Virus record (IMG/VR): IMGVR_UViG_3300027970_000001
Location: 32,001 to 96,000 of that record
Length of the DNA stretch: 64,000 nucleotides
DNA from: a virus
Strand: one strand, 5' to 3'
The number at the start of each line of letters is the position of its first letter. The first letter of the stretch is position 1. Both the position numbers and the translations under genes were made by a program. Below the pieces are notes generated by a model, which worked only from the letters and a program-made list of their open reading frames with translations, had not been told where the DNA came from and made no database searches. Positions 1 through 64,000 of the stretch are shown here, piece by piece.

Positions 1-1788
1 GGCAAGAAGGCGGATGGCGTCACCCAGAACAACGCCGTGACGTTCTCGTCGTTGACGATCACCTCGTCGAGCAACGCGGCGGATCACGCCTGCGTCACCG
101 CGAGCACGCTCTCGACCGCGTTCCCGAACGGGTCGCTTGGGATCCGGTTCCAGGAGTGTACCTTCAATCACACCGAGTTCGGCGTGACGGTCGCCGCCGA
201 CTCTTGGGTGGTCAAGGACTGCACGTTCAACTACATCCCCGCGAGCGGCGCGGCAGACACCTCGCGCCATCTCGGCATCTACAACATCGGCACGATGGGC
301 TGGGTCGAGAACTGCTCGTTCCCGGCGACCACGGAGGCGACCCCGCGCATCATCGCGATGTTGCTTACCTCCTCGGACTACGACTTCACCCCGGGCGCGA
401 CCAAGAGCGGTGGCTTCTCGGGTGACTTCGTCGTCAAGGGCTGCTCGCAGCTTTCGGGCAACCTTCGCCAGTGGATGGTGATGGAGGTCTTCAAGGCCAA
501 CGGCTTGAACTCGGCTCCGATGGCGGAGCACGGGTTCAACTTCTGGGCGATCGACAACACGCACGGGACCACCTCGGGCGGGTCGTTCAACTTCTACGAA
601 GGCTCGGGCACCAAGGCTCCGCTGAACTTCTTCGGCACGATGTACACGTCGGGCAACTCCATCGGGAGCACGTCGGGTACCGCGAAGGGGATGCTCGCCA
701 TTGACGGCCTCGGGTCCGTTCGCTCGGCTGGCGCTCCGACGTCCTTCTACGTCGATGCGGAGAACAGCGGAGCCGTGTTCTCGCAGGCGCTTGGCGGCGA
801 GTATGTCCAGGGGTCGGCCACGGACAACCTGCTGGCAATCAACTCGACGTTCTACAACAGCCCGAACCCGAACGCCCTCGTGACGATTCTGGCTCCCACC
901 TCGGGCGGCCCTGTCGTTCCGAGCGGCACTGGCGTGAACGTCGGAGGGTACGTCGCTCAGTCGGGCGACCGCATCTTCGTCGTGAACTCGTTCAGCGCCG
1001 TGGAGAGCGGCATCTACGTCTGCGACGCGGGTGACTGGCCGCGCGCTGCGGACTACGCCGCCGGAGCGGACGTCGCCTCGACGTTCTTCTTCGTGTCGCA
1101 GGGCGACGCCGCTGACACGTCGTGGGTGGAGGTCGGCGACCCGGCAATCGTCGGGACGAATGATCTCATCTTCGCCCAGTTCTCGGGCGCAGGCACCTAC
1201 ACGGGCAGTGGCGCTATCAACGTGAGCGCGCAGAACGTCATCTCCGTCATCGAAGGTGGCATCACCACCTCGATGCTGGCGGACGGCAGCGTCACCCCGG
1301 AGAAGCTCTCGTTCGACGCGGCGACGGAGCAGGAACTGATCGACGGGCTCGTGCTCAAGCTCTCGCTCTCGGGCGGAGTGATGAGCGAGAACTCCTCGAT
1401 CTCGTTCGCGAACGACTCGGGGTCCATCCTCGGCCTTGCAGATCTGAGCGCGAACTCGGATCTGAGCGCGGCGGCCAACAAGCGGTACGTTGACGCTGCG
1501 GTGGCTGGCCTCGACTCCCGCACCAGCAAGACCTACGCGCTGGTGCTCTCCGAGGTCCAGGCTGGCACCCCGCTCGTGGGCGGACCCAACGGGAACCTCG
1601 ATGCGGAGCTTCCCGTGATGCCCTCCGACCCTGCGGAGCTTTCTGCCAACTTCGACATCTACCTCAACGGGCAGCTTTTGCAGTCCGGCGCGGGCAACGA
1701 TGTCGAGCGCGGAGTCAACGCGCAGTCCCTCGTGTTTTCCTTCCCGGTGGTCGCAGGCGACAAGCTCTGCGTGGTTCAGTACGCCTGA
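1..1788 (+). CDS. Fibre/spike-like virion structural protein, 5'-truncated by the window edge
   Basis: Frame is open from base 1. Beta-helix-like N-part (FQECTFN, VKDCTFN, VENCSFP); GDRIFV...GIYVC..GDWPRAAD...FFVSQG module seen in phage fibres; AANKRYVD motif; C-terminal FDIYLNGQLL...GDKLCV domain. Confidence 0.65.
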   Translation, partial: GKKADGVTQNNAVTFSSLTITSSSNAADHACVTASTLSTAFPNGSLGIRFQECTFNHTEFGVTVAADSWVVKDCTFNYIPASGAADTSRHLGIYNIGTMGWVENCSFPATTEATPRIIAMLLTSSDYDFTPGATKSGGFSGDFVVKGCSQLSGNLRQWMVMEVFKANGLNSAPMAEHGFNFWAIDNTHGTTSGGSFNFYEGSGTKAPLNFFGTMYTSGNSIGSTSGTAKGMLAIDGLGSVRSAGAPTSFYVDAENSGAVFSQALGGEYVQGSATDNLLAINSTFYNSPNPNALVTILAPTSGGPVVPSGTGVNVGGYVAQSGDRIFVVNSFSAVESGIYVCDAGDWPRAADYAAGADVASTFFFVSQGDAADTSWVEVGDPAIVGTNDLIFAQFSGAGTYTGSGAINVSAQNVISVIEGGITTSMLADGSVTPEKLSFDAATEQELIDGLVLKLSLSGGVMSENSSISFANDSGSILGLADLSANSDLSAAANKRYVDAAVAGLDSRTSKTYALVLSEVQAGTPLVGGPNGNLDAELPVMPSDPAELSANFDIYLNGQLLQSGAGNDVERGVNAQSLVFSFPVVAGDKLCVVQYA

Positions 1789-1804
1789 TAGATAGAAGGT
1801 AGCC

Positions 1805-2320
1805 ATGAGTACCCTCCCCCGAGACGTTCGCATCCAGGCTCTTCACGAGGTCGGCGTCAAGATTGACGACACCCTCGAAAGCGCAAGGCTTGAAACGGCT
1901 CGGCGGGAGGGCGCTCACGCAGCCTACGTCAATGCGGCAAAGGCCCTGTCGGCTTACCCCGAGGCCGCCTCCGTGTGCTCCAACCTCGCGGCCCAGGCCC
2001 ACAACCTCGTCTTCGCCTCGAAGGGCGCTGAGATTCAGTCCAAGTCGCTCGTGGCTCTTTTGAAGGGCATGCACGATCTTGAGGTCGCCAGGAAGCAGCG
2101 AGAGACGGAGCCGCTCGTCGCGGCCGAGCCGGCCGCTTCGGATGAAGGGGCTCCTCCAGCTCCGCTTGATGCGCCTCAAGCTCATGGCGCAAAGCCCGTG
2201 AGGAATCTTCGTCGCTCCATAAGAGAGGAGCGCCTCGCTCTTGAGGCTTCTAAGTCGGCTGAGGCAGCAGCAGCGAGCGCTCCAAAGCGCCGCGGACGGC
2301 CTCCCAAGAATACCCGCTGA
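1805..2320 (+). CDS. Hypothetical protein with C-terminal AT-hook-like motif
   Basis: SD-like GAAGG upstream; ends PKRRGRPPKNTR (RGRP core). Confidence 0.6.
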   Translation: MSTLPRDVRIQALHEVGVKIDDTLESARLETARREGAHAAYVNAAKALSAYPEAASVCSNLAAQAHNLVFASKGAEIQSKSLVALLKGMHDLEVARKQRETEPLVAAEPAASDEGAPPAPLDAPQAHGAKPVRNLRRSIREERLALEASKSAEAAAASAPKRRGRPPKNTR

Positions 2321-2421
2321 GAAGCGGACGCGAAGGGGAACGATCGCCAGGGGCCCGCAGGGGGCCCTTGTCGTTCGCCCTCGTGGCGATTGCCGCCATG
2401 TTGGGCCTTGGAGGCACATCA

Positions 2422-2745
2422 ATGGACGGTAAAGACTTCTCTCTCATCTTCGGAACTTTGTTCCACACCGTGAGCCTGATCGGCGTCTCGGCGATGGTGC
2501 TCTTCCTCTTCGGCAGGGAGAACAGCATCGTCGAAGGATGGCCCAGGTACCGGGCCATGTGGATCAAGGCCGCCCTCTCCCTCGTCGCCGGAGGCCACGC
2601 CCTCGGCCTCATGAGCTTTGCGCCTGTGTCATTCCCAGAGATGGTTCTGGTTGGAGGACTTGCTCTGTTATGGTGCTGGGTTGCGCTGTTTCACTTTCAC
2701 ACGTTTTCTGAGCGCGGCGCGTACACCGACGGAGATCTCGAATGA
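2422..2745 (+). CDS. Holin-like multi-pass membrane protein
   Basis: GGAGG upstream; 3-4 hydrophobic segments; overlaps the amidase start (ATGA). Confidence 0.5.
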   Translation: MDGKDFSLIFGTLFHTVSLIGVSAMVLFLFGRENSIVEGWPRYRAMWIKAALSLVAGGHALGLMSFAPVSFPEMVLVGGLALLWCWVALFHFHTFSERGAYTDGDLE

Positions 2746-3434
2746 GCGGCATCAACTTTCTCGACCTGAGGCACCAGCAGAGCAACCCCTTCCCCAGCAA
2801 GAAGAAACTGGACGGCTCTACCATCTCCACCAGCAAGGTCATCAAAGGAAAGACGTACGAGCGAGACCCGAAGACCGTCGATGGGATCGTGATTCATCAG
2901 ACGGCCTGCGTGTTCGGCCCCCAGAGCGACCCGGACCGAAAACACCGTCGGGCTCTCGGCATTCCGGCACACGCCGTCGCCTTCCGTGATGGGTGCGTCG
3001 TGCTCACCGCGCCTTTCTCTTGGTACCTCTACCACGGCAACGGATTCAACCAGCGGTCTCTCGGCCTTGAGTGCGAAGGCCAGTACCCCGGCCTCATGGA
3101 CAACCCCAAGACGCCCAGGCGCGAAGACGAGGCGACCATCTGGAAGAGCGCAACACCAACGCCACTTGACGAACTTGCCGTCCAGACGTTCAGGTCCGCG
3201 CTCACTCGGCTGGTAGAAGACGGCAGGGAGGCCGGCATGCCCATCAAGTACATCTGGGCGCACCGGCAGTCGAACGGCCAGAAGCCCTCCGACCCGGGTC
3301 AGGAAATCTGGCAGCGCGTCGTCGTCGACTTCGGCATCCCAGTGCTTCGCCTTGAGGCACGCGTCACGGACACGTTGGGCGACGGGAAGCAAATCCCCGC
3401 AGCCTGGCACCCTGGCGCAACCGCCCTCTATTGA
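2742..3434 (+). CDS. N-acetylmuramoyl-L-alanine amidase (Amidase_2-type endolysin)
   Basis: GIVIHQTA, PAHAV, YHGNGFN..SLGLECEG and IWAHRQ..KPSDPG zinc-amidase motifs. Confidence 0.85.
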   Translation: MSGINFLDLRHQQSNPFPSKKKLDGSTISTSKVIKGKTYERDPKTVDGIVIHQTACVFGPQSDPDRKHRRALGIPAHAVAFRDGCVVLTAPFSWYLYHGNGFNQRSLGLECEGQYPGLMDNPKTPRREDEATIWKSATPTPLDELAVQTFRSALTRLVEDGREAGMPIKYIWAHRQSNGQKPSDPGQEIWQRVVVDFGIPVLRLEARVTDTLGDGKQIPAAWHPGATALY

Positions 3435-3438
3435 AAGC

Positions 3439-3495
3439 GGACGGCCCGGAACTCGCCTGGGAGGGGGGGAACCCAGACCGCGTCTCGGGCCGTCC
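3439..3495. terminator. GC-rich hairpin between convergent genes
   Basis: Perfect 10-bp inverted repeat GGACGGCCCG (3439-3448)/CGGGCCGTCC (3486-3495) enclosing an inner CTGGG/CCCAG stem. Confidence 0.45.
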
Positions 3496-3590
3496 TGAAA
3501 CAAAGCTAGCCTCTCGGCTTTTCGCTGTCCAGCTCTAAAGTCTTGTTTTTTCAGCAGAAAACTGATAGAAACGAGTAGAAGTATTTTGTG

Positions 3591-4229
3591 TCAGTCAACG
3601 TCCGCGGCCCAAGACGGACGGATGTAGAAGTCGTTGTGGGTGTGGCCGCACGAGACCGGGATGAGGCCAAGCCGGTTGGCCCTGTTCCTGTCCATGCTTC
3701 CCCCCCAGTCACTCACGGTGCTTTCGCATCGGTCATCGACCTCGCCCCGGACGATCCTTCCCGCGTGCTCGTACAGGGCCATCCACGCCTCCCGATACGC
3801 CGACCACGGCGCGTGGCGCTGGATCCTGACAGACCCGTCTCGCTGAGGAACGTACCGCTCGGTGGGCCAGTTTGCAGGCTCGCTGCCTTGGGGGTTCAAG
3901 AATACCAGCCACGACCGGCCTCCGGTCCTGCTCGTGTCGAACAGCCGTCGCGAGTAGGCGCGGGCAAACGAGATGAACTGCATGTCGGTCTGGTCCGCGC
4001 CAAAGCTCAGCGACGAGTGGATGGCAGCGCAGTCGTCCGAGAAGACAAACTCGCTCCGGTCCCCGTCGCCGTCCCTGTCCTCGGCATCCCGCTCTGGAAG
4101 TCCAGCTTCCGAGGCGCAGATACGCGCAAGACCAAGCTGATCTGATACGCGCTCGCGAGTCTGAGAAACCGCAGTGGACGCGGCCCCGAGAACCGCAGCC
4201 ACGACCAGAATCTTGCTCATGTTTCGCAT
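3591..4229 (-). CDS. Secreted SleB/Hydrolase_2-like cell-wall hydrolase
   Basis: Signal peptide MRNMSKILVVAAVLGAASTA; LARICASEAG and CGHTHNDFY resemble SleB-type motifs. Confidence 0.45.
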   Translation of the reverse strand: MRNMSKILVVAAVLGAASTAVSQTRERVSDQLGLARICASEAGLPERDAEDRDGDGDRSEFVFSDDCAAIHSSLSFGADQTDMQFISFARAYSRRLFDTSRTGGRSWLVFLNPQGSEPANWPTERYVPQRDGSVRIQRHAPWSAYREAWMALYEHAGRIVRGEVDDRCESTVSDWGGSMDRNRANRLGLIPVSCGHTHNDFYIRPSWAADVD

Positions 4230-4369
4230 ACGGGAATCTCCTTCGGCGGCCACAATAGATCGCGATCTTTGATGGCGCAAGCTAGGAAGGCAGATTTGTG
4301 TGTCTCGTTGGTCTCTTTTGTTGGGGCGCCGCTGTTGTGCCAGCTTGGTTTTGGTGTAGAATCTTGCCC

Positions 4370-5326
4370 ATGTCAGCCGCACCGCCCATCCATCCGAACA
4401 GCGCTCGCCTAGTCAGCCGCATGGGCATTCGTCCAGGCCGGACCACCGGAAGTCCTCGCATGCACGCGGGCATCGACGTTGGCTCGACGACTCCCGGCGC
4501 TCCGGTGATGTCGATGTCCAATGGCGTGGTCGAACGGGTTGGCAACAACGCGAGCGTCAACGACCCCCTACGTGGCTATGGCGATGCGGTCGTCATCAAG
4601 TCCGACGGCGAGGACCGCTGGGTTCTCTACGCGCACATGTCGAACCCGCGCGTTCGCACGGGCGAGCGCGTTCAGGCTGGGCAGGTCATCGGCAACGTGT
4701 CGAACACGACGAACGGCCAGTTCAGCCCACTGCCCGGAGAGTCCCTGGCGCAGTTCAGGGCGCGCAAGACTGCCGAGGGCGTTGCTCCGCGCGTGATGGT
4801 TCCTCACCTTCACATCGAGGTGCGCGGGCCCCGCCGCGACGGCACCTCGCCCTTCCTGCCGCTGCCGACGGCGTATCCGCAGACCGTGGCTCAGGCGGTG
4901 TACAACGTGAACCCGCAGGAGTGGATGGCCAGCAAGGGCATCACCTTCGGCGCCCGCGGTGCCACCGTGATTGCCCCCGGCTCTGCTGCCGCGCGTAACC
5001 AGGGCACCTGGAATCGTGGCGTTGCTGGCCTTGGCATGACCACCGCTCAGGCGAACGCTGCGATGGGCTGGACGCCTGCCAAGCTCAAGGCGTACTGGGA
5101 CGCGAAGGCCAACGCCTGCCAGTACATGGCGGACGAGGGAAACTGCTTGGCTCAGGTGGCGCAGCACGTCCCGGTGACGCTGGGCGGCATGGGCCAGTAC
5201 GAACCGGTTCGGTTCGAGCGCGACATCCGGTTCGGCCTGACTCCTCTTCAGTGGGGCCTTGTCGCCGCGACCGGCGTTGCGGCGCTCGGCTCTGTCGCCC
5301 TTCTCATTCGTCGCCGGAGGCGCTGA
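4370..5326 (+). CDS. M23 peptidase with C-terminal membrane anchor and Arg tail
   Basis: HAGID, LYAHM and PHLHIE M23 zinc motifs; ends WGLVAATGVAALGSVALLIRRRRR. Confidence 0.85.
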   Translation: MSAAPPIHPNSARLVSRMGIRPGRTTGSPRMHAGIDVGSTTPGAPVMSMSNGVVERVGNNASVNDPLRGYGDAVVIKSDGEDRWVLYAHMSNPRVRTGERVQAGQVIGNVSNTTNGQFSPLPGESLAQFRARKTAEGVAPRVMVPHLHIEVRGPRRDGTSPFLPLPTAYPQTVAQAVYNVNPQEWMASKGITFGARGATVIAPGSAAARNQGTWNRGVAGLGMTTAQANAAMGWTPAKLKAYWDAKANACQYMADEGNCLAQVAQHVPVTLGGMGQYEPVRFERDIRFGLTPLQWGLVAATGVAALGSVALLIRRRRR

Positions 5327-6957
5327 TGTACGCGGTCATTCCGAATCCTCCGAACGACCGGCTGAAGTACATCGCCAAGACGTACGAGAGGCAGCCTTGG
5401 ATCGTGATGGACATGATCGACATCATGTCCAACACGGTGGGCGAAGGGTACTGGTTCGACTTCTTCCGCGGCGGAGACGTGATCTCGGCGCCGCTGAAGA
5501 AGGCGCTCAGCATGCTGACCTGGTCTGACGACCAGAGCGTCGGCAAGCAATCCGTCGAGGGCAGGGCCACGATCTCGGATGTTCGCAAGAACGAGATCAT
5601 GCAGGCGGCCAGGAACACCGAGCTTGCCAAAGAGCTTGTCGAACGAATGTCCGAGTGGGACGATTTCAAGGCGCCAAGCGTCGCCGACAAGGCCTATTCG
5701 TGGATGGCCACGCAGCTCGCCAAGCTGTTCAAGGCTGGCGACTTGGATGCCTACACGGACGCGGTGCAGCAGTTCAAGGCGCGTGGCTCGGCCATCGGCG
5801 CGTGGGTGCAGGAGACCGGGCCCAGCCTGACCCAGATGACCTACGGCCAGGTCATAGACGCTGTCGATGAGTTCCAGCCTTCCACCGATACGCCTCCGAC
5901 TCAGTACGAGGCTGTCTACACGTTCCCCGACAAGTGGACCGTACAGAAGCTCCCTGGCGACTACTGCGAAGAAGAGGCGGATGCGATGCAGCACTGCGGC
6001 ACCGCAGAGCGCCGCGGTTCTGTCCTCTACTCGATCCGAGACCCGAAGGGCTTCCCCCACGTCACAGTCGAGTACCACCCGAAGACCAAGGACGTTGTCC
6101 AGGTCAGGGGCAAGCAGAATCAGCCTGCGATTGCGAAGTACCAGAAGTACGCGGACGAGTTCTTGGCGACGCTGCCGAGGCTGCCGAAGCACGTCGAAGC
6201 GCTTATGAAGGTGATCAGAGAAAGCCCGTACGACGACGGCCAAGAGTACGATGTTGAACTCGCCCTGGAGTGGGCAAACGCTGGCTTCAACGCGTCTGAG
6301 CTTTCCGACTGGCTGGACGCGGGTCTTGAAGTGGGACGATCTGACGTGGCAGAGGTTCTTGCGTCGGAAGACGTCTCCCCGGCAGAGTTTACGACCTTCC
6401 CCTACCCGGTGCTTGAGCTGATCCAATACGACAGCGGCGGGTTCGACACGGACCTGATCGGCATTGCCCGCCTGTATGTCGCGATGGCAGGACGCATGCC
6501 GGTTCGTCGTCAAACTGAGTTTGAGTTTGCTGTCCAAAAGAAGCAGCCCCTCCCGCCTGGGAGGTTCAAAGGCACAGAGGGGCTTGCTCAGATGCTCAAG
6601 GATGACCGCCAGCGTCTTCTTGAGGCGCAGGACTGGGTCGACGCTGGGAGGCGCGCGAAGATCTACGCGGAGCCTGGCGCGATGGCTGGCTGGTGGTCTC
6701 GCGGGTTCACTCTGCGTGAGCTTGAACGGTGGAGCGAGGAAGGCATCACCGACAGCCGGGTCGCCGAGGCTCTCGTCAGTTTCGGGATCGGCGCTCATGA
6801 CCTGGAAGATCTGAACGTGGGCGTCAGATCGATGGGCGGTCCGAAGGCAGACGACGTCCAGGGCATCGTTGCCGCCGTGGAGAAGAAGAGGCTCAGCGCC
6901 AACCGCTCCAGGCGCCGAACGTCAGTCCGCGTTGCTAGGAAGACCTCTCGGCGGTAG
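5326..6957 (+). CDS. PcfJ-like domain protein (paralogue family), tagged at both ends
   Basis: WTVQKL..EEEADAMQHCG..LYSIRDPKGFPHVTVE; starts MYAVIPNPP; ends LSANRSRRRTSVRVARKTSRR. Confidence 0.7.
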   Translation: MYAVIPNPPNDRLKYIAKTYERQPWIVMDMIDIMSNTVGEGYWFDFFRGGDVISAPLKKALSMLTWSDDQSVGKQSVEGRATISDVRKNEIMQAARNTELAKELVERMSEWDDFKAPSVADKAYSWMATQLAKLFKAGDLDAYTDAVQQFKARGSAIGAWVQETGPSLTQMTYGQVIDAVDEFQPSTDTPPTQYEAVYTFPDKWTVQKLPGDYCEEEADAMQHCGTAERRGSVLYSIRDPKGFPHVTVEYHPKTKDVVQVRGKQNQPAIAKYQKYADEFLATLPRLPKHVEALMKVIRESPYDDGQEYDVELALEWANAGFNASELSDWLDAGLEVGRSDVAEVLASEDVSPAEFTTFPYPVLELIQYDSGGFDTDLIGIARLYVAMAGRMPVRRQTEFEFAVQKKQPLPPGRFKGTEGLAQMLKDDRQRLLEAQDWVDAGRRAKIYAEPGAMAGWWSRGFTLRELERWSEEGITDSRVAEALVSFGIGAHDLEDLNVGVRSMGGPKADDVQGIVAAVEKKRLSANRSRRRTSVRVARKTSRR

Positions 6958-6967
6958 GGTGGTAACG

Positions 6968-7360
6968 ATGGATCGCAAGAAGCTCTGGGCAGAAGACTTC
7001 GAGGGCAATCGCCTTAGCGGCGAGGACATGGAAGCCGACCTGACCTTCGAGGACATGGACAATGTCAACACGAAGGCAGTCAAGAGCGGCATGATCTTGC
7101 GGACCAACTGCCCGCAGTGCGGCAAGCAGGTCAAGGAGCTGGTGAACTGGGCAGAGATTGCCTGCTGGTTCCTCGGCAAGCCCGTCGCCGGGTGTGCTGC
7201 CCGTCGCGATGGCATGCACGTCGTGCTCGCGTGCCGGTGCGGCAAGCCCTCCGAGATGTTCTTCACCTGGACGGAGATCCGGGGATTTGTCGACCAGGGC
7301 GTCGGCGGCGGGTCCCTCAAGCCTCAGATTTATCAGGCGGCGGGCCTCACGGCCGTCTGA
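6968..7360 (+). CDS. Hypothetical zinc-binding protein
   Basis: CPQC and CRC motifs; GC3-typical frame. Confidence 0.55.
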   Translation: MDRKKLWAEDFEGNRLSGEDMEADLTFEDMDNVNTKAVKSGMILRTNCPQCGKQVKELVNWAEIACWFLGKPVAGCAARRDGMHVVLACRCGKPSEMFFTWTEIRGFVDQGVGGGSLKPQIYQAAGLTAV

Positions 7361-7803
7361 GTCTTCTTGGGCTCGGATTGCCTCGGCTGGGGAGGAAACT
7401 CCCCTCCGAGGCTTTCCAGTCTCTTCTGAGCCGCCTGCCTGAAGCCATCCAGCGCAGCCCTGCATTGGATGATGTGGGCACGCGCGCCCGCGTCCATGCC
7501 GGCCTTGATGCACTCGCAGTCGATCTGGTCGAGCCTGAGCATGAAGCAGAGGAAGAAGGACACGTCGCCGCGCTTGATGGCGACCAGGACCTCCTCCTCG
7601 TCCCTCTCGTAGAACGTCTTGGCGATGCCCTCGCACCAGATGGGCAGCTTCGTCAGGTACCTCTCGTGGAGGTAGACCTTCTCGCGAATCCCACGCCATA
7701 CGCGGCCAAGCGCTCCCTTGGTGGAAGACCCGAGCGTCTTTTTCAAGAGCGCCCTGTCCGCCGCCGACAGCGCGGTCCTAGGGTGGTCCTTGCTGAAGGG
7801 CAT
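7333..7803 (-). CDS. Hypothetical protein
   Basis: Directly follows the phosphatase ORF; plausible composition. Confidence 0.55.
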   Translation of the reverse strand: MPFSKDHPRTALSAADRALLKKTLGSSTKGALGRVWRGIREKVYLHERYLTKLPIWCEGIAKTFYERDEEEVLVAIKRGDVSFFLCFMLRLDQIDCECIKAGMDAGARAHIIQCRAALDGFRQAAQKRLESLGGEFPPQPRQSEPKKTQTAVRPAA

Positions 7804-7804
7804 C

Positions 7805-8278
7805 TTACCTGCGCGCGTTCCGAACGTGCTGCTCGAACATCGGATTGCAGAGCGGCATCATGCCCTCTTCGGGCGCGCGACGGTTGCGGCGGATAAGCTC
7901 AATCGCCTGTCCTCCCGTCATGTTGTACAGGCTCATCAGCGTGAACGCGCTGACAAGGCCCGACCGGTTGACGCCCATCGCGCAGGTGCTCGCGACCGTT
8001 CGTCCCGACCGAATCTGACTGGCCAGCTCTGCGCCGACCGACCGGATGGCCTCCGCGAACTCCTTCGGCAGGGGACGGTACGGGTCATCGTCGAGAGGGA
8101 TTCGGATCACGGCCTTGCCAGGCGGAGGCTTGAGCCTCGGCTGCTTTTCCTCGGCGCACAGCACCAGGGTGTCGATGACCGAAAAAGCCTCGATGGGAGG
8201 GTTTGGAAACCCACCCTGAATGAGCTTCCCCGGCACGACCCAGTCGTAGTTCCAGTCAAGTTGCTTCTTGTATGACAT
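7805..8278 (-). CDS. Dual-specificity/tyrosine protein phosphatase
   Basis: CX5R loop TCAMGVNRSG and an upstream PLDDD general-acid loop. Confidence 0.85.
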   Translation of the reverse strand: MSYKKQLDWNYDWVVPGKLIQGGFPNPPIEAFSVIDTLVLCAEEKQPRLKPPPGKAVIRIPLDDDPYRPLPKEFAEAIRSVGAELASQIRSGRTVASTCAMGVNRSGLVSAFTLMSLYNMTGGQAIELIRRNRRAPEEGMMPLCNPMFEQHVRNARR

Positions 8279-8366
8279 CGTCGGCGCCACCATAGCACGG
8301 ACGCAGGAAGCGCTTGCGTACATTCGACAGACTCTGCTAGGTTCGGCGCCTCATCCAAGGAGGGGT

Positions 8367-8681
8367 ATGACGATCGTGGACGAACGCGGACACGAGTGGA
8401 GCGGAGGTGTATGCGATCGATGCGGAGGCCGGTCAGACTGGCCCCTTGCCAGGCAGGCTTGCCCGGTACGCCCGACCAAGCGCACATCCGCAAAGCTCTC
8501 TGACGAAGAGGCCCGCGAGCGAGCCAGGCTTCAGCAGCGAGAGCGCAGAGCCCGCATGAACTCCGAATCCCTCCGCGAGATGAACCGTCGGCACAAGCGC
8601 GCCCAGCGGGAGCGGGAGCGTCAGAACCGGATCGATGACGTCGTCTCAGTCCATGGGATCGAGGTTCGGGAGGTCGGCTGA
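8367..8681 (+). CDS. Small Zn-ribbon/basic helical protein
   Basis: AGGAGGGG SD; CDRC...C followed by an Arg/Glu helix. Confidence 0.55.
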   Translation: MTIVDERGHEWSGGVCDRCGGRSDWPLARQACPVRPTKRTSAKLSDEEARERARLQQRERRARMNSESLREMNRRHKRAQRERERQNRIDDVVSVHGIEVREVG

Positions 8682-8683
8682 AC

Positions 8684-9289
8684 GTGAAACTGGTGTGGCT
8701 GGACATCGAAACAAGCGGCTTGGACGAGCGCAACGGCCTCATCCTTGAGGTTGCCGTCGCGCTGACCGACGACGCGTCTCTCAGCATCGAGCACGAGCGG
8801 AACTGGGTCGTTCATTGGGACGACATCACCCTCGACTACAAGCTCGGCGGATGGGCTCGGCATCAGCATGGGCAAAGCGGCTTGCTCGATGCGGTGAGGC
8901 TGTCGACGACGGGCATGTGGCCGGTTCGTCAAGAACTCGCAGCCTTCATCGCCCAGCATGTGAAGGAAGGGGACGGTGTCCTGGCGGGCAACAGCGTCGG
9001 TACGTTCGACCGCGTATGGCTCAGGTACCACGCCCCAGAGGTGGTGGAGCGCCTCCACTACCGCGTGTTCGATGTATCCTCACTTCGGATGCAGATGCAG
9101 CTTTGGGCTCCCACGTCACGCGCCGGAGACCTCGCCGCCGAGCGCAGCGAAAGCGGCCATACGCGGCCTCATCGCGCCATGGACGACTTGAGGGAGACGA
9201 TCGAAGAGGCTCGCGTCTACCGCGAGTTCATACGCCAAGCCGCGCTCGCGCCTTCGGTTTTGACGCAAACCACGCGACGCCAACAATGA
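8684..9289 (+). CDS. orn: Oligoribonuclease (DEDDh exonuclease)
   Basis: LVWLDIETSGLD, LAGNSV..DR, HYRVFDVSSL and HRAMDD match the Orn family. Confidence 0.85.
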   Translation: MKLVWLDIETSGLDERNGLILEVAVALTDDASLSIEHERNWVVHWDDITLDYKLGGWARHQHGQSGLLDAVRLSTTGMWPVRQELAAFIAQHVKEGDGVLAGNSVGTFDRVWLRYHAPEVVERLHYRVFDVSSLRMQMQLWAPTSRAGDLAAERSESGHTRPHRAMDDLRETIEEARVYREFIRQAALAPSVLTQTTRRQQ

Positions 9290-9857
9290 GGGCGACGCCG
9301 GCCGCTGACAGGCCGATGACCAGCGGAAGAGGCATCGAACCCTGCGGCCGAGGCGCCCTGTTGGTCAGGACGGACGTCGCGATGGCCTCTCCCCAGGGAC
9401 GCCCGCCTTCGCCAGGAAGGTGAGCCCGGTACGAGTCCCTCGGGATGGTGAGCGGCGTGGTTGGATAGGCGTCGATCCACTTGTCGCCGAATACGGACCG
9501 ATTGGTTTCGCGAATGGAAGCGCCACGGCTCTGTAGCGGCTCTTCTGGGTACCTGGGCGGCCCGCTCATCCAGACCGTCTTGCCGCTGGCGGCGTCCTTC
9601 ATGCGGCGCAGCGCGTCGGGAAGACGCCCGCCCGAGTCGTTGCTGCCGAAGATGAGGATGACGGCGTCCGGCGCGAAGGAGCGCAGGGCCCCCGTGTACT
9701 CCGACCAGAGCGAGTCGGTCGTCGTGTAGTCGATGGCTCCCTTGCCCTGGTGGGCGATGCGCTGAACCTGGTGCCCTGCCGACTCCAGCTTGCGCTGGGC
9801 GTACTGGCCAGGGGTGCCCTGCGACTGACTGTCGCCGACGATGAGGTACTTCGCCAT
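9228..9857 (-). CDS. SGNH/GDSL hydrolase with C-terminal membrane anchor
   Basis: IVGDS, FGSND and D.YRAH blocks; C-terminal hydrophobic helix then SKPKARAR. Confidence 0.8.
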   Translation of the reverse strand: MAKYLIVGDSQSQGTPGQYAQRKLESAGHQVQRIAHQGKGAIDYTTTDSLWSEYTGALRSFAPDAVILIFGSNDSGGRLPDALRRMKDAASGKTVWMSGPPRYPEEPLQSRGASIRETNRSVFGDKWIDAYPTTPLTIPRDSYRAHLPGEGGRPWGEAIATSVLTNRAPRPQGSMPLPLVIGLSAAGVALIVGVAWFASKPKARARLGV

Positions 9858-9859
9858 GC

Positions 9860-10084
9860 TCAGATCATCTTTCCGCTCAGCCGCAGCCCGCGCTCGTGGG
9901 CCCACGCTTCGATCACATTTTGAGCGCACTTGAAGCGCTCCCTTTGAACCGAGCCGTCTGCCATCTCTGCGATGTAGGCCGGCTTCATGACCCCACCATC
10001 GAGCCGGACGCTCTGGATGATGCGGGCCATGACCCGACCGGAGGCGTCCGTGTACCGCACCATCTCACGTGCCGAAGCGCCCAT
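9860..10084 (-). CDS. Hypothetical protein
   Basis: Fills the gap in a co-directional gene run. Confidence 0.45.
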   Translation of the reverse strand: MGASAREMVRYTDASGRVMARIIQSVRLDGGVMKPAYIAEMADGSVQRERFKCAQNVIEAWAHERGLRLSGKMI

Positions 10085-10087
10085 CTG

Positions 10088-11005
10088 TCACCGTCCTCGC
10101 TTGCTCGTGCGCCGACGCGAGGACTTTCTCCTGCTGGTGCGGCGGTTGGGCGTGATCTTCCAGGTCTTCTCCAGGCTCGCAACCTCGGACCCTTGGCTCA
10201 GCTTCATGCCCATGCTGCGGGGCAGGTCCGTGTAGGCCGACTGAGGGGACTCCTCATCGGCCTTGTACGAATAGTCCACCATCTCAACTCGGACGCCCTC
10301 TTCGGCTGCCTTCTCCAGGAGGAATCCGACAGCGTCCTCGAAGAGCCTGGCCTGCCACGGTTCAACCTTGTCCATCAGGTCGAGCATCTCCTGAGGGTCG
10401 ACGCCGTGCGCTCGAAGCTGCTGCGACATGAACGGGTCGACGGCGTTCTTCCTGACGCCCGTCACGTCCGACTGGACCTCCTCGACGAGCCACACGCCGT
10501 CGCCCTTGTCGCACCATCGGATCCAACCGACGCAGTAAAGCGGGCTCTGCTCCGACGGGTGACCGGAGTTGTCTGAGGCGCGACTGATTGCGTCCAGCAA
10601 GCGCGCCTGGCGATCGTTCAGGTCAAGCTGGTTGTAACGGACGCACAGCTTCAGCACGCGATTGGGCTCGTCGCATAGCTTGCCCTTTGCTGTCAGGGCT
10701 CGGAGGCGCTCCTTCACCCACTCGACGTTCGGCGCGTGGGGGTAGAGCCGAGGGTACTTGCGAAGACCCTCAAGGGCAGAGTCGACGGTGTACTCGTCCT
10801 CGACGACGGTCCATTCGACGGGCGACTGGTACGCCTCGCGCAGCTTGTCGAGAACCTCGTCGCTGAAGTCCCTACCGCCGGTCTGCCCCTTGAGCACCTC
10901 GAAGGCTTCGGGATACATGCGCTTGAAGTCTCGTGCGCCACGGGGTGTCCCGGGCTTACGGAACTTCAACATCGCTGACGTTTTGCGACCTAGTGACCTT
11001 GCCAT
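10088..11005 (-). CDS. EEVQSD-motif (polyvalent-protein-type) domain protein with Arg/Ser tail
   Basis: GWIRW...WLVEEVQSD; ends ITPNRRTSRRKSSRRRTSKRGR; paralogous to the C-half of 58848-60497. Confidence 0.6.
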   Translation of the reverse strand: MARSLGRKTSAMLKFRKPGTPRGARDFKRMYPEAFEVLKGQTGGRDFSDEVLDKLREAYQSPVEWTVVEDEYTVDSALEGLRKYPRLYPHAPNVEWVKERLRALTAKGKLCDEPNRVLKLCVRYNQLDLNDRQARLLDAISRASDNSGHPSEQSPLYCVGWIRWCDKGDGVWLVEEVQSDVTGVRKNAVDPFMSQQLRAHGVDPQEMLDLMDKVEPWQARLFEDAVGFLLEKAAEEGVRVEMVDYSYKADEESPQSAYTDLPRSMGMKLSQGSEVASLEKTWKITPNRRTSRRKSSRRRTSKRGR

Positions 11006-11016
11006 GGTTGCCCCGC

Positions 11017-11463
11017 TTACCGGATGGTGATGTCCTGCCATGTGATCTTGGAGCCGTCCCCGTTTGACCAATGGGTGCTCACCGTCTTTGCGACGGCGTC
11101 GAGATACGCCTTGGTCGGACCGTAGGGGCTCTTGCTCGTCGCGACGTAGGCGATGGCGTCCGCCTTCTCACCGTTCGCCAGCGTCACCTTCATCTTGACG
11201 CGCTTGTAGTTGCCAGACGCGATGCCCTCGAACTTGTCCATCATGGCCAAGTCGTCCTTGGTCACGGGCGCTACAAGGCCGTATGCGACGCCGCCGGGCT
11301 TCTTCACCAGCGTGGCCACGCCACCGCCCCATCGCTGCGAGTAGCCGACGAAGGCGCGGACGTAGCCGTTGACGAAGGCACCGACGGTATCGACGTCGTG
11401 TCCTAGTCGCTCAGCCATCTGTTTGGGATGGTTCGATCCGTAGCTGAAAAGCAGGGTGGTCAT
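11017..11463 (-). CDS. Gamma-glutamylcyclotransferase (AIG2-like) family protein
   Basis: LFSYGSN and MDKFEG...YKRV motifs. Confidence 0.85.
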   Translation of the reverse strand: MTTLLFSYGSNHPKQMAERLGHDVDTVGAFVNGYVRAFVGYSQRWGGGVATLVKKPGGVAYGLVAPVTKDDLAMMDKFEGIASGNYKRVKMKVTLANGEKADAIAYVATSKSPYGPTKAYLDAVAKTVSTHWSNGDGSKITWQDITIR

Positions 11464-11469
11464 GGCTGT

Positions 11470-12963
11470 CTACTGGGCGAGCCGCTTGGGACGGACGGGC
11501 TTGCCGCCGCATCCAATGCACTGGATGTCGAGCTTACCGTACTCGATAGGATCTCCAAAGATCAGCTCGGCAATAACGTCGGCGCGACGCTCGACGCCAT
11601 CTGGAAGCTTTTGACCAAACAGCTTTTCCAGGTGCTTCTTGCCGTACCTGAAGTCAACCGCGTGCCCGAACTCGTGGCGCATCAGGCCGCGGATGTAGGC
11701 CACGGGCTGGCCTTCAATCTTCGCTGCGAACGCGATGACGATCGGATCACCGTCCATGCAGTACCCGAACTGCCGCTCGGACCCGGTCCCGTTGTCCGCT
11801 GCGGCCTTCTCGTCGTGATGCAGCTCGCAGGTGCCAAAGTCCCCGAACGCCTGCTCCACCACGTCAAAGCACTCGTCGAAGATCTTGGTCGACTTCGGTA
11901 GCGCCGTGCCCGGGTTGCTGGCCATCTCCACGCTGATGGGCAACGCCCCGCCGCTCTGGCTGCCGTGTCCAAAATCGAACATGACCGCGCGTCCGTCAAG
12001 CGCGACCCCCATGTTGCGAAGGTGAACATCGCGAACCACGAATCCCTTGTCGGAGAGCTTCCTCAGGCCAGCGAAAATGTCAGCCATGTACCGCTCCCCC
12101 ACCTTGCTGTGGCGACCTTCCTTGAGCCGGACCGTGTAAAGGTCGTCAAGCTCCTCGGCTGTCATGGGCTGGGAGCTGTGCTCGATGGCCGTGAAGTCCG
12201 CCTCCTCTCGGAAGTTTCTGCAAATTTGAGCGATGGTCTCCCGAATCAGCTTGTTGTTGAGCTTCTCAGACGGCGGCATGGACGGTTCCGGTATGCTCGG
12301 GTGCTTCTTGTCGAACGGGTCAACAAACTCGGTGACGATTGCGTAGAGCGACCGGATCGAGTCCCCGTGCATGCTGCCCGGGAACTCTTCCCTGACAACT
12401 GTGCCGGGCAGCTTCCAGACCTCAAACACTTCGACAAGACCAGGCGACCTTCCCATCCGGCGAACAGCCTCGGCTGCCAAGCCATCATCCCGGTCGTCGG
12501 TCACCTTGAGGACGCGCCCGTCATCCAGCCGGAACGCATGAGCGTAAGCCCCCGCCCCGATGGTTCGCTTCTCAAGCTCGTCTGCTGTCACGCGCTTGAG
12601 CCCGATGCGCCTGGTGAAGTTGGGCACCTCGCGCAGCCGGTCGACCACATCGTCGAGGAACGGGCGGTTGGGCGTGAGGCCGGCTGCCGCGTACATCTGC
12701 TGAGGTCCGAGCGACACGATCTTGGGGTTTGGAGCGAGCCCCGCCTTCGCGCGCTCCTCCATCTTCATGAGGCGCGCGTAGTAGTCGGGGAACTCGCGCA
12801 GATGGTCCAGGGCAATCCGGCCAGCCTGCATCAGGTCGGACGTGTGCTCCTGCTCGGTCTCAACGCCGAGGCGGAACTCGCCCAAGTCGAACCCCGCCCC
12901 GACCTGTCCGAGAGACGCAAGGATGCGCCTTGCCTGATCAAGTCCAACAGACTGCTTGCCCAT
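11470..12963 (-). CDS. Multidomain protein: DUF5661-like + kinase-like + HExxH zincin
   Basis: GVETEQEH..IALDHLREFPDYY; IGAGAY..VLKVT..RDVHLRN..FDFG; MRHEFGHAVD. Confidence 0.75.
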   Translation of the reverse strand: MGKQSVGLDQARRILASLGQVGAGFDLGEFRLGVETEQEHTSDLMQAGRIALDHLREFPDYYARLMKMEERAKAGLAPNPKIVSLGPQQMYAAAGLTPNRPFLDDVVDRLREVPNFTRRIGLKRVTADELEKRTIGAGAYAHAFRLDDGRVLKVTDDRDDGLAAEAVRRMGRSPGLVEVFEVWKLPGTVVREEFPGSMHGDSIRSLYAIVTEFVDPFDKKHPSIPEPSMPPSEKLNNKLIRETIAQICRNFREEADFTAIEHSSQPMTAEELDDLYTVRLKEGRHSKVGERYMADIFAGLRKLSDKGFVVRDVHLRNMGVALDGRAVMFDFGHGSQSGGALPISVEMASNPGTALPKSTKIFDECFDVVEQAFGDFGTCELHHDEKAAADNGTGSERQFGYCMDGDPIVIAFAAKIEGQPVAYIRGLMRHEFGHAVDFRYGKKHLEKLFGQKLPDGVERRADVIAELIFGDPIEYGKLDIQCIGCGGKPVRPKRLAQ

Positions 12964-12982
12964 GTGGCCGCAGCCTAACACG

Positions 12983-13801
12983 TCACGTGCGGGTGATCAG
13001 CTCTCCGCTGTCGAGGAACGTCACGCCGAGCCCCGGGTTCAGGTCGTAGATGCCGCACTGGTTCAGCATGGTGATGCCGATGTCCGACGAAAGCTGAAGG
13101 TCGAGGAAGGCCGCATCAATCCGGGTCTCCAGGTGCAGCTTCATCACCATTTCTCCCCAGTTCTCGGGCTTCCATCCGGCCGACTGGAGCTTCTCCACCG
13201 TGCCGCGGATGTCATCAAGGAAAGACGGGCTGTCGGGCGGAATCTCGTCGTCTGCCACGCTGCCGACCGGCACCAGGCCCGACTGCCCCATGCCAGGAAG
13301 CTCGATGTCGTCATCTTCTGGCTCGACGCGGGGCTGCACGGGCGCCGGCTTTGCGGGTCGGGCCACCGCAGGCTCGTCTGAGCCGGCGGACACGCCCATG
13401 TCGTCCCCGTACGCCACGACGGCTTCCTTGATGGTCTGCGGCCGAAACTCCATCGGCTCCCCGTCCATCCATGCGTGAACGAGCAGGACGTCCGAGACTT
13501 CGTGCGGGAGCTTCTCGATGAAGCTCTCTTCGGCGGCCACCAAGGGCGTGTCCTTGCCCCCGTACACCTCGAACAAGACCCGGTTGGGAGGCAGGGATGC
13601 GATGCCAGCCGCTTCGGCGATCTTGGCCGCCGCGAACCCCTGCCGCTGACCCTCGTGATGAATGAGGGCCTCGATCTTTCCAAGGTTCCTGAATGCGTCA
13701 GCCGCCAGGCCGGGCGGGAGGTGACGAGAGATTCGCAAGAGCATCTCTGCTCGCAGCGCAAGGTAGAGTCGCTCGTCTTGGACGGTTCGGAACCGGATCA
13801 T
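12983..13801 (-). CDS. Hypothetical protein
   Basis: Long ORF in a co-directional run. Confidence 0.6.
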   Translation of the reverse strand: MIRFRTVQDERLYLALRAEMLLRISRHLPPGLAADAFRNLGKIEALIHHEGQRQGFAAAKIAEAAGIASLPPNRVLFEVYGGKDTPLVAAEESFIEKLPHEVSDVLLVHAWMDGEPMEFRPQTIKEAVVAYGDDMGVSAGSDEPAVARPAKPAPVQPRVEPEDDDIELPGMGQSGLVPVGSVADDEIPPDSPSFLDDIRGTVEKLQSAGWKPENWGEMVMKLHLETRIDAAFLDLQLSSDIGITMLNQCGIYDLNPGLGVTFLDSGELITRT

Positions 13802-14032
13802 TCATTCGTCTCCGTGATCAAACTCCTCGCCGAATGGCTCATCGAAATCAGTCGCGTCTTCAGACGAGGCTGTTTCGCGGGCGGCGATTTCCATTAGCTG
13901 AGGCACCAGCCTCGCAAGCCAGGCATCCACCGATCGCTCGGACCCGTCGTCCACGTCCGCCTCTGATGCCGCCTCTTCGAGGTTCTCGTGCAGCCACTCG
14001 AAGAAGCCCTCTTTGTCCATCCTGATCGCCAT
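13802..14032 (-). CDS. Small acidic hypothetical protein
   Basis: TGATG coupling with the upstream ORF. Confidence 0.55.
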   Translation of the reverse strand: MAIRMDKEGFFEWLHENLEEAASEADVDDGSERSVDAWLARLVPQLMEIAARETASSEDATDFDEPFGEEFDHGDE

Positions 14033-14451
14033 CAGTTCATCTCCGCCTGTTCTTTCGCTTCGGCGAAGGCGACGTCATGAAGACCGGTCACCACGCACGA
14101 CACGACGGTTTTCATCATGTCCTCGTCTTCCAAGGAATGGAAGATGCGGCCGGTGTTGAAGTCGAACCAGATGATGTGATCGTAGACGATGGTCGAGCCA
14201 TCCGCGCGCTCCACCTCTTCGCTGACCTTTGGCTGCGGGGTGGCCTTCATCTCGTAGACGCCCCAGACGAGCAGAGTGGCAAGCAGGTTTGGCGGCACGC
14301 CCTGGCCGCCCCCGAAGACCATGGTGTAGCTCATGTCGTCGTCCTCGGTGATGAAGCAGTAGATTTTGAGCCCATGCTCCAGCATGCTCCCCCGAATCTT
14401 GCGAATGGCCTCTCGCCGCTCCTGCTCCGCATCCTTGAGTACGCCGCTCAT
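14032..14451 (-). CDS. Hypothetical protein
   Basis: TATTAT -10 box 7 nt before ATG; coupled to the next ORF. Confidence 0.6.
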   Translation of the reverse strand: MSGVLKDAEQERREAIRKIRGSMLEHGLKIYCFITEDDDMSYTMVFGGGQGVPPNLLATLLVWGVYEMKATPQPKVSEEVERADGSTIVYDHIIWFDFNTGRIFHSLEDEDMMKTVVSCVVTGLHDVAFAEAKEQAEMN

Positions 14452-14458
14452 GGTGCCG

Positions 14459-14506
14459 ATAATATGTCGCCGACCCCTTTCCGCAACCCCTTCTGACTGC
14501 TAGTAT
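14459..14506. promoter_or_regulatory. Divergent leaderless promoters
   Basis: Minus-strand TATTAT (14459-14464) 7 nt before ATG 14451; plus-strand TGc-TAGTAT (14501-14506) 8 nt before ATG 14515. Confidence 0.55.
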
Positions 14507-14514
14507 GCCAGACC

Positions 14515-15276
14515 ATGATGCCGTACGTTTCGACCATCACTCCCCTGGACCTACGTGGCATGGGGCTCGGCACCGAGGCGGCGCGCCCCACCGACGAGGA
14601 AATCGCCCGAGGTCGCCTGGACGCTCAGATTTCCCGCGAGTCCGGCGTGCCGGTGCCGTCGCTGCGAGCGATCCGATCCGTAGAGAGCGGCGGCAACCCG
14701 GCGGCGGTGCGATTCGAGACGCGGGTCTTCAGGAACCGAACCGGCCAGACCGTTGAAGGACACGACCGCGCGGCGTTCCAACGCGCGTATGCGATCAATC
14801 CCCTGGAAGCCGTCAACTCGACGTCTTGGGGATGGTTCCAGGTGATGGGGTTCCACGGCTTCCCCGAGATGTTCGGCGGCCCTGGGCAGGCCGTCCGCGC
14901 GTTCGACGCAAACCCCGAAGAGGTCGGGATGCGCCTGTTTAAGCGGTGGATGGACAGTCCACGCCACGCCGCAGCCAAGCTCGCCGCGCGTACGCTCAAC
15001 TTCGCTCAGTTCGCCAGGTTCTACAACGGATGCGGCGACTCGTGCGAACGATACGCGAGCCGCATGCAGCAGAACTACGACCGCGCGTTGCCTGAGTGGC
15101 GACGGGTGGAACCGTACGTCGGCGGCGGTGGCACGCCACAGGTGTGGCCGAAGTGGTCCTATTGGGCCATCGCTGGCGGCAGCGTCGCTGGGGCCTTGGG
15201 ACTCGTCGGCGGCGCGGCTTACCTGCTGCGCCCGAAGAAGAAGCGCCCCGTCTCGGCTAACAGGAGGCTGCGGTGA
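14515..15276 (+). CDS. N-acetylmuramidase (DUF3380-like) with C-terminal membrane anchor
   Basis: AIRSVESGG, VRFE and STSWGWFQVMGF motifs; C-terminal helix then PKKKRPVSANRRLR. Confidence 0.85.
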   Translation: MMPYVSTITPLDLRGMGLGTEAARPTDEEIARGRLDAQISRESGVPVPSLRAIRSVESGGNPAAVRFETRVFRNRTGQTVEGHDRAAFQRAYAINPLEAVNSTSWGWFQVMGFHGFPEMFGGPGQAVRAFDANPEEVGMRLFKRWMDSPRHAAAKLAARTLNFAQFARFYNGCGDSCERYASRMQQNYDRALPEWRRVEPYVGGGGTPQVWPKWSYWAIAGGSVAGALGLVGGAAYLLRPKKKRPVSANRRLR

Positions 15277-15626
15277 TTCCGAAGGACAAGCAGATCTACG
15301 TCCTTGTCTTCGCTCTCGTGATGGTGGCGTTCATCGCCTTCGTCGCCGGCAAGGGCTGCGCGCCGACGCCGGTCGACACCCTGCCGACGCAGGGGATAGA
15401 CGCTGGCCCCGGAGAGAGTCAGATAGCCCAAAACCTCGACGCGTCGATTCAGCAAGGCAACGAGCAGCTTGTCGCCATTGAGCACAAGTTTGACGACGAC
15501 ATGGCGGCTTTCAGCGACGCGCAGCGAGCCGAGTACGAACGGCTCCGGCAGGGCAATGTCGCCGCCACGGCCCGGTACCTCTTGGACTGGAACCGCCGCC
15601 GCCAGCAGATCGCAGACGATCTATGA
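15273..15626 (+). CDS. Membrane-anchored protein (inner-spanin-like)
   Basis: N-terminal TM ending AGKGC followed by a helical region; GTGA overlap. Confidence 0.4.
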   Translation: MIPKDKQIYVLVFALVMVAFIAFVAGKGCAPTPVDTLPTQGIDAGPGESQIAQNLDASIQQGNEQLVAIEHKFDDDMAAFSDAQRAEYERLRQGNVAATARYLLDWNRRRQQIADDL

Positions 15627-16105
15627 TCAAGCTGAAGCTCACCTTCTGGTCGACGTGGCTCTGGGCCTCCGCCGCGTTCGCTCAGGTTGCGCCCTCAGAT
15701 CGGCTCCCAGCACCTGAAGAGCCCATGGTGCTCCAGATGCCCGCCTTCTCTGCCATCCGAAGAGGACAGGCCAGTCCTGTCGATGCTTTGCTCGTCGATC
15801 CCGAAGTGATGGTTCGCATCACCATGGACTACGACAGACTCGCGTTCAGACTCGTCCGAGAACGCTCGGCGGCTGAGGACAGATGTACCGTTCGGCTCGA
15901 TATCGAGAGGGCTCACACTCGGGCCGCAGAGGAACGTGTTGCGCTTCATGACAATCTCTGGGAGGGGCGGCAGCGTGAGCTGAATCAGCGTGTCGAGCAA
16001 GAGCGAAGCGCCGCCGTCCGACAGTGGTACGAGAACCCCGGCTTGTGGGCCGGATTCGGAGCAATCGCAGCGAGCGCGGTCGCTATCCTCGTTTCGCAGC
16101 TCTGA
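15623..16105 (+). CDS. Signal-peptide + C-terminal TM protein (spanin-like partner)
   Basis: N-terminal signal (WASAAFA), coiled coil, C-terminal hydrophobic helix. Confidence 0.4.
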   Translation: MIKLKLTFWSTWLWASAAFAQVAPSDRLPAPEEPMVLQMPAFSAIRRGQASPVDALLVDPEVMVRITMDYDRLAFRLVRERSAAEDRCTVRLDIERAHTRAAEERVALHDNLWEGRQRELNQRVEQERSAAVRQWYENPGLWAGFGAIAASAVAILVSQL

Positions 16106-16119
16106 CAAGAGGCCAGCCA

Positions 16120-17316
16120 GTGCTTACGCCCAACGCCCTACGCAAGCGCATCGAATACGTCGCCAAGCAGTTCCCCTCGGTGCTGTACGAGACGGCTTAC
16201 GTCACAGCTCACACCGTCGGTGCAGACCGCGATGCCATTGAGAAGGACCGCAACAGCGGCGTCGACTTCACCGCTCGGTTTAGCGAAACCGCACATCAGA
16301 ACGAAGCGCTGGTACCTTGGGTCGCTAAAGAACTCAACGCAGCCATGCGCGAGGTGAGGAAGGGGAGGCTCGGCGAGCGAGAGTTCGTTGACTTGGTCAA
16401 CCTGCTTGAAGCCAAGCTGCCGAACATCGCCGCGTGGGCCGAAGCGACCAAGCCGGACCTCACCAAGCTCACCGCAGCCGAGGCGATCACCTCCGCTGCC
16501 AAGTTCGAGCCCGACGACGCCGCGCCCGTGCCGCAGGGGAAGGTCATCTACAGGTTCGCAGACGGCTGGACCGTTCAGGAGCTGACCACCAAAGGGCAGA
16601 TCTTCGCCGAGGGCATAGGCGTTCAGAACTGCTTGAGGGAAACCCAGTACGGCCCTGAATACTTGGAAAGGTCTGAGAACGGAGAGATTCGCATCTTCAG
16701 CCTGCGCACTCCCGCCGGTTCCCCGCGCGTCTCAATGGAGTTCGTTATCGATCCATGCAGAGATGGCGGCGGGCGCTTCCATCAGATCTTTGCAAAGCAG
16801 AACACCAGCCTCAACGCTACTTTGGAGCAGGTGCTAAAGGCAGGATACGACGAAGCCCTCTGGCGCAGTATCCAGCGGTACAAGCCCCGCATCGCGGAGT
16901 TCATCACAGAGAAGTTCGCGTCAGACCCGGATGGGTTGATCATGGCAGGGGCCCCGTTGCCCGCTGGCCTGACAAGCGTGGGAGGGGGCCTCTTTCTGCG
17001 CGGCTACAACCACCCCCTGCCTGCTGGCCTGACAAGCGTGGGAGGGAGCCTCGACCTGACGGACTACAACCACCCCCTGCCTGCTGGCCTGACAAGCGTG
17101 GGAGGGAGCCTCGACCTGCGCGGCTACAACGACCTGCGCGGCTACAACCACCCCCTGCCTGCTGGCCTGACAAGCGTGGGAGGGGGCCTCTTTCTGCGCG
17201 GCTACAGCTACCCTCTGCCTGCTGGCCTGACAAGCGTGGGAGGGAGCCTCGACCTGCGCGACTACAGCTACCCCCTGCCTGCTGGCCTTAAGGCCTCTGG
17301 CCGCGTCGTATCATAG
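16120..17316 (+). CDS. PcfJ-like domain protein with C-terminal 20-aa leucine-rich repeats
   Basis: GWTVQEL..AEGIGVQNC..IFSLRTPAGSPRVSME; LPAGLTSVGGxLxLxxYxxP repeats; GTG start MLTPNAL. Confidence 0.7.
   Translation: MLTPNALRKRIEYVAKQFPSVLYETAYVTAHTVGADRDAIEKDRNSGVDFTARFSETAHQNEALVPWVAKELNAAMREVRKGRLGEREFVDLVNLLEAKLPNIAAWAEATKPDLTKLTAAEAITSAAKFEPDDAAPVPQGKVIYRFADGWTVQELTTKGQIFAEGIGVQNCLRETQYGPEYLERSENGEIRIFSLRTPAGSPRVSMEFVIDPCRDGGGRFHQIFAKQNTSLNATLEQVLKAGYDEALWRSIQRYKPRIAEFITEKFASDPDGLIMAGAPLPAGLTSVGGGLFLRGYNHPLPAGLTSVGGSLDLTDYNHPLPAGLTSVGGSLDLRGYNDLRGYNHPLPAGLTSVGGGLFLRGYSYPLPAGLTSVGGSLDLRDYSYPLPAGLKASGRVVS
16957..17292 (+). repeat. Tandem 60-bp coding repeat (5 units + partial; 18-bp duplication in unit 3)
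   Basis: Units start 16957, 17017, 17077, 17155, 17215, 17275; GACCTGCGCGGCTACAAC is duplicated at 17113-17148. Confidence 0.95.
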
Positions 17317-17361
17317 GCGAACCTCGGCGCATGAAGACCAGCCGCAGGTAGCGACAGCAGA

Positions 17362-18417
17362 TCAGTCCCGCTCTGCCTCATCCGTCGCGATGAGGCTCGC
17401 CAGGTTCCGCACGTCGGCCAGCTTGCCCTCAAGAGAAGGCGCGGGGCCCATCAGCTTGCCGAGGTAGATGGCCGTTGTGTTCGGGTTGGCGTGGCCGAGG
17501 AACGCCTGGATGTCCTGAAGGCGGGCACCGGCCTTGTTCAGGTCGCGCGCTGCCATGTGCCGAAGCCCGTGGACCTTCAACGGCTTCCACTCAACCCCTG
17601 CCGCTTTTGCGCGCCTCTTCAAGATGACCTGAGCCATCCTCGGTGAGAGCGGACAGTCGGGCGTCTCACCCATCATCCTTGCGTTTGGGTCGATGCGGGT
17701 GAACACCCCCTGCTCGGGCCTGAGCGTCGAAAGCCTGCCGCTCGCGACCCAGTACGCCTTGAGCGCCGAGTAGCAGATGTCAGGCAGCTCGAACGTCTGA
17801 AGCTTGTTTCCCTTGGTCTTCACCGTGTATGAGCGAGGCTTTGCACCCAGGGCCAGGTCTCTGACGCGCATGCCCGCTACCTCCATCTTTCGTCGCCCCG
17901 TAAAGGCGTAGAAGAGGAGAAGCGCGCGGTCCCGCATGCCCCTCGGGTCCATCGGGATCGAATCAAGAATCGTCTTAAAGGTCTGCCACTCAACCGGAAC
18001 TGACCTGGCGTACGGAGTCGGGCGCACGTCGCTCCGCGATACCGGCCTGAAGGGGTTGCTCTTCACAAGCCCCTCGCCCGTGGCGTCGGACGGCTGCATC
18101 AGAAAATCGAACAGCGCCGTCATCACATCGAGCCTGTGGGCGACCGTGGCGTCGCTCTTGCCGAACTCGATCAACCGGCTTTTGAAGGCCGCGGCGTGCA
18201 TGGTCGTGACCTGGTCCGGGGAGAGCCCGCGTGGCCACATGCCGAAAAACTGCCTCACGGCGTTTCGGTAGGTGCGCCTTGTGTTTTCACCCTTTGAAGA
18301 CAGCCACCCGGCAATCGCCATGGCGTACTTCATTCCCTTTTCATGGTCGCCCGCCCCCAGCCTGTAGGCGACCTCGGTCTGGGCTTCGTCACGATCAACG
18401 ATCAATGATGCAGTCAT
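17362..18417 (-). CDS. Tyrosine recombinase (XerC/D-integrase family)
   Basis: RDRALL..TGRRKMEV (R), KTKGNK (K), VHGLRH (HxxR), LGHANPNTTAIY (H, Y). Confidence 0.93.
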   Translation of the reverse strand: MTASLIVDRDEAQTEVAYRLGAGDHEKGMKYAMAIAGWLSSKGENTRRTYRNAVRQFFGMWPRGLSPDQVTTMHAAAFKSRLIEFGKSDATVAHRLDVMTALFDFLMQPSDATGEGLVKSNPFRPVSRSDVRPTPYARSVPVEWQTFKTILDSIPMDPRGMRDRALLLFYAFTGRRKMEVAGMRVRDLALGAKPRSYTVKTKGNKLQTFELPDICYSALKAYWVASGRLSTLRPEQGVFTRIDPNARMMGETPDCPLSPRMAQVILKRRAKAAGVEWKPLKVHGLRHMAARDLNKAGARLQDIQAFLGHANPNTTAIYLGKLMGPAPSLEGKLADVRNLASLIATDEAERD

Positions 18418-18440
18418 CGTGTCCCGTCAGTAGATGGATG

Positions 18441-18462
18441 TATGTAGCTCGGATGCTACATA
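18441..18462. promoter_or_regulatory. 8-6-8 palindrome: candidate recombinase core site or operator
   Basis: TATGTAGC-tcggat-GCTACATA in the divergent gap upstream of the recombinase. Confidence 0.5.
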
Positions 18463-18484
18463 TTGCTGCCGAAGGTAGGTGGTC

Positions 18485-18697
18485 ATGAAGATTGCAGAGC
18501 TACTGTCGTCGGCCAGGAAGGGCGTCCGGGTCAAGGTTCGAGTCCCCTCCTCCAAGAAGGGCGAGCTAGGAGAACTCGCGAAGGGCACTTTTCAGAGGCT
18601 GACGAGGAGCCAAGACAGCAAGCGGATCGTCCGCGTCATCGTGACCGTTGGAGGTCAGGAGTATGAGTTCAGGCCGCAGGATATCTCCCTAGCCTGA
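18485..18697 (+). CDS. Small SH3/KOW-like hypothetical protein
   Basis: Beta-rich basic ORF; VIVTVGGQEYEFRPQDISL end. Confidence 0.5.
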   Translation: MKIAELLSSARKGVRVKVRVPSSKKGELGELAKGTFQRLTRSQDSKRIVRVIVTVGGQEYEFRPQDISLA

Positions 18698-18725
18698 CAC
18701 GCCCGGCTTCGTCATACTCGCTGAC

Positions 18726-19103
18726 ATGACGCCGCTCGATGCGCTACGACGCTTGGGTGCCCCTGTGTGCGAGGGCTGCAACACCATCACCAAGTCGCCG
18801 CTTGGGGATGTCTACGACCAGGCGTTTGGGTGGAGGCATCGTCGATGCGCCGCATGCCGCACGTCCGTGATGGCCGGCAACGAGCGGCTGGCGTCCGCGC
18901 AGCAGCGTGCTCACGAGGAGAAGCTGAGGGCAATCCGAGATGAGATCCGCCAGAGCGAGCACCGATGGATGATCGAAGACAGCAACAGGGCCAACAGCTA
19001 CTCATACCTCAAGGCCGTCGCCGAGCACCAAGAAGACATCGACGCCGCCATGGGCGAGTGGGGTATGGGGCACGGCATGGCGGGCGCTCGCCGTGGATGG
19101 TAG
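18726..19103 (+). CDS. Hypothetical Cys-containing protein
   Basis: CEGC and CAAC; CATACT 7 nt before ATG. Confidence 0.55.
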   Translation: MTPLDALRRLGAPVCEGCNTITKSPLGDVYDQAFGWRHRRCAACRTSVMAGNERLASAQQRAHEEKLRAIRDEIRQSEHRWMIEDSNRANSYSYLKAVAEHQEDIDAAMGEWGMGHGMAGARRGW

Positions 19104-19112
19104 GGTGTCGCG

Positions 19113-19577
19113 ATGGACCCCTCCGACGAGAAGGACTTGTACTTCTACTTTGGCCAGTTTTGGCCCGTCGCCGCCGTCGGCGTGATCATCTATCTTGGCG
19201 GCGAGGCCGCCAAGAAGGTGGTTCACATCTGGGTGCCGCAGGGCACCGAGACCAGCAAACAGCCCTTCTGGTACAAGCTATGGTACGCCACGATTGACTG
19301 GCATCCGATTCTCGTCGGCGGCCTGCTCGGCGCCATCCCATGGCCCGTGCCCACCTTCGTGATGCACTGGTGGGTTCGGGTGCTGTGGTTTGCGTTCGTG
19401 GGGGCGTGCTCGGGGCAGATCTACCGCTCGATCAAGAAGAGCTTCGACATGCTCCCCGAGCTTGCGCGCAAGAAGGCGGGGCTCCCAGAGCAAGCCCCGT
19501 CTGTGCGGCCGGAGAGCGACGAAGCGACTGCTGTCAGCGACGCGAACGGCGGCGATTCTTCCGCACCCCGAGCTTGA
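19113..19577 (+). CDS. Multi-pass membrane protein (holin-like)
   Basis: Three hydrophobic segments. Confidence 0.55.
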   Translation: MDPSDEKDLYFYFGQFWPVAAVGVIIYLGGEAAKKVVHIWVPQGTETSKQPFWYKLWYATIDWHPILVGGLLGAIPWPVPTFVMHWWVRVLWFAFVGACSGQIYRSIKKSFDMLPELARKKAGLPEQAPSVRPESDEATAVSDANGGDSSAPRA

Positions 19578-19800
19578 GCACCTCCGGTGCCTTCTTGTTC
19601 CACCACCAGAACTGAACACCAAGTAGGCCCACGAGCCCGAAGGTCGCGTACTTCCAGTTCGCGCTGACGGACTCTGACGCCGCATCCCCGAATCCTGCGA
19701 TCGGAATCGACGGCACCGACGCCCCCTGGCCGCAGCCGCAGCCCGACCCGCTCAGCGGGAACCTGTTCGACCTCATCCCTCGCAACGCAATGTACGCCAT
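19534..19800 (-). CDS. Small tail-anchored membrane protein with Arg tail
   Basis: IAGFG motif, TM helix, ends VRKNRRRSRR; TAGAAT 9 nt before ATG. Confidence 0.65.
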   Translation of the reverse strand: MAYIALRGMRSNRFPLSGSGCGCGQGASVPSIPIAGFGDAASESVSANWKYATFGLVGLLGVQFWWWNKKAPEVLKLGVRKNRRRSRR

Positions 19801-19905
19801 GGTGCAGGCATTCTACGCGTCCGTAGGGGTTGCGCCAAGCCGATTTCGTTCGTAGGGTGCGTCGCATGAACGCGGTGGCTTTCACCGCAACCTGTAGGGG
19901 GTTTC

Positions 19906-20565
19906 ATGGCGATTGCAGATTTGTCGATGGATGTCTCAGACCAGACCCGCGCTCCGGCGTCGTCAGGCGACGAGGGTGGCCCCGCCGCCGTGTCGGGCTT
20001 CGCGGAGTCGTTGCCCCCCGAGGAGCCAGTCGCGCAGGCGCGTGCCGCGGCCTCGTGGGGAGAGGAGCTTCGGGCGCTGAGGCCCGTTCAAGCTTTGGGC
20101 AGGGGAGAGTCGTGGCAGGAGACGTTCCCGGAGTTCGTGCTCAAGGTCGTGGCGGCGGCCAGGCGGCACGGGGTCACAGCGGTCAGCAAGGAGACCGGGT
20201 TCTCGCTGTCCACCGTTCACCGATGGGCCGTGACCTCTGGCCTTCCGATTGGCGGACAAAAGCGCCGGGCGAAGGTCAATCGCAGCAGAAAGACCAGCGA
20301 TAACAAGGTCGTGGACATCAGGCGCAAGCCCGTCAAGGCTCGTGTCGTCAAGGTTCGCCCTGTGGCGGTCGCCGAAGCTCCGCACAAGGAAAAGGACGTC
20401 ACTTTGATGGCGTCCATGATTGATTTCATCGGCAGCTCTGCTGACGACAGGGAGATCTCCGCCATGGTGATCATCTCAGGCGTTCTCAAGAGCCTCACGC
20501 CGGATCAGCGCCGATCGGTCGCAACCTGGTTTGGGATGAAGCTGTCCCGCCTGCTTTCCGAGTGA
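19906..20565 (+). CDS. Helix-turn-helix DNA-binding protein
   Basis: RRHGVTAVSKETGFSLSTVHRW HTH-like segment. Confidence 0.55.
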   Translation: MAIADLSMDVSDQTRAPASSGDEGGPAAVSGFAESLPPEEPVAQARAAASWGEELRALRPVQALGRGESWQETFPEFVLKVVAAARRHGVTAVSKETGFSLSTVHRWAVTSGLPIGGQKRRAKVNRSRKTSDNKVVDIRRKPVKARVVKVRPVAVAEAPHKEKDVTLMASMIDFIGSSADDREISAMVIISGVLKSLTPDQRRSVATWFGMKLSRLLSE

Positions 20566-20614
20566 GGTCAGACGGCGTGCGTCCCGCGCGTGCAGGAAGT
20601 AGCCTGCACGCGCG

Positions 20615-21184
20615 ATGAACGAAGACACCGAGGCGGTTGCCGAGCACGAGGAAAATCCCGGTGATGACTCGGGCGATGCCCCCATTCCCGTGACCCGCCT
20701 GGAGCCCAGGACGTTCGACCTGTCACGCTTCGAGACGCCCACGGAACGGACGCGCACCATGAGCACCTTCGACGACCGCCCGCAGCACGCCATGGCCCCG
20801 GAAACGCCGGCTCAGTACACGCCGCAGCCCGGAGAGCGCGCTTTCAGGGTCATGCTCGCGTCGGAAGGGGAACCCGGGCAGGTCGTTCTGCGGCACTCAA
20901 GCTGGCTTCCTGCACGCGTGTTTGGACGAGCGGTGGCGGTTCGATACGCCATGTTCGAGGCCAAGCGGTCGCTTGCCGGTCCGCTCCAGGTGCTCATGGA
21001 CGCGTCCGGTCGCGTCATCGGCGTCTACCTTCCGGGCAGCGGCAAGCTCGCTCCTCCTCCTGTTGTGAAGGCCGTGAAGCAGGCTGCCGCTGGTCCCGTC
21101 AAGCGCACCAAGCGGACAAGCCGGTCCGTCACGTCCGAGCGTCCGGCCAAGCGCACGAGCAAGGTGCCCGCCCGTCGTCGATGA
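20615..21184 (+). CDS. Hypothetical protein with KRTS-rich C-terminus
   Basis: Ends KRTKRTSRSVTSERPAKRTSKVPARRR; TAGCCT 9 nt before ATG. Confidence 0.6.
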   Translation: MNEDTEAVAEHEENPGDDSGDAPIPVTRLEPRTFDLSRFETPTERTRTMSTFDDRPQHAMAPETPAQYTPQPGERAFRVMLASEGEPGQVVLRHSSWLPARVFGRAVAVRYAMFEAKRSLAGPLQVLMDASGRVIGVYLPGSGKLAPPPVVKAVKQAAAGPVKRTKRTSRSVTSERPAKRTSKVPARRR

Positions 21185-21228
21185 TCGACTGGCGGAACTA
21201 TCACAACGCGTGGTAGGCTCCGCCAGCT

Positions 21229-21894
21229 ATGCCGATGAAGCACGCGCCTGCATACACGCCTCAGCTATATCTCCCCGGCAGCATGGGGAGGTATCGTACG
21301 TACCCCCGCATGGTGACGACGCCGATTCCGGGGGCTGGGTTCAGCAACGTCGGAAAGCTGGTTTGGGGAGAGCAGGTGCTCGACCTTTCCGGTCGCCATG
21401 GCTTTTACCCTGGCAACTACGAGCGGGTCCCGCTGCGTGGACTGGGCACCGTCGCGTCGCCGTTTGGCGCATCGGTGAGGGTAGTTCCCCCGATCACGGC
21501 CACTCGTGTCGAATGCCGTCGCGTTCCGGCTCCAGAAGGGTGCTACTCGTGCCCGGACGGCTTTGAGCTTAGGCAGTTGACCCCCGGGATGCCCCCGGCG
21601 TGCGTGCGTCCTGGCCAGATGATCGGAGAGGGAGGGTATGCCCCTCCGCCGTCAGATCCTGCCGCAGCGCAGCCGAAGTTCTTCGATGTCGGCAAGGCCA
21701 TCTTCGCCAGCACCCCGGTGCAGAACATCGCTGCGATGGGCCCGATGGGGCAGGAGGCTCTCGTCTCCTACGCCAAGATCACGGCTTTCGGCACCTTTAT
21801 CATCGCCCCGCTGATGGGCGTGGCCGGCTACCTCATCGGCAAGAACAGCAAGAAGATGCAGGCGAATCGCCGCCGCCGCCGGAGCCGTCGATGA
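21229..21894 (+). CDS. Tail-anchored membrane protein with Arg tail
   Basis: LRGLG motif, Cys-rich segment, TM helix, ends MQANRRRRRSRR. Confidence 0.65.
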   Translation: MPMKHAPAYTPQLYLPGSMGRYRTYPRMVTTPIPGAGFSNVGKLVWGEQVLDLSGRHGFYPGNYERVPLRGLGTVASPFGASVRVVPPITATRVECRRVPAPEGCYSCPDGFELRQLTPGMPPACVRPGQMIGEGGYAPPPSDPAAAQPKFFDVGKAIFASTPVQNIAAMGPMGQEALVSYAKITAFGTFIIAPLMGVAGYLIGKNSKKMQANRRRRRSRR

Positions 21895-22259
21895 GCTACA
21901 GCCCCGTCCCTTATCGCCACGCCTCGCTCGGCGCTGGCCCGTCGGCACAGGATACGGGTCAGACCGTCCTGAACGTGGCCAACGTGGTCGCTGGCCTTGT
22001 GCGAGACCCCGAGGGCACCCTCCGTGTCCAGGGCCCGGGGATCGTCAGCGCGGTCGACCGTCATCTTGTCGGTCCCGTCGTCGACTCGGTTGCCCGAGCG
22101 TCTGCTCCCTACGTTCTCCGCTATGTGCTGCCTGCCCTCGGCGTCCTGTATCTCCTATCAGGTGCCGCGGCGTACTTCTCTTTCGAGGTCCTCCGTCAGC
22201 AGGGGGAGCGAAAGATGAGTCCGAACCGGCGCCGCAGGCGGAGGCGCAGGGTGCGATGA
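21891..22259 (+). CDS. Tail-anchored membrane protein with Arg tail
   Basis: ATGA overlap; SLG near the N-terminus; TM helix; ends MSPNRRRRRRRVR. Confidence 0.65.
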   Translation: MSYSPVPYRHASLGAGPSAQDTGQTVLNVANVVAGLVRDPEGTLRVQGPGIVSAVDRHLVGPVVDSVARASAPYVLRYVLPALGVLYLLSGAAAYFSFEVLRQQGERKMSPNRRRRRRRRVR

Positions 22260-22867
22260 GGAAGATCTACAAGACCGACATTTTCGGTGGCCGCATGGAT
22301 TCTCGGCAGTTCAACGCCGGGCGTTCCATGGAAAAGCGTATGTACCAGGAGGGCAAGGTCCTGGGCAACTCGATGGACGCCGAGAAGCAGGCGCCGAGGA
22401 CCTGGATCTTGTGGGCTGATGGCCCGGACCTTCCCGGCGGCCGAGGCAAGCCGATCATCGAGTGCGAGCTGTACGCGGTGCCTCGCGCGAGCGACAGCAA
22501 CGAGACGGTCGGCATGCTGATCGCCCAGTGCCCCGTCTGCTACATGCACCACAAGCAGGACAACTACATCACCGTGCGCGAGGACAACAAGGGCATGTCC
22601 ATCGGCACCGTCGAGTACGGGCGCTTGCCCAAGGGCCACCACCTTCGAGACAACTACGCGCTCGACTGTGAAGCAAAGGGCCGTCAGCCCCGGTCCACCG
22701 ATAAGATCCCGATGATTTCGTCGCCCGAGCGATGGCAGTGCGACTACTGCATGTCATGGTGCGTCCGCGTGACCGACAGCGTCGCGCACACCGACATGCG
22801 AGGCGCAACCCAGATCATCACGGGCGGCAACCGCATCGTTACCCCTGGCTCCTCCGTGGACATGTGA
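22256..22867 (+). CDS. Hypothetical zinc-finger protein
   Basis: CPVC and CDYC pairs; ATGA overlap. Confidence 0.6.
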   Translation: MRKIYKTDIFGGRMDSRQFNAGRSMEKRMYQEGKVLGNSMDAEKQAPRTWILWADGPDLPGGRGKPIIECELYAVPRASDSNETVGMLIAQCPVCYMHHKQDNYITVREDNKGMSIGTVEYGRLPKGHHLRDNYALDCEAKGRQPRSTDKIPMISSPERWQCDYCMSWCVRVTDSVAHTDMRGATQIITGGNRIVTPGSSVDM

Positions 22868-22869
22868 AC

Positions 22870-23295
22870 ATGGCATATCGAGTCGACCCTCTCGCTTTCG
22901 TGTCTGGCGCGGCCAGCCTTCCAAGGAACAGGGCCATCAGGCCAGACCTTCAGGACCAGTACGCACTGGTGCCCGTGAGCATGCTCGGCGACGAGATGCA
23001 GCCGATTCCTCAGCCCCTTCCGACCCAGCTCGTGCCCGCGAGCAGCGGCAGCATGGCGCTCGTGAAGAAGGTCGTGGCGGTGATCGTGGTCATCGCCATC
23101 TTGGCTGCCATCTACGAGATGTGGCGGCGGATGAGTGGCGCCAAGGACGCGCGCCCTGCCCTGACCGCCAACAAGGCAGCGCGCAAGCTCTCGACGGCTG
23201 CACTTGCAAAGCAGCTTCTTGAGCGCCTTGAAAAGAAGGGGAGCGGCAACCCGACCACTCTCCGCTCGCTCAAGACGTACGCTCGCAAGGCGTGA
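22870..23295 (+). CDS. Single-pass membrane protein
   Basis: MLG motif, VVAVIVVIAILAAIY helix, LTAN then a basic C-domain. Confidence 0.6.
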   Translation: MAYRVDPLAFVSGAASLPRNRAIRPDLQDQYALVPVSMLGDEMQPIPQPLPTQLVPASSGSMALVKKVVAVIVVIAILAAIYEMWRRMSGAKDARPALTANKAARKLSTAALAKQLLERLEKKGSGNPTTLRSLKTYARKA

Positions 23296-23301
23296 TCTGA
23301 G

Positions 23302-23886
23302 ATGCCGAAAAAAGCTCGGGTGGCCCTGCTGCCCGTTCCGGCAAAGTGCGTGCTGATCGGCATCGACCCGGGCGAATCCAGCGGCTGGGCCGTCCTCTGC
23401 TCTGACGGGTTGCGGATCCAATACATCGGCAGCGGCTGCATCGAGAAGACCTCGGTCTGCGCCGACGAGGTCTCCTGTGCGGTGGGCATCGCCGCCGAGG
23501 CGGCGCTTGACCGCGGGCTTCACCTCGTGGCCATGGGAGAGACGTGGACCTTTGGCGGCCCGGCAAAGGAAAAGGTGGGCGTGCGTGCGCTCATCGGGCT
23601 TGGCGCGGCATGGGAGCGATGGCGCGCGCCGATTGCAGCCGTTGCCCACTCCAACAAAATCCTGCGAGTCAACTCGCGCACCTGGCAGGCCGCGATGCTC
23701 AAGGGGTCCGGTGCCCGTACCAGCGACGCGTTGAAGTCAGCATCCATGCTTGCCGCCCGGAGCCGATATCCTCAGGTCAAGGCAAACTCGCCAGACGAGT
23801 CCGACGCCGCGTGCATTGCCACGTTTGGGATGCACGACCCGCGCGTCGCTGAACTTGTCAGTCGTCGGTTGATTCGACGTACGTGA
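23302..23886 (+). CDS. RuvC-like Holliday junction resolvase
   Basis: LIGIDPG..SGWAVL, E in MGET, DESDAA. Confidence 0.75.
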   Translation: MPKKARVALLPVPAKCVLIGIDPGESSGWAVLCSDGLRIQYIGSGCIEKTSVCADEVSCAVGIAAEAALDRGLHLVAMGETWTFGGPAKEKVGVRALIGLGAAWERWRAPIAAVAHSNKILRVNSRTWQAAMLKGSGARTSDALKSASMLAARSRYPQVKANSPDESDAACIATFGMHDPRVAELVSRRLIRRT

Positions 23887-23905
23887 CCGCGTAGCTTCCG
23901 CGGGC

Positions 23906-25249
23906 ATGTCGGAAGAACAGACCGTCGAAACGAATGAGATCGCCTACGAAGACCGGCCGATTCAGGAGGTCGAGTCTCTTCGCGAGACGATCACCAAGTC
24001 GAACTTCGGCGGGTACGCGTACACGGCCGAACCGGCTCCCGGAGCCGACGTCCATGGGATCTGGCACTGCTTCCACACCGACTCGCGCGCCGGATACGCA
24101 GCCCACGCCGTTGCCGCGAGCTGGATGATTCGGGAGGAGATGAAGGCGCCCCTGATGCTCATTCCGCATCGGGTCAAAGACATCGACATCGACAACTTCC
24201 CGGCCGACCGCGACGAGATGCTGCTGCGCTGGCTGTCCAAGTCGCCCGTCGGGTTCCCCGAGATGCTCTTGGTGAGCTTGCCTCCCGAGACGCAGATGTT
24301 CGGCCTTGGCAAGGCGACCGTGTACTACTCGGCATACGAGGCCACCAGGGTCAGCCAGTGGACCGCTGACACCGTCAACAGCAAGGGCATGACGGCCATC
24401 TGGTGCGTCAGCGACTTCGTGAAGAGGGCATTCGAGGCGGGCGGGTGCAACCCGAGCAAGCTCGACGTGGTGCGCCCGATGCTTTGCGGCGGCCCTTGGG
24501 CCATGCCCGAGCAGATGGTCCCGGTGGAGCGCGACGAGTTCGTCTTCGGCACGATGGGGACGTGGCACGAGCGGAAGGGCTTCCCTCACCTCATCCGAGC
24601 GTACTTCTCGCAGTTTCGGCGCGATGAGAATGTCGTCCTCAACATCAGGACGAGCCTGTTCGGGAAGAACAAGACCATCACCGAGTTCACAGACGGCGTC
24701 GTCAAGGAGATCGCCGAAATCGCCAAGGAGTTCGGCGATGACGACTACCCGCGCAGCAAGAAGATGCCCCGCGTGAGGCTTCAGACGGGAACCGACCTGT
24801 CCGATCAGGAAGTCATCGACTGGCTCGCGTCGCTCGACGGGTACGTTCAGCCGAGCTTTGGAGAGGGCCTCGGGATTCCGGCCGTCTGGGCGAAGGCTGT
24901 TGGTTGCCCGCTGGTTTGCACCGACTTTGGCGCGCTGGGTGATTTCGCGGCCGAACTTGAGCGGGAGACAGACTCCGGCACCATCGACGCCATCATCAAG
25001 CACAAGCTCGTGCCGGTCCCCCAGGGGCAGCTCGTCGTCAGCCCGATGTTCCACAAGAAGGCCGAGTGGGGAGACTACGACCCGAAGGATTTCGGAGCGG
25101 CCATGCGGACAGTCTTCGAGCGCGGTCGCAAGAAGGACATTCATGGAGCGGTTGCCACGCGCCGGCTGTTCGGTGCGGAGGCCACGGTGCCGGTCATGGC
25201 AGAGGCCATCAAGCGCAGGACCGGCGTGTCTGAATGGGGCACTCCGTGA
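23906..25249 (+). CDS. Glycosyltransferase (GT-B/GT4-like)
   Basis: FGTMGTWHERKG and YVQPSFGEGLGIPAV..A.G.P signature. Confidence 0.85.
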   Translation: MSEEQTVETNEIAYEDRPIQEVESLRETITKSNFGGYAYTAEPAPGADVHGIWHCFHTDSRAGYAAHAVAASWMIREEMKAPLMLIPHRVKDIDIDNFPADRDEMLLRWLSKSPVGFPEMLLVSLPPETQMFGLGKATVYYSAYEATRVSQWTADTVNSKGMTAIWCVSDFVKRAFEAGGCNPSKLDVVRPMLCGGPWAMPEQMVPVERDEFVFGTMGTWHERKGFPHLIRAYFSQFRRDENVVLNIRTSLFGKNKTITEFTDGVVKEIAEIAKEFGDDDYPRSKKMPRVRLQTGTDLSDQEVIDWLASLDGYVQPSFGEGLGIPAVWAKAVGCPLVCTDFGALGDFAAELERETDSGTIDAIIKHKLVPVPQGQLVVSPMFHKKAEWGDYDPKDFGAAMRTVFERGRKKDIHGAVATRRLFGAEATVPVMAEAIKRRTGVSEWGTP

Positions 25250-26349
25250 AGCTCGACTTCGTTGGGCACTTCGGCACGACGCTGTCGTTCGCCAGGTTGA
25301 GCGCTGAGATCTGCCGCGCCCTGCGTGCAGACGGCAAGCTCGGCAGGGTTACCAACCTCGATGACGAGTGGCACGAGGCCAACATGGACCTCTGCGACGA
25401 CACGGCACCGACCGGAACCCACTGCTTCATCGCCACGGAGCCAAGGCACTACTTCGAGTCGTACCTGGCTGCATACGAAGCGCGCCGCATCGCCCTGTAT
25501 TCCTCTCCGAACACCAACACGGTCGGCAAGGAGCACGCGCAGCTCGTCTCCAAGGTTGGCAAGGTCTTCGTTCCAAGCGGTTGGTGCGAGGAGAGCATCC
25601 GCAACGGATGCGAGAGCAACGGCGCCCCGAAGCCCGACAACATCACGGTCGTCCCGCTCGGGGTGGCAGACGGGTTCTCGTGGAGCGACGATCGCTACGC
25701 CAGGCTCTCCGAGCGAGCCAAGGACAACAAGCCGTGGACGGCGGTACACTTGTCGTCTGACCATGCGTGGCCGGGCCGGAAGGGCACCGGAGAGCTTCTC
25801 TCTGCCTGGGCCATGCTGCCCCGAGACAAAGAGCGGCAGCTCATTGTCCACGCCCACAGGGCCATCTACGAAGACGTCTTCTACAAGTGCGCCGACCTTG
25901 GCATCTCCGACCAGGTCGAGATCTTGATGCCACCTCTGCGAGGCTCTTCGGACGCAGAGCTTCTGGAGGTCATGGAGCAGGCTGACACGATCATCCTGCC
26001 AACCCGCTGCGAGGGCTTCGGGATGATTGTGCTGAGCGCCCTGTGCCTCGGCATCCCGACGATTGCCACGTGTGAAACGGCGCATGCGGAGTTCATGGGC
26101 TCGTTCGGAGGGTGGCTCGCTGCCCCGGCATCCCCTGGTGGCGAGATGGCCTACGAGGACGGGTCCGTGCCCGAGATCAACATCGGAGCGCTTGCCGACG
26201 CGATGCTCGTGGCCGAGGTGCCGGAGTCGAGGCTTCGGCTCCTGCGAAGCGCGAAGGTCACAAAAGACATCTCCTCGTCGTGGAAATGGTCGCACGTCGC
26301 GGAGCGTTGGGTTTCTGCTGTTTGCGGATGGATGGAGGAGACGTCATGA
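25234..26349 (+). CDS. Glycosyltransferase (GT-B/GT4-like)
   Basis: GRKGT and IILPTRCEGFGMIVLSALCLGIPTI signature. Confidence 0.85.
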   Translation: MGHSVKLDFVGHFGTTLSFARLSAEICRALRADGKLGRVTNLDDEWHEANMDLCDDTAPTGTHCFIATEPRHYFESYLAAYEARRIALYSSPNTNTVGKEHAQLVSKVGKVFVPSGWCEESIRNGCESNGAPKPDNITVVPLGVADGFSWSDDRYARLSERAKDNKPWTAVHLSSDHAWPGRKGTGELLSAWAMLPRDKERQLIVHAHRAIYEDVFYKCADLGISDQVEILMPPLRGSSDAELLEVMEQADTIILPTRCEGFGMIVLSALCLGIPTIATCETAHAEFMGSFGGWLAAPASPGGEMAYEDGSVPEINIGALADAMLVAEVPESRLRLLRSAKVTKDISSSWKWSHVAERWVSAVCGWMEETS

Positions 26350-26660
26350 GCGAAGCTAGTTTGGGTACGGCGCTGCGGGCGATCGGCGGTGGCGAGGTTC
26401 AGGTGATGACCCGTCACAGCGACTTCAACATGATCGAAGTCGAAGACGACTCCGGCGGTCGCCGGTCCATCCCCGCGATGCAGCTTGTGGCTTTCGTCGC
26501 CACCGATTACCGTGAGGTGGGGGCCAGCAGTGACGTGTGGGAGTTCCAGTCGACGATGTCTGCTGGGCCCGCCACGCCCCTCGGTCAGCCCGTCATCAAG
26601 ACCCGAACCTTCCTCCGCGGCACGGACATCCTGATGGTCCGAGCCGTTTCCAAGCTCTGA
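26346..26660 (+). CDS. Hypothetical protein
   Basis: ATGA overlap with the glycosyltransferase; GGAGG SD. Confidence 0.55.
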   Translation: MSEASLGTALRAIGGGEVQVMTRHSDFNMIEVEDDSGGRRSIPAMQLVAFVATDYREVGASSDVWEFQSTMSAGPATPLGQPVIKTRTFLRGTDILMVRAVSKL

Positions 26661-26668
26661 GCAATACC

Positions 26669-27163
26669 ATGAGCAACGACGAATCAAGACGGTTTGCGGC
26701 TGGCGGCCCCGCTGCCATCGTCGTACGTACCCCCGAAGAGGCCGCCCGCCTTGCCAAGCGGCTTGCTGGCGAAGACGACAAGCGCATTCTGTTCTTCTGC
26801 CTCACGTGCGGGTGGAAGAGCACGATGGAGTTCAGCGACGACGAGATCGAAGCGATGCCAACCGGCTCGGCGCGCGACTATCCAGGCCCGTGCCCTGGCT
26901 GCCAGTCGATGACGCTTCGACCGTTCGATGAGATGTTCGGCGGCACCGAGACGATCAACGACATGGCCAAGCGCAACAGGCGCTCGGAGTACGAGGAAGC
27001 CGCTGACGTGTTCCTCGACAGGGCAGTGAACAAGTTCATCGGAGGGATTCCAACCCCTCCAGCATCGCCCAGCTCCGCAGACTCCAACGCGCCTGCCTGG
27101 GCGCAGAACCTCGACGAAAGCCCCGTCGATCCAAACACCGTCAAGCCGCGCGGCGGTCGCTGA
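26669..27163 (+). CDS. Hypothetical zinc-ribbon protein
   Basis: CLTC and CPGC pairs. Confidence 0.55.
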   Translation: MSNDESRRFAAGGPAAIVVRTPEEAARLAKRLAGEDDKRILFFCLTCGWKSTMEFSDDEIEAMPTGSARDYPGPCPGCQSMTLRPFDEMFGGTETINDMAKRNRRSEYEEAADVFLDRAVNKFIGGIPTPPASPSSADSNAPAWAQNLDESPVDPNTVKPRGGR

Positions 27164-27181
27164 AAGCTGAGATCCGGCACG

Positions 27182-27721
27182 ATGTCAGTACATCCGAAAC
27201 TTGAAGCCGCCTACAGGTTCGCTTCCGAGCACCCAAGCGACATTCAGAACCATGTCCCGAGGCTTAGGGATCTGGCGTCGAACTGTCAGTCGGTGACTGA
27301 GTTCGGGACCAGGTCCGCCGTCTCGACTGTGGCGATCTTGCGCGGCCAGCCCGGAAAGTTCGTGGCGTACGACATTCATAAATGCCCGCGAGCCATCGAA
27401 CTCACACCGATTGCTGGGGCCACGAAGTTCAAGTTTGTGGTCGGAGACACTCGCAATATCTCTATTGAGCCCACGGACATGCTCTTCATCGACACGCTCC
27501 ACACGTACGAGCAACTGTCCGCCGAGTTGGCGCGTCACTCGGACAAAGTGGGCAAGTGGATCGCCATGCACGACACCGTCACGTTTGGCGATCGTGGAGA
27601 GCTTCCAAACACCAAGGGACTCCGCCCCGCCATCAATGAGTTCCTGGCAAAAGGCGGCTGGACAGTCGAAGCGGAATACGAGGACAGCAACGGCCTCACC
27701 GTGCTGAAGAGGACTACCTGA
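27182..27721 (+). CDS. Class I SAM methyltransferase (Methyltransf_24-like)
   Basis: VTEFGTR.AVST, DMLFIDTLHTY, IAMHD. Confidence 0.8.
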   Translation: MSVHPKLEAAYRFASEHPSDIQNHVPRLRDLASNCQSVTEFGTRSAVSTVAILRGQPGKFVAYDIHKCPRAIELTPIAGATKFKFVVGDTRNISIEPTDMLFIDTLHTYEQLSAELARHSDKVGKWIAMHDTVTFGDRGELPNTKGLRPAINEFLAKGGWTVEAEYEDSNGLTVLKRTT

Positions 27722-28230
27722 TGCACCCTTCTGCATACAGCGCAGTGGAGAAGTTCGCTTTCGATTACAGGTCGGAGGTCTCCGGCAAGTCGGTCGCTGA
27801 CATCGGCGCGTACAACGTGAACGGATGCTTGCGTCCTGTCTTCGACAAGCTCGGGTGCAAGTACGTGGGCATCGACGCGGCAGCAGGCCCCAACGTGGAC
27901 CTCGTGGTGCCTACGGAGCCCCCCTGGCCGTCGGTGCCTGATGCGTCGTTTGATGCGGTCGTGTCGGTGTCCACCCTTGAGCACACGAGGCGCCCGTGGC
28001 TCGTGGTCAAGGAGATGTCACGTATTCTGAAGCCCTCGGGCCTGGCCTGCATCGTCGCCCCGTACGCGTGGGGCTATCACGCCTACCCGATCGACTGCTG
28101 GCGTATTTTCCCAGATGGGATGCAGACGATCGTGGAAGACGCGGGCTTTTCTGTCGTTCAGATGTACATGGTTCCTGGCGGCGGCAAGGCGCCCGTCGGA
28201 GACACGGTCTGCGTCGCAAGAAAGGTCTGA
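27721..28230 (+). CDS. Class I SAM methyltransferase (Methyltransf_11-like)
   Basis: VADIGAYNVNG, FDAVVSVSTLEH, RILKPSG, YPIDCWR. Confidence 0.85.
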   Translation: MHPSAYSAVEKFAFDYRSEVSGKSVADIGAYNVNGCLRPVFDKLGCKYVGIDAAAGPNVDLVVPTEPPWPSVPDASFDAVVSVSTLEHTRRPWLVVKEMSRILKPSGLACIVAPYAWGYHAYPIDCWRIFPDGMQTIVEDAGFSVVQMYMVPGGGKAPVGDTVCVARKV

Positions 28231-28233
28231 CCC

Positions 28234-28923
28234 ATGGCAACGACGCCTCGTCTTGTGATGCCGACGATCGATAGGACGCCGAAGCACAACTACATCCACC
28301 ACACCATCGAGAGCCTGTACGAGAAGGACCCTACGGCTCCGCCAATCACGCTCTTTGTCGGATGCCGCTCTTCGGACTACCTCGGACCACTGCTTACGCA
28401 CCCGAAGGTGAGTGTTGTCGGCGTCACGTCGGAAGACGCCGACATGCTGGAGGCGCTTCCAGGCGGGTACGATAGGTACATCTGGAATGCGTTCCGATGC
28501 GTTTCTGGACCAGAGTCAGAGGGCGCAGACGGAGTGGTGTTTTTGGAGGACGACTTGACGTTCTCCAAGGACTGGTTTCAGAGGCTGGTCGCTGTCCGCG
28601 ATGAGGTTGTCCGAATCCATGGCCCGATGAACCTGGTTACAGGCATCCGTTTGTACGAGAAGCTGGCGGGGCCCGTCCGCCCTCCTGGATACGGAAGCCT
28701 GCCTGGTTTTTGGGGCTCGCAGTGCGCTTACATGGTAACAGCCGAGGCGCGAAACCGGGTGGCAGAGCGAGGTCCGGGACTGAAGATCGGTTTCGACGTG
28801 TCGCTTGGCAAAGTCGGGCTTGGCCTCTGGACCACCGTCAAGTCGCTGGTGAGACACGACGGCGTGCAGAGCGGATGGACGGACAAGCCTCAAACTTTTA
28901 CGGGGATGAACTTCGAGCCGTAG
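28234..28923 (+). CDS. Glycosyltransferase (GT-A-like)
   Basis: VVFLEDD (DxD-like) motif; position within the glyco-island. Confidence 0.55.
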   Translation: MATTPRLVMPTIDRTPKHNYIHHTIESLYEKDPTAPPITLFVGCRSSDYLGPLLTHPKVSVVGVTSEDADMLEALPGGYDRYIWNAFRCVSGPESEGADGVVFLEDDLTFSKDWFQRLVAVRDEVVRIHGPMNLVTGIRLYEKLAGPVRPPGYGSLPGFWGSQCAYMVTAEARNRVAERGPGLKIGFDVSLGKVGLGLWTTVKSLVRHDGVQSGWTDKPQTFTGMNFEP

Positions 28924-28930
28924 GTGCGCC

Positions 28931-29536
28931 GTGATCTGCTGCGACCACATGGTCTTTGTCCACGTCATGAAGACCGGGGGCAAGTGGGTTAGAGACGCTC
29001 TGTCGGGAGGCATTCCGGCCGAGTGGAACGTCTACGACTCGCTTCGCCCCACCCCGACCGACCAGGCTGCTGGACTGCACACCGGGATCCTTGACGCTCC
29101 GAGCGAATACCGCGGGGCTCCGGTCCTTGCGTATGTCAGGAACCCGTGGGACTGGTACGTGAGCTACTTTTCATTCTTCAGGAACAAGTTCGACGCCGGG
29201 GAAGACGTGGGTGTGTTTCGGAGGTCTCTCGCATCGATCCTTGAGCAGAACGCCTGCACCATGCACTCCGTCGGGATGGTGTTGGGAGAAGACGGGGTGG
29301 TGTGCTGCCGAATGAGACGCGTTGAAGACGGCGTCGGCGCACAGCTCCTCAGGTTTATGGACGACAACTGTCCATACGTCCCAGAGGCCGTTCGCGTCGC
29401 CGCGAACAGCATGGAGCGCAAGAACGTCTCAAGGCGCGGAGATTACAGGTCGTACTACACCGACGAGATGGCCGCGTCCGTCGCAATCAGGGACGCGTGG
29501 CTGATCTCCGAGTACGACTACGAGTTCGGGGGCTGA
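28931..29536 (+). CDS. Sulfotransferase family protein
   Basis: FVHVMKTGG (5'-PSB-like) and VRNPWDWYVSYF (3'-PB-like) motifs. Confidence 0.8.
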   Translation: MICCDHMVFVHVMKTGGKWVRDALSGGIPAEWNVYDSLRPTPTDQAAGLHTGILDAPSEYRGAPVLAYVRNPWDWYVSYFSFFRNKFDAGEDVGVFRRSLASILEQNACTMHSVGMVLGEDGVVCCRMRRVEDGVGAQLLRFMDDNCPYVPEAVRVAANSMERKNVSRRGDYRSYYTDEMAASVAIRDAWLISEYDYEFGG

Positions 29537-30310
29537 CTACCGGCGGTACGGGGCGGTCCACAGCATGTGGGACAGGTACCCGCTGATCACGCCACCGATG
29601 ATGCCAATCACCGGCTGCCTGGAGGCGCCGCCGATCAGGCCGCCAACGGCCGCTCCGACGACCGACGCCTGGAGGCCCGACCGGAGCGCCAGGTTGACGT
29701 TCTCGGACAGCATCTGCCCCGCCTGGGTCTCGGAGCACGCGAACTCGGTGAGAGCGCCTCCCATGCCGCGCAGGCTGTAGTTGAAGCGGACGTCAAGCTC
29801 TCCGCTGGGCTTCTGGCTAAGCGTGAAGACCTCGGTGCCGGGCACGAACACGGGGCCAGACGACGGCAGGAAGGCGCGGCAGACGGCGCCGTAGGGCAGC
29901 CGCTGGATCCTACGCTTCGCGGTGCGCATCGCCTCGCGCATGCCCGTGACGACCACGCCTCCGCCGGTCGGGTTCTGCCGCCAGTCGCTGCACGCGATGA
30001 TGTAGTTCTGGTCTTCTAGTCGGCGAACCGACTGCCCGATCGTGAGACCTTCGCTCATGCTGTTGCTCCGGCCACGAGCATGCCCTGAGGAGCTTGCAGC
30101 GTCCAGCCCCATGATTCCTCGGTATGGGTCGCGCGCGTAGCGCATGATGGCGGGCGCTCCTGTCTCGTAGCTGCCGTGCTCGATGTACGGAGCAATCGGC
30201 AGCCCGCGCTCAACGAGCGGCTGGAGGCTAGGAAGCCCCTCTCGGCCAGCCGGCAGCGACGAGAACGACACTTGCCCCGGAATCCATTTCGCCTGACCAA
30301 GCCCCCGCAT
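29537..30310 (-). CDS. Membrane protein with MRGLG/LRGMG motifs
   Basis: Starts MRGLGQ; internal LRGMGG; C-terminal Gly-zipper helices; ends APYRR. Confidence 0.6.
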   Translation of the reverse strand: MRGLGQAKWIPGQVSFSSLPAGREGLPSLQPLVERGLPIAPYIEHGSYETGAPAIMRYARDPYRGIMGLDAASSSGHARGRSNSMSEGLTIGQSVRRLEDQNYIIACSDWRQNPTGGGVVVTGMREAMRTAKRRIQRLPYGAVCRAFLPSSGPVFVPGTEVFTLSQKPSGELDVRFNYSLRGMGGALTEFACSETQAGQMLSENVNLALRSGLQASVVGAAVGGLIGGASRQPVIGIIGGVISGYLSHMLWTAPYRR

Positions 30311-30377
30311 CCGACACCTTCCTGTCAGTCGCAGCGTACCGCGTCAGCACGATTGCCGCTACCATGCTGCCACCTAC

Positions 30378-31124
30378 ATGAGCAAGGCTGAAGACACCGA
30401 ACTCGACGAGCTGATCCGAGCGCCACGCGTCCCCGTGGGCGTTGCGATTTTGAACAACTCGGCCGCTTTGCGGGAGCTTGGGATTCACAGCCCAAAGGCC
30501 CAAAGGTTGGGCAGCGGGAACTTCGGCCAAGCCTTCCAGGTCAAATTCGCCGGCAGGCAGAGCGTGGTCAAGCTGACTGTGGACCCGTACGAGGTCATCA
30601 CGTCGTCGCTGCTCATCGGCAAAGACACCAAGCACACGGTTCACATCTACGGCGTGTGGGAGATGCAGGACACCCGCGGCACCGACTCGTGGATGCCTTG
30701 GTACGTCGTGCATCGAGACATCCTCAACCCGCTCTCGGAAAAGGAAGCCATCCTCGTCGATGCGCTCTGGGAGCTGTACATCGACGAGCAGTACGACCTT
30801 CAGTTTCCGACACCCAAGTCACACGTGATGCGGAGCCGGTGGCGCAACCTCGTGCGAGACACGATGCCGGCGTTCACGCCCACGATGATTGAGCAGGCCC
30901 TCAGGCTGCTTGACTCAATCGCAGCAGGCGCTCGTGAGCTGTCCGCCGTCGGCATCGACTGGTCCGACATGCACAGCGACAACATCATGAGGGACGCCAA
31001 GGGGCTCATCCGAATCTCCGACATCGGGTACAACGCCCCGCGCGAAGACTTCAAGATCGCCCCTCCCATGCTGACCGTGGAAGCGGCCAGGGCGTACACG
31101 TCCGGCCTGATGATGGCTAGATGA
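30378..31124 (+). CDS. Protein kinase-like enzyme
   Basis: LGSGNFG, VVKLT, SDMHSDN, ISDIG. Confidence 0.8.
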   Translation: MSKAEDTELDELIRAPRVPVGVAILNNSAALRELGIHSPKAQRLGSGNFGQAFQVKFAGRQSVVKLTVDPYEVITSSLLIGKDTKHTVHIYGVWEMQDTRGTDSWMPWYVVHRDILNPLSEKEAILVDALWELYIDEQYDLQFPTPKSHVMRSRWRNLVRDTMPAFTPTMIEQALRLLDSIAAGARELSAVGIDWSDMHSDNIMRDAKGLIRISDIGYNAPREDFKIAPPMLTVEAARAYTSGLMMAR

Positions 31125-33120
31125 GCAGGCCCTGGGAGCCGTCGCGGCGCTGAACGCCAAGCTCGTACCGCTCCATGGGCTTCAGGCCGCACTCGGTGAC
31201 GAAGTCGCTCGGATTGCTGGAACCGTAGAGGTCTTCAATGGCCCGGCTGATCCAAAGCTCATCCCTTGCCCGGGTGACGGCGACGTAGAACAGCCGTCGC
31301 TCTTCCGTCTTCTCTGCGTTCGCATGAGGGAAGAGCCCGTTGGCGACGCCGGGAAGAAATACGATGGGCCACTCTCGGCCCTTGGCCGCATGGATCGTAC
31401 TCACGGTCACCACGTTGGTCTGGCGCTTGGACTTCTCTCGGTTCTGCTTGACCTTCTCGATCACGGCGATGGCTTCAGCGTGATCTCGGTACTCGGAGAG
31501 GAAGTCCATCAGCCTGCGCCAGTTCATGACCGGCGAGGCGTCGGACTCCGCGCCCTTCTTCTCAAACAGCTTTGAGAGAGGACCGCCGCCTCCTCCGATG
31601 CTGCTCATGAGCTGGGCTGGCGTCTTGTGTGCGTCGAGGGTCAGCCGCTTGATGGCGTTGTACCAGCGGCCCCCGGCGCCATGCACCTTGGTCTTGTCGT
31701 GGTTCCTGGCAACGACGTCGAGCCACCCCTCTCCAGGGCGCTTGTCCGCCAAGATCAGATCGACGAACTGCTGCCCGATCTTACCGCTCGCCGGGTTCAG
31801 GAGAGCCGTCGAGATGTCGCCTGCGCTCCCTCCTCCGAGGACCACCCGGTACCACGCCAGAGCCGCCGACACCTCGAACGCGTCGAAGTAGATTGGCTTG
31901 GGGCTCTTGATGGGGATGTTGTGGATGGAGAGGGCGACGTCGACATGCGCCGCCTGGTCGGCCGTCCTGACCAGGATGGCCATGTCGCTGAAGTGAAGGA
32001 CGCCGCCCTCGACGTGCTTGATGATGTTCTTGGCGATGGCGTTGGCCTGGTCGGAGAACGTGCCGAACTCGTGGTAGCCCACGTACCCAGGCTCGCCTCT
32101 GCACGCCGAAAGACGAGTCTGTCGCTCGTGGCCCTCCTGGCAACGCTCCAGAACCCGGTTGGCTACGTCCAAGATGTTCTTGCCGGAGCGGTAGTTCTGC
32201 TCCAGTGGGATGACCTTGGCGTTGTCCCAGCGCTTCTTGAAGTTGAGCAGCCGGTCAGGTGACGCGCCTCGGAAACCAAAGATGGTCTGGTATGGGTCTC
32301 CGACCGCCATGTAGTTCCGGTGCGTCTCGCACAGGTACTCTGCCAGGACGTTCTGCGACTCACAGACGTCCTGAGCCTCGTCCTGCATGACGAAGTCCCA
32401 TACGCCCTTCCAGCGCCCCCTGATGGTCGAATCGGAGAGGAGCCAGCAGACGTCGTAGAGCAGCTCGTCGAAGTTGACCCACTTGACCATCTTGGGCGGC
32501 TGCCCCGGAAGCGCCAGCTCCATGCCCGACTTGCGGTACTTCTCGTACAGCTTGTAGGCGTCCAGTAGGGCGCCCGTGCTGTTGCCCGAGCCAACCACCG
32601 AGGCGGCCATTTCGGCCAGTTTGTCGTCTTTCTTGCCCAGGGCTGCGAGCAGCGGGTGAGTTCCGATGAAGTCGTTCTTGACGGCCGAAGAGAACGACTT
32701 GAAGGTGTCCCAGTCGACGTTGCCGTCGATCTGTCGTGCCACACCGAAGAATGCCTGCCTGGTGAACGCGCCCGAGCTGTCGAGCAGGACGTCGGGGTCG
32801 CCGGAGCTTCTGTGGATTTCAAGGGCGAGGCTGTGGAACGTCCTGAACAGTCTGTCCGTGTCCACGTGGGGCAGCCGCTCGTTGAGCCGCTTGCCGACCT
32901 CCTTGGCCGCCGCTTGAGAGAAGGACAGCACCAGGATGCGTTCTGGCCGGATGCCGTGCTTGTTGACCAGCGTGGCGACCCGCTCGACCAGCGCGCTCGT
33001 CTTGCCCGTGCCTGCCAGGGCAGAGACAAATAGGGGCCCGTAGGCGTGGTCGGCGACTAGCTTCTGCTCCGTGTTCAACGACGGGGCCGCTGGCTTCTTC
33101 TTGTTGCTCTTCGCTGTCAT
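31117..33120 (-). CDS. UvrD/PcrA-like superfamily 1 helicase
   Basis: ALAGTGKT, QDEAQD, VGDPYQTIFGFRGA, NYRS, STIHAAKGREW, EERRLFYVAVTRA. Confidence 0.95.
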   Translation of the reverse strand: MTAKSNKKKPAAPSLNTEQKLVADHAYGPLFVSALAGTGKTSALVERVATLVNKHGIRPERILVLSFSQAAAKEVGKRLNERLPHVDTDRLFRTFHSLALEIHRSSGDPDVLLDSSGAFTRQAFFGVARQIDGNVDWDTFKSFSSAVKNDFIGTHPLLAALGKKDDKLAEMAASVVGSGNSTGALLDAYKLYEKYRKSGMELALPGQPPKMVKWVNFDELLYDVCWLLSDSTIRGRWKGVWDFVMQDEAQDVCESQNVLAEYLCETHRNYMAVGDPYQTIFGFRGASPDRLLNFKKRWDNAKVIPLEQNYRSGKNILDVANRVLERCQEGHERQTRLSACRGEPGYVGYHEFGTFSDQANAIAKNIIKHVEGGVLHFSDMAILVRTADQAAHVDVALSIHNIPIKSPKPIYFDAFEVSAALAWYRVVLGGGSAGDISTALLNPASGKIGQQFVDLILADKRPGEGWLDVVARNHDKTKVHGAGGRWYNAIKRLTLDAHKTPAQLMSSIGGGGGPLSKLFEKKGAESDASPVMNWRRLMDFLSEYRDHAEAIAVIEKVKQNREKSKRQTNVVTVSTIHAAKGREWPIVFLPGVANGLFPHANAEKTEERRLFYVAVTRARDELWISRAIEDLYGSSNPSDFVTECGLKPMERYELGVQRRDGSQGLLI

Positions 33121-33202
33121 TCACCGGGTCTCGACGATGCCATGTTGTAGGAAAGCCCCGGATTGCCTGCCGGGGCACAGGTCGCCTTTCGGCGGGTCTA
33201 CA

Positions 33203-34093
33203 TCACTGGATGGCACCGAGGTCGCGCAAGATCTTGGCGAGTCCTGCGACCCGCTTGTAGGAGGTCCTCTCCCCCAAGATCCAACGGACCACAGCCTGCG
33301 ACTCGGGCGGAAGCTCCGTGAACCGGTCGTGGTCCGCCAGCTTCTTGAGCATGTTGCGCCCGATGGGCGCTCCACGCGCTTCCCCGTTGCTCTTGCCGCT
33401 CGTTCGCTCGGACCGCTGGCGCCGAGCCTCGCTCGTGGAGATGGTGACGCCAAGCTCACGGGCCTGGGCCAGGCGAGCGTCCTGGTCTTCGTGTGACAGG
33501 TCGGAGAAGGCGATGGCCGCGCTGGGCGTCAACACCCCATCCTTGACGGCCTTCTGCATGTCAGCCGAAAGCTCGGTGAGCTTCAGCCACTGCCTGACGG
33601 CCTCTGTCGTAACCCCGAACGCAACCGCGACCTCACGCTCGGTGTGGCCACGCGACACCATCCGCTTGGCCTTCTCGGAGCGCGTGAGCGCGTCGTCCTG
33701 CGTGCGGACGTTGTTCTCTGCTTCAATGACGCCGACCAGCATCTTCGGATCCATCTTGACGATGCTGTAGGGCACCTTGATGCGCGGCTGGTCGCTTCCA
33801 GATTCGTCCAGCAGCTTGTTGGCAGCCCGCGCCCACTTCACGCGCTGGCGACCGTACACGACCTCGGTGCGGCTCCCCTTGCCGACGGTGAACAGCCTCA
33901 CTCCGACGTCTTCGAGGATTCCATACGCAAGGACGTTCTGGACCGCCTCGTCTGAAACCTCCATCCGAGCCCGCTCATCGTAGAGAGGGTGATCGGGGCC
34001 CTCGTCGCCATCCAGGCCGACGATGTACAGGTTGGACGGATCCGCGTACGTGCGACCGCCCTTCGACTTCGCGCGCTCGGTGGATTCAGGCAT
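33203..34093 (-). CDS. ParB/Srx-like nuclease-fold protein with HTH
   Basis: VVYGRQRVKWA, EAENNVR, HTH REVAVAFGVTTEAVRQW. Confidence 0.7.
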   Translation of the reverse strand: MPESTERAKSKGGRTYADPSNLYIVGLDGDEGPDHPLYDERARMEVSDEAVQNVLAYGILEDVGVRLFTVGKGSRTEVVYGRQRVKWARAANKLLDESGSDQPRIKVPYSIVKMDPKMLVGVIEAENNVRTQDDALTRSEKAKRMVSRGHTEREVAVAFGVTTEAVRQWLKLTELSADMQKAVKDGVLTPSAAIAFSDLSHEDQDARLAQARELGVTISTSEARRQRSERTSGKSNGEARGAPIGRNMLKKLADHDRFTELPPESQAVVRWILGERTSYKRVAGLAKILRDLGAIQ

Positions 34094-34103
34094 CTTCTCC
34101 CCT

Positions 34104-34400
34104 TCAGAACTTGATCGTGACCTGCGCCGACAGCTTCAAAGGAAGCGGCTCGGCGCGAAGAACGATGACGTCCCCGCTTCCGCTGGCGTCAATGCCCGCC
34201 TTCGAGAGCACAGTGCCCACTTCCTTCTTCGAGTAGCACTTGTGAATCGAGTACGAAGACGCCCGCTTGAACTCGGGACCGTCGACAACCTTCACCGTCT
34301 CGTAGCTTGCCGGGATGGCAACCCAGATCGGCTTGCGCTTCTGAGAGCGCTTCTTCTTGGCGGCAGACTCGGTTGCCGCGACCACTTCGTTCTGATCCAT
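34104..34400 (-). CDS. Hypothetical protein
   Basis: AAGGA SD; co-directional run. Confidence 0.55.
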   Translation of the reverse strand: MDQNEVVAATESAAKKKRSQKRKPIWVAIPASYETVKVVDGPEFKRASSYSIHKCYSKKEVGTVLSKAGIDASGSGDVIVLRAEPLPLKLSAQVTIKF

Positions 34401-34509
34401 CGCTTCGTCCTTGGCTATTTGCGGAGGTTTATCCGCGTGCCGAGCAACGTAGCGTCGAGATCAGGAATGGCAAGTCTTACTGACCAAACTCCAGAAACTT
34501 CGCCATCTT

Positions 34510-34707
34510 TTATACAAAGACGCCGTTCTTTCTTAGGAGCGATTTTAGGTTTTTCAGGCCCCTCCAATCGCTGGGACTGCTGGGCGCAACGATGAGCGGA
34601 ACTCTCTTGTCTGGCGATCTTAGCTGCCAGTGCCCGCCGTTGGTCTTGGTGACAGACCAGCCGGCCTTCTTTGCTGCGTCGAGGATCGCCTGGATGTCTC
34701 TGTTCAT
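34510..34707 (-). CDS. HicA-family (dsRBD-fold) toxin-like protein
   Basis: GWSV..TNGGHWQL..P..PSSPSD.RG.KNL pattern. Confidence 0.7.
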   Translation of the reverse strand: MNRDIQAILDAAKKAGWSVTKTNGGHWQLRSPDKRVPLIVAPSSPSDWRGLKNLKSLLRKNGVFV

Positions 34708-35258
34708 TCGGCTCCGATCCGACCCATGACCTCGGCAAGACGCTCGGCTGGCGTCCCCGGCATCAGCGGATACACGGGGACGTGCCCTGCCAGGCGGCAG
34801 CAGGCTTCGATCAGTCGGTCTTCGTACCTCTTGTGGTAATCACCGTCGGACACCCTGTCAGGGTCCCCGGCCGTGTCATGGAAGGACCCGATCGGGCAGA
34901 AGAACACGTGCGTGTAGATCTTACAGGCTTCGACCACCTCTTCGATGTACGCGTCGCTGGAGATCTCGGGGCAATGCAGCATCGAGTAGACGAGGTTGTC
35001 GAAGTGGGTGCGGTCCGTGACGAACGAGGCCCTGTCCATCTCCCACTCGCGCTTTTTGGAGAGCAGGAGCTTCTGGAACACCGGCCTCATGCCGGCAGAG
35101 TCAACGTCGTACGGCGAGCTGAAACCCAGGAGCTTGCAGACGGTGCGCGACCCGACGTCGCAGAAGTCGACCCCCAGCGCCTGGGCCAAAGGGACTGCCA
35201 CGGTGCTCTTGCCCGTGCCGGATGCGCCACAGAACGCCACGCGCACTTCCGACGCCAT
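34704..35258 (-). CDS. P-loop nucleotide kinase (AAA_28/NMP-kinase-like)
   Basis: VAFCGASGTGKST and VTDRT..D. Confidence 0.75.
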   Translation of the reverse strand: MASEVRVAFCGASGTGKSTVAVPLAQALGVDFCDVGSRTVCKLLGFSSPYDVDSAGMRPVFQKLLLSKKREWEMDRASFVTDRTHFDNLVYSMLHCPEISSDAYIEEVVEACKIYTHVFFCPIGSFHDTAGDPDRVSDGDYHKRYEDRLIEACCRLAGHVPVYPLMPGTPAERLAEVMGRIGAE

Positions 35259-35545
35259 TACCCCTCCTCGGGGCGGCACAGCCAGACCGGCGTGTGCTCA
35301 CCCATCCACGCGCCCACCACATTGAACTCCATCCACTCGATGGCCTCTTCGTAGTCCATGCCCTGATCCATGAAGATCTTGACGCACTTCTCGTAGTCGT
35401 ACACGGCCAGCGTCGGCTGTCCACATCTCTTTGCGATACCGACAAGCGCCGCATCAAGCCCATCAGCGAAGAGAGCCTCCTCGTTCTCGTCGGCCAGCAT
35501 GTCGACCACAGGCCCCTTGTGGCGGGGCTCGTCCTGGGCGCTCAC
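35258..35545 (-). CDS. Conserved phage hypothetical protein
   Basis: ADGLDAALVG..AVYDY..EEAIEWMEFNVVGAWMGEHTP pattern common in phages. Confidence 0.6.
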   Translation of the reverse strand: MSAQDEPRHKGPVVDMLADENEEALFADGLDAALVGIAKRCGQPTLAVYDYEKCVKIFMDQGMDYEEAIEWMEFNVVGAWMGEHTPVWLCRPEEG

Positions 35546-35823
35546 AGTCCCGCCCTCCGCAGCCCGTCGTCGATTGCCATGAGGCACGTCGCTTTGAGGC
35601 TCGGCAGCTTCCTGCGGATCTGCAAGGCCCTGAGGCGCTTGTACAGCGCCGCCGTAAGCTCGATGCCCACCGTCTTGGTCTTACCCTCCTCGGGCGGCTC
35701 GTTCTTCTGAGAACTCTTGCGAGCCTCCGCCGCCTTCTTCTTCTTGGCCGCGAGGGCGGCGGCAGCGTCATCGATGGACTTCTTGAAAGCTTCCTGGCTT
35801 CGGATCACCTGACTCAGCATCAT
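35542..35823 (-). CDS. Small basic protein, possible ribbon-helix-helix C-terminus
   Basis: KTVGIELTAALYKRLR...AIDDGL. Confidence 0.5.
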   Translation of the reverse strand: MMLSQVIRSQEAFKKSIDDAAAALAAKKKKAAEARKSSQKNEPPEEGKTKTVGIELTAALYKRLRALQIRRKLPSLKATCLMAIDDGLRRAGL

Positions 35824-35933
35824 ATCAGCCCCCTGGCTTAGAGAAAAAAGAGGAACGAGACGTCACCATTAGCCATCGAAGACGGCTTGGCTAGTCCCAG
35901 CATTCGCACAAAATGTAACTACTACGGAGTTGT

Positions 35934-36350
35934 TTACTGCTTGTAAACAGCGTCTCGCACCCACAGCCCTGTGGCCGAGGTCACGACGACGGCGGCGGAT
36001 TCAATCTGACGCCACGGTTCCGAGCGAGAGACGAACCCCGCGTCTGACATGTGATCGTAGGTGACGGCGATCTCGCTGCCGGTGGTCCACCCGAGCACGT
36101 CGAGAGGGTCTTCGGAGTGCATGGCCAGCTCTCCCTCTGCGAAAGCATGGACGTTCTTGACCATCTCCCTCTTGGCGCGGGCCGCGCCCGAAGGCTGCAC
36201 GACAAACTTGACGTCCAAGATGACCGCGGCCGGAGAAACCGCCATCACCTTGCCGTAGGTCATGGGGCTGCTCCGGTCGAAGGCCATGATCGACCACATC
36301 CGATGCCCTCTGAACCCAGGGGAGAGGTTTCGGTAGAGGCGGACTCGCAC
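35934..36350 (-). CDS. Conserved phage hypothetical protein
   Basis: VRLYRNL..WSI..KFVVQPSG..REMVKNVHAFAEG pattern. Confidence 0.6.
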   Translation of the reverse strand: MRVRLYRNLSPGFRGHRMWSIMAFDRSSPMTYGKVMAVSPAAVILDVKFVVQPSGAARAKREMVKNVHAFAEGELAMHSEDPLDVLGWTTGSEIAVTYDHMSDAGFVSRSEPWRQIESAAVVVTSATGLWVRDAVYKQ

Positions 36351-36353
36351 CAG

Positions 36354-36590
36354 TCACTCCACGCTGTTGGTGATGTCCTGGTACCGGCCGTCCCTCGTGT
36401 CGTAGAGGCGGCGCCGGCCGCACACGTTGATCCAGTAGGTCCAGTCGCCGCCTTCGGCCTCGAACCGAACCTGTTCCCGAGGGCACCGGTGCTGCGTGGC
36501 GGCGACGCTCATCGTCCGGTCGATGGCGAGGTCTGTCAGCAAGCAGCTTCCGGCAAACGCGAAGGCGACCGGCACAAGCCTGAACTTCAT
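36354..36590 (-). CDS. Small lipoprotein-like protein
   Basis: MKFRLVPVAFAFAGSC lipobox-like signal. Confidence 0.5.
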   Translation of the reverse strand: MKFRLVPVAFAFAGSCLLTDLAIDRTMSVAATQHRCPREQVRFEAEGGDWTYWINVCGRRRLYDTRDGRYQDITNSVE

Positions 36591-36630
36591 ACCCACCCCT
36601 TTTGACAAGCTGCTTGACCGCAGCAAGGCT

Positions 36631-37050
36631 TCAGATGTCGGCGCCCATGCGGGACCGCGCCGCGCTGCACGTTTCCTCCGCGTTCAGGCTCAGCGCATCG
36701 TCGATGCACTGCCCCGCCCGCGTGCTGCTTCCGAGCTTACCAGCGACAGCCTCAAGAGCCCACCGTGCGCCACGCACTTCGGCCTCCGTTCGGCCGGCGG
36801 CGGAGGCAGCGAGCAGCTCGCTCATTTCCTTGAGCTTCTCGGAGAGCGTCCAGTTGTCCTCGATCGTGCCTTCGTTGAAGGCTTCGACGGCCCTGTCGAC
36901 GATCGATCGAGACTGGGCGTAGCTCTTCCATCGCTTCGCCCATGACCTGGCCGACTCCAGCGACGAGAGGAGCAGCTTCACGTCGGACTGGGTGACGGGC
37001 ACGTGGTTCTCGATTGCCAACCGGATTTCATTCTCGTCATCGCCCGTCAT
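36631..37050 (-). CDS. Hypothetical protein
   Basis: Overlapping small-gene run. Confidence 0.5.
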   Translation of the reverse strand: MTGDDENEIRLAIENHVPVTQSDVKLLLSSLESARSWAKRWKSYAQSRSIVDRAVEAFNEGTIEDNWTLSEKLKEMSELLAASAAGRTEAEVRGARWALEAVAGKLGSSTRAGQCIDDALSLNAEETCSAARSRMGADI

Positions 37051-37231
37051 CGACGTTCCTCCCAGGCTCCCTGGTGCATGACTGACAGATCCCGCTCCCG
37101 CTGATATGGAGCCAGACCTCTTCGCTGCGACCTCCGCAGCGATCACACACTACCCCGTCCGCGCGGCTTGGTGACTTGGACTGACGTCTTTTGTCCCGCT
37201 CCAGGCGAACGTGGTCGATGTAGCCGTTCAA
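37037..37231 (-). CDS. Small Zn-ribbon protein
   Basis: TTGA overlap start; CDRC...CQSC. Confidence 0.45.
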   Translation of the reverse strand: MNGYIDHVRLERDKRRQSKSPSRADGVVCDRCGGRSEEVWLHISGSGICQSCTREPGRNVDDGR

Positions 37232-37779
37232 GCGTTGACCCTCCTGGCGATGGCGCAGACGGCGCAGTCGCACCCGGCAAGAGGCGATTGGCTAGACGGG
37301 GCCTTGGAAGCCTCGCATTCCGCCAGGCGGGCCCTGGCTTGATCACCATCAGCCTTCGCCGCCATCACGATGGACCTCACCAAAAACGGCGTCGCAGCAG
37401 GCTTTGAAGAGTCGAACGCGTCGCAGATGTCCTGCCCAGCCTTGCGCCAGTCAGACAGCTTGCGCTCGGACTCACGCATCCACTTGAGGTTGACACCCTT
37501 CCTGTCGCTGCGGCCCGTTCCCCAGCACAGGTCGCAAACGCCAGCCGTCATCGTCATCCCGCCGGCCCCTCCGCTGGAGCCAGATGAAGACGCGTAGGCG
37601 CTGGAGCCAGACCCCCTACACCTCTTGCACGAGATCCCCTTCAAAAGCCTGGCGATAATCGCAAGGTGCTCGGCGGCTTCCAGGCCGGCGTCCCCCTGGC
37701 GCTCAAAACTCTCCTCGTCCAGCACCATTCGCTTGGCCTGCTCGCACGCGTCTTCCCACACCTTGTGCGGCGTGCTCAT
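37228..37779 (-). CDS. Hypothetical protein with DnaJ-like CxxCxGxG motifs
   Basis: CKRCRGSG and CDLCWGTG. Confidence 0.55.
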   Translation of the reverse strand: MSTPHKVWEDACEQAKRMVLDEESFERQGDAGLEAAEHLAIIARLLKGISCKRCRGSGSSAYASSSGSSGGAGGMTMTAGVCDLCWGTGRSDRKGVNLKWMRESERKLSDWRKAGQDICDAFDSSKPAATPFLVRSIVMAAKADGDQARARLAECEASKAPSSQSPLAGCDCAVCAIARRVNA

Positions 37780-38024
37780 TCGGACGCCCCATCGCCAAGC
37801 AGCTTTTGCACCTCGGCACGCAAAGCCTCCGCTTCCCACGCCGCCGCATCACGGTCGGCTCTGGCTTGGTGAAGCAGTCGCGTCGTCTCCCAAAGCACCT
37901 GGGAAGATTGGATCGCATGCGCGATGGCGTCCTCTCGGTCCCTGAGTAGCTTGAGCACGCGATCTTTGAGGCCATCTTCGGGATCGGCAGCCTCGTCAGC
38001 CACAAACTTGATGCCGTTCGTCAC
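37776..38024 (-). CDS. Small coiled-coil hypothetical protein
   Basis: Overlapping stop/start with neighbours. Confidence 0.5.
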   Translation of the reverse strand: MTNGIKFVADEAADPEDGLKDRVLKLLRDREDAIAHAIQSSQVLWETTRLLHQARADRDAAAWEAEALRAEVQKLLGDGASE

Positions 38025-38329
38025 TCACCGCTCCCCTTCTTTGGCGACGCCCCGTAGGCCGCCCGCTTCGCTCCGTACGATACCGCCTTCAGCGTTTCCT
38101 TGATGACCTTCGAGCAGTCGGTGCAAAGCATCAGCCTGCCGTTTTCCCTGGCCATCGAAAGAGCATGGTTGGCGTCCGAAAACACCCACTCGTCTTTGGA
38201 GGCCCTGCCACACCATGTCTTCTTGGCGGGCAGAGCGCCCCCCTTGCCCGCGTCCGAGGACACCGCTGCGCAATGGACGTGGCTTGGACGCGTATCAGTG
38301 GGCCTCTTTCTGACAATCACCCTTCTCAT
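38021..38329 (-). CDS. Hypothetical Cys-containing protein
   Basis: H..C, WCG and CTDC motifs; overlapping starts. Confidence 0.5.
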   Translation of the reverse strand: MRRVIVRKRPTDTRPSHVHCAAVSSDAGKGGALPAKKTWCGRASKDEWVFSDANHALSMARENGRLMLCTDCSKVIKETLKAVSYGAKRAAYGASPKKGSGE

Positions 38330-38529
38330 CGACCTTCCCTGCGCTTCCTGTCCCGGCTGACCTCAAGAACAGAGTCCTCTGCCAGCTCCCTTGCCGACAG
38401 CATCTCCGCAATCGTCTCCGGCGCGAACGGGCACTTGCCCACCCACGGCATCACGGCCACGAGCCTTGCGAGGGGCTGGTCTCTCTCTCGACGGGCGTCA
38501 TCGCGCTCCGCTTTCAACTGCTCACTCAT
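38326..38529 (-). CDS. Hypothetical protein
   Basis: GTGA/ATGA overlaps. Confidence 0.45.
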   Translation of the reverse strand: MSEQLKAERDDARRERDQPLARLVAVMPWVGKCPFAPETIAEMLSARELAEDSVLEVSRDRKRREGR

Positions 38530-39272
38530 CCCCAGAAGCCTCCGGTTTCACAAACGAGGCCCTTAGCCGACGTGCCGTCGAAGAGCGCGAGTTGCGCTCG
38601 TTCGCTGAGAGCCGCGGTCTTCGTGGTGTCACGCATCCGGAGACCGAGCTGGCAGTACTCCTCAGACCGCTCGATGCACACCGAGCGAACGCCATAGCGT
38701 TCGGCGACTCGTCCCGTGGTGAGGCTCCCGCCAAACGGGTCCAAGACGACGTCGCCGCGATTCAGGCGCGACACCAGCAGCTCGGGAAGCTCGTCGGGGA
38801 ACGGAGCAGTGTGTCCGTGCACGTTCTCGCCGCGAACCATCTTCATCACCGGCTGTTGCCGGAGGACGCGGCCGACCAGCTGGGCTCCGGCGTCGTCATG
38901 CTTGCCGTTGTGCTTGCCGTTGCCGTTGCTCTTCGACCCGTTGCGAGCGGGCTTTCTGAACACGAGGACATGCTCCCAGCAGTTGAACGGGGCCTGGTAG
39001 TACGGCGAGAAGTTCCCCGCATTGAAGCCCCGCTTCCCCTCGATGTCGCCTTTGTCCCAGACGACATTCCCGAGCAGGTCGAACCCGATGCGGCGGAAGA
39101 GATCGACGGTGTAAGCGGAGAGCACCATTCGCCGCTGGCCCATCGCCGAGAACACAACCGTGTTCTCGTTATCGAAGTAGTCGAACACGTTGTAGAGGTA
39201 GAGCGCGCCCGGCTTCAGCGTCCTGAACACCTCGGTGTTGATGTCGAGCATGTCGTGCAGGTGGCAGTACAT
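38526..39272 (-). pseudogene. N-terminally truncated beta-class N6/N4 DNA methyltransferase
   Basis: RTLKPG, HTAPFP and VLDPFGGSLTT present; catalytic S/D/NPPY motif absent; in-frame TGA 14 codons upstream of the Met. Confidence 0.65.
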
Positions 39273-39481
39273 GTTGGGCCACGCTGGCGGCGCTCGGCGC
39301 GGAGGAGCCGGATCGACTCAAGCACGTCCTCGACGGTTCCAGGCGGCTCATGCCAATGACCCAGCGCACGCCAGATGATCAACAGATCGCGCTCGTGGGC
39401 GTTCGCGCAGTCCGAAAGCAGAAAGCGGAGCGGCTCTTCGGATTCACGTTGTGCAGGATAAGAGGCGACGTCTTCCATCAC
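39215..39481 (-). CDS. Hypothetical protein overlapping the MTase fragment
   Basis: GGAGG SD and GTGA overlap; its last ~20 codons overlap the MTase frame. Confidence 0.45.
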   Translation of the reverse strand: MMEDVASYPAQRESEEPLRFLLSDCANAHERDLLIIWRALGHWHEPPGTVEDVLESIRLLRAERRQRGPTCTATCTTCSTSTPRCSGR

Positions 39482-39768
39482 TTGCCCTCCGGGCGACGCG
39501 ATTTCATTCGCGCGGACAACATATATTCGGCCATGCGCGAATGCTTCTCGTCACGGCTGTGCTCATGAGGAACAGCTCCGAACGGGCAAATCGCGTCGAA
39601 CGGCGAAAGCTCGACGTGCTCATCGGGACCGAGCGAGCGGAACCGCCCGCAGTTGACGCAGTAGTCGTCCTTGCAAGCTCCGCAGCCGCACTCGAAGTGC
39701 GAGGTCAGGTAGCACCCGCACCTTGGGCACGCGGGCTTGCAGACACTGATGTTCGCCGTGCGAGTCAT
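39478..39768 (-). CDS. Cys-rich zinc-finger protein
   Basis: CPRC, CGCGAC and CVNC. Confidence 0.5.
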   Translation of the reverse strand: MTRTANISVCKPACPRCGCYLTSHFECGCGACKDDYCVNCGRFRSLGPDEHVELSPFDAICPFGAVPHEHSRDEKHSRMAEYMLSARMKSRRPEGK

Positions 39769-40010
39769 TCCACGACCTCCCAATCGTCAGAGAGCAGATC
39801 AGCCTGGGAGGCAAGCCATCCCGGCTGCATCGTGCTCTCCGCGGTCTTCATGCCGATGCACGACTGCATACGAAATCCGCCCGCTGTACTCGTGTGCATC
39901 GCGTTACCCGGATGGATCAGGACGATCCACATGCCTTTTCCGTTCCACCCGAGCCGCGCGACGCGACGTCCGTTCTTGAGAGCGTCCAGAGCCCTGCCGA
40001 AGTCCATCAC
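39765..40010 (-). CDS. DUF2829 / Tad2-like protein
   Basis: MDFGRALDALKNGRRVARLGWNGKGMWI...WLASQADLLSDDW. Confidence 0.85.
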   Translation of the reverse strand: MMDFGRALDALKNGRRVARLGWNGKGMWIVLIHPGNAMHTSTAGGFRMQSCIGMKTAESTMQPGWLASQADLLSDDWEVVE

Positions 40011-40552
40011 TTGTCCCCTTTTTCGAGGGACGCAGCCGCGAACCCCCGGTAGTACCCGTCAAGCTGCTTGGCAGACGGGTCGTCCAACGATCCGGCGACC
40101 ATATCGAACCCATCCGCGATCGCGCGCAGCGCGGCGCGCAGACGGTCGGTCTCGACGCGATCTGCATCGTGCTGCCGCGTCGACTCCTTGAGTCTCGCTT
40201 CGAGCATGAGCGCCTGTCGCTTGTGATGGTCGATCTCGCTCCGCGCCTCATAGAGATCGCGAGACGCTCGATCAAGGCACTCGTTGAGGCTCGCGAGGTC
40301 TTCGCGCCACGCCGCCGGAAGCTCGGCGTCGAGCTTTGCCTTGAGTTCGTCGCGCTCGCAACCGGTCGGCGGCTCCTCGCACGCCATCGACATGGACTCC
40401 TCCATGCTCTCGATGCGCGCCCTGAGCCGCGCCTGCTCGGCGCGCAGCAGGTCAATCTCGCCGAAGATAGAGGTGACGTAGCCTTCGAGCAGGCTGGCGT
40501 CTCCAAGGTAGGCCGCGTCAGCCGCGTGCCCCATGAACTCGTCGCGCGTCAT
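40007..40552 (-). CDS. Coiled-coil hypothetical protein
   Basis: Heptad-rich; overlapping starts. Confidence 0.5.
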   Translation of the reverse strand: MTRDEFMGHAADAAYLGDASLLEGYVTSIFGEIDLLRAEQARLRARIESMEESMSMACEEPPTGCERDELKAKLDAELPAAWREDLASLNECLDRASRDLYEARSEIDHHKRQALMLEARLKESTRQHDADRVETDRLRAALRAIADGFDMVAGSLDDPSAKQLDGYYRGFAAASLEKGDK

Positions 40553-40767
40553 CCGTCGTAATCCTCGTCATCGCGCAGCCACGCGCGCCCGTCGTCCACG
40601 ATCACTTCGAGCGGCGCACCGCACGCGCAGACGCCCGTGTCGCCCTCTTCCCACGTCGGATGCCCGCCGGGGTGTCTGGGAGGATAGGGCGGCATTTCCT
40701 TGCACGGATCGCCGCACCTCGGGCAGTCGAGGAGATTCCGCCAGCCGTCTTCGGTGTAGAGGATCAT
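40549..40767 (-). CDS. Small Zn-ribbon protein
   Basis: CPRC...CACG. Confidence 0.5.
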   Translation of the reverse strand: MILYTEDGWRNLLDCPRCGDPCKEMPPYPPRHPGGHPTWEEGDTGVCACGAPLEVIVDDGRAWLRDDEDYDG

Positions 40768-41093
40768 CCCTCGTGCTCCCCCTGTTCGATGCAGTTGGCG
40801 ATGGCGAGGGATGAAAGCATGAGGTGTTTCGCCCTAATCCATGCGACGATCCTCTGGCGCTCCATAAACGCCTCGTTGTGGACCGCTTGCTCCGCGTCGG
40901 CCTCAGCGTGCGCGAGGCGGGCTTTGAGTTCGTCACGAAGGAAATCGCGATCTTTGACGAGCTGCTGCACTTCGGCGGAAAGCGCTCGTTGCGCTTCGTC
41001 CCGTGCCCGGCATGCCTCCAAGTAGAGGCGCATGGCCTGGTCTCGCTCGCCCTTTGCTTGAGCAAGCCGCTTGTAGAACTCGTCCTCGTTCAT
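40764..41093 (-). CDS. Coiled-coil hypothetical protein
   Basis: Overlapping ATGA start. Confidence 0.5.
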   Translation of the reverse strand: MNEDEFYKRLAQAKGERDQAMRLYLEACRARDEAQRALSAEVQQLVKDRDFLRDELKARLAHAEADAEQAVHNEAFMERQRIVAWIRAKHLMLSSLAIANCIEQGEHEG

Positions 41094-41335
41094 CGGTCGC
41101 TCCTTGCGAGGCGCGTGAACAGCACGGTCGTGCAGTTGAGCCCGTCGTTGTTCAGGGGCCCCGCGTAGACCCGCCCGATTTCCAACAGCCGGTTGAGGAC
41201 CAGCTCGCGGTCGTTCTCCGTCTGCTCACGGCAGAAGGCGTACGTGTACGCCTCCATGTGAGGACCGCTCGCGGCGTCGCGCATGAAGCCGCATCCCGAA
41301 ACCAGAGCCGTTGCGGCGAAAGCCCACTTCTTCAT
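41090..41335 (-). CDS. Small lipoprotein-like protein
   Basis: MKKWAFAATALVSGC lipobox; GGGGG SD. Confidence 0.6.
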   Translation of the reverse strand: MKKWAFAATALVSGCGFMRDAASGPHMEAYTYAFCREQTENDRELVLNRLLEIGRVYAGPLNNDGLNCTTVLFTRLARSDR

Positions 41336-41355
41336 GTTGTCCCCCACCTGTCCGT

Positions 41356-41655
41356 TCAGTTCGACTTGATGTCGCGGTCGATCCACGCGCGCAGAGCGTC
41401 GCGCTGCGCCCTGGTGTCCTTGAGGTCTTCGGCCAGCATGGCGACCTCGCGCTTCAACTCGTCCATCATCCGATGGGCCTCGTCCAACTCTTTCTGGGCG
41501 GCGGCCATGGCTTGCTGTAGACTGACGCCCTGTTCCGGCTTGTGCTCCATGCGGTCGAAGACGCCACGGACCACGGAGTAGTCGCCTGTCTGAAGGGCCA
41601 TGCGAACGAGGGCTTCGATGTTTGTCGCGTCGGTTGAATCCATGTCGAGCACCAT
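41356..41655 (-). CDS. Coiled-coil hypothetical protein
   Basis: First gene of the long minus-strand small-gene run. Confidence 0.55.
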   Translation of the reverse strand: MVLDMDSTDATNIEALVRMALQTGDYSVVRGVFDRMEHKPEQGVSLQQAMAAAQKELDEAHRMMDELKREVAMLAEDLKDTRAQRDALRAWIDRDIKSN

Positions 41656-41770
41656 TACACACGAGCGCCCAGGCGCATCTCATGTACTGTGAGTTGTCTC
41701 ATTTGTATCATTGTCAATAAGGTTCATTACCATCACCGATAGAACTAGGTTATAGCAGGTAGAGGTCCAG
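41656..41770. promoter_or_regulatory. AT-rich divergent control region
   Basis: Local GC drop; minus-strand TTGACA; plus-strand TTGTCT-18-TAAGGT; TGAG/CTCA inverted half-sites. Confidence 0.5.
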
Positions 41771-42439
41771 GTGTCCGACCAAAGCAGTAAAAAGTCGAAC
41801 AGGAGCCCCGTTGGTCGTCCAAGGGTGCCAGAGACACCTCACATCCCGCCGACGGGAAGCGAAAGGGCGTCGGGGTCGGTTGCCCGGTGCAAGGGAACGT
41901 GCGGACTGGAATGGGGCTTCAAGTCCCTGACCAGCGGCAGATGCCCGAACTGCCTCAGGGGGTGGTACCGGGAGCGGGCTTACGAGTGGAGGGCCAGGCA
42001 AATCCCGGGTTTCAACCGGAAAATGCTAGAAGAGGCGCTCGAATCGCAGGACAACAAGTGCGCCGTGTGCTCGGTCGAGTTCGATGCGGCCACGGTTGAG
42101 CGTCGTCCTCAGATGGACCGCGACCCTGGCACCGGATATTTCCGCGCGATGCTCTGTCGCCGGTGCGGATTCACGGTGACCTGGGGGCAGAACGACCCCG
42201 ACAGGCTGCGAAAGGCCGCCGACTACGTCGAGGACCAGGCCGAACGGTCCGCCAGGATGCCGCCTCCGTCGAAGGCGCTGTCCACGAACATGTCGCAGGG
42301 CAGGAAAAGCTCGGAGTTCTATGTCACCGACGCTGGAGAGAGCATCCCCATGAAGGAGCTGACCCGCAGGATGACAGACGATCCAGAGCTGAGCGCGGAG
42401 GTCGACCGGAAGCTTATGGAGCAGATCCGGGGGCGTTGA
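41771..42439 (+). CDS. Endonuclease VII-fold protein with altered catalytic residues
   Basis: QDNKCAVC...MDRDP.TG..RAMLCRRCG...DPDRLRKAADYV; DHDH appears as DRDP and CN as CG. Confidence 0.7.
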   Translation: MSDQSSKKSNRSPVGRPRVPETPHIPPTGSERASGSVARCKGTCGLEWGFKSLTSGRCPNCLRGWYRERAYEWRARQIPGFNRKMLEEALESQDNKCAVCSVEFDAATVERRPQMDRDPGTGYFRAMLCRRCGFTVTWGQNDPDRLRKAADYVEDQAERSARMPPPSKALSTNMSQGRKSSEFYVTDAGESIPMKELTRRMTDDPELSAEVDRKLMEQIRGR

Positions 42440-42474
42440 CCCGTCGCTTCGCCCGACATACAACGAGGTCAGCC

Positions 42475-43575
42475 ATGCCGCGCAAGCTTCAACCAAACGA
42501 CCGTGGATTCCGATGGAATCGCGGAACGAAGGTCTACCACGCCACCTTGGCGCTCGATGCGGTGCTGTCCGAGGGGCTGAAGTCTCGTCGAGACCTATCG
42601 GAGCGAGTTCAGGCCACGGGCGGCGGCCCCGATGAGGCGATCAGCTTCACGACGGACATCAGGGTCGCCCGCGCGATCTGCGTGGGCCTCGTTACCCTAG
42701 CCAAGATCGCAAAAGGTCAGATGCTCCTCGGCGACCTGGTCATCTCGGCGAGCAACGTCGCGCCGGAAGCGACGCGGTTGACCCTTGCTGACATGAAGCT
42801 GCGGGAGATCGACATTGTCAACCGAGACCGCGGCCTCTTCCCCTTCTCCAGCAGCGCATGGTCCGCCGGGGAGAAGGTGGACGTCGACCTCGCGGTGGCT
42901 GAGATCGCGGCAGATCCTGCATCTTTTGAGGACGTGAAGACCGACTCGATGAACGACGGCGCTCCGTATGCCGTTTCAGGATGGTCCAAGGCCGAGGCGC
43001 TCAAGAAGATCTTGCGCCAGCCAGACCAGTTCAACCCGCGCTCCACCGCCAAGATCGGGTTCGAGTTCTACAAGAGGCACTGGCTACCCTACGCCTTCTG
43101 GGACAAGGCCGCCTACAACCCCGACTTCATCGGCACCTCCGCAAGCAAGATGGCGGAGGTCGACGAGTCTCAGATCGGCATTCTGGTCGCCACGCTCGAT
43201 GCGGACTGGGTCTGCACAGAGAGCAAGGCGGCCGAGCAGATGGGCTACTACGATGAAGCCCAAAGCATCCGCTGGGATATCGGAGACTGGGCGCACGATT
43301 GCGAGCACGCCCTTCGTTTCGGGCACAGGGTTCGGACCATCCCTCGCGGCACCGGATGGGAGCAGCCGGACCCCAAAGACACCGTCTACTACGTCTGGAA
43401 CCTGTCAGAGCCGCGGGTTTACGACAGCGGCATGATCCGGGGACTGAAGCTTGAAGAGGAGGCCGACGACGCGCTCTCCAAATGCGAGCAGGCTTGGTAC
43501 AAGAACGGCATCGAGCTGCAAGCCCCTCCGATCGCCCACCCTTGGTTCACGGAAGAAGCGCCGTACATGCGGTGA
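42475..43575 (+). CDS. ART-fold-like protein
   Basis: VYHAT...GLKSR...GGGP..ISFT; paralogue of 55344-56216; starts MPRKLQPND. Confidence 0.5.
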   Translation: MPRKLQPNDRGFRWNRGTKVYHATLALDAVLSEGLKSRRDLSERVQATGGGPDEAISFTTDIRVARAICVGLVTLAKIAKGQMLLGDLVISASNVAPEATRLTLADMKLREIDIVNRDRGLFPFSSSAWSAGEKVDVDLAVAEIAADPASFEDVKTDSMNDGAPYAVSGWSKAEALKKILRQPDQFNPRSTAKIGFEFYKRHWLPYAFWDKAAYNPDFIGTSASKMAEVDESQIGILVATLDADWVCTESKAAEQMGYYDEAQSIRWDIGDWAHDCEHALRFGHRVRTIPRGTGWEQPDPKDTVYYVWNLSEPRVYDSGMIRGLKLEEEADDALSKCEQAWYKNGIELQAPPIAHPWFTEEAPYMR

Positions 43576-43587
43576 GATGGAGATGAC

Positions 43588-44007
43588 GTGTCGGATGAAT
43601 CCGGTTTTTCTGTCGTAGACGAAGGAGACGAGCTGTCAGTACACGCGGCTGACCTCGGCTTTGCATCGTTTCTGTACGGGTCGACAAGACACGTTGTCGA
43701 GACGCTGCTCGCTGCGGAGCGCGCTGAGACGGCCGAGTGGGCAGCGGACGCTGGAGACGAATCAATTGCATGGCTGACCGGGATCGAGGTCGTGCCAGGC
43801 CAAAGGCGCTTGGGCCTCGGAAGCGAGATGCTGGTGCGCGGCCTTGAAGAGCTGGAGCAGAGGGGCGTGGCTCTCGTGTTCTTGAACTCGATGCCCGACT
43901 TGGGCTACGAGCGGAAGCTTCCGGCGTGGTATCGAAAGCACGGGTTCCGATCTGCCGGCAAGATGGACGGGACGACCGTTTACTTCCAGCATCTCTCGGG
44001 AGAATAG
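43588..44007 (+). CDS. GNAT acetyltransferase
   Basis: IEVVPGQRRLGLGSEML and WYRKHGF. Confidence 0.85.
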   Translation: MSDESGFSVVDEGDELSVHAADLGFASFLYGSTRHVVETLLAAERAETAEWAADAGDESIAWLTGIEVVPGQRRLGLGSEMLVRGLEELEQRGVALVFLNSMPDLGYERKLPAWYRKHGFRSAGKMDGTTVYFQHLSGE

Positions 44008-44151
44008 GGACCCCGGCCAAGTTTGTCTTGCCATCTTGATCGAGGGGTGATCTAACGTGGACGTGCGGCGCGACACGACGGCAGAGGCAACGATCGTTGC
44101 CAAGTACGCTACGATGGAAGGCCTTCTCGACGAGCGAGGGCGCCGAGTTCG

Positions 44152-44523
44152 ATGCGATTTCCGATCTGGTCTACCCTCGCGATGCTGCCGACCACGTGGC
44201 TGCTGACGATCAACGCCAGCGCGCTGGCTTTGGTCTACTGCGCCAGCATGATGTTCACCTTCGCGTATCACGCGAGCGGAGAGCAGCAGTGGCGTCGAAT
44301 CGACCATGTTTTCGCCTACGGGGTGATCGGCTCCAATGCTTGGATGGCCTTCGAGACGCACAGTTTCGCATGGACGGCCGCGGCGCTGGCCATGGTGGTG
44401 ATCTCCTTGCGGTTCTACCACCTGGCCAAGACTCGACCTGACCTGTACGACTGGTGGCACGGCTGGTGGCACCTTGCTGCGGGGGCGGCAGGCTGGTGCT
44501 TCGCGTGCGGCTACTTGTCGTGA
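44152..44523 (+). CDS. Hemolysin-III/ceramidase-like membrane protein
   Basis: Multiple TM helices with YH, RIDH and WHGWWH histidines. Confidence 0.55.
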   Translation: MRFPIWSTLAMLPTTWLLTINASALALVYCASMMFTFAYHASGEQQWRRIDHVFAYGVIGSNAWMAFETHSFAWTAAALAMVVISLRFYHLAKTRPDLYDWWHGWWHLAAGAAGWCFACGYLS

Positions 44524-44934
44524 TCAGCGCAGCAGCCTTTCGAGCGCGACCATAGGCTCCAGGATGCCTGGAACGAGGTCGAACTTGACGGCTTGCTTGA
44601 TGGGCACCCATCGCATGTCGCTGCTCTCCCACGTCATCTTCAGATCGCCGGTCCATCGGCGGCTGACGTAGAGGTGCAAGGTGCCCCAGTCGTGGTGAGT
44701 CACCGAGAGGATGGAAAGCCCGCGCGGCGTGACCGACACCTCCTCTTGCGCTTCCCTTACGGCTGCTTCGATGGGCGTCTCGCCGGGGTCGACCGTGCCA
44801 CCTGGCAGGTTCCACTTGCCTGGCATCCACGGCGCGGTCATCCCCCGCTTTAGCAGGAGGACCTCGTTTCTGTCGTTGACGAGGAACACGGCTGCGCCGC
44901 CGCCGACCGCGTTGCGAGTCACCAGCGGTTGCAA
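44524..44934 (-). CDS. NUDIX hydrolase
   Basis: WNLPGGTVDPGETPIEAAVREAQEE Nudix box. Confidence 0.92.
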   Translation of the reverse strand: MQPLVTRNAVGGGAAVFLVNDRNEVLLLKRGMTAPWMPGKWNLPGGTVDPGETPIEAAVREAQEEVSVTPRGLSILSVTHHDWGTLHLYVSRRWTGDLKMTWESSDMRWVPIKQAVKFDLVPGILEPMVALERLLR

Positions 44935-44988
44935 TGGCTTACCTGTGTTTTCAGGGGCATTCCGCGGTCGCCATTGCGTGGCTTCAAA

Positions 44989-45231
44989 TCAGCGGATGAC
45001 GCGCAGCTTCCGGCCGTCCGCCCCACGGACCATGCTGTCGGGGGCGAGCTTCCAGTAGTTGCAGCAGCCGTAGGTCTTCACGGGCACCTTGAGGCCCATG
45101 CAGAAGCCGTCCTTGTCGCCAAGGTACTGGAGCTTCGAGCAAGTGCCGCAGAAGTATCCGGGGCCCGCGCTCGCGAAGCCCTCGACCTGTACGTATCCGG
45201 CGCCGTCCTTGATCTGCTTTTCGGTCTGCAT
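44989..45231 (-). CDS. Small Cys-rich (HiPIP-like pattern) protein
   Basis: CGTC...GFC...V..YGCCNYW. Confidence 0.5.
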   Translation of the reverse strand: MQTEKQIKDGAGYVQVEGFASAGPGYFCGTCSKLQYLGDKDGFCMGLKVPVKTYGCCNYWKLAPDSMVRGADGRKLRVIR

Positions 45232-45247
45232 GGGCCCCCGCGTTGGC

Positions 45248-45517
45248 TCAGCGACGCCGACGGCGTCCGTGTTTGTTGAGGCGCAGCGACAGGCCGGCGC
45301 CGCCGGGGCCGACGTTGAGGAACGAGCCGCCCATGCCTCCGCCGCCGCCGCCGAAGCTCAGGATGGGGAACTTGTACGCCAGGTACCCTAGGCCGCCACC
45401 GATGGCCAGAGCGCCAAGGCCAATTGCCATGGCCGTGCTGTCAGACATCGGCGTCGAAGTGGTGGTCGTGGTGGTCGAAGTGAACTGGCCCAGGCTGGGC
45501 GAGTTGAAGTAGCTCAC
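45248..45517 (-). CDS. Small tail-anchored membrane protein
   Basis: SLGQ, Thr run, TM helix, ends LRLNKHGRRRRR. Confidence 0.6.
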   Translation of the reverse strand: MSYFNSPSLGQFTSTTTTTTSTPMSDSTAMAIGLGALAIGGGLGYLAYKFPILSFGGGGGGMGGSFLNVGPGGAGLSLRLNKHGRRRRR

Positions 45518-45723
45518 GAGTGCCTCCGATGGCGACGGCGGTTCTTCTTGAAGATGTGCTCGGTCAGGAGCCGATGCTGGCCCATGACGTTGCCGACAAT
45601 CGCCATGACGATGCCGCCGATGACGCCGCCGAACAGCACCGTCTTGGCTCCACCTGACATCTCAGGGGCGGGCGCAGCGGCGGGCGGGGCAGTGGCAGGC
45701 GCGACCTGGCCGAAACCGTTCAT
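45514..45723 (-). CDS. Small tail-anchored membrane protein
   Basis: MNGFGQ, MSGGA, TM helix, ends FKKNRRRHRRHS. Confidence 0.6.
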   Translation of the reverse strand: MNGFGQVAPATAPPAAAPAPEMSGGAKTVLFGGVIGGIVMAIVGNVMGQHRLLTEHIFKKNRRRHRRHS

Positions 45724-45820
45724 CACGATGAAGCGGGAGTCCAAGGACCTCCCACGGGTCGATAGGTGTTGCATCGCCGTGACAGTATCACAGGTGAAAG
45801 TAGAGCGCCAGGCTCGGCGC

Positions 45821-46594
45821 CTAATCCACCGACAGCACCTTCACCGGAAGGTAGGCGTTGTCAAAAATCACGTACTCGTCCCCACCTGGCGAGTAGCCAT
45901 CGATGTGGAAGGCGCTGTACCCATGGCGCTCTGCAATCGCGGAGATGTCCGATAGGTCAAGCTCGGTGCCGAGGATGCGCTCCACCTCGGCATCGCGAAA
46001 CGCTTCGGCGTTCTCGACGATGCTATCCATGAGGGCTTTGATGCTGTCGGCAACTTGCTCGTCGAGACCTCCTTCGACAGCCTCTCCGAGGGGCTCTTCG
46101 CAGGCCTCGGTGGCCATCCAGTTGCCTTGGCGTAGCTCATCCATTGTGCCCTTGAAGCACTGCTCCACCAGCGGTCGCGTTTCCGTCGGCAACCGCCTCG
46201 CCTGCTCCAGCAGCTCGGGCGTCAGCTTCCATCTGTCCAGGGCCTGCACGCCGAGAGCGTCCTTGACCTCTCCCTCGCAGTCTTCGAGCACAGAGTAGCG
46301 GTGCAGCTCGCCTGTCTTCCTGTCCTTGATATTGAACGAGAAGGGAGATGACCCCGGCGTGTAGATCACCAGCGATTGGCCGCACTCGTACGTGTCCGGC
46401 CCGATCTGGGCGACCAGCTCATCGGGCACTGGCGAGACCACGGAGTGGATGTGCTTGCCGAAGACCGACGCGAAGTCAGGGTCGGACGTTAGGTAGAGGC
46501 CGTACCCCAGCGAACCCGTGTAGCCAGGATCGTTGCCGTCTAGCTCCTCAAGCTCCTCGCTTGAGCCGTGGTACATCACGCTGGGGTCGGCCAT
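45821..46594 (-). CDS. ADP-ribosyltransferase-like (polyvalent ART-type) protein
   Basis: MYHGSS...LGYGLYLT..P.FA..FG and C-terminal DEYVIFD. Confidence 0.65.
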   Translation of the reverse strand: MADPSVMYHGSSEELEELDGNDPGYTGSLGYGLYLTSDPDFASVFGKHIHSVVSPVPDELVAQIGPDTYECGQSLVIYTPGSSPFSFNIKDRKTGELHRYSVLEDCEGEVKDALGVQALDRWKLTPELLEQARRLPTETRPLVEQCFKGTMDELRQGNWMATEACEEPLGEAVEGGLDEQVADSIKALMDSIVENAEAFRDAEVERILGTELDLSDISAIAERHGYSAFHIDGYSPGGDEYVIFDNAYLPVKVLSVD

Positions 46595-46601
46595 AGGTCT
46601 C

Positions 46602-46784
46602 CTAATATCCGCCTGACTTGAACCAGCCCTGGCCGTTCAGGACAAACGAGGTCTGCCCGATGAGGCGGTTGGGCTCACCGTCGCAGCCTTCGGTGGGGCA
46701 CTCTCTGAGAGGCGGGTCTGAGATCTTCCGCTTCTTCTCGAACTCGACCTTGCACTTGGGACATTCGTAGGGGTACGTCGGCAT
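46602..46784 (-). CDS. FmdB-family zinc-ribbon protein
   Basis: MPTYPYECPKC..EFE...CP..GC...GWFK.GY. Confidence 0.85.
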   Translation of the reverse strand: MPTYPYECPKCKVEFEKKRKISDPPLRECPTEGCDGEPNRLIGQTSFVLNGQGWFKSGGY

Positions 46785-46802
46785 GATCGAGGTGTAGCTT
46801 GG

Positions 46803-47149
46803 TCAGTCGACCTTCACTGCGCCAGCGGCGATGGGGTCGAAGCCTTGGGGCCAGACGGTTTTGTCGTTCCACTCCGCGCCCTTCAGGTTGGCCCCGGTCA
46901 GGTCGGCATTGCGAAGGTCGGCATCGATCTCCCCGCCTGGAACATCTCACGCATCGCCCCCCGCGACGCTGACGCTTCCTCGGACGCCTGAGCGTAGGAC
47001 GCTTCTTCGATTTCTCGCCACGGCTCATCGATGCCGATGGTGTTGAAGATGACGCTCAATGTATCGAGCACCACCCACGGCTGCTTCTCACCGTAGAGCT
47101 TCTGGATGTACTTGAGACGGTCGATGGGCGGGTTCTGGGTCAGCATCAC
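46803..47149 (-). pseudogene. Frameshifted ORF: paralogue-family leader (46898-47149) + pentapeptide-repeat C-terminus (46803-46946)
   Basis: MMLTQNPPIDRLKYI in frame 1; ADLRNADLTGANLKGAEWNDKTVWPQGFDP in a start-less frame; one extra G at the 46931-46934 run would join them. Confidence 0.6.
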
Positions 47150-48018
47150 TCGCCCTCCGTCTCAAACTTGGCGCCCTTCGGCATCTTTACCGGGAACGGG
47201 CTTTCTTTTGGCAGAAGTCCAGGGAACGCCTGCTCTAGCGCAACGCTGGAGGTGCCGTGGTACTCGATCTGAGCGGCTGGGTCGGCGCCTGCCGAGTAGA
47301 CGACGCGCTCAACCACGTTGCCATCGCTGGTCACATCGTCGAGCGTCCAGACCTGCCATCCAGCACCTTCCAAGCGCTCGATGTCGGCCTCCGCGTCATC
47401 GTCGTCGGGAGGGTACACAACCTCGTACCACCAGGGCTTGACGGCAGTGACCTGAACCACGCGGTCAAGATCGAAATCGTCCATGAACCTGGTCTGATCG
47501 ACGAGAATCATCAGGACGCGAGATGGAATCTTGCCCGATGACACCCAGTCCGAGATGACGCTGTCCGGCTCGATCCCGGCCTCGCCGGCGTACAACTCCA
47601 CTGCTTTCATCGGGAAGTTGCCCATCCGCTCGAACAGGAAGTCCGACGGGTGGTCCCCGACGCCAAGCTCGCTCATGAAGTCGTCGTTTTGCTCCATCGC
47701 GAGCAAGTCAGCGAACGTCTTGCCTTCCGACAGGCTCTTTGCCACGCCCCGGCGAAAGCCATCGTCCTTGAAGGTGTAGCCAGCCTGGATCATGGCATCG
47801 GCGTCCGGCAGAGGCACCAGCCCCCGCACATCGAGCGCGACGACCACAGGGTAGCCCTTGTTGGCGAGGTGATCCCACGTCGCAATCGCGTAGGCAGCCG
47901 CAATCTGCTTGTCGGTCGTCGTGTGAACCCCGGAGAAATACTCCTCGGGGAGTCCGAACTTCTTTTGCGGCTGGTGAAAGCTCTGCGGTGGCTTGGCCAG
48001 CAACGGGTTGCGACGCAT
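47146..48018 (-). CDS. ART-fold-like protein
   Basis: Starts MRRNP; GVHTTTDKQIAAAYA...YPVVVALDV; later YHGTS; TAAGCT 7 nt before ATG. Confidence 0.45.
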   Translation of the reverse strand: MRRNPLLAKPPQSFHQPQKKFGLPEEYFSGVHTTTDKQIAAAYAIATWDHLANKGYPVVVALDVRGLVPLPDADAMIQAGYTFKDDGFRRGVAKSLSEGKTFADLLAMEQNDDFMSELGVGDHPSDFLFERMGNFPMKAVELYAGEAGIEPDSVISDWVSSGKIPSRVLMILVDQTRFMDDFDLDRVVQVTAVKPWWYEVVYPPDDDDAEADIERLEGAGWQVWTLDDVTSDGNVVERVVYSAGADPAAQIEYHGTSSVALEQAFPGLLPKESPFPVKMPKGAKFETEGE

Positions 48019-48061
48019 GCCGCGGAGCTTACAACGGCAAGGGCCCGGAGCCAAGGCAAGA

Positions 48062-48098
48062 AGCCCAGCGGCGCGCACCGGAGGGGCGCCGTTGGGCT
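48062..48098 (-). terminator. 13-bp hairpin downstream of the histone-like gene
   Basis: AGCCCAGCGGCGC / GCGCCGTTGGGCT with one G-U pair. Confidence 0.45.
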
Positions 48099-48117
48099 CC
48101 GTGACGGTCGGGCAGAC

Positions 48118-48441
48118 TCAGCGGCGCGAGGTCTTGCGCTTCGAGGTCTTCTTACGCTTCGACGACATCAGGCTCGATTCGAGCCGGCCACGACGCTCGG
48201 GAGCGGACTTCTTCGAGGTGCGCTTCTTCGAGGCAACCTTCTTGGAGGTGGCCTTCTTGGAGGTGCGCTTCTTGGAGGTGGCCTTCTTGGAGGTGCGCTT
48301 CTTCGAGGTCTTGCGCTTGGAAGCCCGCTCTGCCTTGCGCGAGGCGGCCTCCGCGAGCTGATCAACGCGAGCGAATAGACGCATCAGTTCCTGCATGCGA
48401 GAGATCAAGCTATCTTTCGAGGGCAACTTCTTCTTTGCCAC
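48118..48441 (-). CDS. Histone-H1/protamine-like basic protein
   Basis: (K/R/A)TSKK pentamer repeats encoded by 15-bp repeats; GGAG SD before GTG. Confidence 0.75.
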   Translation of the reverse strand: MAKKKLPSKDSLISRMQELMRLFARVDQLAEAASRKAERASKRKTSKKRTSKKATSKKRTSKKATSKKVASKKRTSKKSAPERRGRLESSLMSSKRKKTSKRKTSRR

Positions 48442-48525
48442 CGTCTTGCTCCATTCAAGGCGTCCGCAAGATGCGGCGCTCGGAGGCCCACCGTATCACA
48501 AAAGAGTCACGCATCAAACTCGGGG

Positions 48526-49026
48526 TCACACGATGAGCGCGTGCTGCGACCAGAAGTCCCTGGCCTCGGCCACGCCTTCCCAGTTCGGGATGGTCGTGTC
48601 CCCGGGTTCCCTCGGAGAGGCGGCTCCACCGTAGGCCGTGTAGAGGACCAAGCCCTCGTGGCCTCCTGTCGGACCGGCAAACACCGTCACCATGCGGACG
48701 CGCGGCTTGTCCCTGGAGTCCTTGAACACTCGGCTGGCGCACTTCCGGTTTCCACGGATGATGTACTTGACCTCCGACTCGTCCACGGGCGGCTCTCCCA
48801 CGGACGGGCCGACGAGCGCGCTCTCCACGGTGCCAAGCTCAGGCGGGAGCATCAGGGTCTCGATGAAGAACGAGTTGCGGTCTGCCACCTGCCCAAGCAC
48901 CCATTCAAGCTGCTCGGCGGTGAGCCCGTGGTCCACGTGACTCTCGGGGATGACCTTCACAGGATTCATGGCAAGGTGACGTCGCCTGCTGGATTTCCTG
49001 TCAGGCCGCTTGCTGGTGCGCTTCAT
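48526..49026 (-). CDS. Hypothetical protein with N-terminal RTS tag
   Basis: MKRTSKRPDRKSSRRRHLAMNP then a globular domain (SHVDHGLT...). Confidence 0.6.
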   Translation of the reverse strand: MKRTSKRPDRKSSRRRHLAMNPVKVIPESHVDHGLTAEQLEWVLGQVADRNSFFIETLMLPPELGTVESALVGPSVGEPPVDESEVKYIIRGNRKCASRVFKDSRDKPRVRMVTVFAGPTGGHEGLVLYTAYGGAASPREPGDTTIPNWEGVAEARDFWSQHALIV

Positions 49027-49122
49027 CCCGCAAGATTGCTCCGCCTCAAGAGGACGGTCAACGCTCTCGTTGACTTCCTCCGCGGCGGTGATTACATCCG
49101 ACACACCAGCCAGGAGATCCCG

Positions 49123-49746
49123 TTGAGCGAGAACAAGAACCAGGCGCCCCGACGCAAAAAGAAGATCGGGGCCCGCCTGCCCGGACTGCGCCTGCCCAAG
49201 TGGGCATCCGAAGTCGAGACCGACACCTACAAGCGTTTGCGAGCGGCCGTCGCTGCTGCTGGAAACGAGAAGACTTGGTTGGACGCAGCATCGGAGCTTG
49301 CCCGCTATGCCAGGGACAACTTCGGCATGGATGCGGCGGACGCGCTGTGGACCGCGCTTTGGAACTACAACGCGACCCTTCCCGGTGCCAACGCCGCAGT
49401 CGTGACGTGCCCCAACTGCGGCAACCGAGACATGGATCTGATGCTCGTGGAGCGCGTCGAGATTCGCCACGCCAAGCTCACTCGCGCTGTCCGAGAGGAG
49501 AGCAAGCCAACCCAGGGCGTGTTCCAAAACTTCTTCAAGGACATCGAGCCGAAATACCCCGACTCGGCCCCCGTGACCAAGGGCGTCATCTGGCCCGAGG
49601 GATGCCGGCACCAGGAGCTTCGAGTCCGCTGCGCCGTCTGCGATGAGGCATGGGAAGGGCTCGACGAGGTCGACTTCGACCCCGGCTACAGCGGCAGCCC
49701 AGACCCGATGGAACCGAGGGCCACGCCCAAGACGATGCTGAACTAG
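49123..49746 (+). CDS. Hypothetical zinc-binding protein
   Basis: AGGAG SD before TTG; CPNC and CAVC. Confidence 0.55.
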   Translation: MSENKNQAPRRKKKIGARLPGLRLPKWASEVETDTYKRLRAAVAAAGNEKTWLDAASELARYARDNFGMDAADALWTALWNYNATLPGANAAVVTCPNCGNRDMDLMLVERVEIRHAKLTRAVREESKPTQGVFQNFFKDIEPKYPDSAPVTKGVIWPEGCRHQELRVRCAVCDEAWEGLDEVDFDPGYSGSPDPMEPRATPKTMLN

Positions 49747-51288
49747 CTATTGACCGAAGTTGATGCCCTCCCAGGGGCGCTCTGCGTCCTCCCCGAACTC
49801 TGTCTTGTACCTCGGGGCATCCATGATGACGAAGGTCTTCATGTCCTCCATCAGCACGCCAGGCACGATGAACACCCGTGCCTCGACGCTGCTGGTGCGG
49901 GACGCCTTTGGGATCTTCCAGCGCAGCCCCACCACGCACGGCTCCAGGTCGTACTCGCCCGTATCCAAGTTGTACGGCGCGTCGTACGGCCTGAAGTCGC
50001 TCTGGTCGCCGTCAATGACTTCAAGGCCGAGGAACTCCTTCGGCAGGCCCGTCCAGGTCTCCTTGCGGCGTCCAGCCATCGCCGCGCTCACGGGCCACGT
50101 CCTCTTGTCGTCGCTCTCCGGGTAAGGGGGCGTCTGAGGCACCCTGCTCTTAGTCCACTTGGAGTAGCCGACCATGGCAAACGTCACCGCCACGCGGCGA
50201 TGATTGCTTACCACCTCGTGGTTGAGGCGCTTCAGGTTCGCGGGCGTGCCGCGATAGCTGAAGGTGAGGTCGTAGTTGCTGGTGCCGTAGCTCTTTGTCT
50301 TTGGATTCCAGGGGTTGCGAGATGCGACCTTGGTGTAGTCGTAGAACCTCACCCCCGGGAAGGACTGGACGGTCCCAGGAGAGAGCAGGGCCCAAGGGAT
50401 GTCCGAGTAGACATTGAGCCGCACAAACGGGATGACACCGCTGTCGTTGCACTGCTTCTCGAAGGTCGCGATGTTCTCGACCAGCATCCGCAGGAACGCG
50501 TGGTTCTCAAAGAAGAACGACTGCGTCAGCGCGTACTTCTTGATGGTGTTGTAGCGGTCGTTGAAGTTCTGCCCGCTGAACACGAGGCACGCCTTTCTAC
50601 ACTCCGGCGTTGATGCGAAGCAGGTGGTGGTCCTCTTGTAGCCGGCAAACCTTGCGTCGATGTCGTTGGCGCGCTTGATCCCATAGTCCGGTGCTCGGCG
50701 GATAGTCTTCTTGACGTCTTGGTCTTCCTTGTCGAGTCGCCAGGACTGCGCCGGGAGCAGGCTCAGGCCGGTGGTCGCGCTCGGAGGCAGACCGGGCCTT
50801 GGGCCGCCGGCCAGCTTGTAGTTCTGGCCGAAGAAGCTCTCCGTCATGTCTTTTGGAGTTCTGTACGCTCCGATTTTAGTGACGCACTCGTCGAGCCCAC
50901 GCGTGCTCTTGTGGAGCCTCTGCGTCGGGAACATGTCGACCAGCCTTCGGTGAGCCTCGGTGAGGCTCATTTTCATCACTTCCTTGTACGGGATGGGATC
51001 GAGGCGCAAGACCTTGAGGGCCCACTCGGGGTCTTTGAAGACGTCGACAGGACCTTCGTCCTTTTCTTCCGCCTCCCTGCCGCCGACGACCGGCAAGGAC
51101 CGCTTGGCGTTGGCGGCCATCGGCATCGGGGCTTCGGCGTCCTTGATCAAGTCGTCGGAGCCGTCGTACCAGATCTTGGCTCGCGGCATCAGCTCCGAGG
51201 CTCGCTCCACAGCCCCGACGTATGAATCCGCAACTTCGACCACCACCCCGTCCTGGTCGATGATCGCGAACTTGTACCCGTAATCCAT
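49747..51288 (-). CDS. GP88-like phage protein with N-terminal extension
   Basis: CFASTPECRKACL..SG, VRLNVYSDIPW, FYDYTK, YDLTFS. Confidence 0.75.
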   Translation of the reverse strand: MDYGYKFAIIDQDGVVVEVADSYVGAVERASELMPRAKIWYDGSDDLIKDAEAPMPMAANAKRSLPVVGGREAEEKDEGPVDVFKDPEWALKVLRLDPIPYKEVMKMSLTEAHRRLVDMFPTQRLHKSTRGLDECVTKIGAYRTPKDMTESFFGQNYKLAGGPRPGLPPSATTGLSLLPAQSWRLDKEDQDVKKTIRRAPDYGIKRANDIDARFAGYKRTTTCFASTPECRKACLVFSGQNFNDRYNTIKKYALTQSFFFENHAFLRMLVENIATFEKQCNDSGVIPFVRLNVYSDIPWALLSPGTVQSFPGVRFYDYTKVASRNPWNPKTKSYGTSNYDLTFSYRGTPANLKRLNHEVVSNHRRVAVTFAMVGYSKWTKSRVPQTPPYPESDDKRTWPVSAAMAGRRKETWTGLPKEFLGLEVIDGDQSDFRPYDAPYNLDTGEYDLEPCVVGLRWKIPKASRTSSVEARVFIVPGVLMEDMKTFVIMDAPRYKTEFGEDAERPWEGINFGQ

Positions 51289-51307
51289 GGGCGCCAGCCT
51301 AGCACGA

Positions 51308-51389
51308 TGCCGAGGGAGGGAGTCGAACCCTCACGTCCGATGGACACGCCGTCCTAAGCGGCGCGTGTCTGCCATTCCACCACCCCGGC
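51308..51389 (-). tRNA. trnL: tRNA-Leu(TAG)
   Basis: 82-nt cloverleaf GCCGGGG...CCTCGGC-A; anticodon stem CGCCG/CGGCG with loop CT-TAG-GA; long variable arm; GGTTCGACTCC T-arm; no encoded CCA. Confidence 0.95.
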
Positions 51390-51393
51390 CGCT

Positions 51394-51762
51394 TCACATA
51401 CCAACGGGAACGAGCTTGGTTCCGCGCGCAACGCGGTGAGCCTCAGCCCAACCACGCGGGACTTCAAGCACAAATCGGTATGGACCGCCGGGCTCGATGC
51501 TGCGGTGGCTCATCGGCACCCCCTGCCTCACCGACACCACACGCCACATGGCGTCGATGAAGATGATGTCCAGAGGCAGGGGCGTGTCCTTCATCCAGAA
51601 CGCGCCTGAGGCGGCACTCGGGAAGGCGAACAGCATCCCGGTACCGGCGGGCAGCGAGCGGACGCCCATGAGGCCCTGGGCAATCTCGTCGGGCGTCGAG
51701 GCGACGCAGACGCGCACCGAGCCTGCCCCCGGCACCATCACAGACGGCGGCGTGTAGCTCAT
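51394..51762 (-). CDS. DUF192-family protein
   Basis: QGLMG...GMLFAF...FWMKDTPLPLDIIFID...VLEV. Confidence 0.85.
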   Translation of the reverse strand: MSYTPPSVMVPGAGSVRVCVASTPDEIAQGLMGVRSLPAGTGMLFAFPSAASGAFWMKDTPLPLDIIFIDAMWRVVSVRQGVPMSHRSIEPGGPYRFVLEVPRGWAEAHRVARGTKLVPVGM

Positions 51763-53216
51763 CGTCGGCTCAGCGGCTTGTACGGCTCATCGAACGAGCG
51801 GTTCGGCGTGAAGCGGCGCCGGCTGTTCTTGGCAAGCTCTCTGGCCGCGTCGAAGTCGTTCACGCTTGTTGGGTTGACGCCGATGTCGGTGAAGACTTGC
51901 TTCCAGAAGGTCACCTCTTCGGGGAACTTGAAGTTCGTACCGGATTCGTGCTTGCTGGCGTAGCCTGGGGTGCGGTTGGTTGCGCCCTTGATCTGCTTGA
52001 TGGCCTGGCCTCGGTCGAAACGTGCCAGCTCAGCCGGCGTTGTACCCAGGCGCTCCAGCTCCGCGCGACTTCGTGGCTCCTCGACCACGCTGTAGAACGA
52101 CGAGTCTACCTCAAGCGTGAAGCGAGGCTTGTCGTTTCTGTCTCGCAAGCTCCAAATCTCAATCCTGCCGTCGACCACGGCCTTGATGTAGCCCATGCCT
52201 TTGTCGCCTACGCAGTGCTTCATGCGCGTGCCCTCGGCCCGCAGGTCCGAGGAGCGCAGCTTGATGAGCCGCCAGGGCGCCTGCTCGATGAGGACGCCCT
52301 TGGTCACGCCCATCTGCCGAAGCTCGTCGGCGGAGAAGGTGGCGATCTCTTCTCGATCGATGCTTCCGCCGCCTTCGATGGCCTTGTAGTAGTCGCGGAT
52401 TTTCTCGACGACTTCCGAGCGGTCTTCGTCGTCGTCGGCCTCCGACCACGACGCGGCTAGCTCGATGAGATCATCCCTGGTCGGGGGCGTCAAGGTCAGC
52501 TTGCTCCTGAGCTGCTCCTTTTCGTCTTGAGCCACGATCTCGACGGCTGAGCTGATGAAGCTTCGGATTGCCTCGTCAGGGTCGCGCTTGATCAACTCAC
52601 GCAGGTAGTCCTTGATGATGTCGTGGCAGAACTCCTCAAAATCATTTTCTTTCGCCACGATTGAGACGGATTGGTACCCGTCAGTATGTCCGCCCTGCTC
52701 CTGGATGACGCTGGTGCCTTCTGACCAGTCGATGCTGACGCCGATATTTTCGTAGAACTCCTCGGCATACGAGGCCGGCACCATTCCACAGTTCTCAAAG
52801 AGTTGGCTCTCGTCGAGCCATACGCTCTCGCGTGGAGTGAAGCTCCACTCAAACCCGTATCCTGCCCGTCGCAGTCCCCCGTCGGATTTGAACTCGAAGA
52901 TTCCGGCCTCGCCCCGACGCCGCTGATTCATCCGAGCCTGGTATGCCAGCGCCTCCTTCACGCTGTCCTCGGGGACGTGGCTTAGGTCGGGACTGCTCTG
53001 CTCCATCACCTCATCGAAAAAGTTCGAGTCGTATCGGACGATGTCTTCGATCGAATACTCCTCGGTTTCGCAATGGAGTTGGTCCAGGTCCAGCCTTGGC
53101 GCGAACTCTTCGATCTTGCTCTCGATGTCCTCGCGTAGCTCTTCGTCGCCCGCGGCAAGAGCCGCCTCAACCTGATCTCTTGAAGTGGCATCGCTCAGCA
53201 GCATCACATCCTCCAT
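51759..53216 (-). CDS. Acidic protein with C-terminal PcfJ-like domain
   Basis: AEGTRMKHCVG...IWSLRDRNDKPRFTLEV...QIKG; ends LAKNSRRRFTPNRS. Confidence 0.7.
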   Translation of the reverse strand: MEDVMLLSDATSRDQVEAALAAGDEELREDIESKIEEFAPRLDLDQLHCETEEYSIEDIVRYDSNFFDEVMEQSSPDLSHVPEDSVKEALAYQARMNQRRRGEAGIFEFKSDGGLRRAGYGFEWSFTPRESVWLDESQLFENCGMVPASYAEEFYENIGVSIDWSEGTSVIQEQGGHTDGYQSVSIVAKENDFEEFCHDIIKDYLRELIKRDPDEAIRSFISSAVEIVAQDEKEQLRSKLTLTPPTRDDLIELAASWSEADDDEDRSEVVEKIRDYYKAIEGGGSIDREEIATFSADELRQMGVTKGVLIEQAPWRLIKLRSSDLRAEGTRMKHCVGDKGMGYIKAVVDGRIEIWSLRDRNDKPRFTLEVDSSFYSVVEEPRSRAELERLGTTPAELARFDRGQAIKQIKGATNRTPGYASKHESGTNFKFPEEVTFWKQVFTDIGVNPTSVNDFDAARELAKNSRRRFTPNRSFDEPYKPLSRR

Positions 53217-53446
53217 TCCCAGCCGGGACCAAGCGGCAGGTTGTCATACCGGGGGTCGACAATTAACAGACCTCGGTCTAGCGGGATGAGCCTGGCCGAG
53301 TAGCGTCCGGTGAGCGTCACAAGCTCGCGTTGAACGCCAGCGGCACGGGGCTGGATGCGGAGGAAGGCGGATTCAGGGAAGCAGATCTTCCCATCCGCAT
53401 CCACCGTCTTCACGGGAGGCGCAGCGCCGAGGTACCTGTAGGTCAC
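53204..53446 (-). CDS. Hypothetical protein
   Basis: TGa-TACCAT 6 nt before GTG; overlaps the next gene. Confidence 0.5.
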   Translation of the reverse strand: MTYRYLGAAPPVKTVDADGKICFPESAFLRIQPRAAGVQRELVTLTGRYSARLIPLDRGLLIVDPRYDNLPLGPGWEWRM

Positions 53447-53804
53447 CCGGCGATGGTATCAGAATCGATCGCTTGCGCGAGCCTGTCAGTCGCCTTGACC
53501 TCGCAGGGGATGGCTGCACAATCAATCGGAGACAACTCCCGCGGGTGATCTCGTCACCCTGCATCGGAGGCCCCGACTCCACCTGCCAGGGTGGGATCGG
53601 GGCCGTCTCATTTTTGGCGGTCAGAGTCCTGCTCGACATGCCGGCAGCATGCGGGGCAAGTGGGCCTTCGTCGCTCAAATCCGAGCTTGAAGTCCGCCCA
53701 GACCGAGCAGCTCGTGAAACAGCCCCCGCGCAAAATCTGGGGCGGAGTGGCCTGCTCCTGGGTCAGGTGCCACTCCTCTCCAAGCTTGACGCATTGGTAG
53801 TCAA

Positions 53805-54059
53805 TCACGGGCCGCGCCCATCCGAGGTCGCCTGGACCGCTCTGATCATCGTGTTCGGAACGACTCGCCGCATCTTCCTGATGGGCGGCTCGCCCTCGTC
53901 ACGGAACACGTTGATCAGGGTTCCTGGCGCGACTTCGTACTCGATGGTCGCGGTGCCGTGAACGAAGTCGACCTCAAGCACATCAGCTTCGATCGGCTCA
54001 AAGAGCGGAGCGCAGTAGAGGAACTTCAACGGCGCCTCCCGCTGCCCTGGGTGAGCCAT
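53805..54059 (-). CDS. Hypothetical protein
   Basis: Co-directional small ORF. Confidence 0.45.
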   Translation of the reverse strand: MAHPGQREAPLKFLYCAPLFEPIEADVLEVDFVHGTATIEYEVAPGTLINVFRDEGEPPIRKMRRVVPNTMIRAVQATSDGRGP

Positions 54060-54304
54060 GCCGGAATCATCGGCTCCATCTTGGATTCGATGCCCAGCTC
54101 GACCAAGCGCTTTCGCTCGGCAAGCGCCTCAGCAAACGTCAGAGACGTCCGGTGGCGCTCCTGGCCATCCGGCGTTTTCCATACAATCTTCATGTCCCTC
54201 TTGTCGAACAAGCTCGCCATCGGTCGCTCCATGACTGGTCGTTGGCGTCGAGTGTGTCGCAAGTACATTGGTCGCGCAAGGGGGTCGATGGGTTGTCTTT
54301 GCAA
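54026..54304 (-). CDS. Hypothetical protein
   Basis: Co-directional small ORF. Confidence 0.4.
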   Translation of the reverse strand: MQRQPIDPLARPMYLRHTRRQRPVMERPMASLFDKRDMKIVWKTPDGQERHRTSLTFAEALAERKRLVELGIESKMEPMIPAWLTQGSGRRR

Positions 54305-54318
54305 TCGCCGCTAGGCGC

Positions 54319-55236
54319 TCAGGTCCACCAGCCGTATCGGGTGGACCACTCGGCCATGACAGCGCGCTGGGCAGAGTCGGTGCTCTGCTCGGACCAAATG
54401 GCAGCGCCATTGAAGGCTGCCGGGGGTCCGCCAAGGATTCGCTGGATGTCGCCGTTGAGCTGAGCCGCTCCGGTTCCGGGGGACGTGGTGTCGTAGGTCG
54501 CCATCGAGGGCACGAGCGTCGGGAGCAGCTTCGTCCACTCGCTGACAGACTGGTCGACGCCCTCCTGAGTGCCTGCTGTGTTGTAGAGCATCGGCGAGCC
54601 CCAGTCGGCCTTCTTGAACAGGTCCCACGCCAGCGTCGGGTGGTAGGAGGGGATGGGGTAGCTGACCATTCCCAGCGTCCGGTTGTTGCTGAGACCTGCC
54701 TTGGTGGTGGAGATGAGCGCATCGAGCGCCTCGGGGTGGCCCTTGTAGGACGCCTCGATGTCCAGCATCACGCCGCCCGCGCCAATGGCCATGCAGTAGT
54801 TCAGAGCCTGGTTGGCCGCCGCGGTGCTCTGCGCCACGCTCGCTGCCCGCGCGTCACCGGGGAAGGTCCAGACCCACAGGTCGATTTCGGGAGACAGGAC
54901 GGCCGCGTACGCCTGGATGGCCTCGATGGAGACCGTGTAGCCGTCCGACGCCTCGACCATGAACGAGACCCACTCGGCCTTGGCCTCACGGCACCGCTGA
55001 AGCAGTGCCTGCGCCGCCTCGGTGCCTCCGCTGATGCGGCGAAGGTAAAAGCCGAATCCCTGCGGGCCAATCTTCGCCTTGGGAGGTGAGGCAGTCTGAG
55101 CGTCGTACAGGGCAGAAGCCCCGATCAGCTCGCCTGGGAGTGCTGCGCACATGTCGATGGCCTCGGCCTGCGAGGCCGCCTCGACCGTGAAGGCTTCGAG
55201 CTTGGTGGAGGAGCGCAGGACGCGGTACAGGGACAT
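54319..55236 (-). CDS. Glycoside-hydrolase-like TIM barrel (GH18/GH25-like)
   Basis: GVMLDIE (DxE), WVWTFP, PMLY; TGg-TAGACT 6 nt before ATG. Confidence 0.5.
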   Translation of the reverse strand: MSLYRVLRSSTKLEAFTVEAASQAEAIDMCAALPGELIGASALYDAQTASPPKAKIGPQGFGFYLRRISGGTEAAQALLQRCREAKAEWVSFMVEASDGYTVSIEAIQAYAAVLSPEIDLWVWTFPGDARAASVAQSTAAANQALNYCMAIGAGGVMLDIEASYKGHPEALDALISTTKAGLSNNRTLGMVSYPIPSYHPTLAWDLFKKADWGSPMLYNTAGTQEGVDQSVSEWTKLLPTLVPSMATYDTTSPGTGAAQLNGDIQRILGGPPAAFNGAAIWSEQSTDSAQRAVMAEWSTRYGWWT

Positions 55237-55343
55237 TGGTCAAGTCTACCAAAGCCGCGCGGCAATGGCAGCTTGACTGACGCGTGCGCCGCTTCGAGAA
55301 GACCGCGTCACCGACGGCGGCGCGAGGTGCGCCAGTCAGGCGT

Positions 55344-56216
55344 TCATTCATCGAACCTTGGGGGAACCGGGATCGTGTTGCCTCTGATCTGGCAGTCGAC
55401 GGCAACGAGCCGGATGTCATTCGATGAGAATCGCATCTCGCACTCTTGCGGGATGTCCTCGCTCCGCGCGCCCTGCTTGATAGCCGCCTGCACGATGCTG
55501 AACTGGCTCGGCGAGAGATTCAGGTACTTCTTTGCAGAAGCGGTGAAGCCGACCAGGGGCATGCAGACGCCGCCGTCCCACCAGTCGTCCACGGCGAACG
55601 TAGACCGCAGACGGGTCTCGACAAACTGAGCCAGCTCGTACCTGCGCTCGGGAGTGTTCCAGCGCCGGTTCAGGTCATCCCGCTGCTCGTTGACCATCTG
55701 CTTCCAAGGGCCTCCGTGCGAGAGCGACTGGATGTCATCAGGGGGCTCTACGCCTAGCGTTGCGCACAGGTCGCCGAGGTCTTCCGACGCCCGATCCCAT
55801 CCATCGGCTTCGGCATCCTCCCAGTTGTTTTCCCAGATGTCGCCGGGGAATCCTGTCCATTCGAGGGTCAAGAGCAGCACGTCCGACGCATCGCCGTCTT
55901 GGGCCGCAACGAGGAGTCCGCGCATCGACGAGAACAGCCACATGGCTCGCGAGCGGCTGATCACGAAGCTGACCCATTTGCCGCTCGGATCGCTTGGCCC
56001 TCCTCCAAGCCCCACGATCCCCGTCTCAGATCGAGACTTGAGCCCCTGCTTGAATACTCGGTCGCGGTTGGTGGTGACGTGGAAGAAGCCCGCGTCGTCT
56101 TCGGGGCAGTAGTCCTCTAGCACAGTTCCCTCGACCCAGTTGTATGGGTCGAGCAGGAACGTGGCGTCGCGAGGCGGGATCGGATTGCGGCGGGGCCGGC
56201 GCGAGGTGCGCTTCAT
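55344..56216 (-). CDS. ART-fold-like protein with N-terminal RTS tag
   Basis: MKRTSRRPRRNP; FFHVTT...GLKSR...GGGP...VSF. Confidence 0.5.
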   Translation of the reverse strand: MKRTSRRPRRNPIPPRDATFLLDPYNWVEGTVLEDYCPEDDAGFFHVTTNRDRVFKQGLKSRSETGIVGLGGGPSDPSGKWVSFVISRSRAMWLFSSMRGLLVAAQDGDASDVLLLTLEWTGFPGDIWENNWEDAEADGWDRASEDLGDLCATLGVEPPDDIQSLSHGGPWKQMVNEQRDDLNRRWNTPERRYELAQFVETRLRSTFAVDDWWDGGVCMPLVGFTASAKKYLNLSPSQFSIVQAAIKQGARSEDIPQECEMRFSSNDIRLVAVDCQIRGNTIPVPPRFDE

Positions 56217-56234
56217 GCCGACGAGGCTACCGCA

Positions 56235-58196
56235 TCAACGACGGCGGCGCGAGGTGCGCTTGGAGGTGCGGCGGTTCTTGGTGATGACCGGATCTGCCGG
56301 ATCGAACGTACCCTCGTTCGGCCCCGACCCAGCGATGACTTCGCCAGCCATCGCTCCGAGCCCCGACTGTTTGATGGGGCCAGCGGCGGCGGACTTCGCC
56401 TGCGTGGGACTGAACCACACGTAGAGCGTGGCCGACTTCTTACGGCCACGGCCGAAGTTGTCGTTGTAGTAGTCGACCACGTCGTGGACGATTAGTCCGT
56501 CAGCGCCCTGTTCGCGGGCCTTGGCGATCCACTTTTCGGTCCCTCTCCACTCCTTGCCGCCCCAGTCGATGGAGAGCGGGCTCTGGATCGACAGGTAGAG
56601 CGGGATTACTCCTGGCTCGGCGTTCTGGTAGTCCCAGGCCCGATTCGCATCGGCGTAACTTGCCGCCATCGCGTAGCTGTCCGTCGCGAAGAAGGCGTCG
56701 CCGCGCATTGGGCTGCGCCGGAAGCCCTCGGAGAAAATGCCCCGGCCGTCGGGCGTGCCGTGGTAGACGACCAGAGGCGCATTACCCTTGCGGCGGTCCC
56801 TGACCTTGCTGTCCTTGAACCAAGCCTTAAAGGATGGCGTCTCGGTCATGCCGGGGTTCCGCAGGATGCTCAAGTCGTCGGGATCGAAGGTGCCCACGTT
56901 GTCGGTGGCCGACTTGATCTGCCGAGGGTCGAAGACAACGTACTCGTCGTATCCGTGGACCGAAACGATCACGCCGTCGATGCCCGCAGCAGCCATGCCA
57001 CGGATGACGTCCTCTTCCGTAAAATAGACCTTGAACGCTGCGGAATCTGCGAGGAACAGGAACGCCCTGCTGGGGTCAGCGAGGCACTCGCGCATCAGGC
57101 GTCGATGGTCTTCCTTTGCGTCGTATCCGCTTGGGAAGCGAGTCGTCTTGATGGCAGAGAAGAACCGGCGGATCTGATCGGCCGTCATCTCGCCTCTTGT
57201 CGGCCGCTCGATTCGCAGGTAGGTGGCAATCTTGCGCCCGCTGTCGCCGTGGAAAGCCCTCAGCGTGGTGGGATCTGCGCTGAAGTAGAACCCAGGCCCG
57301 AACCTATCCATGCCAGGCGTCGCCGGTCTTTTGAACACGTCAAAGTCGCCCCGGGTGCCGTGGTACAGAACCAGCGGCTCACCGTTCTCATCAACGACCT
57401 TGCTGTCCCCGAACCAGCGGCGGAACGCCGGGTTGTCGAGCGGGCTCGGTCCGTTGCGATCCATCTCGTTTGAGGTGCCGATGATGAGCGCGTCGATGAA
57501 CCGCTGGCCGCGTTGGACAGCCAGCGTCACCCGATGATGCCCATCGTGGACGTACCACACGTCTTCGCCCACCACGGGGAAGTGCCCGTCGAGGAACGGG
57601 TACTTCTCCTCGGGGTAGTCGACTTCTTCGACCTCGCCGGGGCCGTCGAGGATAACTGGAGGCAGCTCGTAGCCCTCGTCCTCAAGCTCGGCCAGCTCGT
57701 CGATGCGCTCTTGGCGGATGGGGTTGATGAAGGGGGATGCGATCTGACTCACCGGCACGCGCTGGATAGCGAAACCCCGCGCGTACTGCGGGATCTGCCC
57801 GTACTCCTCGTCCCACGGAGGGTTTTTCGACATCGCAGACGAGCGGACCCACGCGGCGCCCGATCCACTCTGATCTTTGCTGGCCTCGATGGGTCCATAA
57901 TCTGCGATTGCCGCGGAAAGCAGCTTGGAGGCCACCCCCGTCCGCCTGAAGGAAGGAACCACGTACACGTTCGCTGCGATGGGCGCTTGGCCTGTTCGCT
58001 CCACAATCTGCAACGCTCCGATCGGCTCTCCATCCGCGTACATCACGTACCTGACGCTACGACCGAAATAAGAGTGCTCGCCCAGGAACTTGGCGATGCC
58101 GCGGGCCACAGGGCGGCCCTTCTCTTTTCCGATCTGAGCCACACCGCTCGGGCGACCGACAAGGTACTCAAGTCCTTCGTTGTACTCTTCGCTCAT
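56235..58196 (-). CDS. Four-domain polyprotein: GNAT + ParB-like + ART + ART, with Arg tail
   Basis: YVVPSFRRTGVASKLL; VHDGHHRV; two SKV.D..G.PLV.YHGT...VF.P.QIKSA modules; ends ITKNRRTSKRTSRRRR. Confidence 0.8.
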   Translation of the reverse strand: MSEEYNEGLEYLVGRPSGVAQIGKEKGRPVARGIAKFLGEHSYFGRSVRYVMYADGEPIGALQIVERTGQAPIAANVYVVPSFRRTGVASKLLSAAIADYGPIEASKDQSGSGAAWVRSSAMSKNPPWDEEYGQIPQYARGFAIQRVPVSQIASPFINPIRQERIDELAELEDEGYELPPVILDGPGEVEEVDYPEEKYPFLDGHFPVVGEDVWYVHDGHHRVTLAVQRGQRFIDALIIGTSNEMDRNGPSPLDNPAFRRWFGDSKVVDENGEPLVLYHGTRGDFDVFKRPATPGMDRFGPGFYFSADPTTLRAFHGDSGRKIATYLRIERPTRGEMTADQIRRFFSAIKTTRFPSGYDAKEDHRRLMRECLADPSRAFLFLADSAAFKVYFTEEDVIRGMAAAGIDGVIVSVHGYDEYVVFDPRQIKSATDNVGTFDPDDLSILRNPGMTETPSFKAWFKDSKVRDRRKGNAPLVVYHGTPDGRGIFSEGFRRSPMRGDAFFATDSYAMAASYADANRAWDYQNAEPGVIPLYLSIQSPLSIDWGGKEWRGTEKWIAKAREQGADGLIVHDVVDYYNDNFGRGRKKSATLYVWFSPTQAKSAAAGPIKQSGLGAMAGEVIAGSGPNEGTFDPADPVITKNRRTSKRTSRRRR

Positions 58197-58855
58197 CGGT
58201 CTGACCGCTTTAGGTTCTGCTCCCAGAACTCGTACCCCTTGAGGTACATGTCGACAGGCACGCCGTTGACGCCTACCAGGAACTCGGCGGGCACGGCCTT
58301 CCAGATGGCCACCACGCCACCAGGGCGCGGCGGGTCGTACAGCCCACGCCCGTGCCGGAAAGAGGCCCCCACGGCGCCTCCCCAGCCTTCCCAATCGTGG
58401 GGCACATCAAACACGACCCATGACGTGTACTTGTTGTAGCGCGCTCCAGGGTCGCTCGGATCGAACGCGACGAAGAACACCAGATCTGGCGCTTCGCTGT
58501 ATTGGCCCACGCCACGGGGTGAGGCGACGAGGCCCTTGGCGATGATCGAGGAGAGCACGTCGGACTCGGACTTCATGCCCTCGGGCAGCTTCAAGATGCT
58601 GTGAACCAGCCTCGTTGCGTTCGACGGCACCGGAGGCAGAAGAGCGTTCTCTTGCTGCGCATCCATGGCGCCTCGGAGCGCATCGATCATCTTGGTGTTG
58701 TCGAAAAGCTCGTCCTCGGTTAGCCCGAAGACGGGAGCGATGCGCTCGATAAGGTCAAGCGACTGCATCAGGTCGCCCTCGCCTGCCTGCCAGCCGGCGA
58801 AGATGGAAGCGAGGGTGTCGCGGGCGTCGATGTCGATGCTTGCCTGATCAGTCAC
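58193..58855 (-). CDS. Two-domain protein with ART/2'-phosphotransferase-like C-domain
   Basis: GTGACTGA overlap start; VPSNA junction then LVHS...SIIAKGL...VFF. Confidence 0.45.
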   Translation of the reverse strand: MTDQASIDIDARDTLASIFAGWQAGEGDLMQSLDLIERIAPVFGLTEDELFDNTKMIDALRGAMDAQQENALLPPVPSNATRLVHSILKLPEGMKSESDVLSSIIAKGLVASPRGVGQYSEAPDLVFFVAFDPSDPGARYNKYTSWVVFDVPHDWEGWGGAVGASFRHGRGLYDPPRPGGVVAIWKAVPAEFLVGVNGVPVDMYLKGYEFWEQNLKRSDR

Positions 58856-60497
58856 GGTGGCTCTTGTTCGGGACGATCCGGCGCACATTCAAGCCAGAAT
58901 CCCACGTTCGGAAAGGAAAATCCTTCAAAGGCTCCAGAGGACTGACCGTGTACTTCTTCGGCAGGTCGTCGTAGAAGCTCTTGGGCGGAGTTCCGCCAAT
59001 CCGCTTGCGGCTGACGAAGTCGGGCACGAGAACCTGGCGGTACCGGTTCGCGAACGCCCACTCGACCACGATGTTCAGCGCATCCGAGGCGAACGTGGGG
59101 AAGTACATCTCGCGGAGCAGCTTTTGGACTGACTCTGGCTCATCAATAAGCCTGAACTCCATCCACGGCCTGTCAGACTGGATTTCGACGATCACCAGGC
59201 CAGTCGGCGGAGAGACCGCCATTCGCACCCATCCGATGGCGTACTTGACCCTCTCGTCAGGATGGCCGTCTTGTTTGAAGAATGCGTTGTGCAGGTTGTT
59301 CGTGACGTACTCGCGAGCGTCGTCAAGGTTTACGCGCCACGGCTTTTCAGTCGCCTGCCGCATGGCCTCTTCCGTCACCTCATCGATGACAGCGTTCGGC
59401 ACGGCCAGCACGAGCACGTCCTCTGTTTGAGGTCCGAGCATCTGCGTGCCGTGACCGGAGTGGTAGGTGATGCCGCCGAATACGTCGTACCGAGCGGGCG
59501 ACAGCGACTCGAAGCTCATTTCGACCAGCGCCTCGTCGGTCGCCGGAGGGGAGATGCGGAGCACCTCTTTGGTGACGGGATGCTCAAGCAGGTCCGGCCT
59601 GTGCTCGGAGACCAGCTTCTTCGTCAGCTTGCCGTCCTTTGACTTCAGGTTTGCGATGCGTGCCAGCTTGCTCAAGGCCCACGACCTGGCGGTCCCTGGC
59701 TGGAAGTCACTCAGGATGAGTTCCGGCGTGCCGACGGTGAGATCGTTTGGGCGGGCGCCCCACCATCCCGCGATCGGAGACGGCGTGTATGTCTCGCGAA
59801 GGCCAGCGGGCACGGGGAACTGTTCTTGACGGAAGCCTTCCTGCTCGTCGTCATCTTCATCATCCGGCGGTGCATCGCCATCTTCGTCTTCGCTTAGATC
59901 GTCGACAATCGTGAATCCGACGCGCGGTTCATCGCCAATGCCCTCGCGCCGCTGGCGGCTCTCGGCAGTAAAAGAGACTCCAGCGCCTTGCCGGACAACG
60001 GAGCGCGGTGGAAGGCGGGCTCCGCTTGGAACGTGGGACACGGCTCCGATGGTCGACTGAGCGCCGATCACGCATCCCGAGCCGACCTCGGCGCCATCGC
60101 CGATGGTCGTCATGTCCCCGATCTGAGCATCCTCTCCGACGTATGCTTCAGCCCCCACATCGACGCCCATGCCAATGGACGCGTCTTGGCCGATATCGCC
60201 GCGGATGTCTGCGTGAGCCTCGATGCGGGCCCCGTCGTGAATCACGCCTTGCAGAATCGCGGCGATCGCCACCACGCCATCGCCGATGGTGCAGGGCTCC
60301 ACGATGACACACTGTTCGAGACGGGAGTGGCCGATCGACACGTTGCCGTTCGGCGCGATGATGACGCACCGGTCAAGCTCGGCGCCCCATGAGACCTCTG
60401 CTGAGCCTTCGATGCGCTCCTCGAAGGGCATGGAGTATCGGCGGTTCCAAGCGGGGTCTCGCTTGCGGAAGTCTTCGATGGGGTTGCGGCGTGTCAT
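58848..60497 (-). CDS. Left-handed beta-helix (hexapeptide repeat) + EIQSD-motif domain protein
   Basis: MTRRNP start; IGxxAxIG hexapeptide repeats; acidic linker; GWVRM..IVEIQSD; ends IVPNKSHRD. Confidence 0.7.
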   Translation of the reverse strand: MTRRNPIEDFRKRDPAWNRRYSMPFEERIEGSAEVSWGAELDRCVIIAPNGNVSIGHSRLEQCVIVEPCTIGDGVVAIAAILQGVIHDGARIEAHADIRGDIGQDASIGMGVDVGAEAYVGEDAQIGDMTTIGDGAEVGSGCVIGAQSTIGAVSHVPSGARLPPRSVVRQGAGVSFTAESRQRREGIGDEPRVGFTIVDDLSEDEDGDAPPDDEDDDEQEGFRQEQFPVPAGLRETYTPSPIAGWWGARPNDLTVGTPELILSDFQPGTARSWALSKLARIANLKSKDGKLTKKLVSEHRPDLLEHPVTKEVLRISPPATDEALVEMSFESLSPARYDVFGGITYHSGHGTQMLGPQTEDVLVLAVPNAVIDEVTEEAMRQATEKPWRVNLDDAREYVTNNLHNAFFKQDGHPDERVKYAIGWVRMAVSPPTGLVIVEIQSDRPWMEFRLIDEPESVQKLLREMYFPTFASDALNIVVEWAFANRYRQVLVPDFVSRKRIGGTPPKSFYDDLPKKYTVSPLEPLKDFPFRTWDSGLNVRRIVPNKSHRD

Positions 60498-60499
60498 GG

Positions 60500-62221
60500 T
60501 CAGCGTGCCTCTCTGCTCGTCCGGCGCTTCCGGTTCTTCTCGATGCCGCGAGAGCTGAGCCAGTCGAGGACATCCTGAAGGTCGGTCGACTCGTTGACAT
60601 CCATGCCCTCGGTTTCTTCGGGCGAGATGCCGCGATCGATCAGCCTGCGCACCGTCTCCGGCGTGAACTCGGTGTCCGACCCGTCCGCAGCATCCTCGGT
60701 CATCCACTCGAACGCCACGTCGGGAGAGATGCCCTGCTCCGCCCACTTCTTGACGTCTTGGTAGTCGAAGGTCGGGTCGACTTCGATGAATCCGGTCGCA
60801 ATCCAGTCCTCCGCAGGGAACACGAGGAGCCCCTTCGATCCCTCGCTGTCGGGGTAGAAGCCCTGGTGCCTCCACACATCGGAGATGGCTTTGCGCTTTT
60901 TGATCTGAGCTGCGCTCATCGAAGGCGGCGATACGTCTACGCCTGGGAGTGAAGCCTGACCGGCGGGCGAGAAATATGGCGCAGCGGCGGCAAGACTTGA
61001 TGCGATGCGGCCGGTCTTGATCAGACCTTCCGTCCTTCGGCCACCGTCGTCCTCTTCGATGGCTCTCTGCACCGCCCACGGGAAGTCGCGGAACTCTGCT
61101 GGCGAAACGTCTTCGCCAAGCATGCTTTTGACTGACTGATACGCCGTGAAATAGACTCCTTCGTCCATCCACTCCATGAAGTCAGAGACGTTGCGAACGA
61201 CCTCAAGCCACTTCGTTGCGTAGCCCTCAAGGTGCTCTTCGTCGATCCAGTCGACGTTTTTCTGTGCCCAGTCGACGATCGCTTGAATGTCAGGCGGGAG
61301 CTTCTTCACGTTCAGCGTCGCCATGAAGCTATCGACGTACTTCTTGTACTTCTCGGCAGGCGTCTTGTTCTGCTTGCCGAAGGTCTGGATGGCTTTGTTG
61401 AGGTTCTCGTTCCACTCGATCGTGACGTGCGGAAACCCCTTCGGGTCGCGGATGGAATAGAGCACCGAGTCGCTCATGCGAGCGCGACCGCAGTGCTGCA
61501 TTGCATCCTTCTCTTCTTCGCAGTAGGTGCCGGGAAGTAGCTGAACGGTCCAGCCGTCGTCGAAGGTGTGGGCAATCTCGTGCTGCGTGGGAGGCTTCTT
61601 GCCGGACGAGTCGAAGTCCTCGATCGCCTCCTTCACTTCGTCGAAGCTCATCGACGTGAGGTTCGGCTTTTCCTTCTCGGCCCACTGCCCGATCGCAGTG
61701 CCGCGCGTCTTGAAGAACCGAACGGCCTCAACATACTCGCGAGCCTCTTCGATGATGTGGGGCGCAATGCGATCGCCATCGTCTCGCCGCGTGGCCTGGA
61801 GGGCAGTCACGACAGGCTTGGCCTTGTCTGCCAACTGCTTGGACATCCAAAGGAACGTGCCCTCGGACTGGTTGCGCTCCTTGAAGCCTCGTAGCTCGGA
61901 GACCATCTCGACGAGGATTGGCGTGGCTTCGGCCACCTCGTTCTTGAGTGAGGTGAAAAGCGGTTCGGTTGTCGTGTAAATGACCCTCTCGATGAGGCGG
62001 CTGGCTCGGTATGCCGAGTTGATCTCAGCAGCGTCGTCGGACATGGCGGCTTCGCCCATCGCCTTAATGGCGGCGTCGGTGACGGCCGTCTTCCAGCCGT
62101 CTTCGCCGACGGTGTGGGCGATGACGTCGATCATGGAGAACGTCACAATCGGGTACTTCGCGTACTGCTTGGCGATGTACCGAAGCCGGTCGGCCGGCGG
62201 ATTCTGTTCAAGCCTGGTCAT
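60500..62221 (-). CDS. PcfJ-like domain protein (close paralogue of 5326-6957)
   Basis: MTRLEQNPPADRLRYIAKQY; DAMQHC..SVLYSIRDPKGFPHVT shared; ends IEKNRKRRTSREAR. Confidence 0.75.
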   Translation of the reverse strand: MTRLEQNPPADRLRYIAKQYAKYPIVTFSMIDVIAHTVGEDGWKTAVTDAAIKAMGEAAMSDDAAEINSAYRASRLIERVIYTTTEPLFTSLKNEVAEATPILVEMVSELRGFKERNQSEGTFLWMSKQLADKAKPVVTALQATRRDDGDRIAPHIIEEAREYVEAVRFFKTRGTAIGQWAEKEKPNLTSMSFDEVKEAIEDFDSSGKKPPTQHEIAHTFDDGWTVQLLPGTYCEEEKDAMQHCGRARMSDSVLYSIRDPKGFPHVTIEWNENLNKAIQTFGKQNKTPAEKYKKYVDSFMATLNVKKLPPDIQAIVDWAQKNVDWIDEEHLEGYATKWLEVVRNVSDFMEWMDEGVYFTAYQSVKSMLGEDVSPAEFRDFPWAVQRAIEEDDGGRRTEGLIKTGRIASSLAAAAPYFSPAGQASLPGVDVSPPSMSAAQIKKRKAISDVWRHQGFYPDSEGSKGLLVFPAEDWIATGFIEVDPTFDYQDVKKWAEQGISPDVAFEWMTEDAADGSDTEFTPETVRRLIDRGISPEETEGMDVNESTDLQDVLDWLSSRGIEKNRKRRTSREAR

Positions 62222-62649
62222 GTCCGCACCTCCTCAACCTTGCGCAGCCCCTTGATGATGTCCGACACGCGCCACGCCCACTTGTACCGCTCGTAGGGGG
62301 AGTCGAGGTCGAAATCGTCTTTGATCAGGAGGACTTCGCCGTCGTAGCCAAGGCCGTTGACCAACCGTTCGACCGGCCCACGCAGCTTCATCGGAGCGAT
62401 GATGTAGGGCAGGTCGTTCACGGCCACGACCTCGGTGGCCTTGGCCTCGCAGTAGGCGTACTTGCTCGCGAAGTCGGTCATCCCCTCCGGCTTTGAGAGA
62501 ACGCCGAACTTCGCCTCGGTGATGTCTCGCTTCCACAGGCGCGAGATCTTCTTGGCTGCCGCTCCGAGCTGCGCCGTGGTCTCCAAGACCCGCATCAAGA
62601 TGGAGGACGTGTACCCATCCACCCACTTCTGCTGCTCTTCTGTGAACAA
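62218..62649 (-). CDS. Hypothetical protein
   Basis: GGAG SD; ATGA overlap. Confidence 0.55.
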   Translation of the reverse strand: MFTEEQQKWVDGYTSSILMRVLETTAQLGAAAKKISRLWKRDITEAKFGVLSKPEGMTDFASKYAYCEAKATEVVAVNDLPYIIAPMKLRGPVERLVNGLGYDGEVLLIKDDFDLDSPYERYKWAWRVSDIIKGLRKVEEVRT

Positions 62650-62718
62650 GGTCGGCTCTCCGGGTAGTCGTCACGATGGGTAGCGCCGGGATGATAGCTC
62701 ATGTCATCATCATTGCCC

Positions 62719-64000
62719 ATGGCTACCAAGCGTACGTCCCGTCGCCCCGTGTCCAGAAACGCCGACGGCGGCAGCCTCGCCGTGCCCCCCGATCCGGCTT
62801 TCATCGAACGCATCGAGAGCGTGGACGATCACCTTTCGACGCCGGGCCAGTATTACACGACGACCGGGCAGCAGGCGTACCTCGTCGCGCGCTCGATGAC
62901 CTGGCACCCGATGGTTGAGGCCGGCGAGGAGACCTACTTCGCAGAGGGGTCCGTCTTTCACTGGACGGTGCTGGCCGATGAGAAGTCGGCCACGTCCGAC
63001 GTGCTACCGGTCGAGCTTCTGAACGAGAAGGTCCAGATCGAGCAACTGTCTGATGCTGTGTCCAGGCTTGGAAAGAACGCCATGCGCCGAAACGGCGATG
63101 AAGGCGGCGAGGACTGGGGCGTCACGGAGAGCTACTTCCTCGACAAGCTGGATGCCTATGACCGATGGGAGTCGGCTTTCTGGCGCGAACTGCTGCAAAA
63201 CAGCAGGGACGCCGGAGCGACGAAGATCGAGCTTTCCTCCGAGGAGACGACCTATTCAGATCCGGCGACGGGTGAAGGTCTGCCGGCGGTGCTTTGCGTC
63301 TGCCGCGACAACGGCGTCGGCATGGACAAGGAGACGCTCAAGCGCGCCTTCTTCACGCTCGGCGGCTCGATGAAGCCGGCCGGCGCGGTGGGCGGGTTTG
63401 GGGACGCCAAAGAGCTGATCCTCACGCCGTGGTACCGATACGAGGTCCGCACGCGAGGCCTGCTGGCCATCGGGCAGCACCAGCGCCTCTTCGCCCCGGG
63501 GATTCGGAGCGGTGAGCCGTTCGTTCAGGGCGTCGAGATCCGCGTATGGATGCCGGTCCACAAGAGCACGAACGACAGCTACGCCGTCGGAGTGCTTGAA
63601 AAGAGCCACCTGATCGGCATTCGGGTTACGGTCAACGGGCAGCGAGTCAGCGCCGACCTGATTGGCGGCGACAAGGTCCGCGAGCATCCGATCACGATCA
63701 CCACGTTCACCGTGTCGTGGTCGGAGCGCGGGGAGGGGCGAACCCAGAGCTTCGCGTACAGCGACGAGTTCTACGAGTTCACCAATGGGCTGAGCCGCAA
63801 GGGCATCGCCTACGACACGTCCAGAGAGCAGAAGGAAGTCGGCAGGATGGAGATCTGGCGTCAGCCGCGCTCCAAGCGCAACGGCTGTTTCGTCCGAGGC
63901 TCCGGCGTGTTCATGTTCGAGAAGAGGGTCGACGCCAACATCAAGGGCGCCATCTTCGTCGACATCACCGCCCCGCCGCGCGGCGTTTTCACCCGCAAGC
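62719..64000 (+). CDS. GHKL (Hsp90/MORC/gyrase-type) ATPase, 3'-truncated by the window edge; absent from the ORF track
   Basis: My translation: MATKRTSRRPVSRNA...LGKNAMRRNG...RELLQNSRDAG...CRDNGVGM...GGFG; no stop before base 64000. Confidence 0.8.
   Translation, partial: MATKRTSRRPVSRNADGGSLAVPPDPAFIERIESVDDHLSTPGQYYTTTGQQAYLVARSMTWHPMVEAGEETYFAEGSVFHWTVLADEKSATSDVLPVELLNEKVQIEQLSDAVSRLGKNAMRRNGDEGGEDWGVTESYFLDKLDAYDRWESAFWRELLQNSRDAGATKIELSSEETTYSDPATGEGLPAVLCVCRDNGVGMDKETLKRAFFTLGGSMKPAGAVGGFGDAKELILTPWYRYEVRTRGLLAIGQHQRLFAPGIRSGEPFVQGVEIRVWMPVHKSTNDSYAVGVLEKSHLIGIRVTVNGQRVSADLIGGDKVREHPITITTFTVSWSERGEGRTQSFAYSDEFYEFTNGLSRKGIAYDTSREQKEVGRMEIWRQPRSKRNGCFVRGSGVFMFEKRVDANIKGAIFVDITAPPRGVFTRK

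Follow-up and report, generated by a model that had tools for sequence, protein, structure and literature searches.

Why would dozens of unrelated proteins of one virus bear Arg-rich peptides, each with a hydrophobic-x-x-Asn motif (ΦxxN) set between peptide and fold? The question arises in a 64,000-nucleotide stretch (hereafter the window) from an uncultured lake virus, whose genome is a closed circle of 139,033 bp with 184 genes. A sequence-only reading of the window had proposed a code by which basic tags load cargo into the virus head and an Asn-specific maturation protease releases it. The core of the motif is aliphatic-x-x-Asn, with P2 often Pro, Ala or Lys; domains lie on one side and protamine-like peptides on the other. 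In this virus and its relatives, these tag peptides are Arg/Ser/Thr-rich and built on a basic-basic-Thr-Ser-basic-basic unit.

Asn-bounded tags at protein termini

Translation of the open reading frames recovered 23 of the 23 sites listed in the sequence-only reading, each where it had been placed. The reported hydrophobic preference at P4 was equally sound, with M/L/I/V/F in 21 of the 23 sites and PRRN and TRRN as the exceptions. Below, a hyphen follows the boundary Asn, and coordinates and strands are those of the window.

Several C-terminal sites fall on proteins of the PcfJ type. A 543-aa PcfJ-like protein (gene 5326-6957) finishes with LSAN-RSRRRTSVRVARKTSRR (6892..6954, +), a tail kept by homologues, and a 573-aa one with IEKN-RKRRTSREAR (60503..60544, −), where homologues at 35-39% identity retain the Asn and an Arg tail. 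The end of a 481-aa PcfJ-domain protein, LAKN-SRRRFTPN-RSFDEPYKPLSRR (51762..51836, −), places a short basic peptide between two sites; its counterpart in a 78.8-kb relative reads LERN-VSRN-ATRSFDEPY. Further C-terminal sites are ITPN-RRTSRRKSSRRRTSKRGR on a 294-aa soluble protein (gene 10088-10972; 10091..10156, −) and ITKN-RRTSKRTSRRRR on a 653-aa GNAT / ParB-like / ART / ART protein (56238..56285, −). Others follow transmembrane (TM) helices. A muramidase (gene 14515-15276, PF11860) carries VSAN-RRLR 12 residues past its helix (15250..15273, +), with MRRN-RRG in the orthologue from the 78.8-kb relative. Likewise, gene 21229-21894 has MQAN-RRRRRSRR 17 residues past the helix (21856..21891, +; LRAN-RRRRRS in that relative), gene 21891-22259 has MSPN-RRRRRRRRVR at 19 residues (22215..22256, +; VRAN-RRRR in that relative) and gene 45514-45744 has FKKN-RRRHRRHS at 14 residues (45517..45552, −). 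Membrane proteins of 88 and 89 aa end in VRKN-RRRSRR (19537..19566, −) and LRLN-KHGRRRRR (45251..45286, −). IVPN-KSHRD on a hexapeptide-repeat protein (58851..58877, −) is a weak case with a barely basic tail. Lastly, gene 20615-21184 encodes a C-terminal tag without an Asn boundary, KRTKRTSRS..KRTSKVPARRR (21100..21181, +), matched by RRRTSRP..KRRTSRAG in the orthologue from the 78.8-kb relative.

At N termini, 4 of the 10 examples belong to a single paralogous PcfJ-like family and are non-independent: MYAVIPN-PP (5326..5349, +), whose N7 is invariant in 10 sequences; (V)LTPN-A (16120..16137, +); MLTQN-PP on an 82-aa stand-alone N-domain (47129..47146, −); and MTRLEQN-PP (62198..62221, −). 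In this family the Asn may be a plain part of the domain. A 366-aa protein begins MPRKLQPN-D (42475..42501, +), and its orthologue in the 78.8-kb relative begins MHGPRSKRLRGN-A, at equal distance to a conserved YHATLALD. Short starts include MRRN-P on a 290-aa protein (48004..48018, −) and MTRRN-P on the hexapeptide-repeat protein (60480..60497, −), and leaders are formed by MKRTSKRPDRKSSRRRHLAMN-P (48961..49026, −), MKRTSRRPRRN-P on a 290-aa protein (56181..56216, −) and MATKRTSRRPVSRN-A on a 1143-aa HATPase-like protein that extends past the window (62719..62763, +). Each of the five RTSRR-type leaders at N termini closes with x-x-[RM]-N, and the next residue is P, A or V. Several other N-terminal 'leaders' cannot be tags because they are just 4-7 residues long and non-basic.

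Enrichment and Asn specificity

Within 25 residues of the C terminus, window proteins contain 11 copies of [MLIVF]xxN[RKS][RK], whereas shuffling these tails predicts 0.67 (0 of 2000 shuffles reach 11). Across the whole genome, ΦxxN[RK][RK] occurs 25 times against 3.9 expected (z = 11.8), and replacing Asn by Q, D or S in this pattern gives no excess (z ~ −1). Asn directly precedes 16 of 69 basic-cluster starts (2.15 expected, p = 3e-10) and directly follows only 3 of 61 basic-cluster ends. P4 is aliphatic or Phe in 19 of 20 C-terminal sites (background 0.247), with P, A or K as the prevailing P2 residues. The excess over shuffled proteins to which the sequence-only reading had looked is thus very strong at C termini, but is weaker at N termini (ΦxxNP, 30 against 16.4 expected genome-wide, z = 3.3) and does not extend to bare ΦxxN within proteins.

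Chance can practically be dismissed as the origin of these sites, as can a DNA repeat located where genes end. The sites had been picked by eye and high G+C favours Arg codons, but the shuffles and P1 controls exclude chance. Synonymous codons vary among copies of motif and tag, so selection acts at the peptide level and not on a DNA repeat; orthologues, moreover, retain the motif amid changing neighbouring residues.

Conservation across the clade

Conservation, which the sequence-only reading had left to be checked, extends to homologues at 35-55% identity and to both the 78.8-kb relative and a 161-kb relative, the latter with eight motif-bearing membrane proteins. In the PcfJ-like family, in orthologue pairs from the 78.8-kb relative, in those eight membrane proteins and in one 116-aa family, the motif is retained while P2, P3 and the tail turn over. 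The 116-aa family has the motif in 23 of 25 clusters, and its sole Asn-to-Lys member also lacks the tail. A relative of 45.7% GC has only two motif-plus-basic sites and retains a transglutaminase-fold gene and M[ST]Y leaders. Together, these sequence comparisons support the tags and their Asn boundary as a selected, clade-wide signal.

Domain junctions and framed peptides

The motif also occurs inside proteins, at the borders of domains. Three internal junction sites punctuate the 653-aa protein (56856..57833, −): MSKN-P (57822-57833), MDRN-G (57453-57464) and ILRN-P (56856-56867), the latter two 4-8 residues ahead of each duplicated ART module. Similarly, LAPN-P (12727-12738), LTPN-R (12667-12678) and MASN-P (11914-11925) separate the DUF5661, kinase-like and HEFGH portions of a 497-aa protein (11914..12738, −). 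Elsewhere an internal basic peptide is framed on both sides: VVMN-RRRTSRK..RRLRRN-V, twice in an 811-aa core-like protein; VAAN-RRRRRKSS..LTPN-Y in a 229-aa membrane protein; and, within the window, LAKN-SRRRFTPN-R. C-terminal tags begin right past the Asn and N-terminal tags finish in it. Since the motif invariably separates domain from tag, cleavage after Asn would strip the tag in either orientation, as the sequence-only reading had pointed out; it was also right that the glycosyltransferase, recombinase, Orn and RuvC genes lack tags. Junction sites and framed peptides alike fit excision after Asn. The tag unit also stands alone: a 107-aa Lys/Arg-rich protein of KRTSKK-type repeats (48118..48441, −; 42 K+R vs 7 D+E) is a free-standing protamine-like protein made of it.

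We tentatively favour, with a confidence that falls a little short of even, a model in which the Asn boundary separates domains from polybasic tags, the tags act as anchors and an endopeptidase cuts after Asn. Alternatively, the chain would stay whole, the Arg tail tying membrane proteins or enzymes to DNA, acidic lipid or the capsid inner face and ΦxxN, as a structural stop or docking element (a helix C-cap plus a hydrophobic staple), marking the tail off from the rest. We regard this as somewhat unlikely. Such an anchor would suit the 13 of 20 C-terminal sites that lie 9-20 residues past a TM helix, a position that calls for a positive-inside tail in any case, and the 15 of 34 proteins with a basic C terminus that lack the motif (19 have it). 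Pro, moreover, is frequent at P1' of N-terminal and junction sites; most endopeptidases disfavour Pro at that position, and Asn-Pro is a common helix terminator. However, the usual C-cap residue, Gly, is unfavoured, preceding 4 of 69 basic-cluster starts against 16 for Asn, and capping predicts neither a near-invariant Asn with aliphatic P4 over 25 clusters, nor basic peptides framed on both sides, nor the motif at tagless junctions.

Carriers and virion type

Most carriers are single-pass membrane proteins. Several soluble ones have domains of the sort that characterizes packaged polyvalent effectors (ART-PolyVal, GNAT, ParB-like, PcfJ, DUF5661), with Pfam scores above cut-offs for ART-PolyVal (131.5 bits), PcfJ (33.2 bits) and DUF5661 (57.4 bits). 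Domains of the ART-PolyVal, GNAT, ParB-like and PcfJ kinds are predicted to be packaged in virions (PMC5512222). The 653-aa and 497-aa proteins each combine at least two effector domains, and most other carriers are single-domain.

Among Pfam matches over the whole 139-kb circle there is neither an HK97 capsid nor a portal, a terminase or a prohead protease; many genes are matchless, so divergent versions may be present. A 264-aa protein has a jelly-roll fold whose nearest matches are capsid proteins of membrane-containing viruses; together with the genome's roughly 15 membrane proteins, it points to a membrane-containing virion. The virion is thus probably of a type other than a T4- or phiKZ-type head. 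What endures of the proposed head-loading code is a selected, clade-wide signal with polyvalent-type domains on several soluble carriers; a head of the T4 or phiKZ type is probably missing, and soluble cargo makes up the smaller part of the carriers.

The TM-plus-basic arrangement recalls C-terminal sorting domains (LPXTG, PEP-CTERM and relatives), and sub-threshold matches to LPXTG, LAETG, PVV-CTERM and GG_III-CTERM models would accord with a sorting signal recognised by an insertion or secretion machine of host or virus. We consider this very improbable: all NCBIfam matches fall under curated cut-offs, the elements here run TM, motif, basic tail whereas those of sorting domains run motif, TM, tail, the same motif sits on soluble enzymes and N-terminal leaders, and Pfam matches over the circle include no sortase-type gene.

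Candidate enzymes

A gene 36.9 kb past the window end, at the head of an array of tagged membrane proteins, encodes a 186-aa protein whose AlphaFold2 model (pLDDT 87) has a papain-like transglutaminase core fold. The model matches the putative protease 3kd4 (Z 12.8, rmsd 3.1, 160 aligned), as well as TG2, TG3 and factor XIII (Z about 10.5); PNGase follows at Z 8.8. The Cys109, His147 and Asp164 triad of the protein is invariant in 30 homologues. One homologue carries PF01841. On the strength of this model, the Cys-His-Asp protein is a candidate motif enzyme, although only loosely coupled to the motif, because the gene persists in the 45.7% GC relative with its two sites. A second candidate, the zincin-like HEFGH C-terminal part of the 497-aa protein (11473..11913, −), has an HExxH motif; its Peptidase_M57 match (E = 0.004) is under Pfam's cut-off, and a PDB sequence search returned no match. 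Pfam matches of the genes include no adenain, Ulp1 or I7-type cysteine protease and no legumain-type gene. Our search for the posited maturation protease thus yielded two candidates but tied neither to the motif, which would sit well with an uncut anchor.

The likeness to transglutaminases and PNGase, enzymes of Gln/Asn side-chain amides, could instead indicate chemistry at the Asn side chain, in which an isopeptide cross-link, transamidation or deamidation would fix tagged proteins to a partner and leave the chain uncut. Lys-Asn isopeptides are known in HK97 capsids and Gram-positive pili. Such chemistry is nonetheless improbable here. Transglutaminases take Gln, and the conserved Gln of G[LM]GQ leaders would be a more natural substrate; the enzyme is also retained where the Asn motif is rare, and cross-linking leaves the constant position of the motif between domain and tag unexplained.

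Discussion

If anchoring and cleavage operate together, polybasic peptides would hold the carriers (virion membrane proteins, cell-wall hydrolases and polyvalent-type effector enzymes) on condensed viral DNA or the acidic inner particle face. An endopeptidase with non-primed-side specificity (P1 Asn, P4 aliphatic) would then cut the boundary, at maturation or after delivery, and release both domain and polybasic peptide, much as the adenovirus protease acts on pVII, pX/Mu and pVI. By analogy with established knowledge, the adenovirus system resembles this one in the Arg-rich DNA-binding segments on its precursors, the aliphatic P4 of its consensus, the small basic peptides cut out from both sides (Mu) or from a C terminus (pVIc) and the jelly-roll capsid lineage. 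However, adenain (clan CE) processes the Gly-based sites (M/I/L)XGG-X or (M/I/L)XGX-G, a consensus from which the Asn motif departs, and the present virus is bacterial-type with mostly membrane proteins as carriers. Leaders of a G[LM]G class form a group apart from the Asn motif.

In T4, internal proteins and Alt reach the particle by way of a capsid-targeting sequence, which the prohead protease gp21 cuts off at a simple motif. As here, a short portable peptide sits on unrelated proteins, an ADP-ribosyltransferase included, but the T4 signal is N-terminal only and non-basic, whereas the present tags are basic and found at both termini. Head proteases of T4, phiKZ and SPN3US cut after Glu (L/I-x-E, or S/A/G-x-E) and need an HK97-type head, a scaffold core and an assemblin-fold protease, all of which went undetected in this virus; here the recurrent boundary residue is Asn, for which the enrichment controls were Asp, Gln and Ser. 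P1 Asn, as proposed here, is shared by legumain (clan CD) and the asparagine peptide lyases of noda-, tetra- and reovirus coat proteins, the reovirus mu1 cut being Asn-Pro. Those lyases, however, act autocatalytically inside a folded coat protein, and neither they nor legumain are known to use an aliphatic P4 or to remove tags.

Arg runs broken by Ser/Thr in a basophilic-kinase context also occur in baculovirus P6.9 and the hepatitis B core C-terminal domain, which are dedicated core proteins without an Asn boundary, whereas the tags here are portable and shared by many proteins. This virus encodes a phosphatase as well as a kinase-like domain. Phosphorylation of the tags is only an idea; the dual-specificity phosphatase (DSPc; 7805..8293, −) could conceivably act on their Thr-Ser.

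In domain repertoire (ART-PolyVal, GNAT, ParB-like, PcfJ and zincin-like peptidase) this virus matches the polyvalent proteins of phages and conjugative elements, for which packaging and proteolytic release have been predicted (Iyer et al. 2017, PMC5512222). Two multidomain proteins here share the polyvalent architecture, but most domains are encoded singly, by genes that each have a tag of their own, and junctions carry one common motif. Neither the Asn motif nor the tag is described in that work (PMC5512222). We infer that tagged proteins would bind DNA, be packaged and be cleaved. Asn-bounded Arg tags look like an apparently undescribed tagging signal of this viral clade, and probably a trimming signal too.

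An Asn-ended motif borders basic tags

Translating the open reading frames recovered, in place, every site listed for the ΦxxN motif (M/L/I/V/F at P4, Asn at P1) in the sequence-only reading of the window. At C-terminal tags, the motif is enriched beyond chance: [MLIVF]xxN[RKS][RK] occurs 11 times in the last 25 residues of the window's proteins, compared with 0.67 when those tails are shuffled, and ΦxxN[RK][RK] occurs 25 times genome-wide against 3.9 expected (z = 11.8). Swapping P1 to Gln, Asp or Ser in the latter pattern gave no excess genome-wide. Asn stands directly before basic clusters in 16/69 cases (p = 3e-10) and directly after them in only 3/61. Of 20 C-terminal sites, 19 have M/L/I/V/F at P4, most have Pro, Ala or Lys at P2, and 13 lie 9-20 residues past a C-terminal TM helix. 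Beyond the window, in a membrane-protein array at 89.9-100.9 kb, the pattern is near-universal. The N-terminal class is weaker, with ΦxxNP reaching z = 3.3 and four examples being paralogues from one PcfJ-like family, but all five RTSRR-type leaders finish in an Asn whose next residue is Pro, Ala or Val. Within protein interiors, bare ΦxxN shows no enrichment.

Placement of the motif favours cleavage

Domain and tag always have the motif between them: a C-terminal tag starts with the residue after Asn, and an N-terminal tag closes with Asn. Some basic peptides are fenced on both sides, twice within an 811-aa core-like protein (VVMN-RRRTSRK..RRLRRN-V), once in a 229-aa membrane protein (VAAN-R5KSS..LTPN-Y) and once between two sites in the window (LAKN-SRRRFTPN-R). 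In a 653-aa protein of the window, the motif follows both the GNAT part and the ParB-like part, and it precedes each of the two duplicated ART modules by 4-8 residues; in a 497-aa protein it divides DUF5661 from a kinase-like region and that region from the HEFGH part. The best reading of the motif, as judged from translated sequence, would be a cut after Asn. Tags, fenced peptides and domain junctions alike would be accounted for by a protease that recognizes P4-P1 and accepts any residue at P1', and we prefer cleavage because a helix cap or a docking motif leaves this pattern of placement unexplained. Weakening the cleavage reading are the frequent Pro at P1', N-terminal leaders that are in some cases too short for tags, and basic tails that lack the motif (15 of 34).

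Adenovirus offers the nearest analogy: cleavage at sites with an aliphatic P4 releases Arg-rich peptides from its core precursors. Asn-bounded tags would be a new, as yet unproven, take on this tag-and-trim theme. We know of no virus with such an Asn-directed maturation code or protease specificity, and a literature search on Asn-directed virion maturation and on this virus clade found no paper.

Tags and boundary are conserved as peptide

A DNA-repeat origin of the tags was ruled out because copies differ in their synonymous codons; tag and boundary together are, on sequence grounds, a selected peptide signal. The motif is kept in homologues from related genomes, both in the PcfJ-like family and in relatives of 78.8 and 161.5 kb. 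The N-terminal Asn is invariant across the PcfJ-like family, whose homologues at 35-39% identity retain Asn and the Arg tail. Orthologues in the 78.8-kb relative, whose contig (62% G+C) was assigned to a 'Clostridia' MAG, keep the motif with P2, P3 and tails altered (MQAN/LRAN, MSPN/VRAN, VSAN/MRRN), and eight membrane proteins of the 161.5-kb relative carry it. A 116-aa family retains [MVIL]xxN-[RK]n in 23 of 25 clusters; in its sole Asn-to-Lys member the tail is gone as well. Two-residue spacers between basic pairs in the tags are Thr-Ser in 24 of 44 and Ser-Thr in none. Comparing this genome with a relative for gene fission or fusion at motif sites gave no informative case.

In a distant relative (L026, a 12-kb contig of 45.7% G+C), Arg tails are mostly missing, and one tail takes a Lys form (MKKN-KNKKV). 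Arg tails may be an elaboration of the high-G+C branch.

Candidate enzymes and a second module

The maturation protease supposed by the sequence-only reading has candidates, but searches of about 80 proteins against Pfam, PHROGs and NCBIfam found no assignable one. One candidate enzyme is a 186-aa protein at the head of the membrane-protein array, 36.9 kb past the window's end. Its predicted fold is confidently transglutaminase-like, with Cys-His-Asp (pLDDT 87), and its VIA Z scores are 12.8 to 3kd4, a putative protease, about 10.5 to transglutaminases, 8.8 to PNGase and 8.3 to LapG. Conservation of the protein extends over more than 130 clusters, whose contigs reach 298 kb. Self-processing at an N-terminal LRAN was dismissed as a general property of these proteins, since LRAN is present in just 3 of 30 homologues. 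The window's HEFGH domain and a number of HExxH motifs are also candidates, none with family support above cut-off; the HEFGH part of the 497-aa protein had no PDB sequence match, and the HEVTH motif of the 1143-aa protein, which runs past the window's end, had no family support.

A second common module consists of N-terminal leaders of the form M-[ST]-Y ... G-[LM]-G(-Q), carried by about 20 membrane proteins (window 14515, 19800(-), 21891, 30310(-), 51762(-) and 53446(-); contig locus L011:3701-12101), retained in all relatives, the low-G+C one included. The conserved Gln past GLG could be a transglutaminase substrate. The 186-aa candidate may serve these G[LM]GQ leaders instead, because its gene stays where leaders stay and motif-plus-basic sites are rare: L026 retains the gene with M[ST]Y leaders and has only two such sites.

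Two free-standing, protamine/H1-like proteins are made of the tag unit. One (48118-48441 (-)) is a 107-aa protein of KRTSKK repeats; the other, of 811-890 aa (L011:15747-18419), combines KAKAK tracts and basic cassettes with hydrophobic, Gly-rich repeats at its C-terminus. The basic-basic-Thr-Ser-basic-basic unit repeated in the tags is a context for basophilic kinases. The genome also encodes a dual-specificity phosphatase (7805-8293 (-)) and a weak kinase-like domain (11914-12666 (-)) with DVHLRN and DFG motifs and, at E about 0.1, matches to PDB kinases; tag charge may be regulated by phosphorylation.

Genome and particle

Stepwise retrieval of overlapping metagenome contigs (L008, L010, L012-L015) from the window outward closed a circle of 139,033 bp, in which the window, taking up positions 1-64000, and six loci overlap without any mismatch. 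Metagenome contigs of about 139 kb contain the window's DNA; those of 139,074 and 139,129 bp begin at differing points on the genome, and the genome's contigs from different lake samples show zero mismatches. The 139,033-bp genome is a circle or a circular permutation. Lake-water and freshwater metagenomes from several studies contain the virus; phage records gave no match to the window DNA or, in a protein search, to the 573-aa PcfJ-like protein. Genes in the window (63% G+C) are prokaryote-type and tightly packed, and a purpose-made codon-usage gene caller returned 184 genes on the circle. A single tRNA-Leu gene (anticodon TAG) lies at window 51308-51389 (-). Elsewhere we found an 838-aa helicase with a Hint (intein) domain (L014:10513-13029), a LAGLIDADG endonuclease with a PAPS-reductase/ParB (IbrAB-like) pair between putative capsid genes (L008:954-4437) and, in the early/replication region, a DUF2201_N putative metallopeptidase with a VWA domain, adjoining a 374-aa protein (L013:14082-16467).

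Pfam matches across the circle include no HK97 capsid, portal, terminase or tail genes. A 264-aa protein (L008:43-837, about 17-18 kb past the window's end) with 77 representative relatives is predicted to form a single jelly roll. Structurally it comes closest to the capsid protein of SPV1 (Z 8.2, rmsd 3.2, 135 aligned; a Z of 8 is borderline), then to those of STIV, HCIV-1, HHIV-2 and P23-77; its nearest folds are capsid proteins of membrane-containing archaeal and bacterial viruses. The query used did not find the protein in the relative's MAG. The predicted jelly roll, about 15 membrane proteins, and a membrane-anchored muramidase and M23 peptidase together favour a membrane-containing, non-tailed particle. 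To our knowledge, a 139-kb bacterial virus of this kind would be unprecedented. Large proteins of 229-1047 aa without Pfam matches stand in a row (L015:10633-20633, running on into window 1-1788), two of them with common starts (MALRSP.., MATRSP..) and ends (..EVAHNI..); they probably serve as receptor-binding spikes or fibres. Lysis enzymes of amidase and M23 type come after this run (window 2742-5326).

The sequence-only reading had proposed a code for loading cargo into the head and releasing it. Its motif and tag signal stands, cutting and packaging remain predictions, and the head becomes a probably membrane-containing particle, in whose light the cargo picture should be read. As a tentative and rather doubtful whole, we propose that large viruses (140-300 kb) of freshwater bacteria, with a membrane-containing particle and a jelly-roll capsid, form a new lineage in which an Asn-directed system would excise protamine-like Arg peptides from about 40 precursors, in one step condensing or organizing the genome and setting free both membrane proteins and the effector enzymes that are injected.

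Should the motif prove to be cut, it would define a protease specificity new among viruses (Asn at P1, an aliphatic residue at P4) and a portable, bidirectional polybasic tag usable for loading proteins beside packaged DNA. It would also supply a sequence rule predicting the virion proteome and mature protein ends across a whole uncultured clade, in which homologues of one core gene form more than 130 clusters, and tie the delivery of polyvalent-protein-type effectors to a virion without a tail. Even if uncleaved, the motif with its tag remains a short linear signal that is unusually clear, extends across the clade and marks about a fifth of the proteome.

Follow-up and report, generated by a model that had tools for sequence, protein, structure and literature searches.

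A Gly-hydrophobic-Gly tag on tail-anchored membrane proteins of a large bacterial virus and a candidate transglutaminase-fold enzyme that may read it

A short motif on unrelated membrane proteins

Tail-anchored membrane proteins encoded in the window (the whole 64,000-nucleotide stretch analysed) carry a tag with the core Gly-(Leu/Met/Phe)-Gly, which, judged from sequence, is best explained as a functional short linear signal on otherwise unrelated proteins. The tag may represent a leader and linker cutting code that is read by a transglutaminase-fold enzyme during particle assembly, a reading whose chance we put slightly below even. A hydrophobic residue usually lies two places upstream of the core, and Gln or Asp often comes next. 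The tag either closes a short leader at the N-terminus (Met-Ser/Ala/Thr-Tyr followed by 0-30 residues and Gly-Leu-Gly, with or without Gln/Asp), or lies in flexible linkers 13-25 residues ahead of the C-terminal helix and at the junctions of shuffled modules; N-terminal copies make up 14 of 25. The earlier note had noticed the leader in part, and here the motif was mainly found to be the end of that N-terminal Met-Ser-Tyr leader. No published description of the tag was found in the literature.

In an automatically defined set of tail-anchored proteins of the window, five motifs lie outside the helix, while 0.31 were expected from residue shuffles, none of the 2000 shuffles reaching this count; non-membrane proteins of the window have six (2.5 expected). 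When the pattern was kept unchanged and applied to the independent syntenic genome G002, tail-anchored proteins gave seven motifs against 0.63 expected (0/2000 shuffles), and soluble proteins gave seven against 5.4. The motif is enriched on tail-anchored proteins only, which answers the comparison of TM-tailed with other ORFs proposed in the earlier note, and soluble proteins remain at about the chance level. The pattern by itself is not diagnostic, since seven soluble proteins carry it at that level. In addition, the Met-Ser/Ala/Thr-Tyr start is present in 18 of 81 membrane proteins of G002 compared with 4 of 179 soluble ones (p=4e-7), and the Ser codon of the leader varies among AGC, TCG and TCC, which suggests that selection acts at the protein level. 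None of the 10 window carriers resemble one another outside leader and anchor, and a single similar pair was found among the 21 carriers of G002.

Motif carriers in the window

All motifs that had been listed before were found again in their genes. As had been claimed, the carriers have no N-terminal hydrophobic segment, while the C-terminal hydrophobic helix holds for all but the 22870 protein, whose helix lies mid-length; the hydrophobic-x-x-Asn element plus Arg/Lys tail after the helix was seen in 7 of 10 proteins. Two carriers are wall-degrading enzymes. The tail-anchored M23 peptidase (4370..5326, plus strand; Pfam M23, E=1e-16) has VAGLG at residues 218-222 (nt 5021-5035) and LGGMG at residues 271-275 (nt 5180-5194), which bracket a Cys-containing module that separates the catalytic domain from the C-terminal helix with its RRRRR tail. 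The leader of the tail-anchored N-acetylmuramidase (14515..15276, plus strand; Pfam Muramidase) ends in LRGMG-LG, with LRGMG at residues 13-17 (nt 14551-14565), and the protein closes with a C-terminal helix and an ANRRLR tail.

Among the other carriers, an 88-aa tail-anchored protein (19534..19800, minus strand) has a MAY leader with homologues in G2_56591 and G2_152489, IAGFG at residues 34-38 (nt 19687-19701), a GCGCG stretch and a KNRRRSRR tail. The 221-aa protein at 21229..21894 (plus strand), also tail-anchored, starts with a conserved N-terminal domain of about 70 aa, which is followed by VPLRGLG (LRGLG at residues 69-73, nt 21433-21447), and ends in ANRRRRRSRR. The adjoining 122-aa tail-anchored protein (21891..22259, plus strand) has an MSY leader, a degenerate ASLGAG and a PNRRRRRRRR tail, and is homologous to the C-terminal half of G2_53665. 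The 141-aa membrane protein at 22870..23295 (plus strand) has a MAY start, SMLGD, the mid-protein helix and a basic C-terminal region, while its homologue G2_52733 starts with MSY. A 257-aa protein (29537..30310, minus strand) begins directly with MRGLGQ (nt 30296-30310; MRGLG is residues 1-5) and contains a second copy, LRGMG, at residues 180-184 (nt 29759-29773), about 20 aa ahead of Gly-zipper helices. Finally, an 89-aa tail-anchored protein (45248..45517, minus strand) has the leader MSYFNSPSLGQ, an AIGLG that lies within the helix and the tail LRLNKHGRRRRR, and a 69-aa tail-anchored protein (45514..45723, minus strand) starts with MNGFGQVAPAT (nt 45709-45723; MNGFG is residues 1-5), contains MSGGA and ends in KKNRRRHRRHS; the start codon of the latter is ambiguous among 45723, 45744 and 45774.

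Orthologues and module junctions

Comparison of orthologues places the tag at leader ends and module junctions. The 29537 protein and G2_38257 have MRGLGQAKW and MSYARGLGQAKM, respectively; G2_38257 starts with MSYARGLGQ, and identity downstream is 73%. VPLRGLGT of the 21229 protein corresponds to VPLRGLGQ in G2_54150. In a homologue alignment of the muramidases, some orthologues have an MSY..GLGQ leader and others lack the leader wholly, beginning a few residues past the motif position, while all keep the anchor. Among M23 orthologues, a Leu-Gly-Gln element is kept inside an otherwise variable linker, and [GSA]-hydrophobic-G is present upstream of a conserved YEP in 21 of 28.

The window M23 peptidase was also aligned to its G002 orthologue and to the module in G2_53665, and the Cys-containing module has the motif on either side in both genomes: M23, VAGLG, module, LGGMG and anchor in the window, and MSYAGLG, module, FAGLG and anchor in G002. 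The start of the 45514 protein coincides with the second junction, GLGQVAPAT being internal after the module in G2_53665. Moreover, an Arg-rich core protein of G002 contains three or four tandem GEYVDQPMSGFG units, which parallels the protease sites on the DNA-condensing core proteins of adenovirus (PMC4246237).

A candidate reader of the tag

The candidate enzyme is not encoded in the window and was studied in relatives. In G002 it is encoded at 143545-144141, is predicted to have a transglutaminase fold and is weakly LapG-like; 725 representative clusters match it, among which D118-C119-D120, H157 and D174 show little or no variation. Among PDB entries, LapG gives the top sequence-profile match (E=0.009; aligned RYxxD..GDC(D/E)D..H..D), while no match to Pfam PF06035 was obtained. 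The structure model (pLDDT 91) resembles transglutaminase-like proteases (3kd4, Z 12.8; LapG, Z 8.5-8.7). In 23 IMG/VR contigs with the enzyme gene, 27 leader-plus-helix proteins are encoded downstream on the same strand and none upstream, at a density of 0.61 per 10 kb versus 0.01 in control phage loci, and G001 has the same gene order, enzyme then leader proteins.

In the cutting scheme, the virus-encoded Cys-His-Asp enzyme, whose gene appears to head an operon of leader-bearing proteins in relatives, would recognise the non-prime side, hydrophobic-x-Gly-hydrophobic-Gly, which fits the variability of the residue following the motif across the wider family. Cutting at the tag during particle assembly would strip the leaders off membrane proteins and might free or re-shape domains, for instance the M23 peptidase head from its anchor, comparable with the adenovirus protease maturing pVI, pVII and pTP. 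Several points count against cutting. A shared late operon is no proof of an enzyme-substrate relation, transglutaminase-fold enzymes may be cross-linkers, amidases or cell-wall hydrolases, and [GSA]-hydrophobic-G is frequent by chance in linkers rich in Gly (expected in 12.5 of the 28 M23 orthologues, against the 21 seen). In addition, the tag is nearly exclusive to membrane proteins, unlike a general prohead-protease signal.

This near restriction suits an uncut docking or assembly signal, which is possible but less probable, and in which the motifs would serve as contacts for a capsid, scaffold or membrane-shaping protein, thereby recruiting tail-anchored and core proteins into the particle. 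The tandem units of the core protein are typical of multivalent binding motifs and suit such binding at least equally well as cutting, motifs beside shuffled modules could arise merely by recombination at conserved coding sequence, and the words protease and proteolytic are absent from a 2019 review of membrane-containing phages (PMC6356626). However, the leaderless orthologues retain enzyme and anchor, so that docking would not be obligatory for those proteins, the motif is followed by a variable residue, as is seen at protease sites, and the leader genes are closely linked to that of a conserved Cys-His-Asp enzyme.

That enzyme could instead be a true cross-linker, joining the Gln frequent after Gly-Leu-Gly to a Lys in a different particle protein and stapling membrane proteins to the shell. 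The model also matches factor XIII and transglutaminases 2 and 3 (Z 10-11), and the residue next to the motif is Gln in 8 of the 25 leaders of the window and G002 and in 14 of 28 M23 orthologues; we consider this unlikely, as the Gln is not conserved, with Asp, Ala, Val, Ser, Gly and Leu common there in the wider family, and LapG, the closest relative by sequence, is a protease.

The resemblance to adenain sites pointed out in the earlier note is literal, since LRGMG, LRGLG, MRGLG and MNGFG fit the adenovirus type-1 form (M/I/L)XGX-G exactly; adenovirus sites include IVGL|G of pVI and QRGF|G (PMC4246237). An adenain-type (clan CE) protease as reader is nevertheless very improbable: neither the window nor the two relatives yielded an adenain (C5) or Ulp-type (C48) protease, PF00770 and PF02902 gave nothing in six-frame searches, which covered one complete and one 76%-complete relative, and the called proteins of the window include no clan CE family. 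The transglutaminase-fold enzyme is the likelier reader, and the likeness of the sites would then be convergent.

In 4370, 29537 and several G002 proteins, the succession of motif, helix and Arg cluster recalls C-terminal sorting signals (PEP-CTERM, GlyGly-CTERM, LPXTG), which a host sortase-like enzyme would process, but this reading is equally hard to credit, because N-terminal signal peptides are absent and the motif is either N-terminal, as in more than half of its copies, or set well apart from the helix rather than directly ahead of it. Chance in Gly-rich proteins of a high-GC genome, which would suit the near-chance soluble counts, is as improbable, given the shuffle results in two genomes, the second independent, the position-specific conservation among orthologues and the strand- and side-specific distribution in the 23 contigs.

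Comparison with known systems

Adenovirus protease (AVP, adenain; MEROPS C5) cuts (M/I/L)XGX-G and (M/I/L)XGG-X sites on pIIIa, pVI, pVII, pVIII, pX and pTP, and shares with the present system the site form hydrophobic-x-Gly-x-Gly (PMC4246237). Likewise, several unrelated particle proteins have sites at their termini, further sites lie on Arg-rich core proteins that condense DNA, and a virus-encoded cysteine enzyme, here a candidate, is involved. The differences are the transglutaminase fold of the candidate, with no C5 or clan CE protease detectable, and the carriers, which in this bacterial virus are membrane proteins with a tail anchor.

LapG is a bacterial transglutaminase-like cysteine proteinase (BTLCP, MEROPS C93; PDB 4FGO, 4U65), which cuts the adhesin LapA at a di-alanine site and so takes off its N-terminal retention module. 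Besides profile and fold, the likeness would extend to a protease cutting beside small residues and releasing an N-terminal piece. LapG is periplasmic, whereas the viral candidate has no signal peptide; its site would be Gly-hydrophobic-Gly, not Ala-Ala, and its substrates would be many, not a single adhesin.

Phage T4 has a capsid targeting sequence on internal proteins and Alt, which is removed by the prohead protease gp21. Both have a short N-terminal leader on particle proteins that are otherwise unrelated, with a proposed role in targeting before it is cut off, while the T4 leaders end in Leu/Ile-x-Glu on soluble internal proteins of a tailed phage and are cut by a serine enzyme of the herpesvirus-assemblin type. 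Double-glycine leaders in bacteriocin and quorum peptide export, read by the papain-like cysteine peptidase C39, are also N-terminal and end in Gly, but Leu/Met/Phe precedes the last Gly here instead of Gly/Ala/Ser, no C39 domain is present, and the leaders sit on large membrane proteins rather than on exported peptides.

Virion type

The source lineage comprises uncultured large freshwater bacterial viruses (at least 64 kb for the window, 106-171 kb for relatives), and two marker proteins had no protein similarity to deposited phages. The lipid-containing virion suggested in the earlier note is partly supported. No terminase, portal or HK97 capsid families were found in G002, a complete 171-kb relative, but the FtsK-type packaging ATPase was not found by PF01580 either, and no double-jelly-roll capsid protein could be demonstrated, the best candidate reaching a model pLDDT of 48 and a best structural Z of 5.2. 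Internal-membrane tailless phages (PRD1/Tectiviridae, PM2, P23-77, SSIP-1) differ in these two respects, insofar as neither a jelly-roll capsid protein nor this ATPase could be demonstrated here, and their genomes are several times smaller; a leader or protease system has not been described for them (PMC6356626). They are alike in the absence of head-tail genes, as in the complete relative, and in many small membrane proteins and particle-type wall-degrading enzymes, and the membrane-anchored enzymes and small membrane proteins predicted here fit an internal-membrane virion.

As well, the window encodes a tail-anchored GDSL-type lipase/acylhydrolase (9228..9857, minus strand; Pfam Lipase_GDSL_2), which belongs to the same set of anchored enzymes despite having no motif.

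Motif on tail-anchored membrane proteins

Tail-anchored membrane proteins of the window carry a recurrent motif, hydrophobic-x-Gly-(Leu/Met/Phe)-Gly. All the copies listed in the earlier note are confirmed in their genes, and the architecture it described also holds: the carriers have no N-terminal hydrophobic segment and a hydrophobic helix near the C-terminus, and 7 of the 10 window carriers show the basic tail, hydrophobic-x-x-Asn with an Arg-rich end. Once start codons are corrected, the motif is mostly N-terminal. Gene 29537 starts with MRGLGQ (a second, internal copy lies about 20 residues ahead of its helices), gene 45514 with MNGFGQ and gene 45248 with MSYFNSPSLGQ; the leader of the muramidase (14515-15276, an N-acetylmuramidase by Pfam) reads MMPY..LRGMGLG, that of 19534 MAY..IAGFGD and that of 21891 MSY..SLGAG. 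The M23 peptidase (4370-5326, Pfam) contains two internal copies, and 21229 has one following a 70-residue domain. Outside the tag and the anchor these carriers are unrelated, with no similar pair among the 10 of the window and one among the 21 of G002, a syntenic relative of 171 kb.

The enrichment on TM-tailed over other ORFs, which the earlier note had proposed as a check, is seen in both genomes. With that note's exact pattern and an automatically defined tail-anchored set of the window, the motif outside the helix is observed 5 times vs 0.31 expected, a count reached by none of 2000 residue shuffles; in the non-membrane window proteins it is observed 6 times vs 2.5 expected by residue shuffles. 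Since the pattern had been defined on the window, it was tested unchanged on the independent genome G002, an IMG/VR contig of 171,466 bp rated 100% complete by CheckV, in which syntenic homologues, at 27-73% identity, exist for about 45 genes of the window. There the full motif occurs 7 times in tail-anchored proteins (0.63 expected) and 7 times in soluble ones (5.4 expected), and the Gly-(Leu/Met/Phe)-Gly core 16 times in tail-anchored/membrane proteins (3.3 expected) and 31 times in soluble ones (24.8 expected, not significant). A Met-Ser/Ala/Thr-Tyr start is found in 18 of 81 membrane proteins of G002 vs 4 of 179 soluble proteins (p=4e-7).

Anatomy and conservation of the signal

When 25 N-terminal copies are aligned on the core, the position two places upstream holds a hydrophobic residue, Met, Leu, Tyr or Ile, with Met, Leu or Ile two places before the first Gly in 13 of the 25 leaders. 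The middle residue between the two glycines is Leu (16), Met (5) or Phe (4), and the residue after the core is most often Gln (8) or Asp (5). Of the 25 copies located on tail-anchored proteins, 14 are found in the first 45 residues, 7 in the 30 residues ahead of the helix and 4 at other places. The Ser codons of Met-Ser-Tyr vary, with AGC, TCG and TCC all in use, so that the constraint acts on the protein and an mRNA-level cause of this start can be dismissed.

The motif is kept by orthologues, as in MRGLGQAKW aligned with MSYARGLGQAKM and VPLRGLGT aligned with VPLRGLGQ. Of the 21 tail-anchored homologues of the muramidase, 6 bear a leader with Gly-Leu-Gly at its end and the remainder start a few residues past that position, whereas the anchor is kept in all 21, so the leader is an addition that can be dispensed with. 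In M23 orthologues, [Gly/Ser/Ala]-hydrophobic-Gly falls within 30 residues before the conserved Tyr-Glu-Pro in 21 of 28 (12.5 expected), and Leu-Gly-Gln is found in 14 of them.

The motif also marks the borders of modules. One Cys-containing module is flanked by it on both sides in two different proteins, lying between the M23 domain and the anchor in the window (VAGLG ... LGGMG) and directly behind the leader in G002 (MSYAGLG ... FAGLG), and the start of window gene 45514 coincides exactly with the second junction of the G002 module (MNGFG-QVAPAT vs FAGLG-QVAPAT). G002 also encodes a putative core protein (158770-161544) of 924 residues and 25% Arg+Lys, which combines protamine-like repeats, hydrophobic helices and three tandem GEYVDQPMSGFG units. 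Its short paralogue (161688-162425, 245 residues) repeats the C-terminal part with a single unit, and both proteins end in ..ARHLF.GM.

Comparison with known processing signals

Several established signals were compared with the motif and rejected. For a lipobox, the carriers lack a Cys at the right place, and for a Sec, Tat or pilin signal they lack a hydrophobic core. C-terminal sorting signals (PEP-CTERM, GlyGly-CTERM, LPXTG) share with the carriers only the helix and the Arg cluster; the carriers have no N-terminal Sec signal peptides, and the motif is N-terminal or 13-25 residues before the helix, not directly before it. A double-glycine leader/C39 system does not fit, as Leu, Met or Phe, not Gly/Ala/Ser, stands before the final Gly, and the C39 peptidase domain PF03412 has no match in G002 or in G001, a second relative that is 76% complete.

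The adenovirus protease cuts at the consensus (M/I/L)XGX-G or (M/I/L)XGG-X (PMC4246237). The likeness to these sites drawn in the earlier note is borne out, as LRGMG, LRGLG, MRGLG, MNGFG, IAGFG, LGGMG and MSGGA fit one or the other form. The enzyme itself is a different matter: no adenain (C5)/clan CE protease family was found by Pfam among the called window proteins, and PF00770 and PF02902 have no match in six-frame searches of the complete G002 and of G001, at E<=1 and at E<=10.

A linked candidate enzyme

In G002, about 16 leader genes at 144-154 kb are preceded by the gene (143545-144141) for a candidate enzyme of 198 residues, and in G001 leader genes lie downstream of the enzyme gene in the same order. 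Among 23 IMG/VR contigs (25-182 kb) with the enzyme gene, 27 proteins with a leader (Met-Ser/Ala/Thr-Tyr ... Gly) and a helix are encoded downstream on the same strand, vs none in the 230 kb upstream; the contigs of three distant homologues are too short for neighbour genes. The family comprises 725 representative clusters at E<=0.001, and its alignment shows no variation at D93, E98, D118, D120, G134, H157 and D174, with conservation of 90% or more at C119. No match to the candidate enzyme was found among deposited phages by tblastn.

The structure model (pLDDT 91) adopts a transglutaminase-like fold and is structurally closest to the putative protease 3kd4 (Z 12.8) and to transglutaminases (Z 10-11), followed by PNGase (Z 9) and LapG (Z 8.5-8.7). 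By sequence profile the best PDB match is LapG, weak at E=0.009 and 18.6 bits, with RYxxD..GDC(D/E)D..H..D aligned. LapG acts as a protease, cutting beside small residues and thereby taking off an N-terminal module. The G002 enzyme shares with LapG/Peptidase C93 the transglutaminase-like fold and the Cys-His-Asp triad, but the LapG profile PF06035 does not match in G002 or G001 (E<=10), and LapG is periplasmic, with a signal peptide, whereas the candidate has no N-terminal hydrophobic segment. The profile PF01841 has no match in G002 and a sub-threshold one of 19 bits in G001. A complex prediction of the candidate enzyme with the first 40 residues of one leader protein scored 0.04, which weighs neither for nor against an interaction.

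What the motif may do

The motif might be a putative cutting code read by the transglutaminase-fold candidate enzyme, a reading to which we give a little less than an even chance. It is favoured because the leader is dispensable, because motifs sit at module junctions and before anchors, because the residue after the motif varies, and because the tightly linked Cys-His-Asp enzyme has a protease as its nearest characterised relative. The main rival is a docking motif that stays uncut, for which the confinement of the tag to membrane proteins and its tandem repetition in the core protein both speak; it is judged less likely than cutting, though by no means remote. Cross-linking by the transglutaminase-fold enzyme is possible but weak, because the Gln after the motif is not conserved.

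If the motif is cut, the LapG-like enzyme would cleave at hydrophobic-x-Gly-hydrophobic-Gly, which would strip Met-Ser-Tyr leaders off dozens of tail-anchored membrane proteins, set anchored wall-degrading enzymes free and process the Arg-rich, putatively DNA-condensing core protein. Cutting, once confirmed, would represent a striking convergence with adenovirus maturation. The tag would point to a testable enzyme-substrate pair, the 198-residue Cys-His-Asp enzyme and leaders of 5-40 residues, and as a portable feature shared by unrelated tail-anchored proteins it would offer a sequence rule for predicting particle-building genes of dark-matter viruses. The end of the structural module of G002 also encodes a SprT-like HExxH metalloprotease (170286-171233, L073:10286-11233; Pfam E=6e-14). 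SprT enzymes are DNA-activated, and this one could read hydrophobic-x-x-Asn beside Arg tracts, the genome's other class of motif.

Virion type

A membrane-containing tailless particle would fit the gene content, with M23 peptidase, muramidase and lipase all anchored and with many small membrane proteins. The earlier note had set HK97 major capsid protein, portal and terminase against a double-jelly-roll capsid protein, an A32/FtsK packaging ATPase and adenain. In G002 none of the former families was found, and neither was an FtsK-type ATPase. Pfam gave no terminase, portal, HK97 capsid or tail family among all called G002 proteins (among the matches listed, 25 of 40 families in one set), and six-frame searches of G002 and G001 with PF03237 and PF05065 were negative. 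The FtsK-type profile PF01580, which divergent ATPases may escape, has no match in either genome. A PHROG 'portal protein' (phrog_15528) in the G002 structural module was discarded, as it maps to a NUDIX gene/domain; the match also appears in all 14 control genomes.

No structural protein of the lineage is more strongly conserved than the capsid candidate (G002 162554-163429), which shows 66-99% identity over 120 clusters. Its model has a pLDDT of 48, and the best fold matches are jelly-roll capsid proteins at only Z 4-5, too weak to argue either way on a jelly roll; the nearest named ESM Atlas clusters, PM2 P2 and PRD1 P3 at 0.75, are below trust level and serve as a lead only. The corresponding profiles PF25513 and PF18628 have no match, and tblastn found no match among deposited phages.

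For bacterial viruses that contain a membrane, maturation through a leader and a protease is not described in the literature; proteolysis is absent from the text of a 2019 review of membrane-containing phages (PMC6356626). Searching the literature, we came across no account of a leader of this kind, nor of large tailless phages carrying one. An undescribed, widespread lineage of about 100-180 kb, tailless, probably membrane-containing and with convergent adenovirus-like maturation by a LapG-like transglutaminase-fold cysteine protease is put forward tentatively, as a composite picture that is less likely than not to be true. Its members would exceed any known tailless phage in size several times over.

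Other genes of the window

Because the window has 63% G+C, gene calling used a model of codon usage that had been trained on the long open frames, which gave about 93 genes, and all called proteins were scanned with Pfam. No terminase, portal, capsid, tail, packaging ATPase or cysteine protease family was found among them. Besides the two wall-degrading enzymes already described, the window encodes an amidase and a GDSL-type lipase/acylhydrolase (9228-9857, minus strand), which has a C-terminal helix and basic tail without the Gly-Leu-Gly motif and which, should the virus contain a membrane, may target lipid of the host or of the virus. Also present are a dual-specificity phosphatase, two glycosyltransferases, one methyltransferase, one DNA methylase, a tyrosine integrase (17362-18417), a UvrD helicase, GP88, PcfJ, endonuclease VII and NUDIX. 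A DUF5661 protein (11470-12963, minus strand; L062:4464-6080) has a weak HEIGH-type zincin match and is conserved beside the genes for muramidase, integrase and GP88, both in G002 and in a JGI contig of 166 kb.

A polyvalent protein (56235-58196, minus strand) contains a GNAT domain and two ART-PolyVal stretches by Pfam; such proteins are typical of mobile-element effectors, injected or packaged. Pfam also identifies a Tad2-like anti-Thoeris domain within 33203-64000 and an Acb2/Tad1 hairpin domain in G002, and both are counter-defence genes, as ordinary phages have. A tRNA-Leu (anticodon TAG) lies at 51308-51389 on the minus strand, between GP88-like and DUF192-like genes. The 543-aa protein of 5326-6957 has no relative found in viral contigs, and 23906-26349 has no blastn match among deposited phages. 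In G002, bases 1-30 are repeated at 171332-171361, 134 bases before the end, as would be expected if the genome were circular or terminally redundant; its IMG/VR class is linear.

Occurrence and host

Relatives of the capsid candidate (L102-L109) are found in bins labelled Planctomycetota, Phycisphaeraceae, Pirellulales and Lentisphaeraceae (Lentisphaerae) in four of eight cases and Deltaproteobacteria, Acidobacteriota and Pseudomonadota in the other four, binning of viral contigs being unreliable. Several studies from 2019-2024 yielded lake and freshwater metagenomes with near-identical DNA, and since the virus recurs there, material for proteomics exists. Parts of 20920-22831 are covered by contigs from two freshwater-sediment RNA runs, which are at most a hint of transcription, as DNA carry-over is possible. 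In one lake metagenome contig, 3 bases are absent at window position 21868, within the poly-Arg tail codons of 21229-21894, so the number of tail arginines of this gene differs among strains.

Follow-up and report, generated by a model that had tools for sequence, protein, structure and literature searches.

A fused GNAT–ParB-like–ART–ART polyvalent protein of an uncultured phage-like element, with asparagine at its module borders

The 653-residue reading frame described here lies in a 64,000-nucleotide stretch of viral DNA that was analysed as a whole (the window) and specifies a polyvalent effector protein that belongs to an uncultured phage-like element. Polyvalent proteins are an already known kind, and this one joins at least two disparate activities in one polypeptide (a GNAT module, a ParB/sulfiredoxin (Srx)-fold module, and two ART-PolyVal modules) and lies among other domains of this type in a phage or conjugative-element context. 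Comparison with its relatives shows that the gene arose by in-frame fusion of cassettes that are separate or differently combined in sister genomes. The alignments also show that each cassette of this lineage ends in, or follows, a directional signal consisting of a hydrophobic residue or Pro, two variable residues, and Asn, after which comes Pro, Gly, or a basic residue, and that a KRTSRR-type Arg-rich tag sits on the far side of the boundary Asn at either terminus. We propose, at a probability of roughly 0.4, that this fused polyvalent effector carries its Arg-rich segment as an address tag and that the boundary Asn marks cleavage that would release both the tag and the modules.

Polyvalent proteins form a major, barely tested arsenal sent into cells with phage or plasmid DNA; for the loading and release of their modules, to our knowledge, only a role of zincin peptidases has been predicted. 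The locus is a natural experiment: across near-identical genomes the same modules, with their short transferable basic tag, have been joined, separated, and joined anew, and every such change falls at a motif ending in Asn. If that motif is a cleavage site, it would represent a new viral maturation specificity with Asn at P1, make virion cargo in metagenomes predictable by a simple rule, and provide a compact module, tag and release site together, with which foreign proteins could be loaded into phage particles; if the protein is not cleaved, it represents a known class without special features. No published description of its junction and tag pattern was found, nor did a literature search of incomplete coverage turn up an Asn-specific prohead protease or capsid-targeting tags rich in Arg.

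Four modules in one reading frame

The ATG of the gene (Table 1) overlaps the stop codon of an upstream 231-residue gene as ATGA, and the identical protein is present on 22 contigs (JGI, Logan, ENA, and GEM). A sequence-only reading had proposed a GNAT-ParB-ART-ART arrangement within this single frame; all four modules were found by Pfam and fold matches, with stand-alone homologues for every one of them. The accompanying claim that such modules are typical of polyvalent proteins is borne out by the description of these proteins in phages and conjugative elements by Iyer, Burroughs, Anand, de Souza, and Aravind (2017; PMC5512222).

Table 1. Features of the 653-residue protein and their positions in the window
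Feature	Position	Strand	Basis or model confidence
Whole CDS, 653 aa + stop: GNAT, ParB/Srx, ART, ART, basic tail	56235..58196	(-)	ORF listing and translation
Minimal GNAT acetyltransferase core, residues about 31-105	57882..58106	(-)	Pfam and Foldseek
Junction 1, MSKN (N125), then PPWDEE	57822..57833	(-)	pLDDT below 50 (65-126; second model 106-128)
ParB/sulfiredoxin-fold module, residues 127-240; DGHHR 218-222	57477..57818	(-)	VIA-align fold matches
Junction 2, MDRN (N248), then GPSPLD	57453..57464	(-)	Residues 241-248 pLDDT below 50
ART-PolyVal module 1 and conserved tail, residues 252-447; H279, Y304, D407	56856..57443	(-)	Pfam PF18760
Junction 3, ILRN (N447), then PGMTET	56856..56867	(-)	Coil, block pLDDT about 78
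ART-PolyVal module 2 and tail, residues 450-641; H479, D566	56274..56849	(-)	Second Pfam stretch
Junction 4, ITKN (N641), then RRTSKRTSRRRR	56274..56285	(-)	Border of ordered tail and disordered tag
C-terminal Arg-rich tag RRTSKRTSRRRR, net charge +8	56238..56273	(-)	Translation, charge count

The GNAT module is matched by Pfam at residues 46-99 (Acetyltransf_7, 28.7 bits against a cut-off of 27; Acetyltransf_1, 25.7 bits against 20.7), and its acetyl-CoA motif A (Q/R-x-x-G-x-G/A) reads RRTGVA at residues 84-89. Foldseek pairs it with GNAT enzymes at probabilities of 0.94-0.99; these matches span only about 57-61 residues, and the module is therefore called minimal. It has many stand-alone homologues of 120-150 residues.

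The ParB-like module found no match in Pfam (the DdrB-like ParB model included), in PHROGs, or in a profile search of PDB sequences, and the ESM Atlas gave a weak lead to ParB_N; with sequence models silent, its identity was settled only by fold comparison. Residues 137-240 matched SerK (5x0b, Z 7.2) and sulfiredoxin (6ky4, Z 6.7), followed by SbnI, Osa, PadC, and KorB, the whole set of ParB/Srx matches having moderate Z scores of 4.4-7.2 in VIA-align. A second AlphaFold model, covering residues 1-250, was poor over the ParB part, and Foldseek on this model returned GNATs only. The module shows the superfamily core of a strand, DGxxR with its conserved Arg, and a helix; the DGHHR motif is invariant across the alignment of the ParB-module family, and the module is probably NTP-dependent and nuclease-like. 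It is portable, recurring with at least seven different fusion partners at 74-97% identity.

The two ART modules together score 131.5 bits against the Pfam model PF18760 (ART-PolyVal; cut-off 31.2, E 4.7e-38) in two stretches, and both are predicted at a pLDDT mostly above 90. The active site of this family comprises a His on strand 1, a Tyr on strand 2, and an Asp on strand 5 (PMC5512222). Placed by alignment and by eye, the putative counterparts are H279, Y304 (within GFYFS), and D407 in module 1, where the His and Asp columns are nearly invariant; module 2 has H479 and D566, but in it and in its orthologues the Tyr is replaced by Phe (AFFATD). The modules are 36% identical over their N-terminal half, and their conserved tail, QIKSAxxNxGTFDPxDxxIxxN, ends at the junction Asn, a lineage-specific variant (Asn for Ser/Gln) of a family-wide tail (..DIR[YF]S). 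Module 2 (residues 454-615) resembles tankyrase, ParT, MbcT, and RES toxins in fold. The best fold match of module 1 is 9k3a_B (Z 8.6), a chain of a packaged pre-ejectosome and one of two indirect hints of delivery with the DNA, the other being a giant protein of more than 2,100 residues (locus L011) that ends in the ParB module and bears a lytic-transglycosylase motif.

The neighbours of the gene encode PcfJ, GP88, DUF192, a second ART, an AcrVA2-like protein, SNF2, and DUF5824. The window holds an integrase, a helicase, ParB, an amidase, an M23 peptidase, a membrane-anchored muramidase, and a tRNA, together with matches to families of phage virion structural proteins. No Asn-specific protease, capsid, portal, or terminase emerged when 30 further proteins of the window were scanned with Pfam; a PHROGs scan covered 10 large window ORFs, of which five had also been in the Pfam set. 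The only peptidase-like candidate in the window is a weak HEFGH zincin domain (11470-12981), and no structural module was reached in the window plus about 11 kb beyond it on overlapping contigs. Among 50,697 phage records there was no near relative by DNA, ParB module, or helicase (below 30% identity), and the relatives in IMG/VR are distant only. Three IMG/VR records with the ParB module contain no HK97-type prohead protease (PF04586), a negative that says little because they belong to a different lineage.

Boundary asparagines, basic tags, and rearranged relatives

The pattern hydrophobic-x-[KR]-N-[PGR] matches the 653-residue protein exactly four times, always at one of the four borders, and none of 10,000 shuffled sequences reached even three matches, for a motif that was defined after the fact. 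The looser hydrophobic-x-x-N occurs six times against about four expected and is not enriched. A hydrophobic-x-x-N motif at all four borders had been noted from the sequence alone; it is indeed present at each, but its independence was overstated, since ILRN and ITKN occupy paralogous positions in the two ART tails (GTFDPxDxxIxxN), leaving three independent sites rather than four. The methionines reported near the junctions are likewise present (M122, M245, and M450). As that reading expected of processing sites, the motif Asn residues are modelled in linkers or at order-disorder borders and not in folded cores; around junction 4, the block of residues 631-640 has a pLDDT of 81 and the tag (642-653) falls below 50.

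The junction Asn is retained among relatives while its neighbours change. The aligned leaders and junctions at junction 1 read MPRRN-PPQWDE, KPRRN-PSEWDE, and VREN-PDWDE, and those at junction 2 read MDRN, MERN, MKQN, and MEPN. In P0003-P0005, ILRN-P leads into a domain other than ART module 2. The residue that follows is Pro in 33 of 43 Asn-type ART tails, Asn-Pro being the commonest pair, and the junction Asn also precedes Gly, Arg, Lys, or Ala. A basic tract follows the ART tail in 15 of the 43 Asn-ended cases and in 1 of 72 other tails (the statistics on relatives carry no correction for shared ancestry).

Tags of the [KR][KR]TS[KR][KR] type recur at the N- or C-termini of unrelated proteins, both in relatives and within the window itself. 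Asn is the last residue of the N-terminal tags and immediately precedes the C-terminal ones; inspection by eye spoke against reading the N-terminal tags as a Tat signal, because the RR is followed by no hydrophobic core. Asn directly precedes 9 of the 23 basic C-terminal suffixes in the window, against 1.4 expected (simulated P about 1e-6), and position -3 is M, I, L, V, or F in all nine, at a base rate of 31%. The motif hydrophobic-x-x-N-[RK]-[RKSTH] falls within the last 25 residues of its protein at 13 of its 18 sites in the window. Where relatives carry an Arg tract internally, an Asn stands on either side of it, as in ILKN-RRTSRPRRN-PELL, where P0062 has ILRN-PELL.

Relatives more than 90% identical share the ART-ART core in other layouts. 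One layout is ParB-ART-ART-tail (P0002 lacks the GNAT module and begins at the ParB module), and another joins the ParB module to a different domain via MEPN-P. The stand-alone homologue P0010 starts as a gene at ART module 2. P0274, P0275, and P0277, members of the same 90% cluster, are separate ART-ART genes that start MKRTSRPRRN-PSPLDN, compared with ..EMDRN-GPSPLDN here, and P0033 begins MPRRN-PPQWDEAYGQ, the counterpart of the internal MSKN-PPWDEEYGQ. DNA rearrangement breakpoints lie directly after the Asn codon in P0002, in P0274/275/277, and at locus L012, so that the earlier suggestion of a fusion of tagged genes is well supported by these breakpoints and by the split and re-fused relatives. 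The codons of the motif vary (AAC/AAT; CGC/CGG/CGT/AGG/AGA; CCG/CCC/CCT), which indicates that selection acts on the protein and led us to reject a DNA-level repeat as the origin of the motif.

Proposed release and competing explanations

In the mechanism that we propose, the Arg-rich tag would direct the protein into the DNA-filled particle, whence both protein and DNA would enter the host together, and the Asn would mark removal of the tag, either by a maturation protease with Asn at P1 or by Asn-dependent self-cleavage. Where cassettes are fused, this cut would also free the modules from one another, exposing new N-termini beginning PPWDEE, GPSPLD, and PGMTET, and the enzymes, once inside, might modify host proteins or nucleic acids. 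Given the analogous cases of Alt and the capsid-targeting sequence in T4, cleavage of the 653-residue protein into four enzymes is plausible, at somewhat less than even odds. A wider and more tentative version would credit an uncultured lineage of large, GC-rich bacterial viruses with an undescribed addressing and release code, in which KRTSRR-type tags at either terminus load dozens of unrelated effector and membrane proteins, an Asn-specific activity cutting after hydrophobic/Pro-x-x-N removes the tags and separates the cassettes, and the 653-residue protein is a true polyprotein of four enzymes; the excised Arg-rich peptides might then remain as DNA counter-ions, like adenovirus Mu. Most endopeptidases disfavour Pro immediately after the scissile residue, which counts against cleavage, Pro being the commonest residue at that position here. 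So does VDEN-G (N271), a hydrophobic-x-x-N-G site that sits inside the well-folded ART module 1. For polyvalent proteins as a class, processing has already been suggested, and DdrB of P1 does undergo it (PMC5512222).

There is a real, if distinctly less than even, chance that the fused protein is never cleaved and works as one multi-enzyme polypeptide, with Asn-Pro and Asn-Gly as hinges or former gene ends and the Arg-rich tail as a permanent anchor for nucleic-acid binding or packaging. N4 vRNAP, ArdC, and TraC1 are polyvalent proteins that act uncleaved, so that delivery in this form is documented for several members of the class (PMC5512222); a GNAT next to several ARTs is a standard architecture, linkers commonly contain Asn, Gly, and Pro, and the window proteins scanned include no Asn-specific protease. 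The ART-tail motif, moreover, varies a family-wide tail modelled at a pLDDT of about 80, a fair confidence, so that ILRN and ITKN may be merely structural. What a permanently intact protein leaves unexplained is why the residue between tag and cargo is always Asn, at both termini, and no other small polar residue, why position -3 is hydrophobic in nine of nine cases, why internal basic tracts are bracketed by two Asn, and why the Asn is retained while its neighbours drift.

It is improbable that the element is conjugative, or both conjugative and viral, with Arg-rich C-tails acting as type IV secretion-like signals on effectors that travel with the DNA and an Asn motif unrelated to virion maturation. 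Positively charged C-termini are known VirB/D4-type secretion signals, which supports this view, as do the PcfJ, SNF2, and DUF5824 neighbours and the lack of capsid, portal, and terminase among the window proteins scanned. Conjugative elements also account for about 40% of polyvalent proteins (PMC5512222). The same tags, however, also occur at N-termini, the Asn is left unexplained, the ORFs scanned include no relaxase, coupling protein, or VirB4, and the amidase, M23 peptidase, membrane-anchored muramidase, integrase, tRNA, and virion structural family matches of the window speak against it. It is very improbable that the motif is a by-product, either of CGC AAC CC microhomologies that guide shuffling or of ATGs at M122, M245, and M450 that allow separate translation. 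Breakpoints do coincide with CGCAAC, a Met lies three residues before two of the junction Asn residues and three after the third, and M450 aligns with the real start codon of the stand-alone homologue P0010; yet the motif codons differ between sites, M450 is Ile in the 97%-identical P0002, and neither version explains the Asn before C-terminal tags. No ribosome-binding pattern sets the internal ATGs apart, a test made uninformative by the genuine operon starts, which show none either.

Comparison with known systems

Self-cleavage at Asn-Pro by Asn cyclisation is known from reovirus mu1 (between N42 and P43), from FlhB/YscU (between the N and P of NPTH), and from asparagine peptide lyases. The putative scissile bond here would also be Asn-Pro; those proteins, however, need specific folded surroundings, whereas the Asn here lies in linkers and also precedes Gly, Arg, Lys, or Ala. 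In adenovirus, adenain cleaves (M/I/L)-x-G-x-G sites before the final Gly, with a basic peptide, pVIc, and Mu is released from pre-Mu. The hydrophobic residue three positions before the cut-site residue is a shared trait, and the excision of basic, DNA-bound precursor segments by flanking cuts resembles the N-PRRARRN-P brackets in relatives. This is an analogy only: adenovirus infects eukaryotes, its specificity positions hold Gly where Asn stands here, and there is no homology.

Relative to the polyvalent proteins of Iyer and colleagues (PMC5512222), the 653-residue protein differs in that its ParB module lies outside all Pfam models, the DdrB-like one included, its locus is largely "exploded" into separate genes, the polypeptide has no zincin peptidase domain, and it has an Asn-ended boundary motif and portable Arg-rich tags that are absent from that paper. 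It agrees with them in joining unrelated enzymatic domains in one strongly mosaic polypeptide, in having one or several copies of ART-PolyVal of the H-Y-D type, typically next to a GNAT, along with modules of the ParB superfamily, and in lying beside genes with polyvalent-type domains (PcfJ, GP88, DUF5824, and SNF2).

The prohead protease gp21 of T4 cuts off capsid-targeting sequences, and Alt, a packaged ART, loses residues from either terminus (PMC9026906). Cleavage in T4 follows L/I-x-E, which puts Glu at P1, and the T4 targeting sequence is N-terminal and not Arg-rich (PMC9026906). Here Asn would take the P1 position, and the tags are strongly basic and occur at either end, with the motif also found between domains. 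Both systems place a short portable terminal peptide on unrelated cargo that includes an ADP-ribosyltransferase; the T4 peptide addresses this cargo to the head and is then removed at a short directional motif, as the tag here would be, and in T4, as here, the tag is common to fast-evolving anti-host proteins. The logic that we propose would be the one by which T4 uses its capsid-targeting sequence and processes Alt.

Gene setting and domain composition

The 653-aa protein is encoded by one ORF (ORF listing and translation), whose ATG shares ATGA with the stop codon of an upstream 231-aa gene and which lies within a long same-strand gene run at about 44.5-62.6 kb of the window. Because exactly this protein occurs on 22 contigs (JGI, Logan, ENA and GEM catalogue; longest 139 kb), the fusion is a genuine reading frame rather than an artefact of assembly. 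The window has a G+C content of 61-65% and one tRNA-Leu. It looks like phage DNA, with genes for an integrase, a helicase, a ParB-like partition protein, glycosyltransferases, an amidase, an M23 peptidase and a membrane-anchored muramidase, along with matches to virion structural protein families. A search of 50,697 phage records with the window DNA, the ParB module and the helicase returned no close relative.

The GNAT domain is a minimal one, since the fold matches of its model (deeper alignment) to GNAT enzymes span only about 57-61 residues. The ParB-like module was unrecognised by sequence libraries (Pfam, profile search of PDB sequences); in the full-length AlphaFold model it aligns to several ParB/sulfiredoxin-fold structures, and a predicted ParB/Srx fold is accepted at moderate Z values. 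Its DGHHR (residues 218-222) is invariant across the module family. ART-PolyVal scores 131.5 bits in Pfam (cut-off 31.2) over two stretches, and both ART modules are modelled mostly at pLDDT >90, with folds matching PARPs, tankyrase, ParT, MbcT, RES toxins and diphtheria-type toxins; the closest is 9k3a_B (Z 8.6), one of the chains of cyanophage A4's packaged pre-ejectosome. The family active site consists of His, Tyr and Asp (PMC5512222), for which module 1 has predicted positions H279, Y304 and D407, while module 2 retains H479 and D566 and carries Phe at the Tyr position, as do its orthologues. The last 12 residues, RRTSKRTSRRRR, form a tail that is predicted to be disordered and has a net charge of +8, the rest of the protein being acidic. 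That these are polyvalent-type domains is borne out by earlier descriptions of GNAT-ART adjacency, multiple ARTs and ParB-superfamily modules, and the protein is a new member of this class.

Coordinates of the features discussed (window nucleotides unless residues or another contig are named; hyphens after N mark the position directly after Asn)
Feature	Position	Strand	Remarks
653-aa protein	56235-58196	-	
GNAT	residues 46-99		Pfam
GNAT motif A	residues 84-89		RRTGVA
ParB-like module	residues 137-240		Fold matches, Z: serine kinase SerK 7.2; plant sulfiredoxin 6.7; SbnI 5.7; human sulfiredoxin 5.5; Osa 5.1; PadC 4.7; KorB 4.4
Candidate processing peptidase	11470-12981	-	503 aa: DUF5661, kinase-like region, C-terminal HEFGH zincin-like motif
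Four membrane-helix proteins	14515-15276, 21229-21894, 21600-22259, 45514-45774	+, +, +, -	C-terminal membrane helix, then hydrophobic-x-x-N and Arg run
ART-PolyVal-like protein	45821-46594	-	Stand-alone, divergent, 257 aa, same operon (MADPSVMYHGS... ...DEYVIFD); Pfam E 9e-4, below cut-off
Pair with common N-terminal segment	60500-62221, 46898-47149	-, -	(L)xQNPPxDRLxYIxKxY
Small basic protein	48118-48495	-	Very Lys/Arg/Ser/Thr-rich, repeated K[KR]TSK[KR] units; start codon uncertain
290-aa protein, next gene downstream	55344-56216	-	No Pfam match; starts MKRTSRRPRRN-PIPPRD
Left-handed beta-helix (hexapeptide-repeat) protein	58848-60497	-	Starts MTRRN-P, ends ...RIVPN-KSHRD; motif at both ends, without long Arg tag
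1,143-aa protein	62701-64000, onward in L013 2047-5478	+	Opposite strand; N-terminal tag ...KRTSRRPVSRN-A; GHKL/MORC-type ATPase match (HATPase_c_3)
ORF with ParB-like module at its end	L011 1-6357		137-kb IMG/VR contig; >2,100 aa, lytic-transglycosylase motif; module 70% identical
Module ...VFHATT...GLKSR	L002 4287-6008		N-terminal KRRTSRAPKPVTSN-P tag; joined upstream of 231-aa gene orthologue

Cassette assembly and the junction motif

On sequence comparison, the strongest evidence in the analysis comes from relatives in the same 90%-identity cluster as the 653-aa protein, or close to it, that keep the ART-ART core in other layouts. The relative P0002 (97% identical) starts MAEEWDEEYGQ and runs ParB-ART-ART-tail without GNAT, downstream of an orthologue of the 231-aa gene. 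This makes GNAT an in-frame cassette that one near twin has and the other lacks. The ART-ART-tail genes P0274, P0275 and P0277 (414 aa) start MKRTSRPRRN-PSPLDNPAF where the 653-aa protein reads ...NEMDRN-GPSPLDNPAF, and on the same contig (L012) the ParB module is joined to a different domain via ...SSRMEPN-PRYPF. When split and fused variants are aligned as DNA, homology on either side ends or begins directly after the Asn codon. The start of P0033 (MPRRN-PPQWDEAYGQ) and ...KPRRN-PSEWDEEYGQ of P0129 match the internal MSKN-PPWDEEYGQ, the P0010 gene starts at the Met corresponding to M450, and GNAT homologues likewise end ...GRKN-P or ...WKAN-P. Across close relatives the junction Asn is constant and its neighbours vary (MDRN, MERN, MKQN, MEPN). 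From these layouts and breakpoints, the impression of the sequence-only reading that tagged genes had been fused is well supported: near-identical relatives are split and rejoined at the Asn, and stand-alone homologues exist for every module. The 653-aa protein is a polyvalent protein assembled from cassettes.

The ParB-like module also occurs in other company. In the metagenomic protein P0134, it is followed by ...PREN-P... and a zincin domain with HExxH that weakly matches ATLF and Peptidase_M78, a link between the module and the processing peptidases predicted for polyvalent proteins. The giant L011 ORF lacks the Asn/Arg-tag pattern and ends in the same module, which therefore also resides in classic giant proteins of the phage-ejected kind. 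By eye, the L002 module looks related to the 290-aa protein and would be another place-changing cassette.

Translation reproduces the junction peptides reported from sequence, MSKN-PPWDEE, MDRN-GPSPLD, ILRN-PGMTET and ITKN-RRTS.... Hydrophobic-x-x-N is indeed present at all four borders, but this loose pattern is not enriched (6 sites in the protein, about 4 expected), with two of the six, IAAN in GNAT and VDEN-G in ART module 1, within folded regions; moreover, ILRN and ITKN are not independent, because both close the conserved ART-PolyVal C-terminal tail QIKSAxxNxGTFDPxDxxIxxN. A narrower pattern set post hoc, hydrophobic-x-[K/R]-N-[P/G/R], occurs at all four borders and no other place in the protein, at least three copies arising in 0 of 10,000 shuffles. 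In the model, N125 and N248 fall within stretches of pLDDT <50, and N447 and N641 at the ends of coil segments (pLDDT about 80), the disordered tag following directly after N641; none of the four is predicted to lie in a domain core, and the burial of motif Asn that would have counted against the sequence-only reading is therefore not seen in the model.

Asn motif and basic tags in the window and among homologues

In a rough gene set of 87 window proteins, Asn stands directly before a basic C-terminal suffix in 9 of 23 proteins, where 1.4 would be expected (P about 1e-6 by simulation). For all nine such Asn the residue at -3 is M, I, L, V or F, compared with a base rate of 31% among Asn residues generally. 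Sites of the form hydrophobic-x-x-N-[RK]-[RKSTH] fall within the last 25 residues of their protein in 13 of 18 cases, a zone comprising 11% of all residues. N-terminal tags finish with Asn (MKRTSRRPRRN-P; ...KRTSRRPVSRN-A), and [RKQ]N[PA] is about threefold enriched within the first 25 residues; at either end, therefore, it is always Asn that separates the tag from its cargo. Tags are carried by effector-like and membrane or lysis-like proteins of the window and are absent from its helicase, integrase, ParB-like partition protein, methylase and glycosyltransferases. The 653-aa protein bears a portable Arg-rich tag as well as a directional boundary signal that ends in Asn and is under selection. 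Membrane proteins use the same Asn/Arg code, the four in the table bearing VSAN-RRLR, MQAN-RRRRRSRR, MSPN-RRRRRRRRVR and FKKN-RRRHRRHS; one is a muramidase.

The NP of the segment common to one pair of proteins seems to belong to the start of a conserved domain, and the 573-aa protein of this pair ends ...GIEKN-RKRRTSREAR. The small basic protein, protamine-like in appearance, could act in DNA condensation. Past the window edge, the surroundings of the 1,143-aa protein look like an anti-defence neighbourhood (AcrVA2-like protein, SNF2 helicase, DUF5824 protein and DnaJ protein).

Of 115 ART-PolyVal tails from homologues, 43 end in Asn, 34 in Ser and 14 in Gln; the residue after Asn is Pro in 33 of the 43 and Gly in 5. 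Asn-type tails run on into a basic tract in 15/43 cases versus 1/72 for the others (Fisher P 7e-7, shared ancestry ignored). Internal tracts typically end in a second Asn (N-PRRARRN-P, N-PPRRKRKN-P, ILKN-RRTSRPRRN-PELL), and in P0062 the counterpart of the last is plain ILRN-PELL. The ART-PolyVal tails of two cultured phages, Caulobacter phage Jess A and Pseudomonas phage F116, have neither Asn end nor tags, so the pattern seems to be restricted to uncultured lineages.

Proposed processing and comparison with known systems

The Arg-rich tag may direct its cargo into the DNA-filled particle, with the Asn marking where the tag would be taken off and, in fused forms, where modules would be separated. 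That the 653-aa protein is cut at its junctions is given a probability near 0.4; the gene, put forward by the sequence-only reading as the strongest single-gene support for processing, is good but not decisive single-gene support for the genome-wide pattern of motif and tags. The 503-aa ORF of the table is possibly a processing peptidase such as has been predicted for polyvalent proteins: its peptidase match is weak (Peptidase_M57, E 0.004), its kinase-like region reads ...VRDVHLRNMG...MFDFGHG..., and its apparent domain borders carry LAPN-P, LTPN-R and MASN-P. Zincin peptidases have been proposed to process polyvalent proteins, and DdrB of P1 is processed (PMC5512222).

Against cleavage stand the Pfam scans of 30 further window proteins, in which no Asn-specific protease was found. 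Most proteases disfavour Pro right after the cut site, and the motif of the ART tail may have a structural role. There are several polyvalent proteins that are known to act without being cleaved (PMC5512222), and that the 653-aa protein likewise stays whole is judged only a little less likely than cleavage. Smaller shares fall to two other readings, in which the basic tails are a type IV secretion-like signal or the motif arises from DNA-level events or internal starts; codons vary at motif sites, which means that the constraint is on the protein rather than on a repeat in the DNA.

Neither the Asn-ended boundary motif with its portable Arg-rich tags nor the fact that it falls exactly on natural points of fission and fusion is described in PMC5512222 or the literature searched, and the genome-wide pattern is a more interesting object than the 653-aa gene alone. 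For the proposed addressing by a tag and its removal, the closest worked-out precedent is T4, in which unrelated proteins are loaded by means of a 10-residue capsid-targeting sequence that gp21 cuts off at L/I-x-E, and Alt, a packaged ADP-ribosyltransferase, undergoes trimming at its two termini (PMC9026906).
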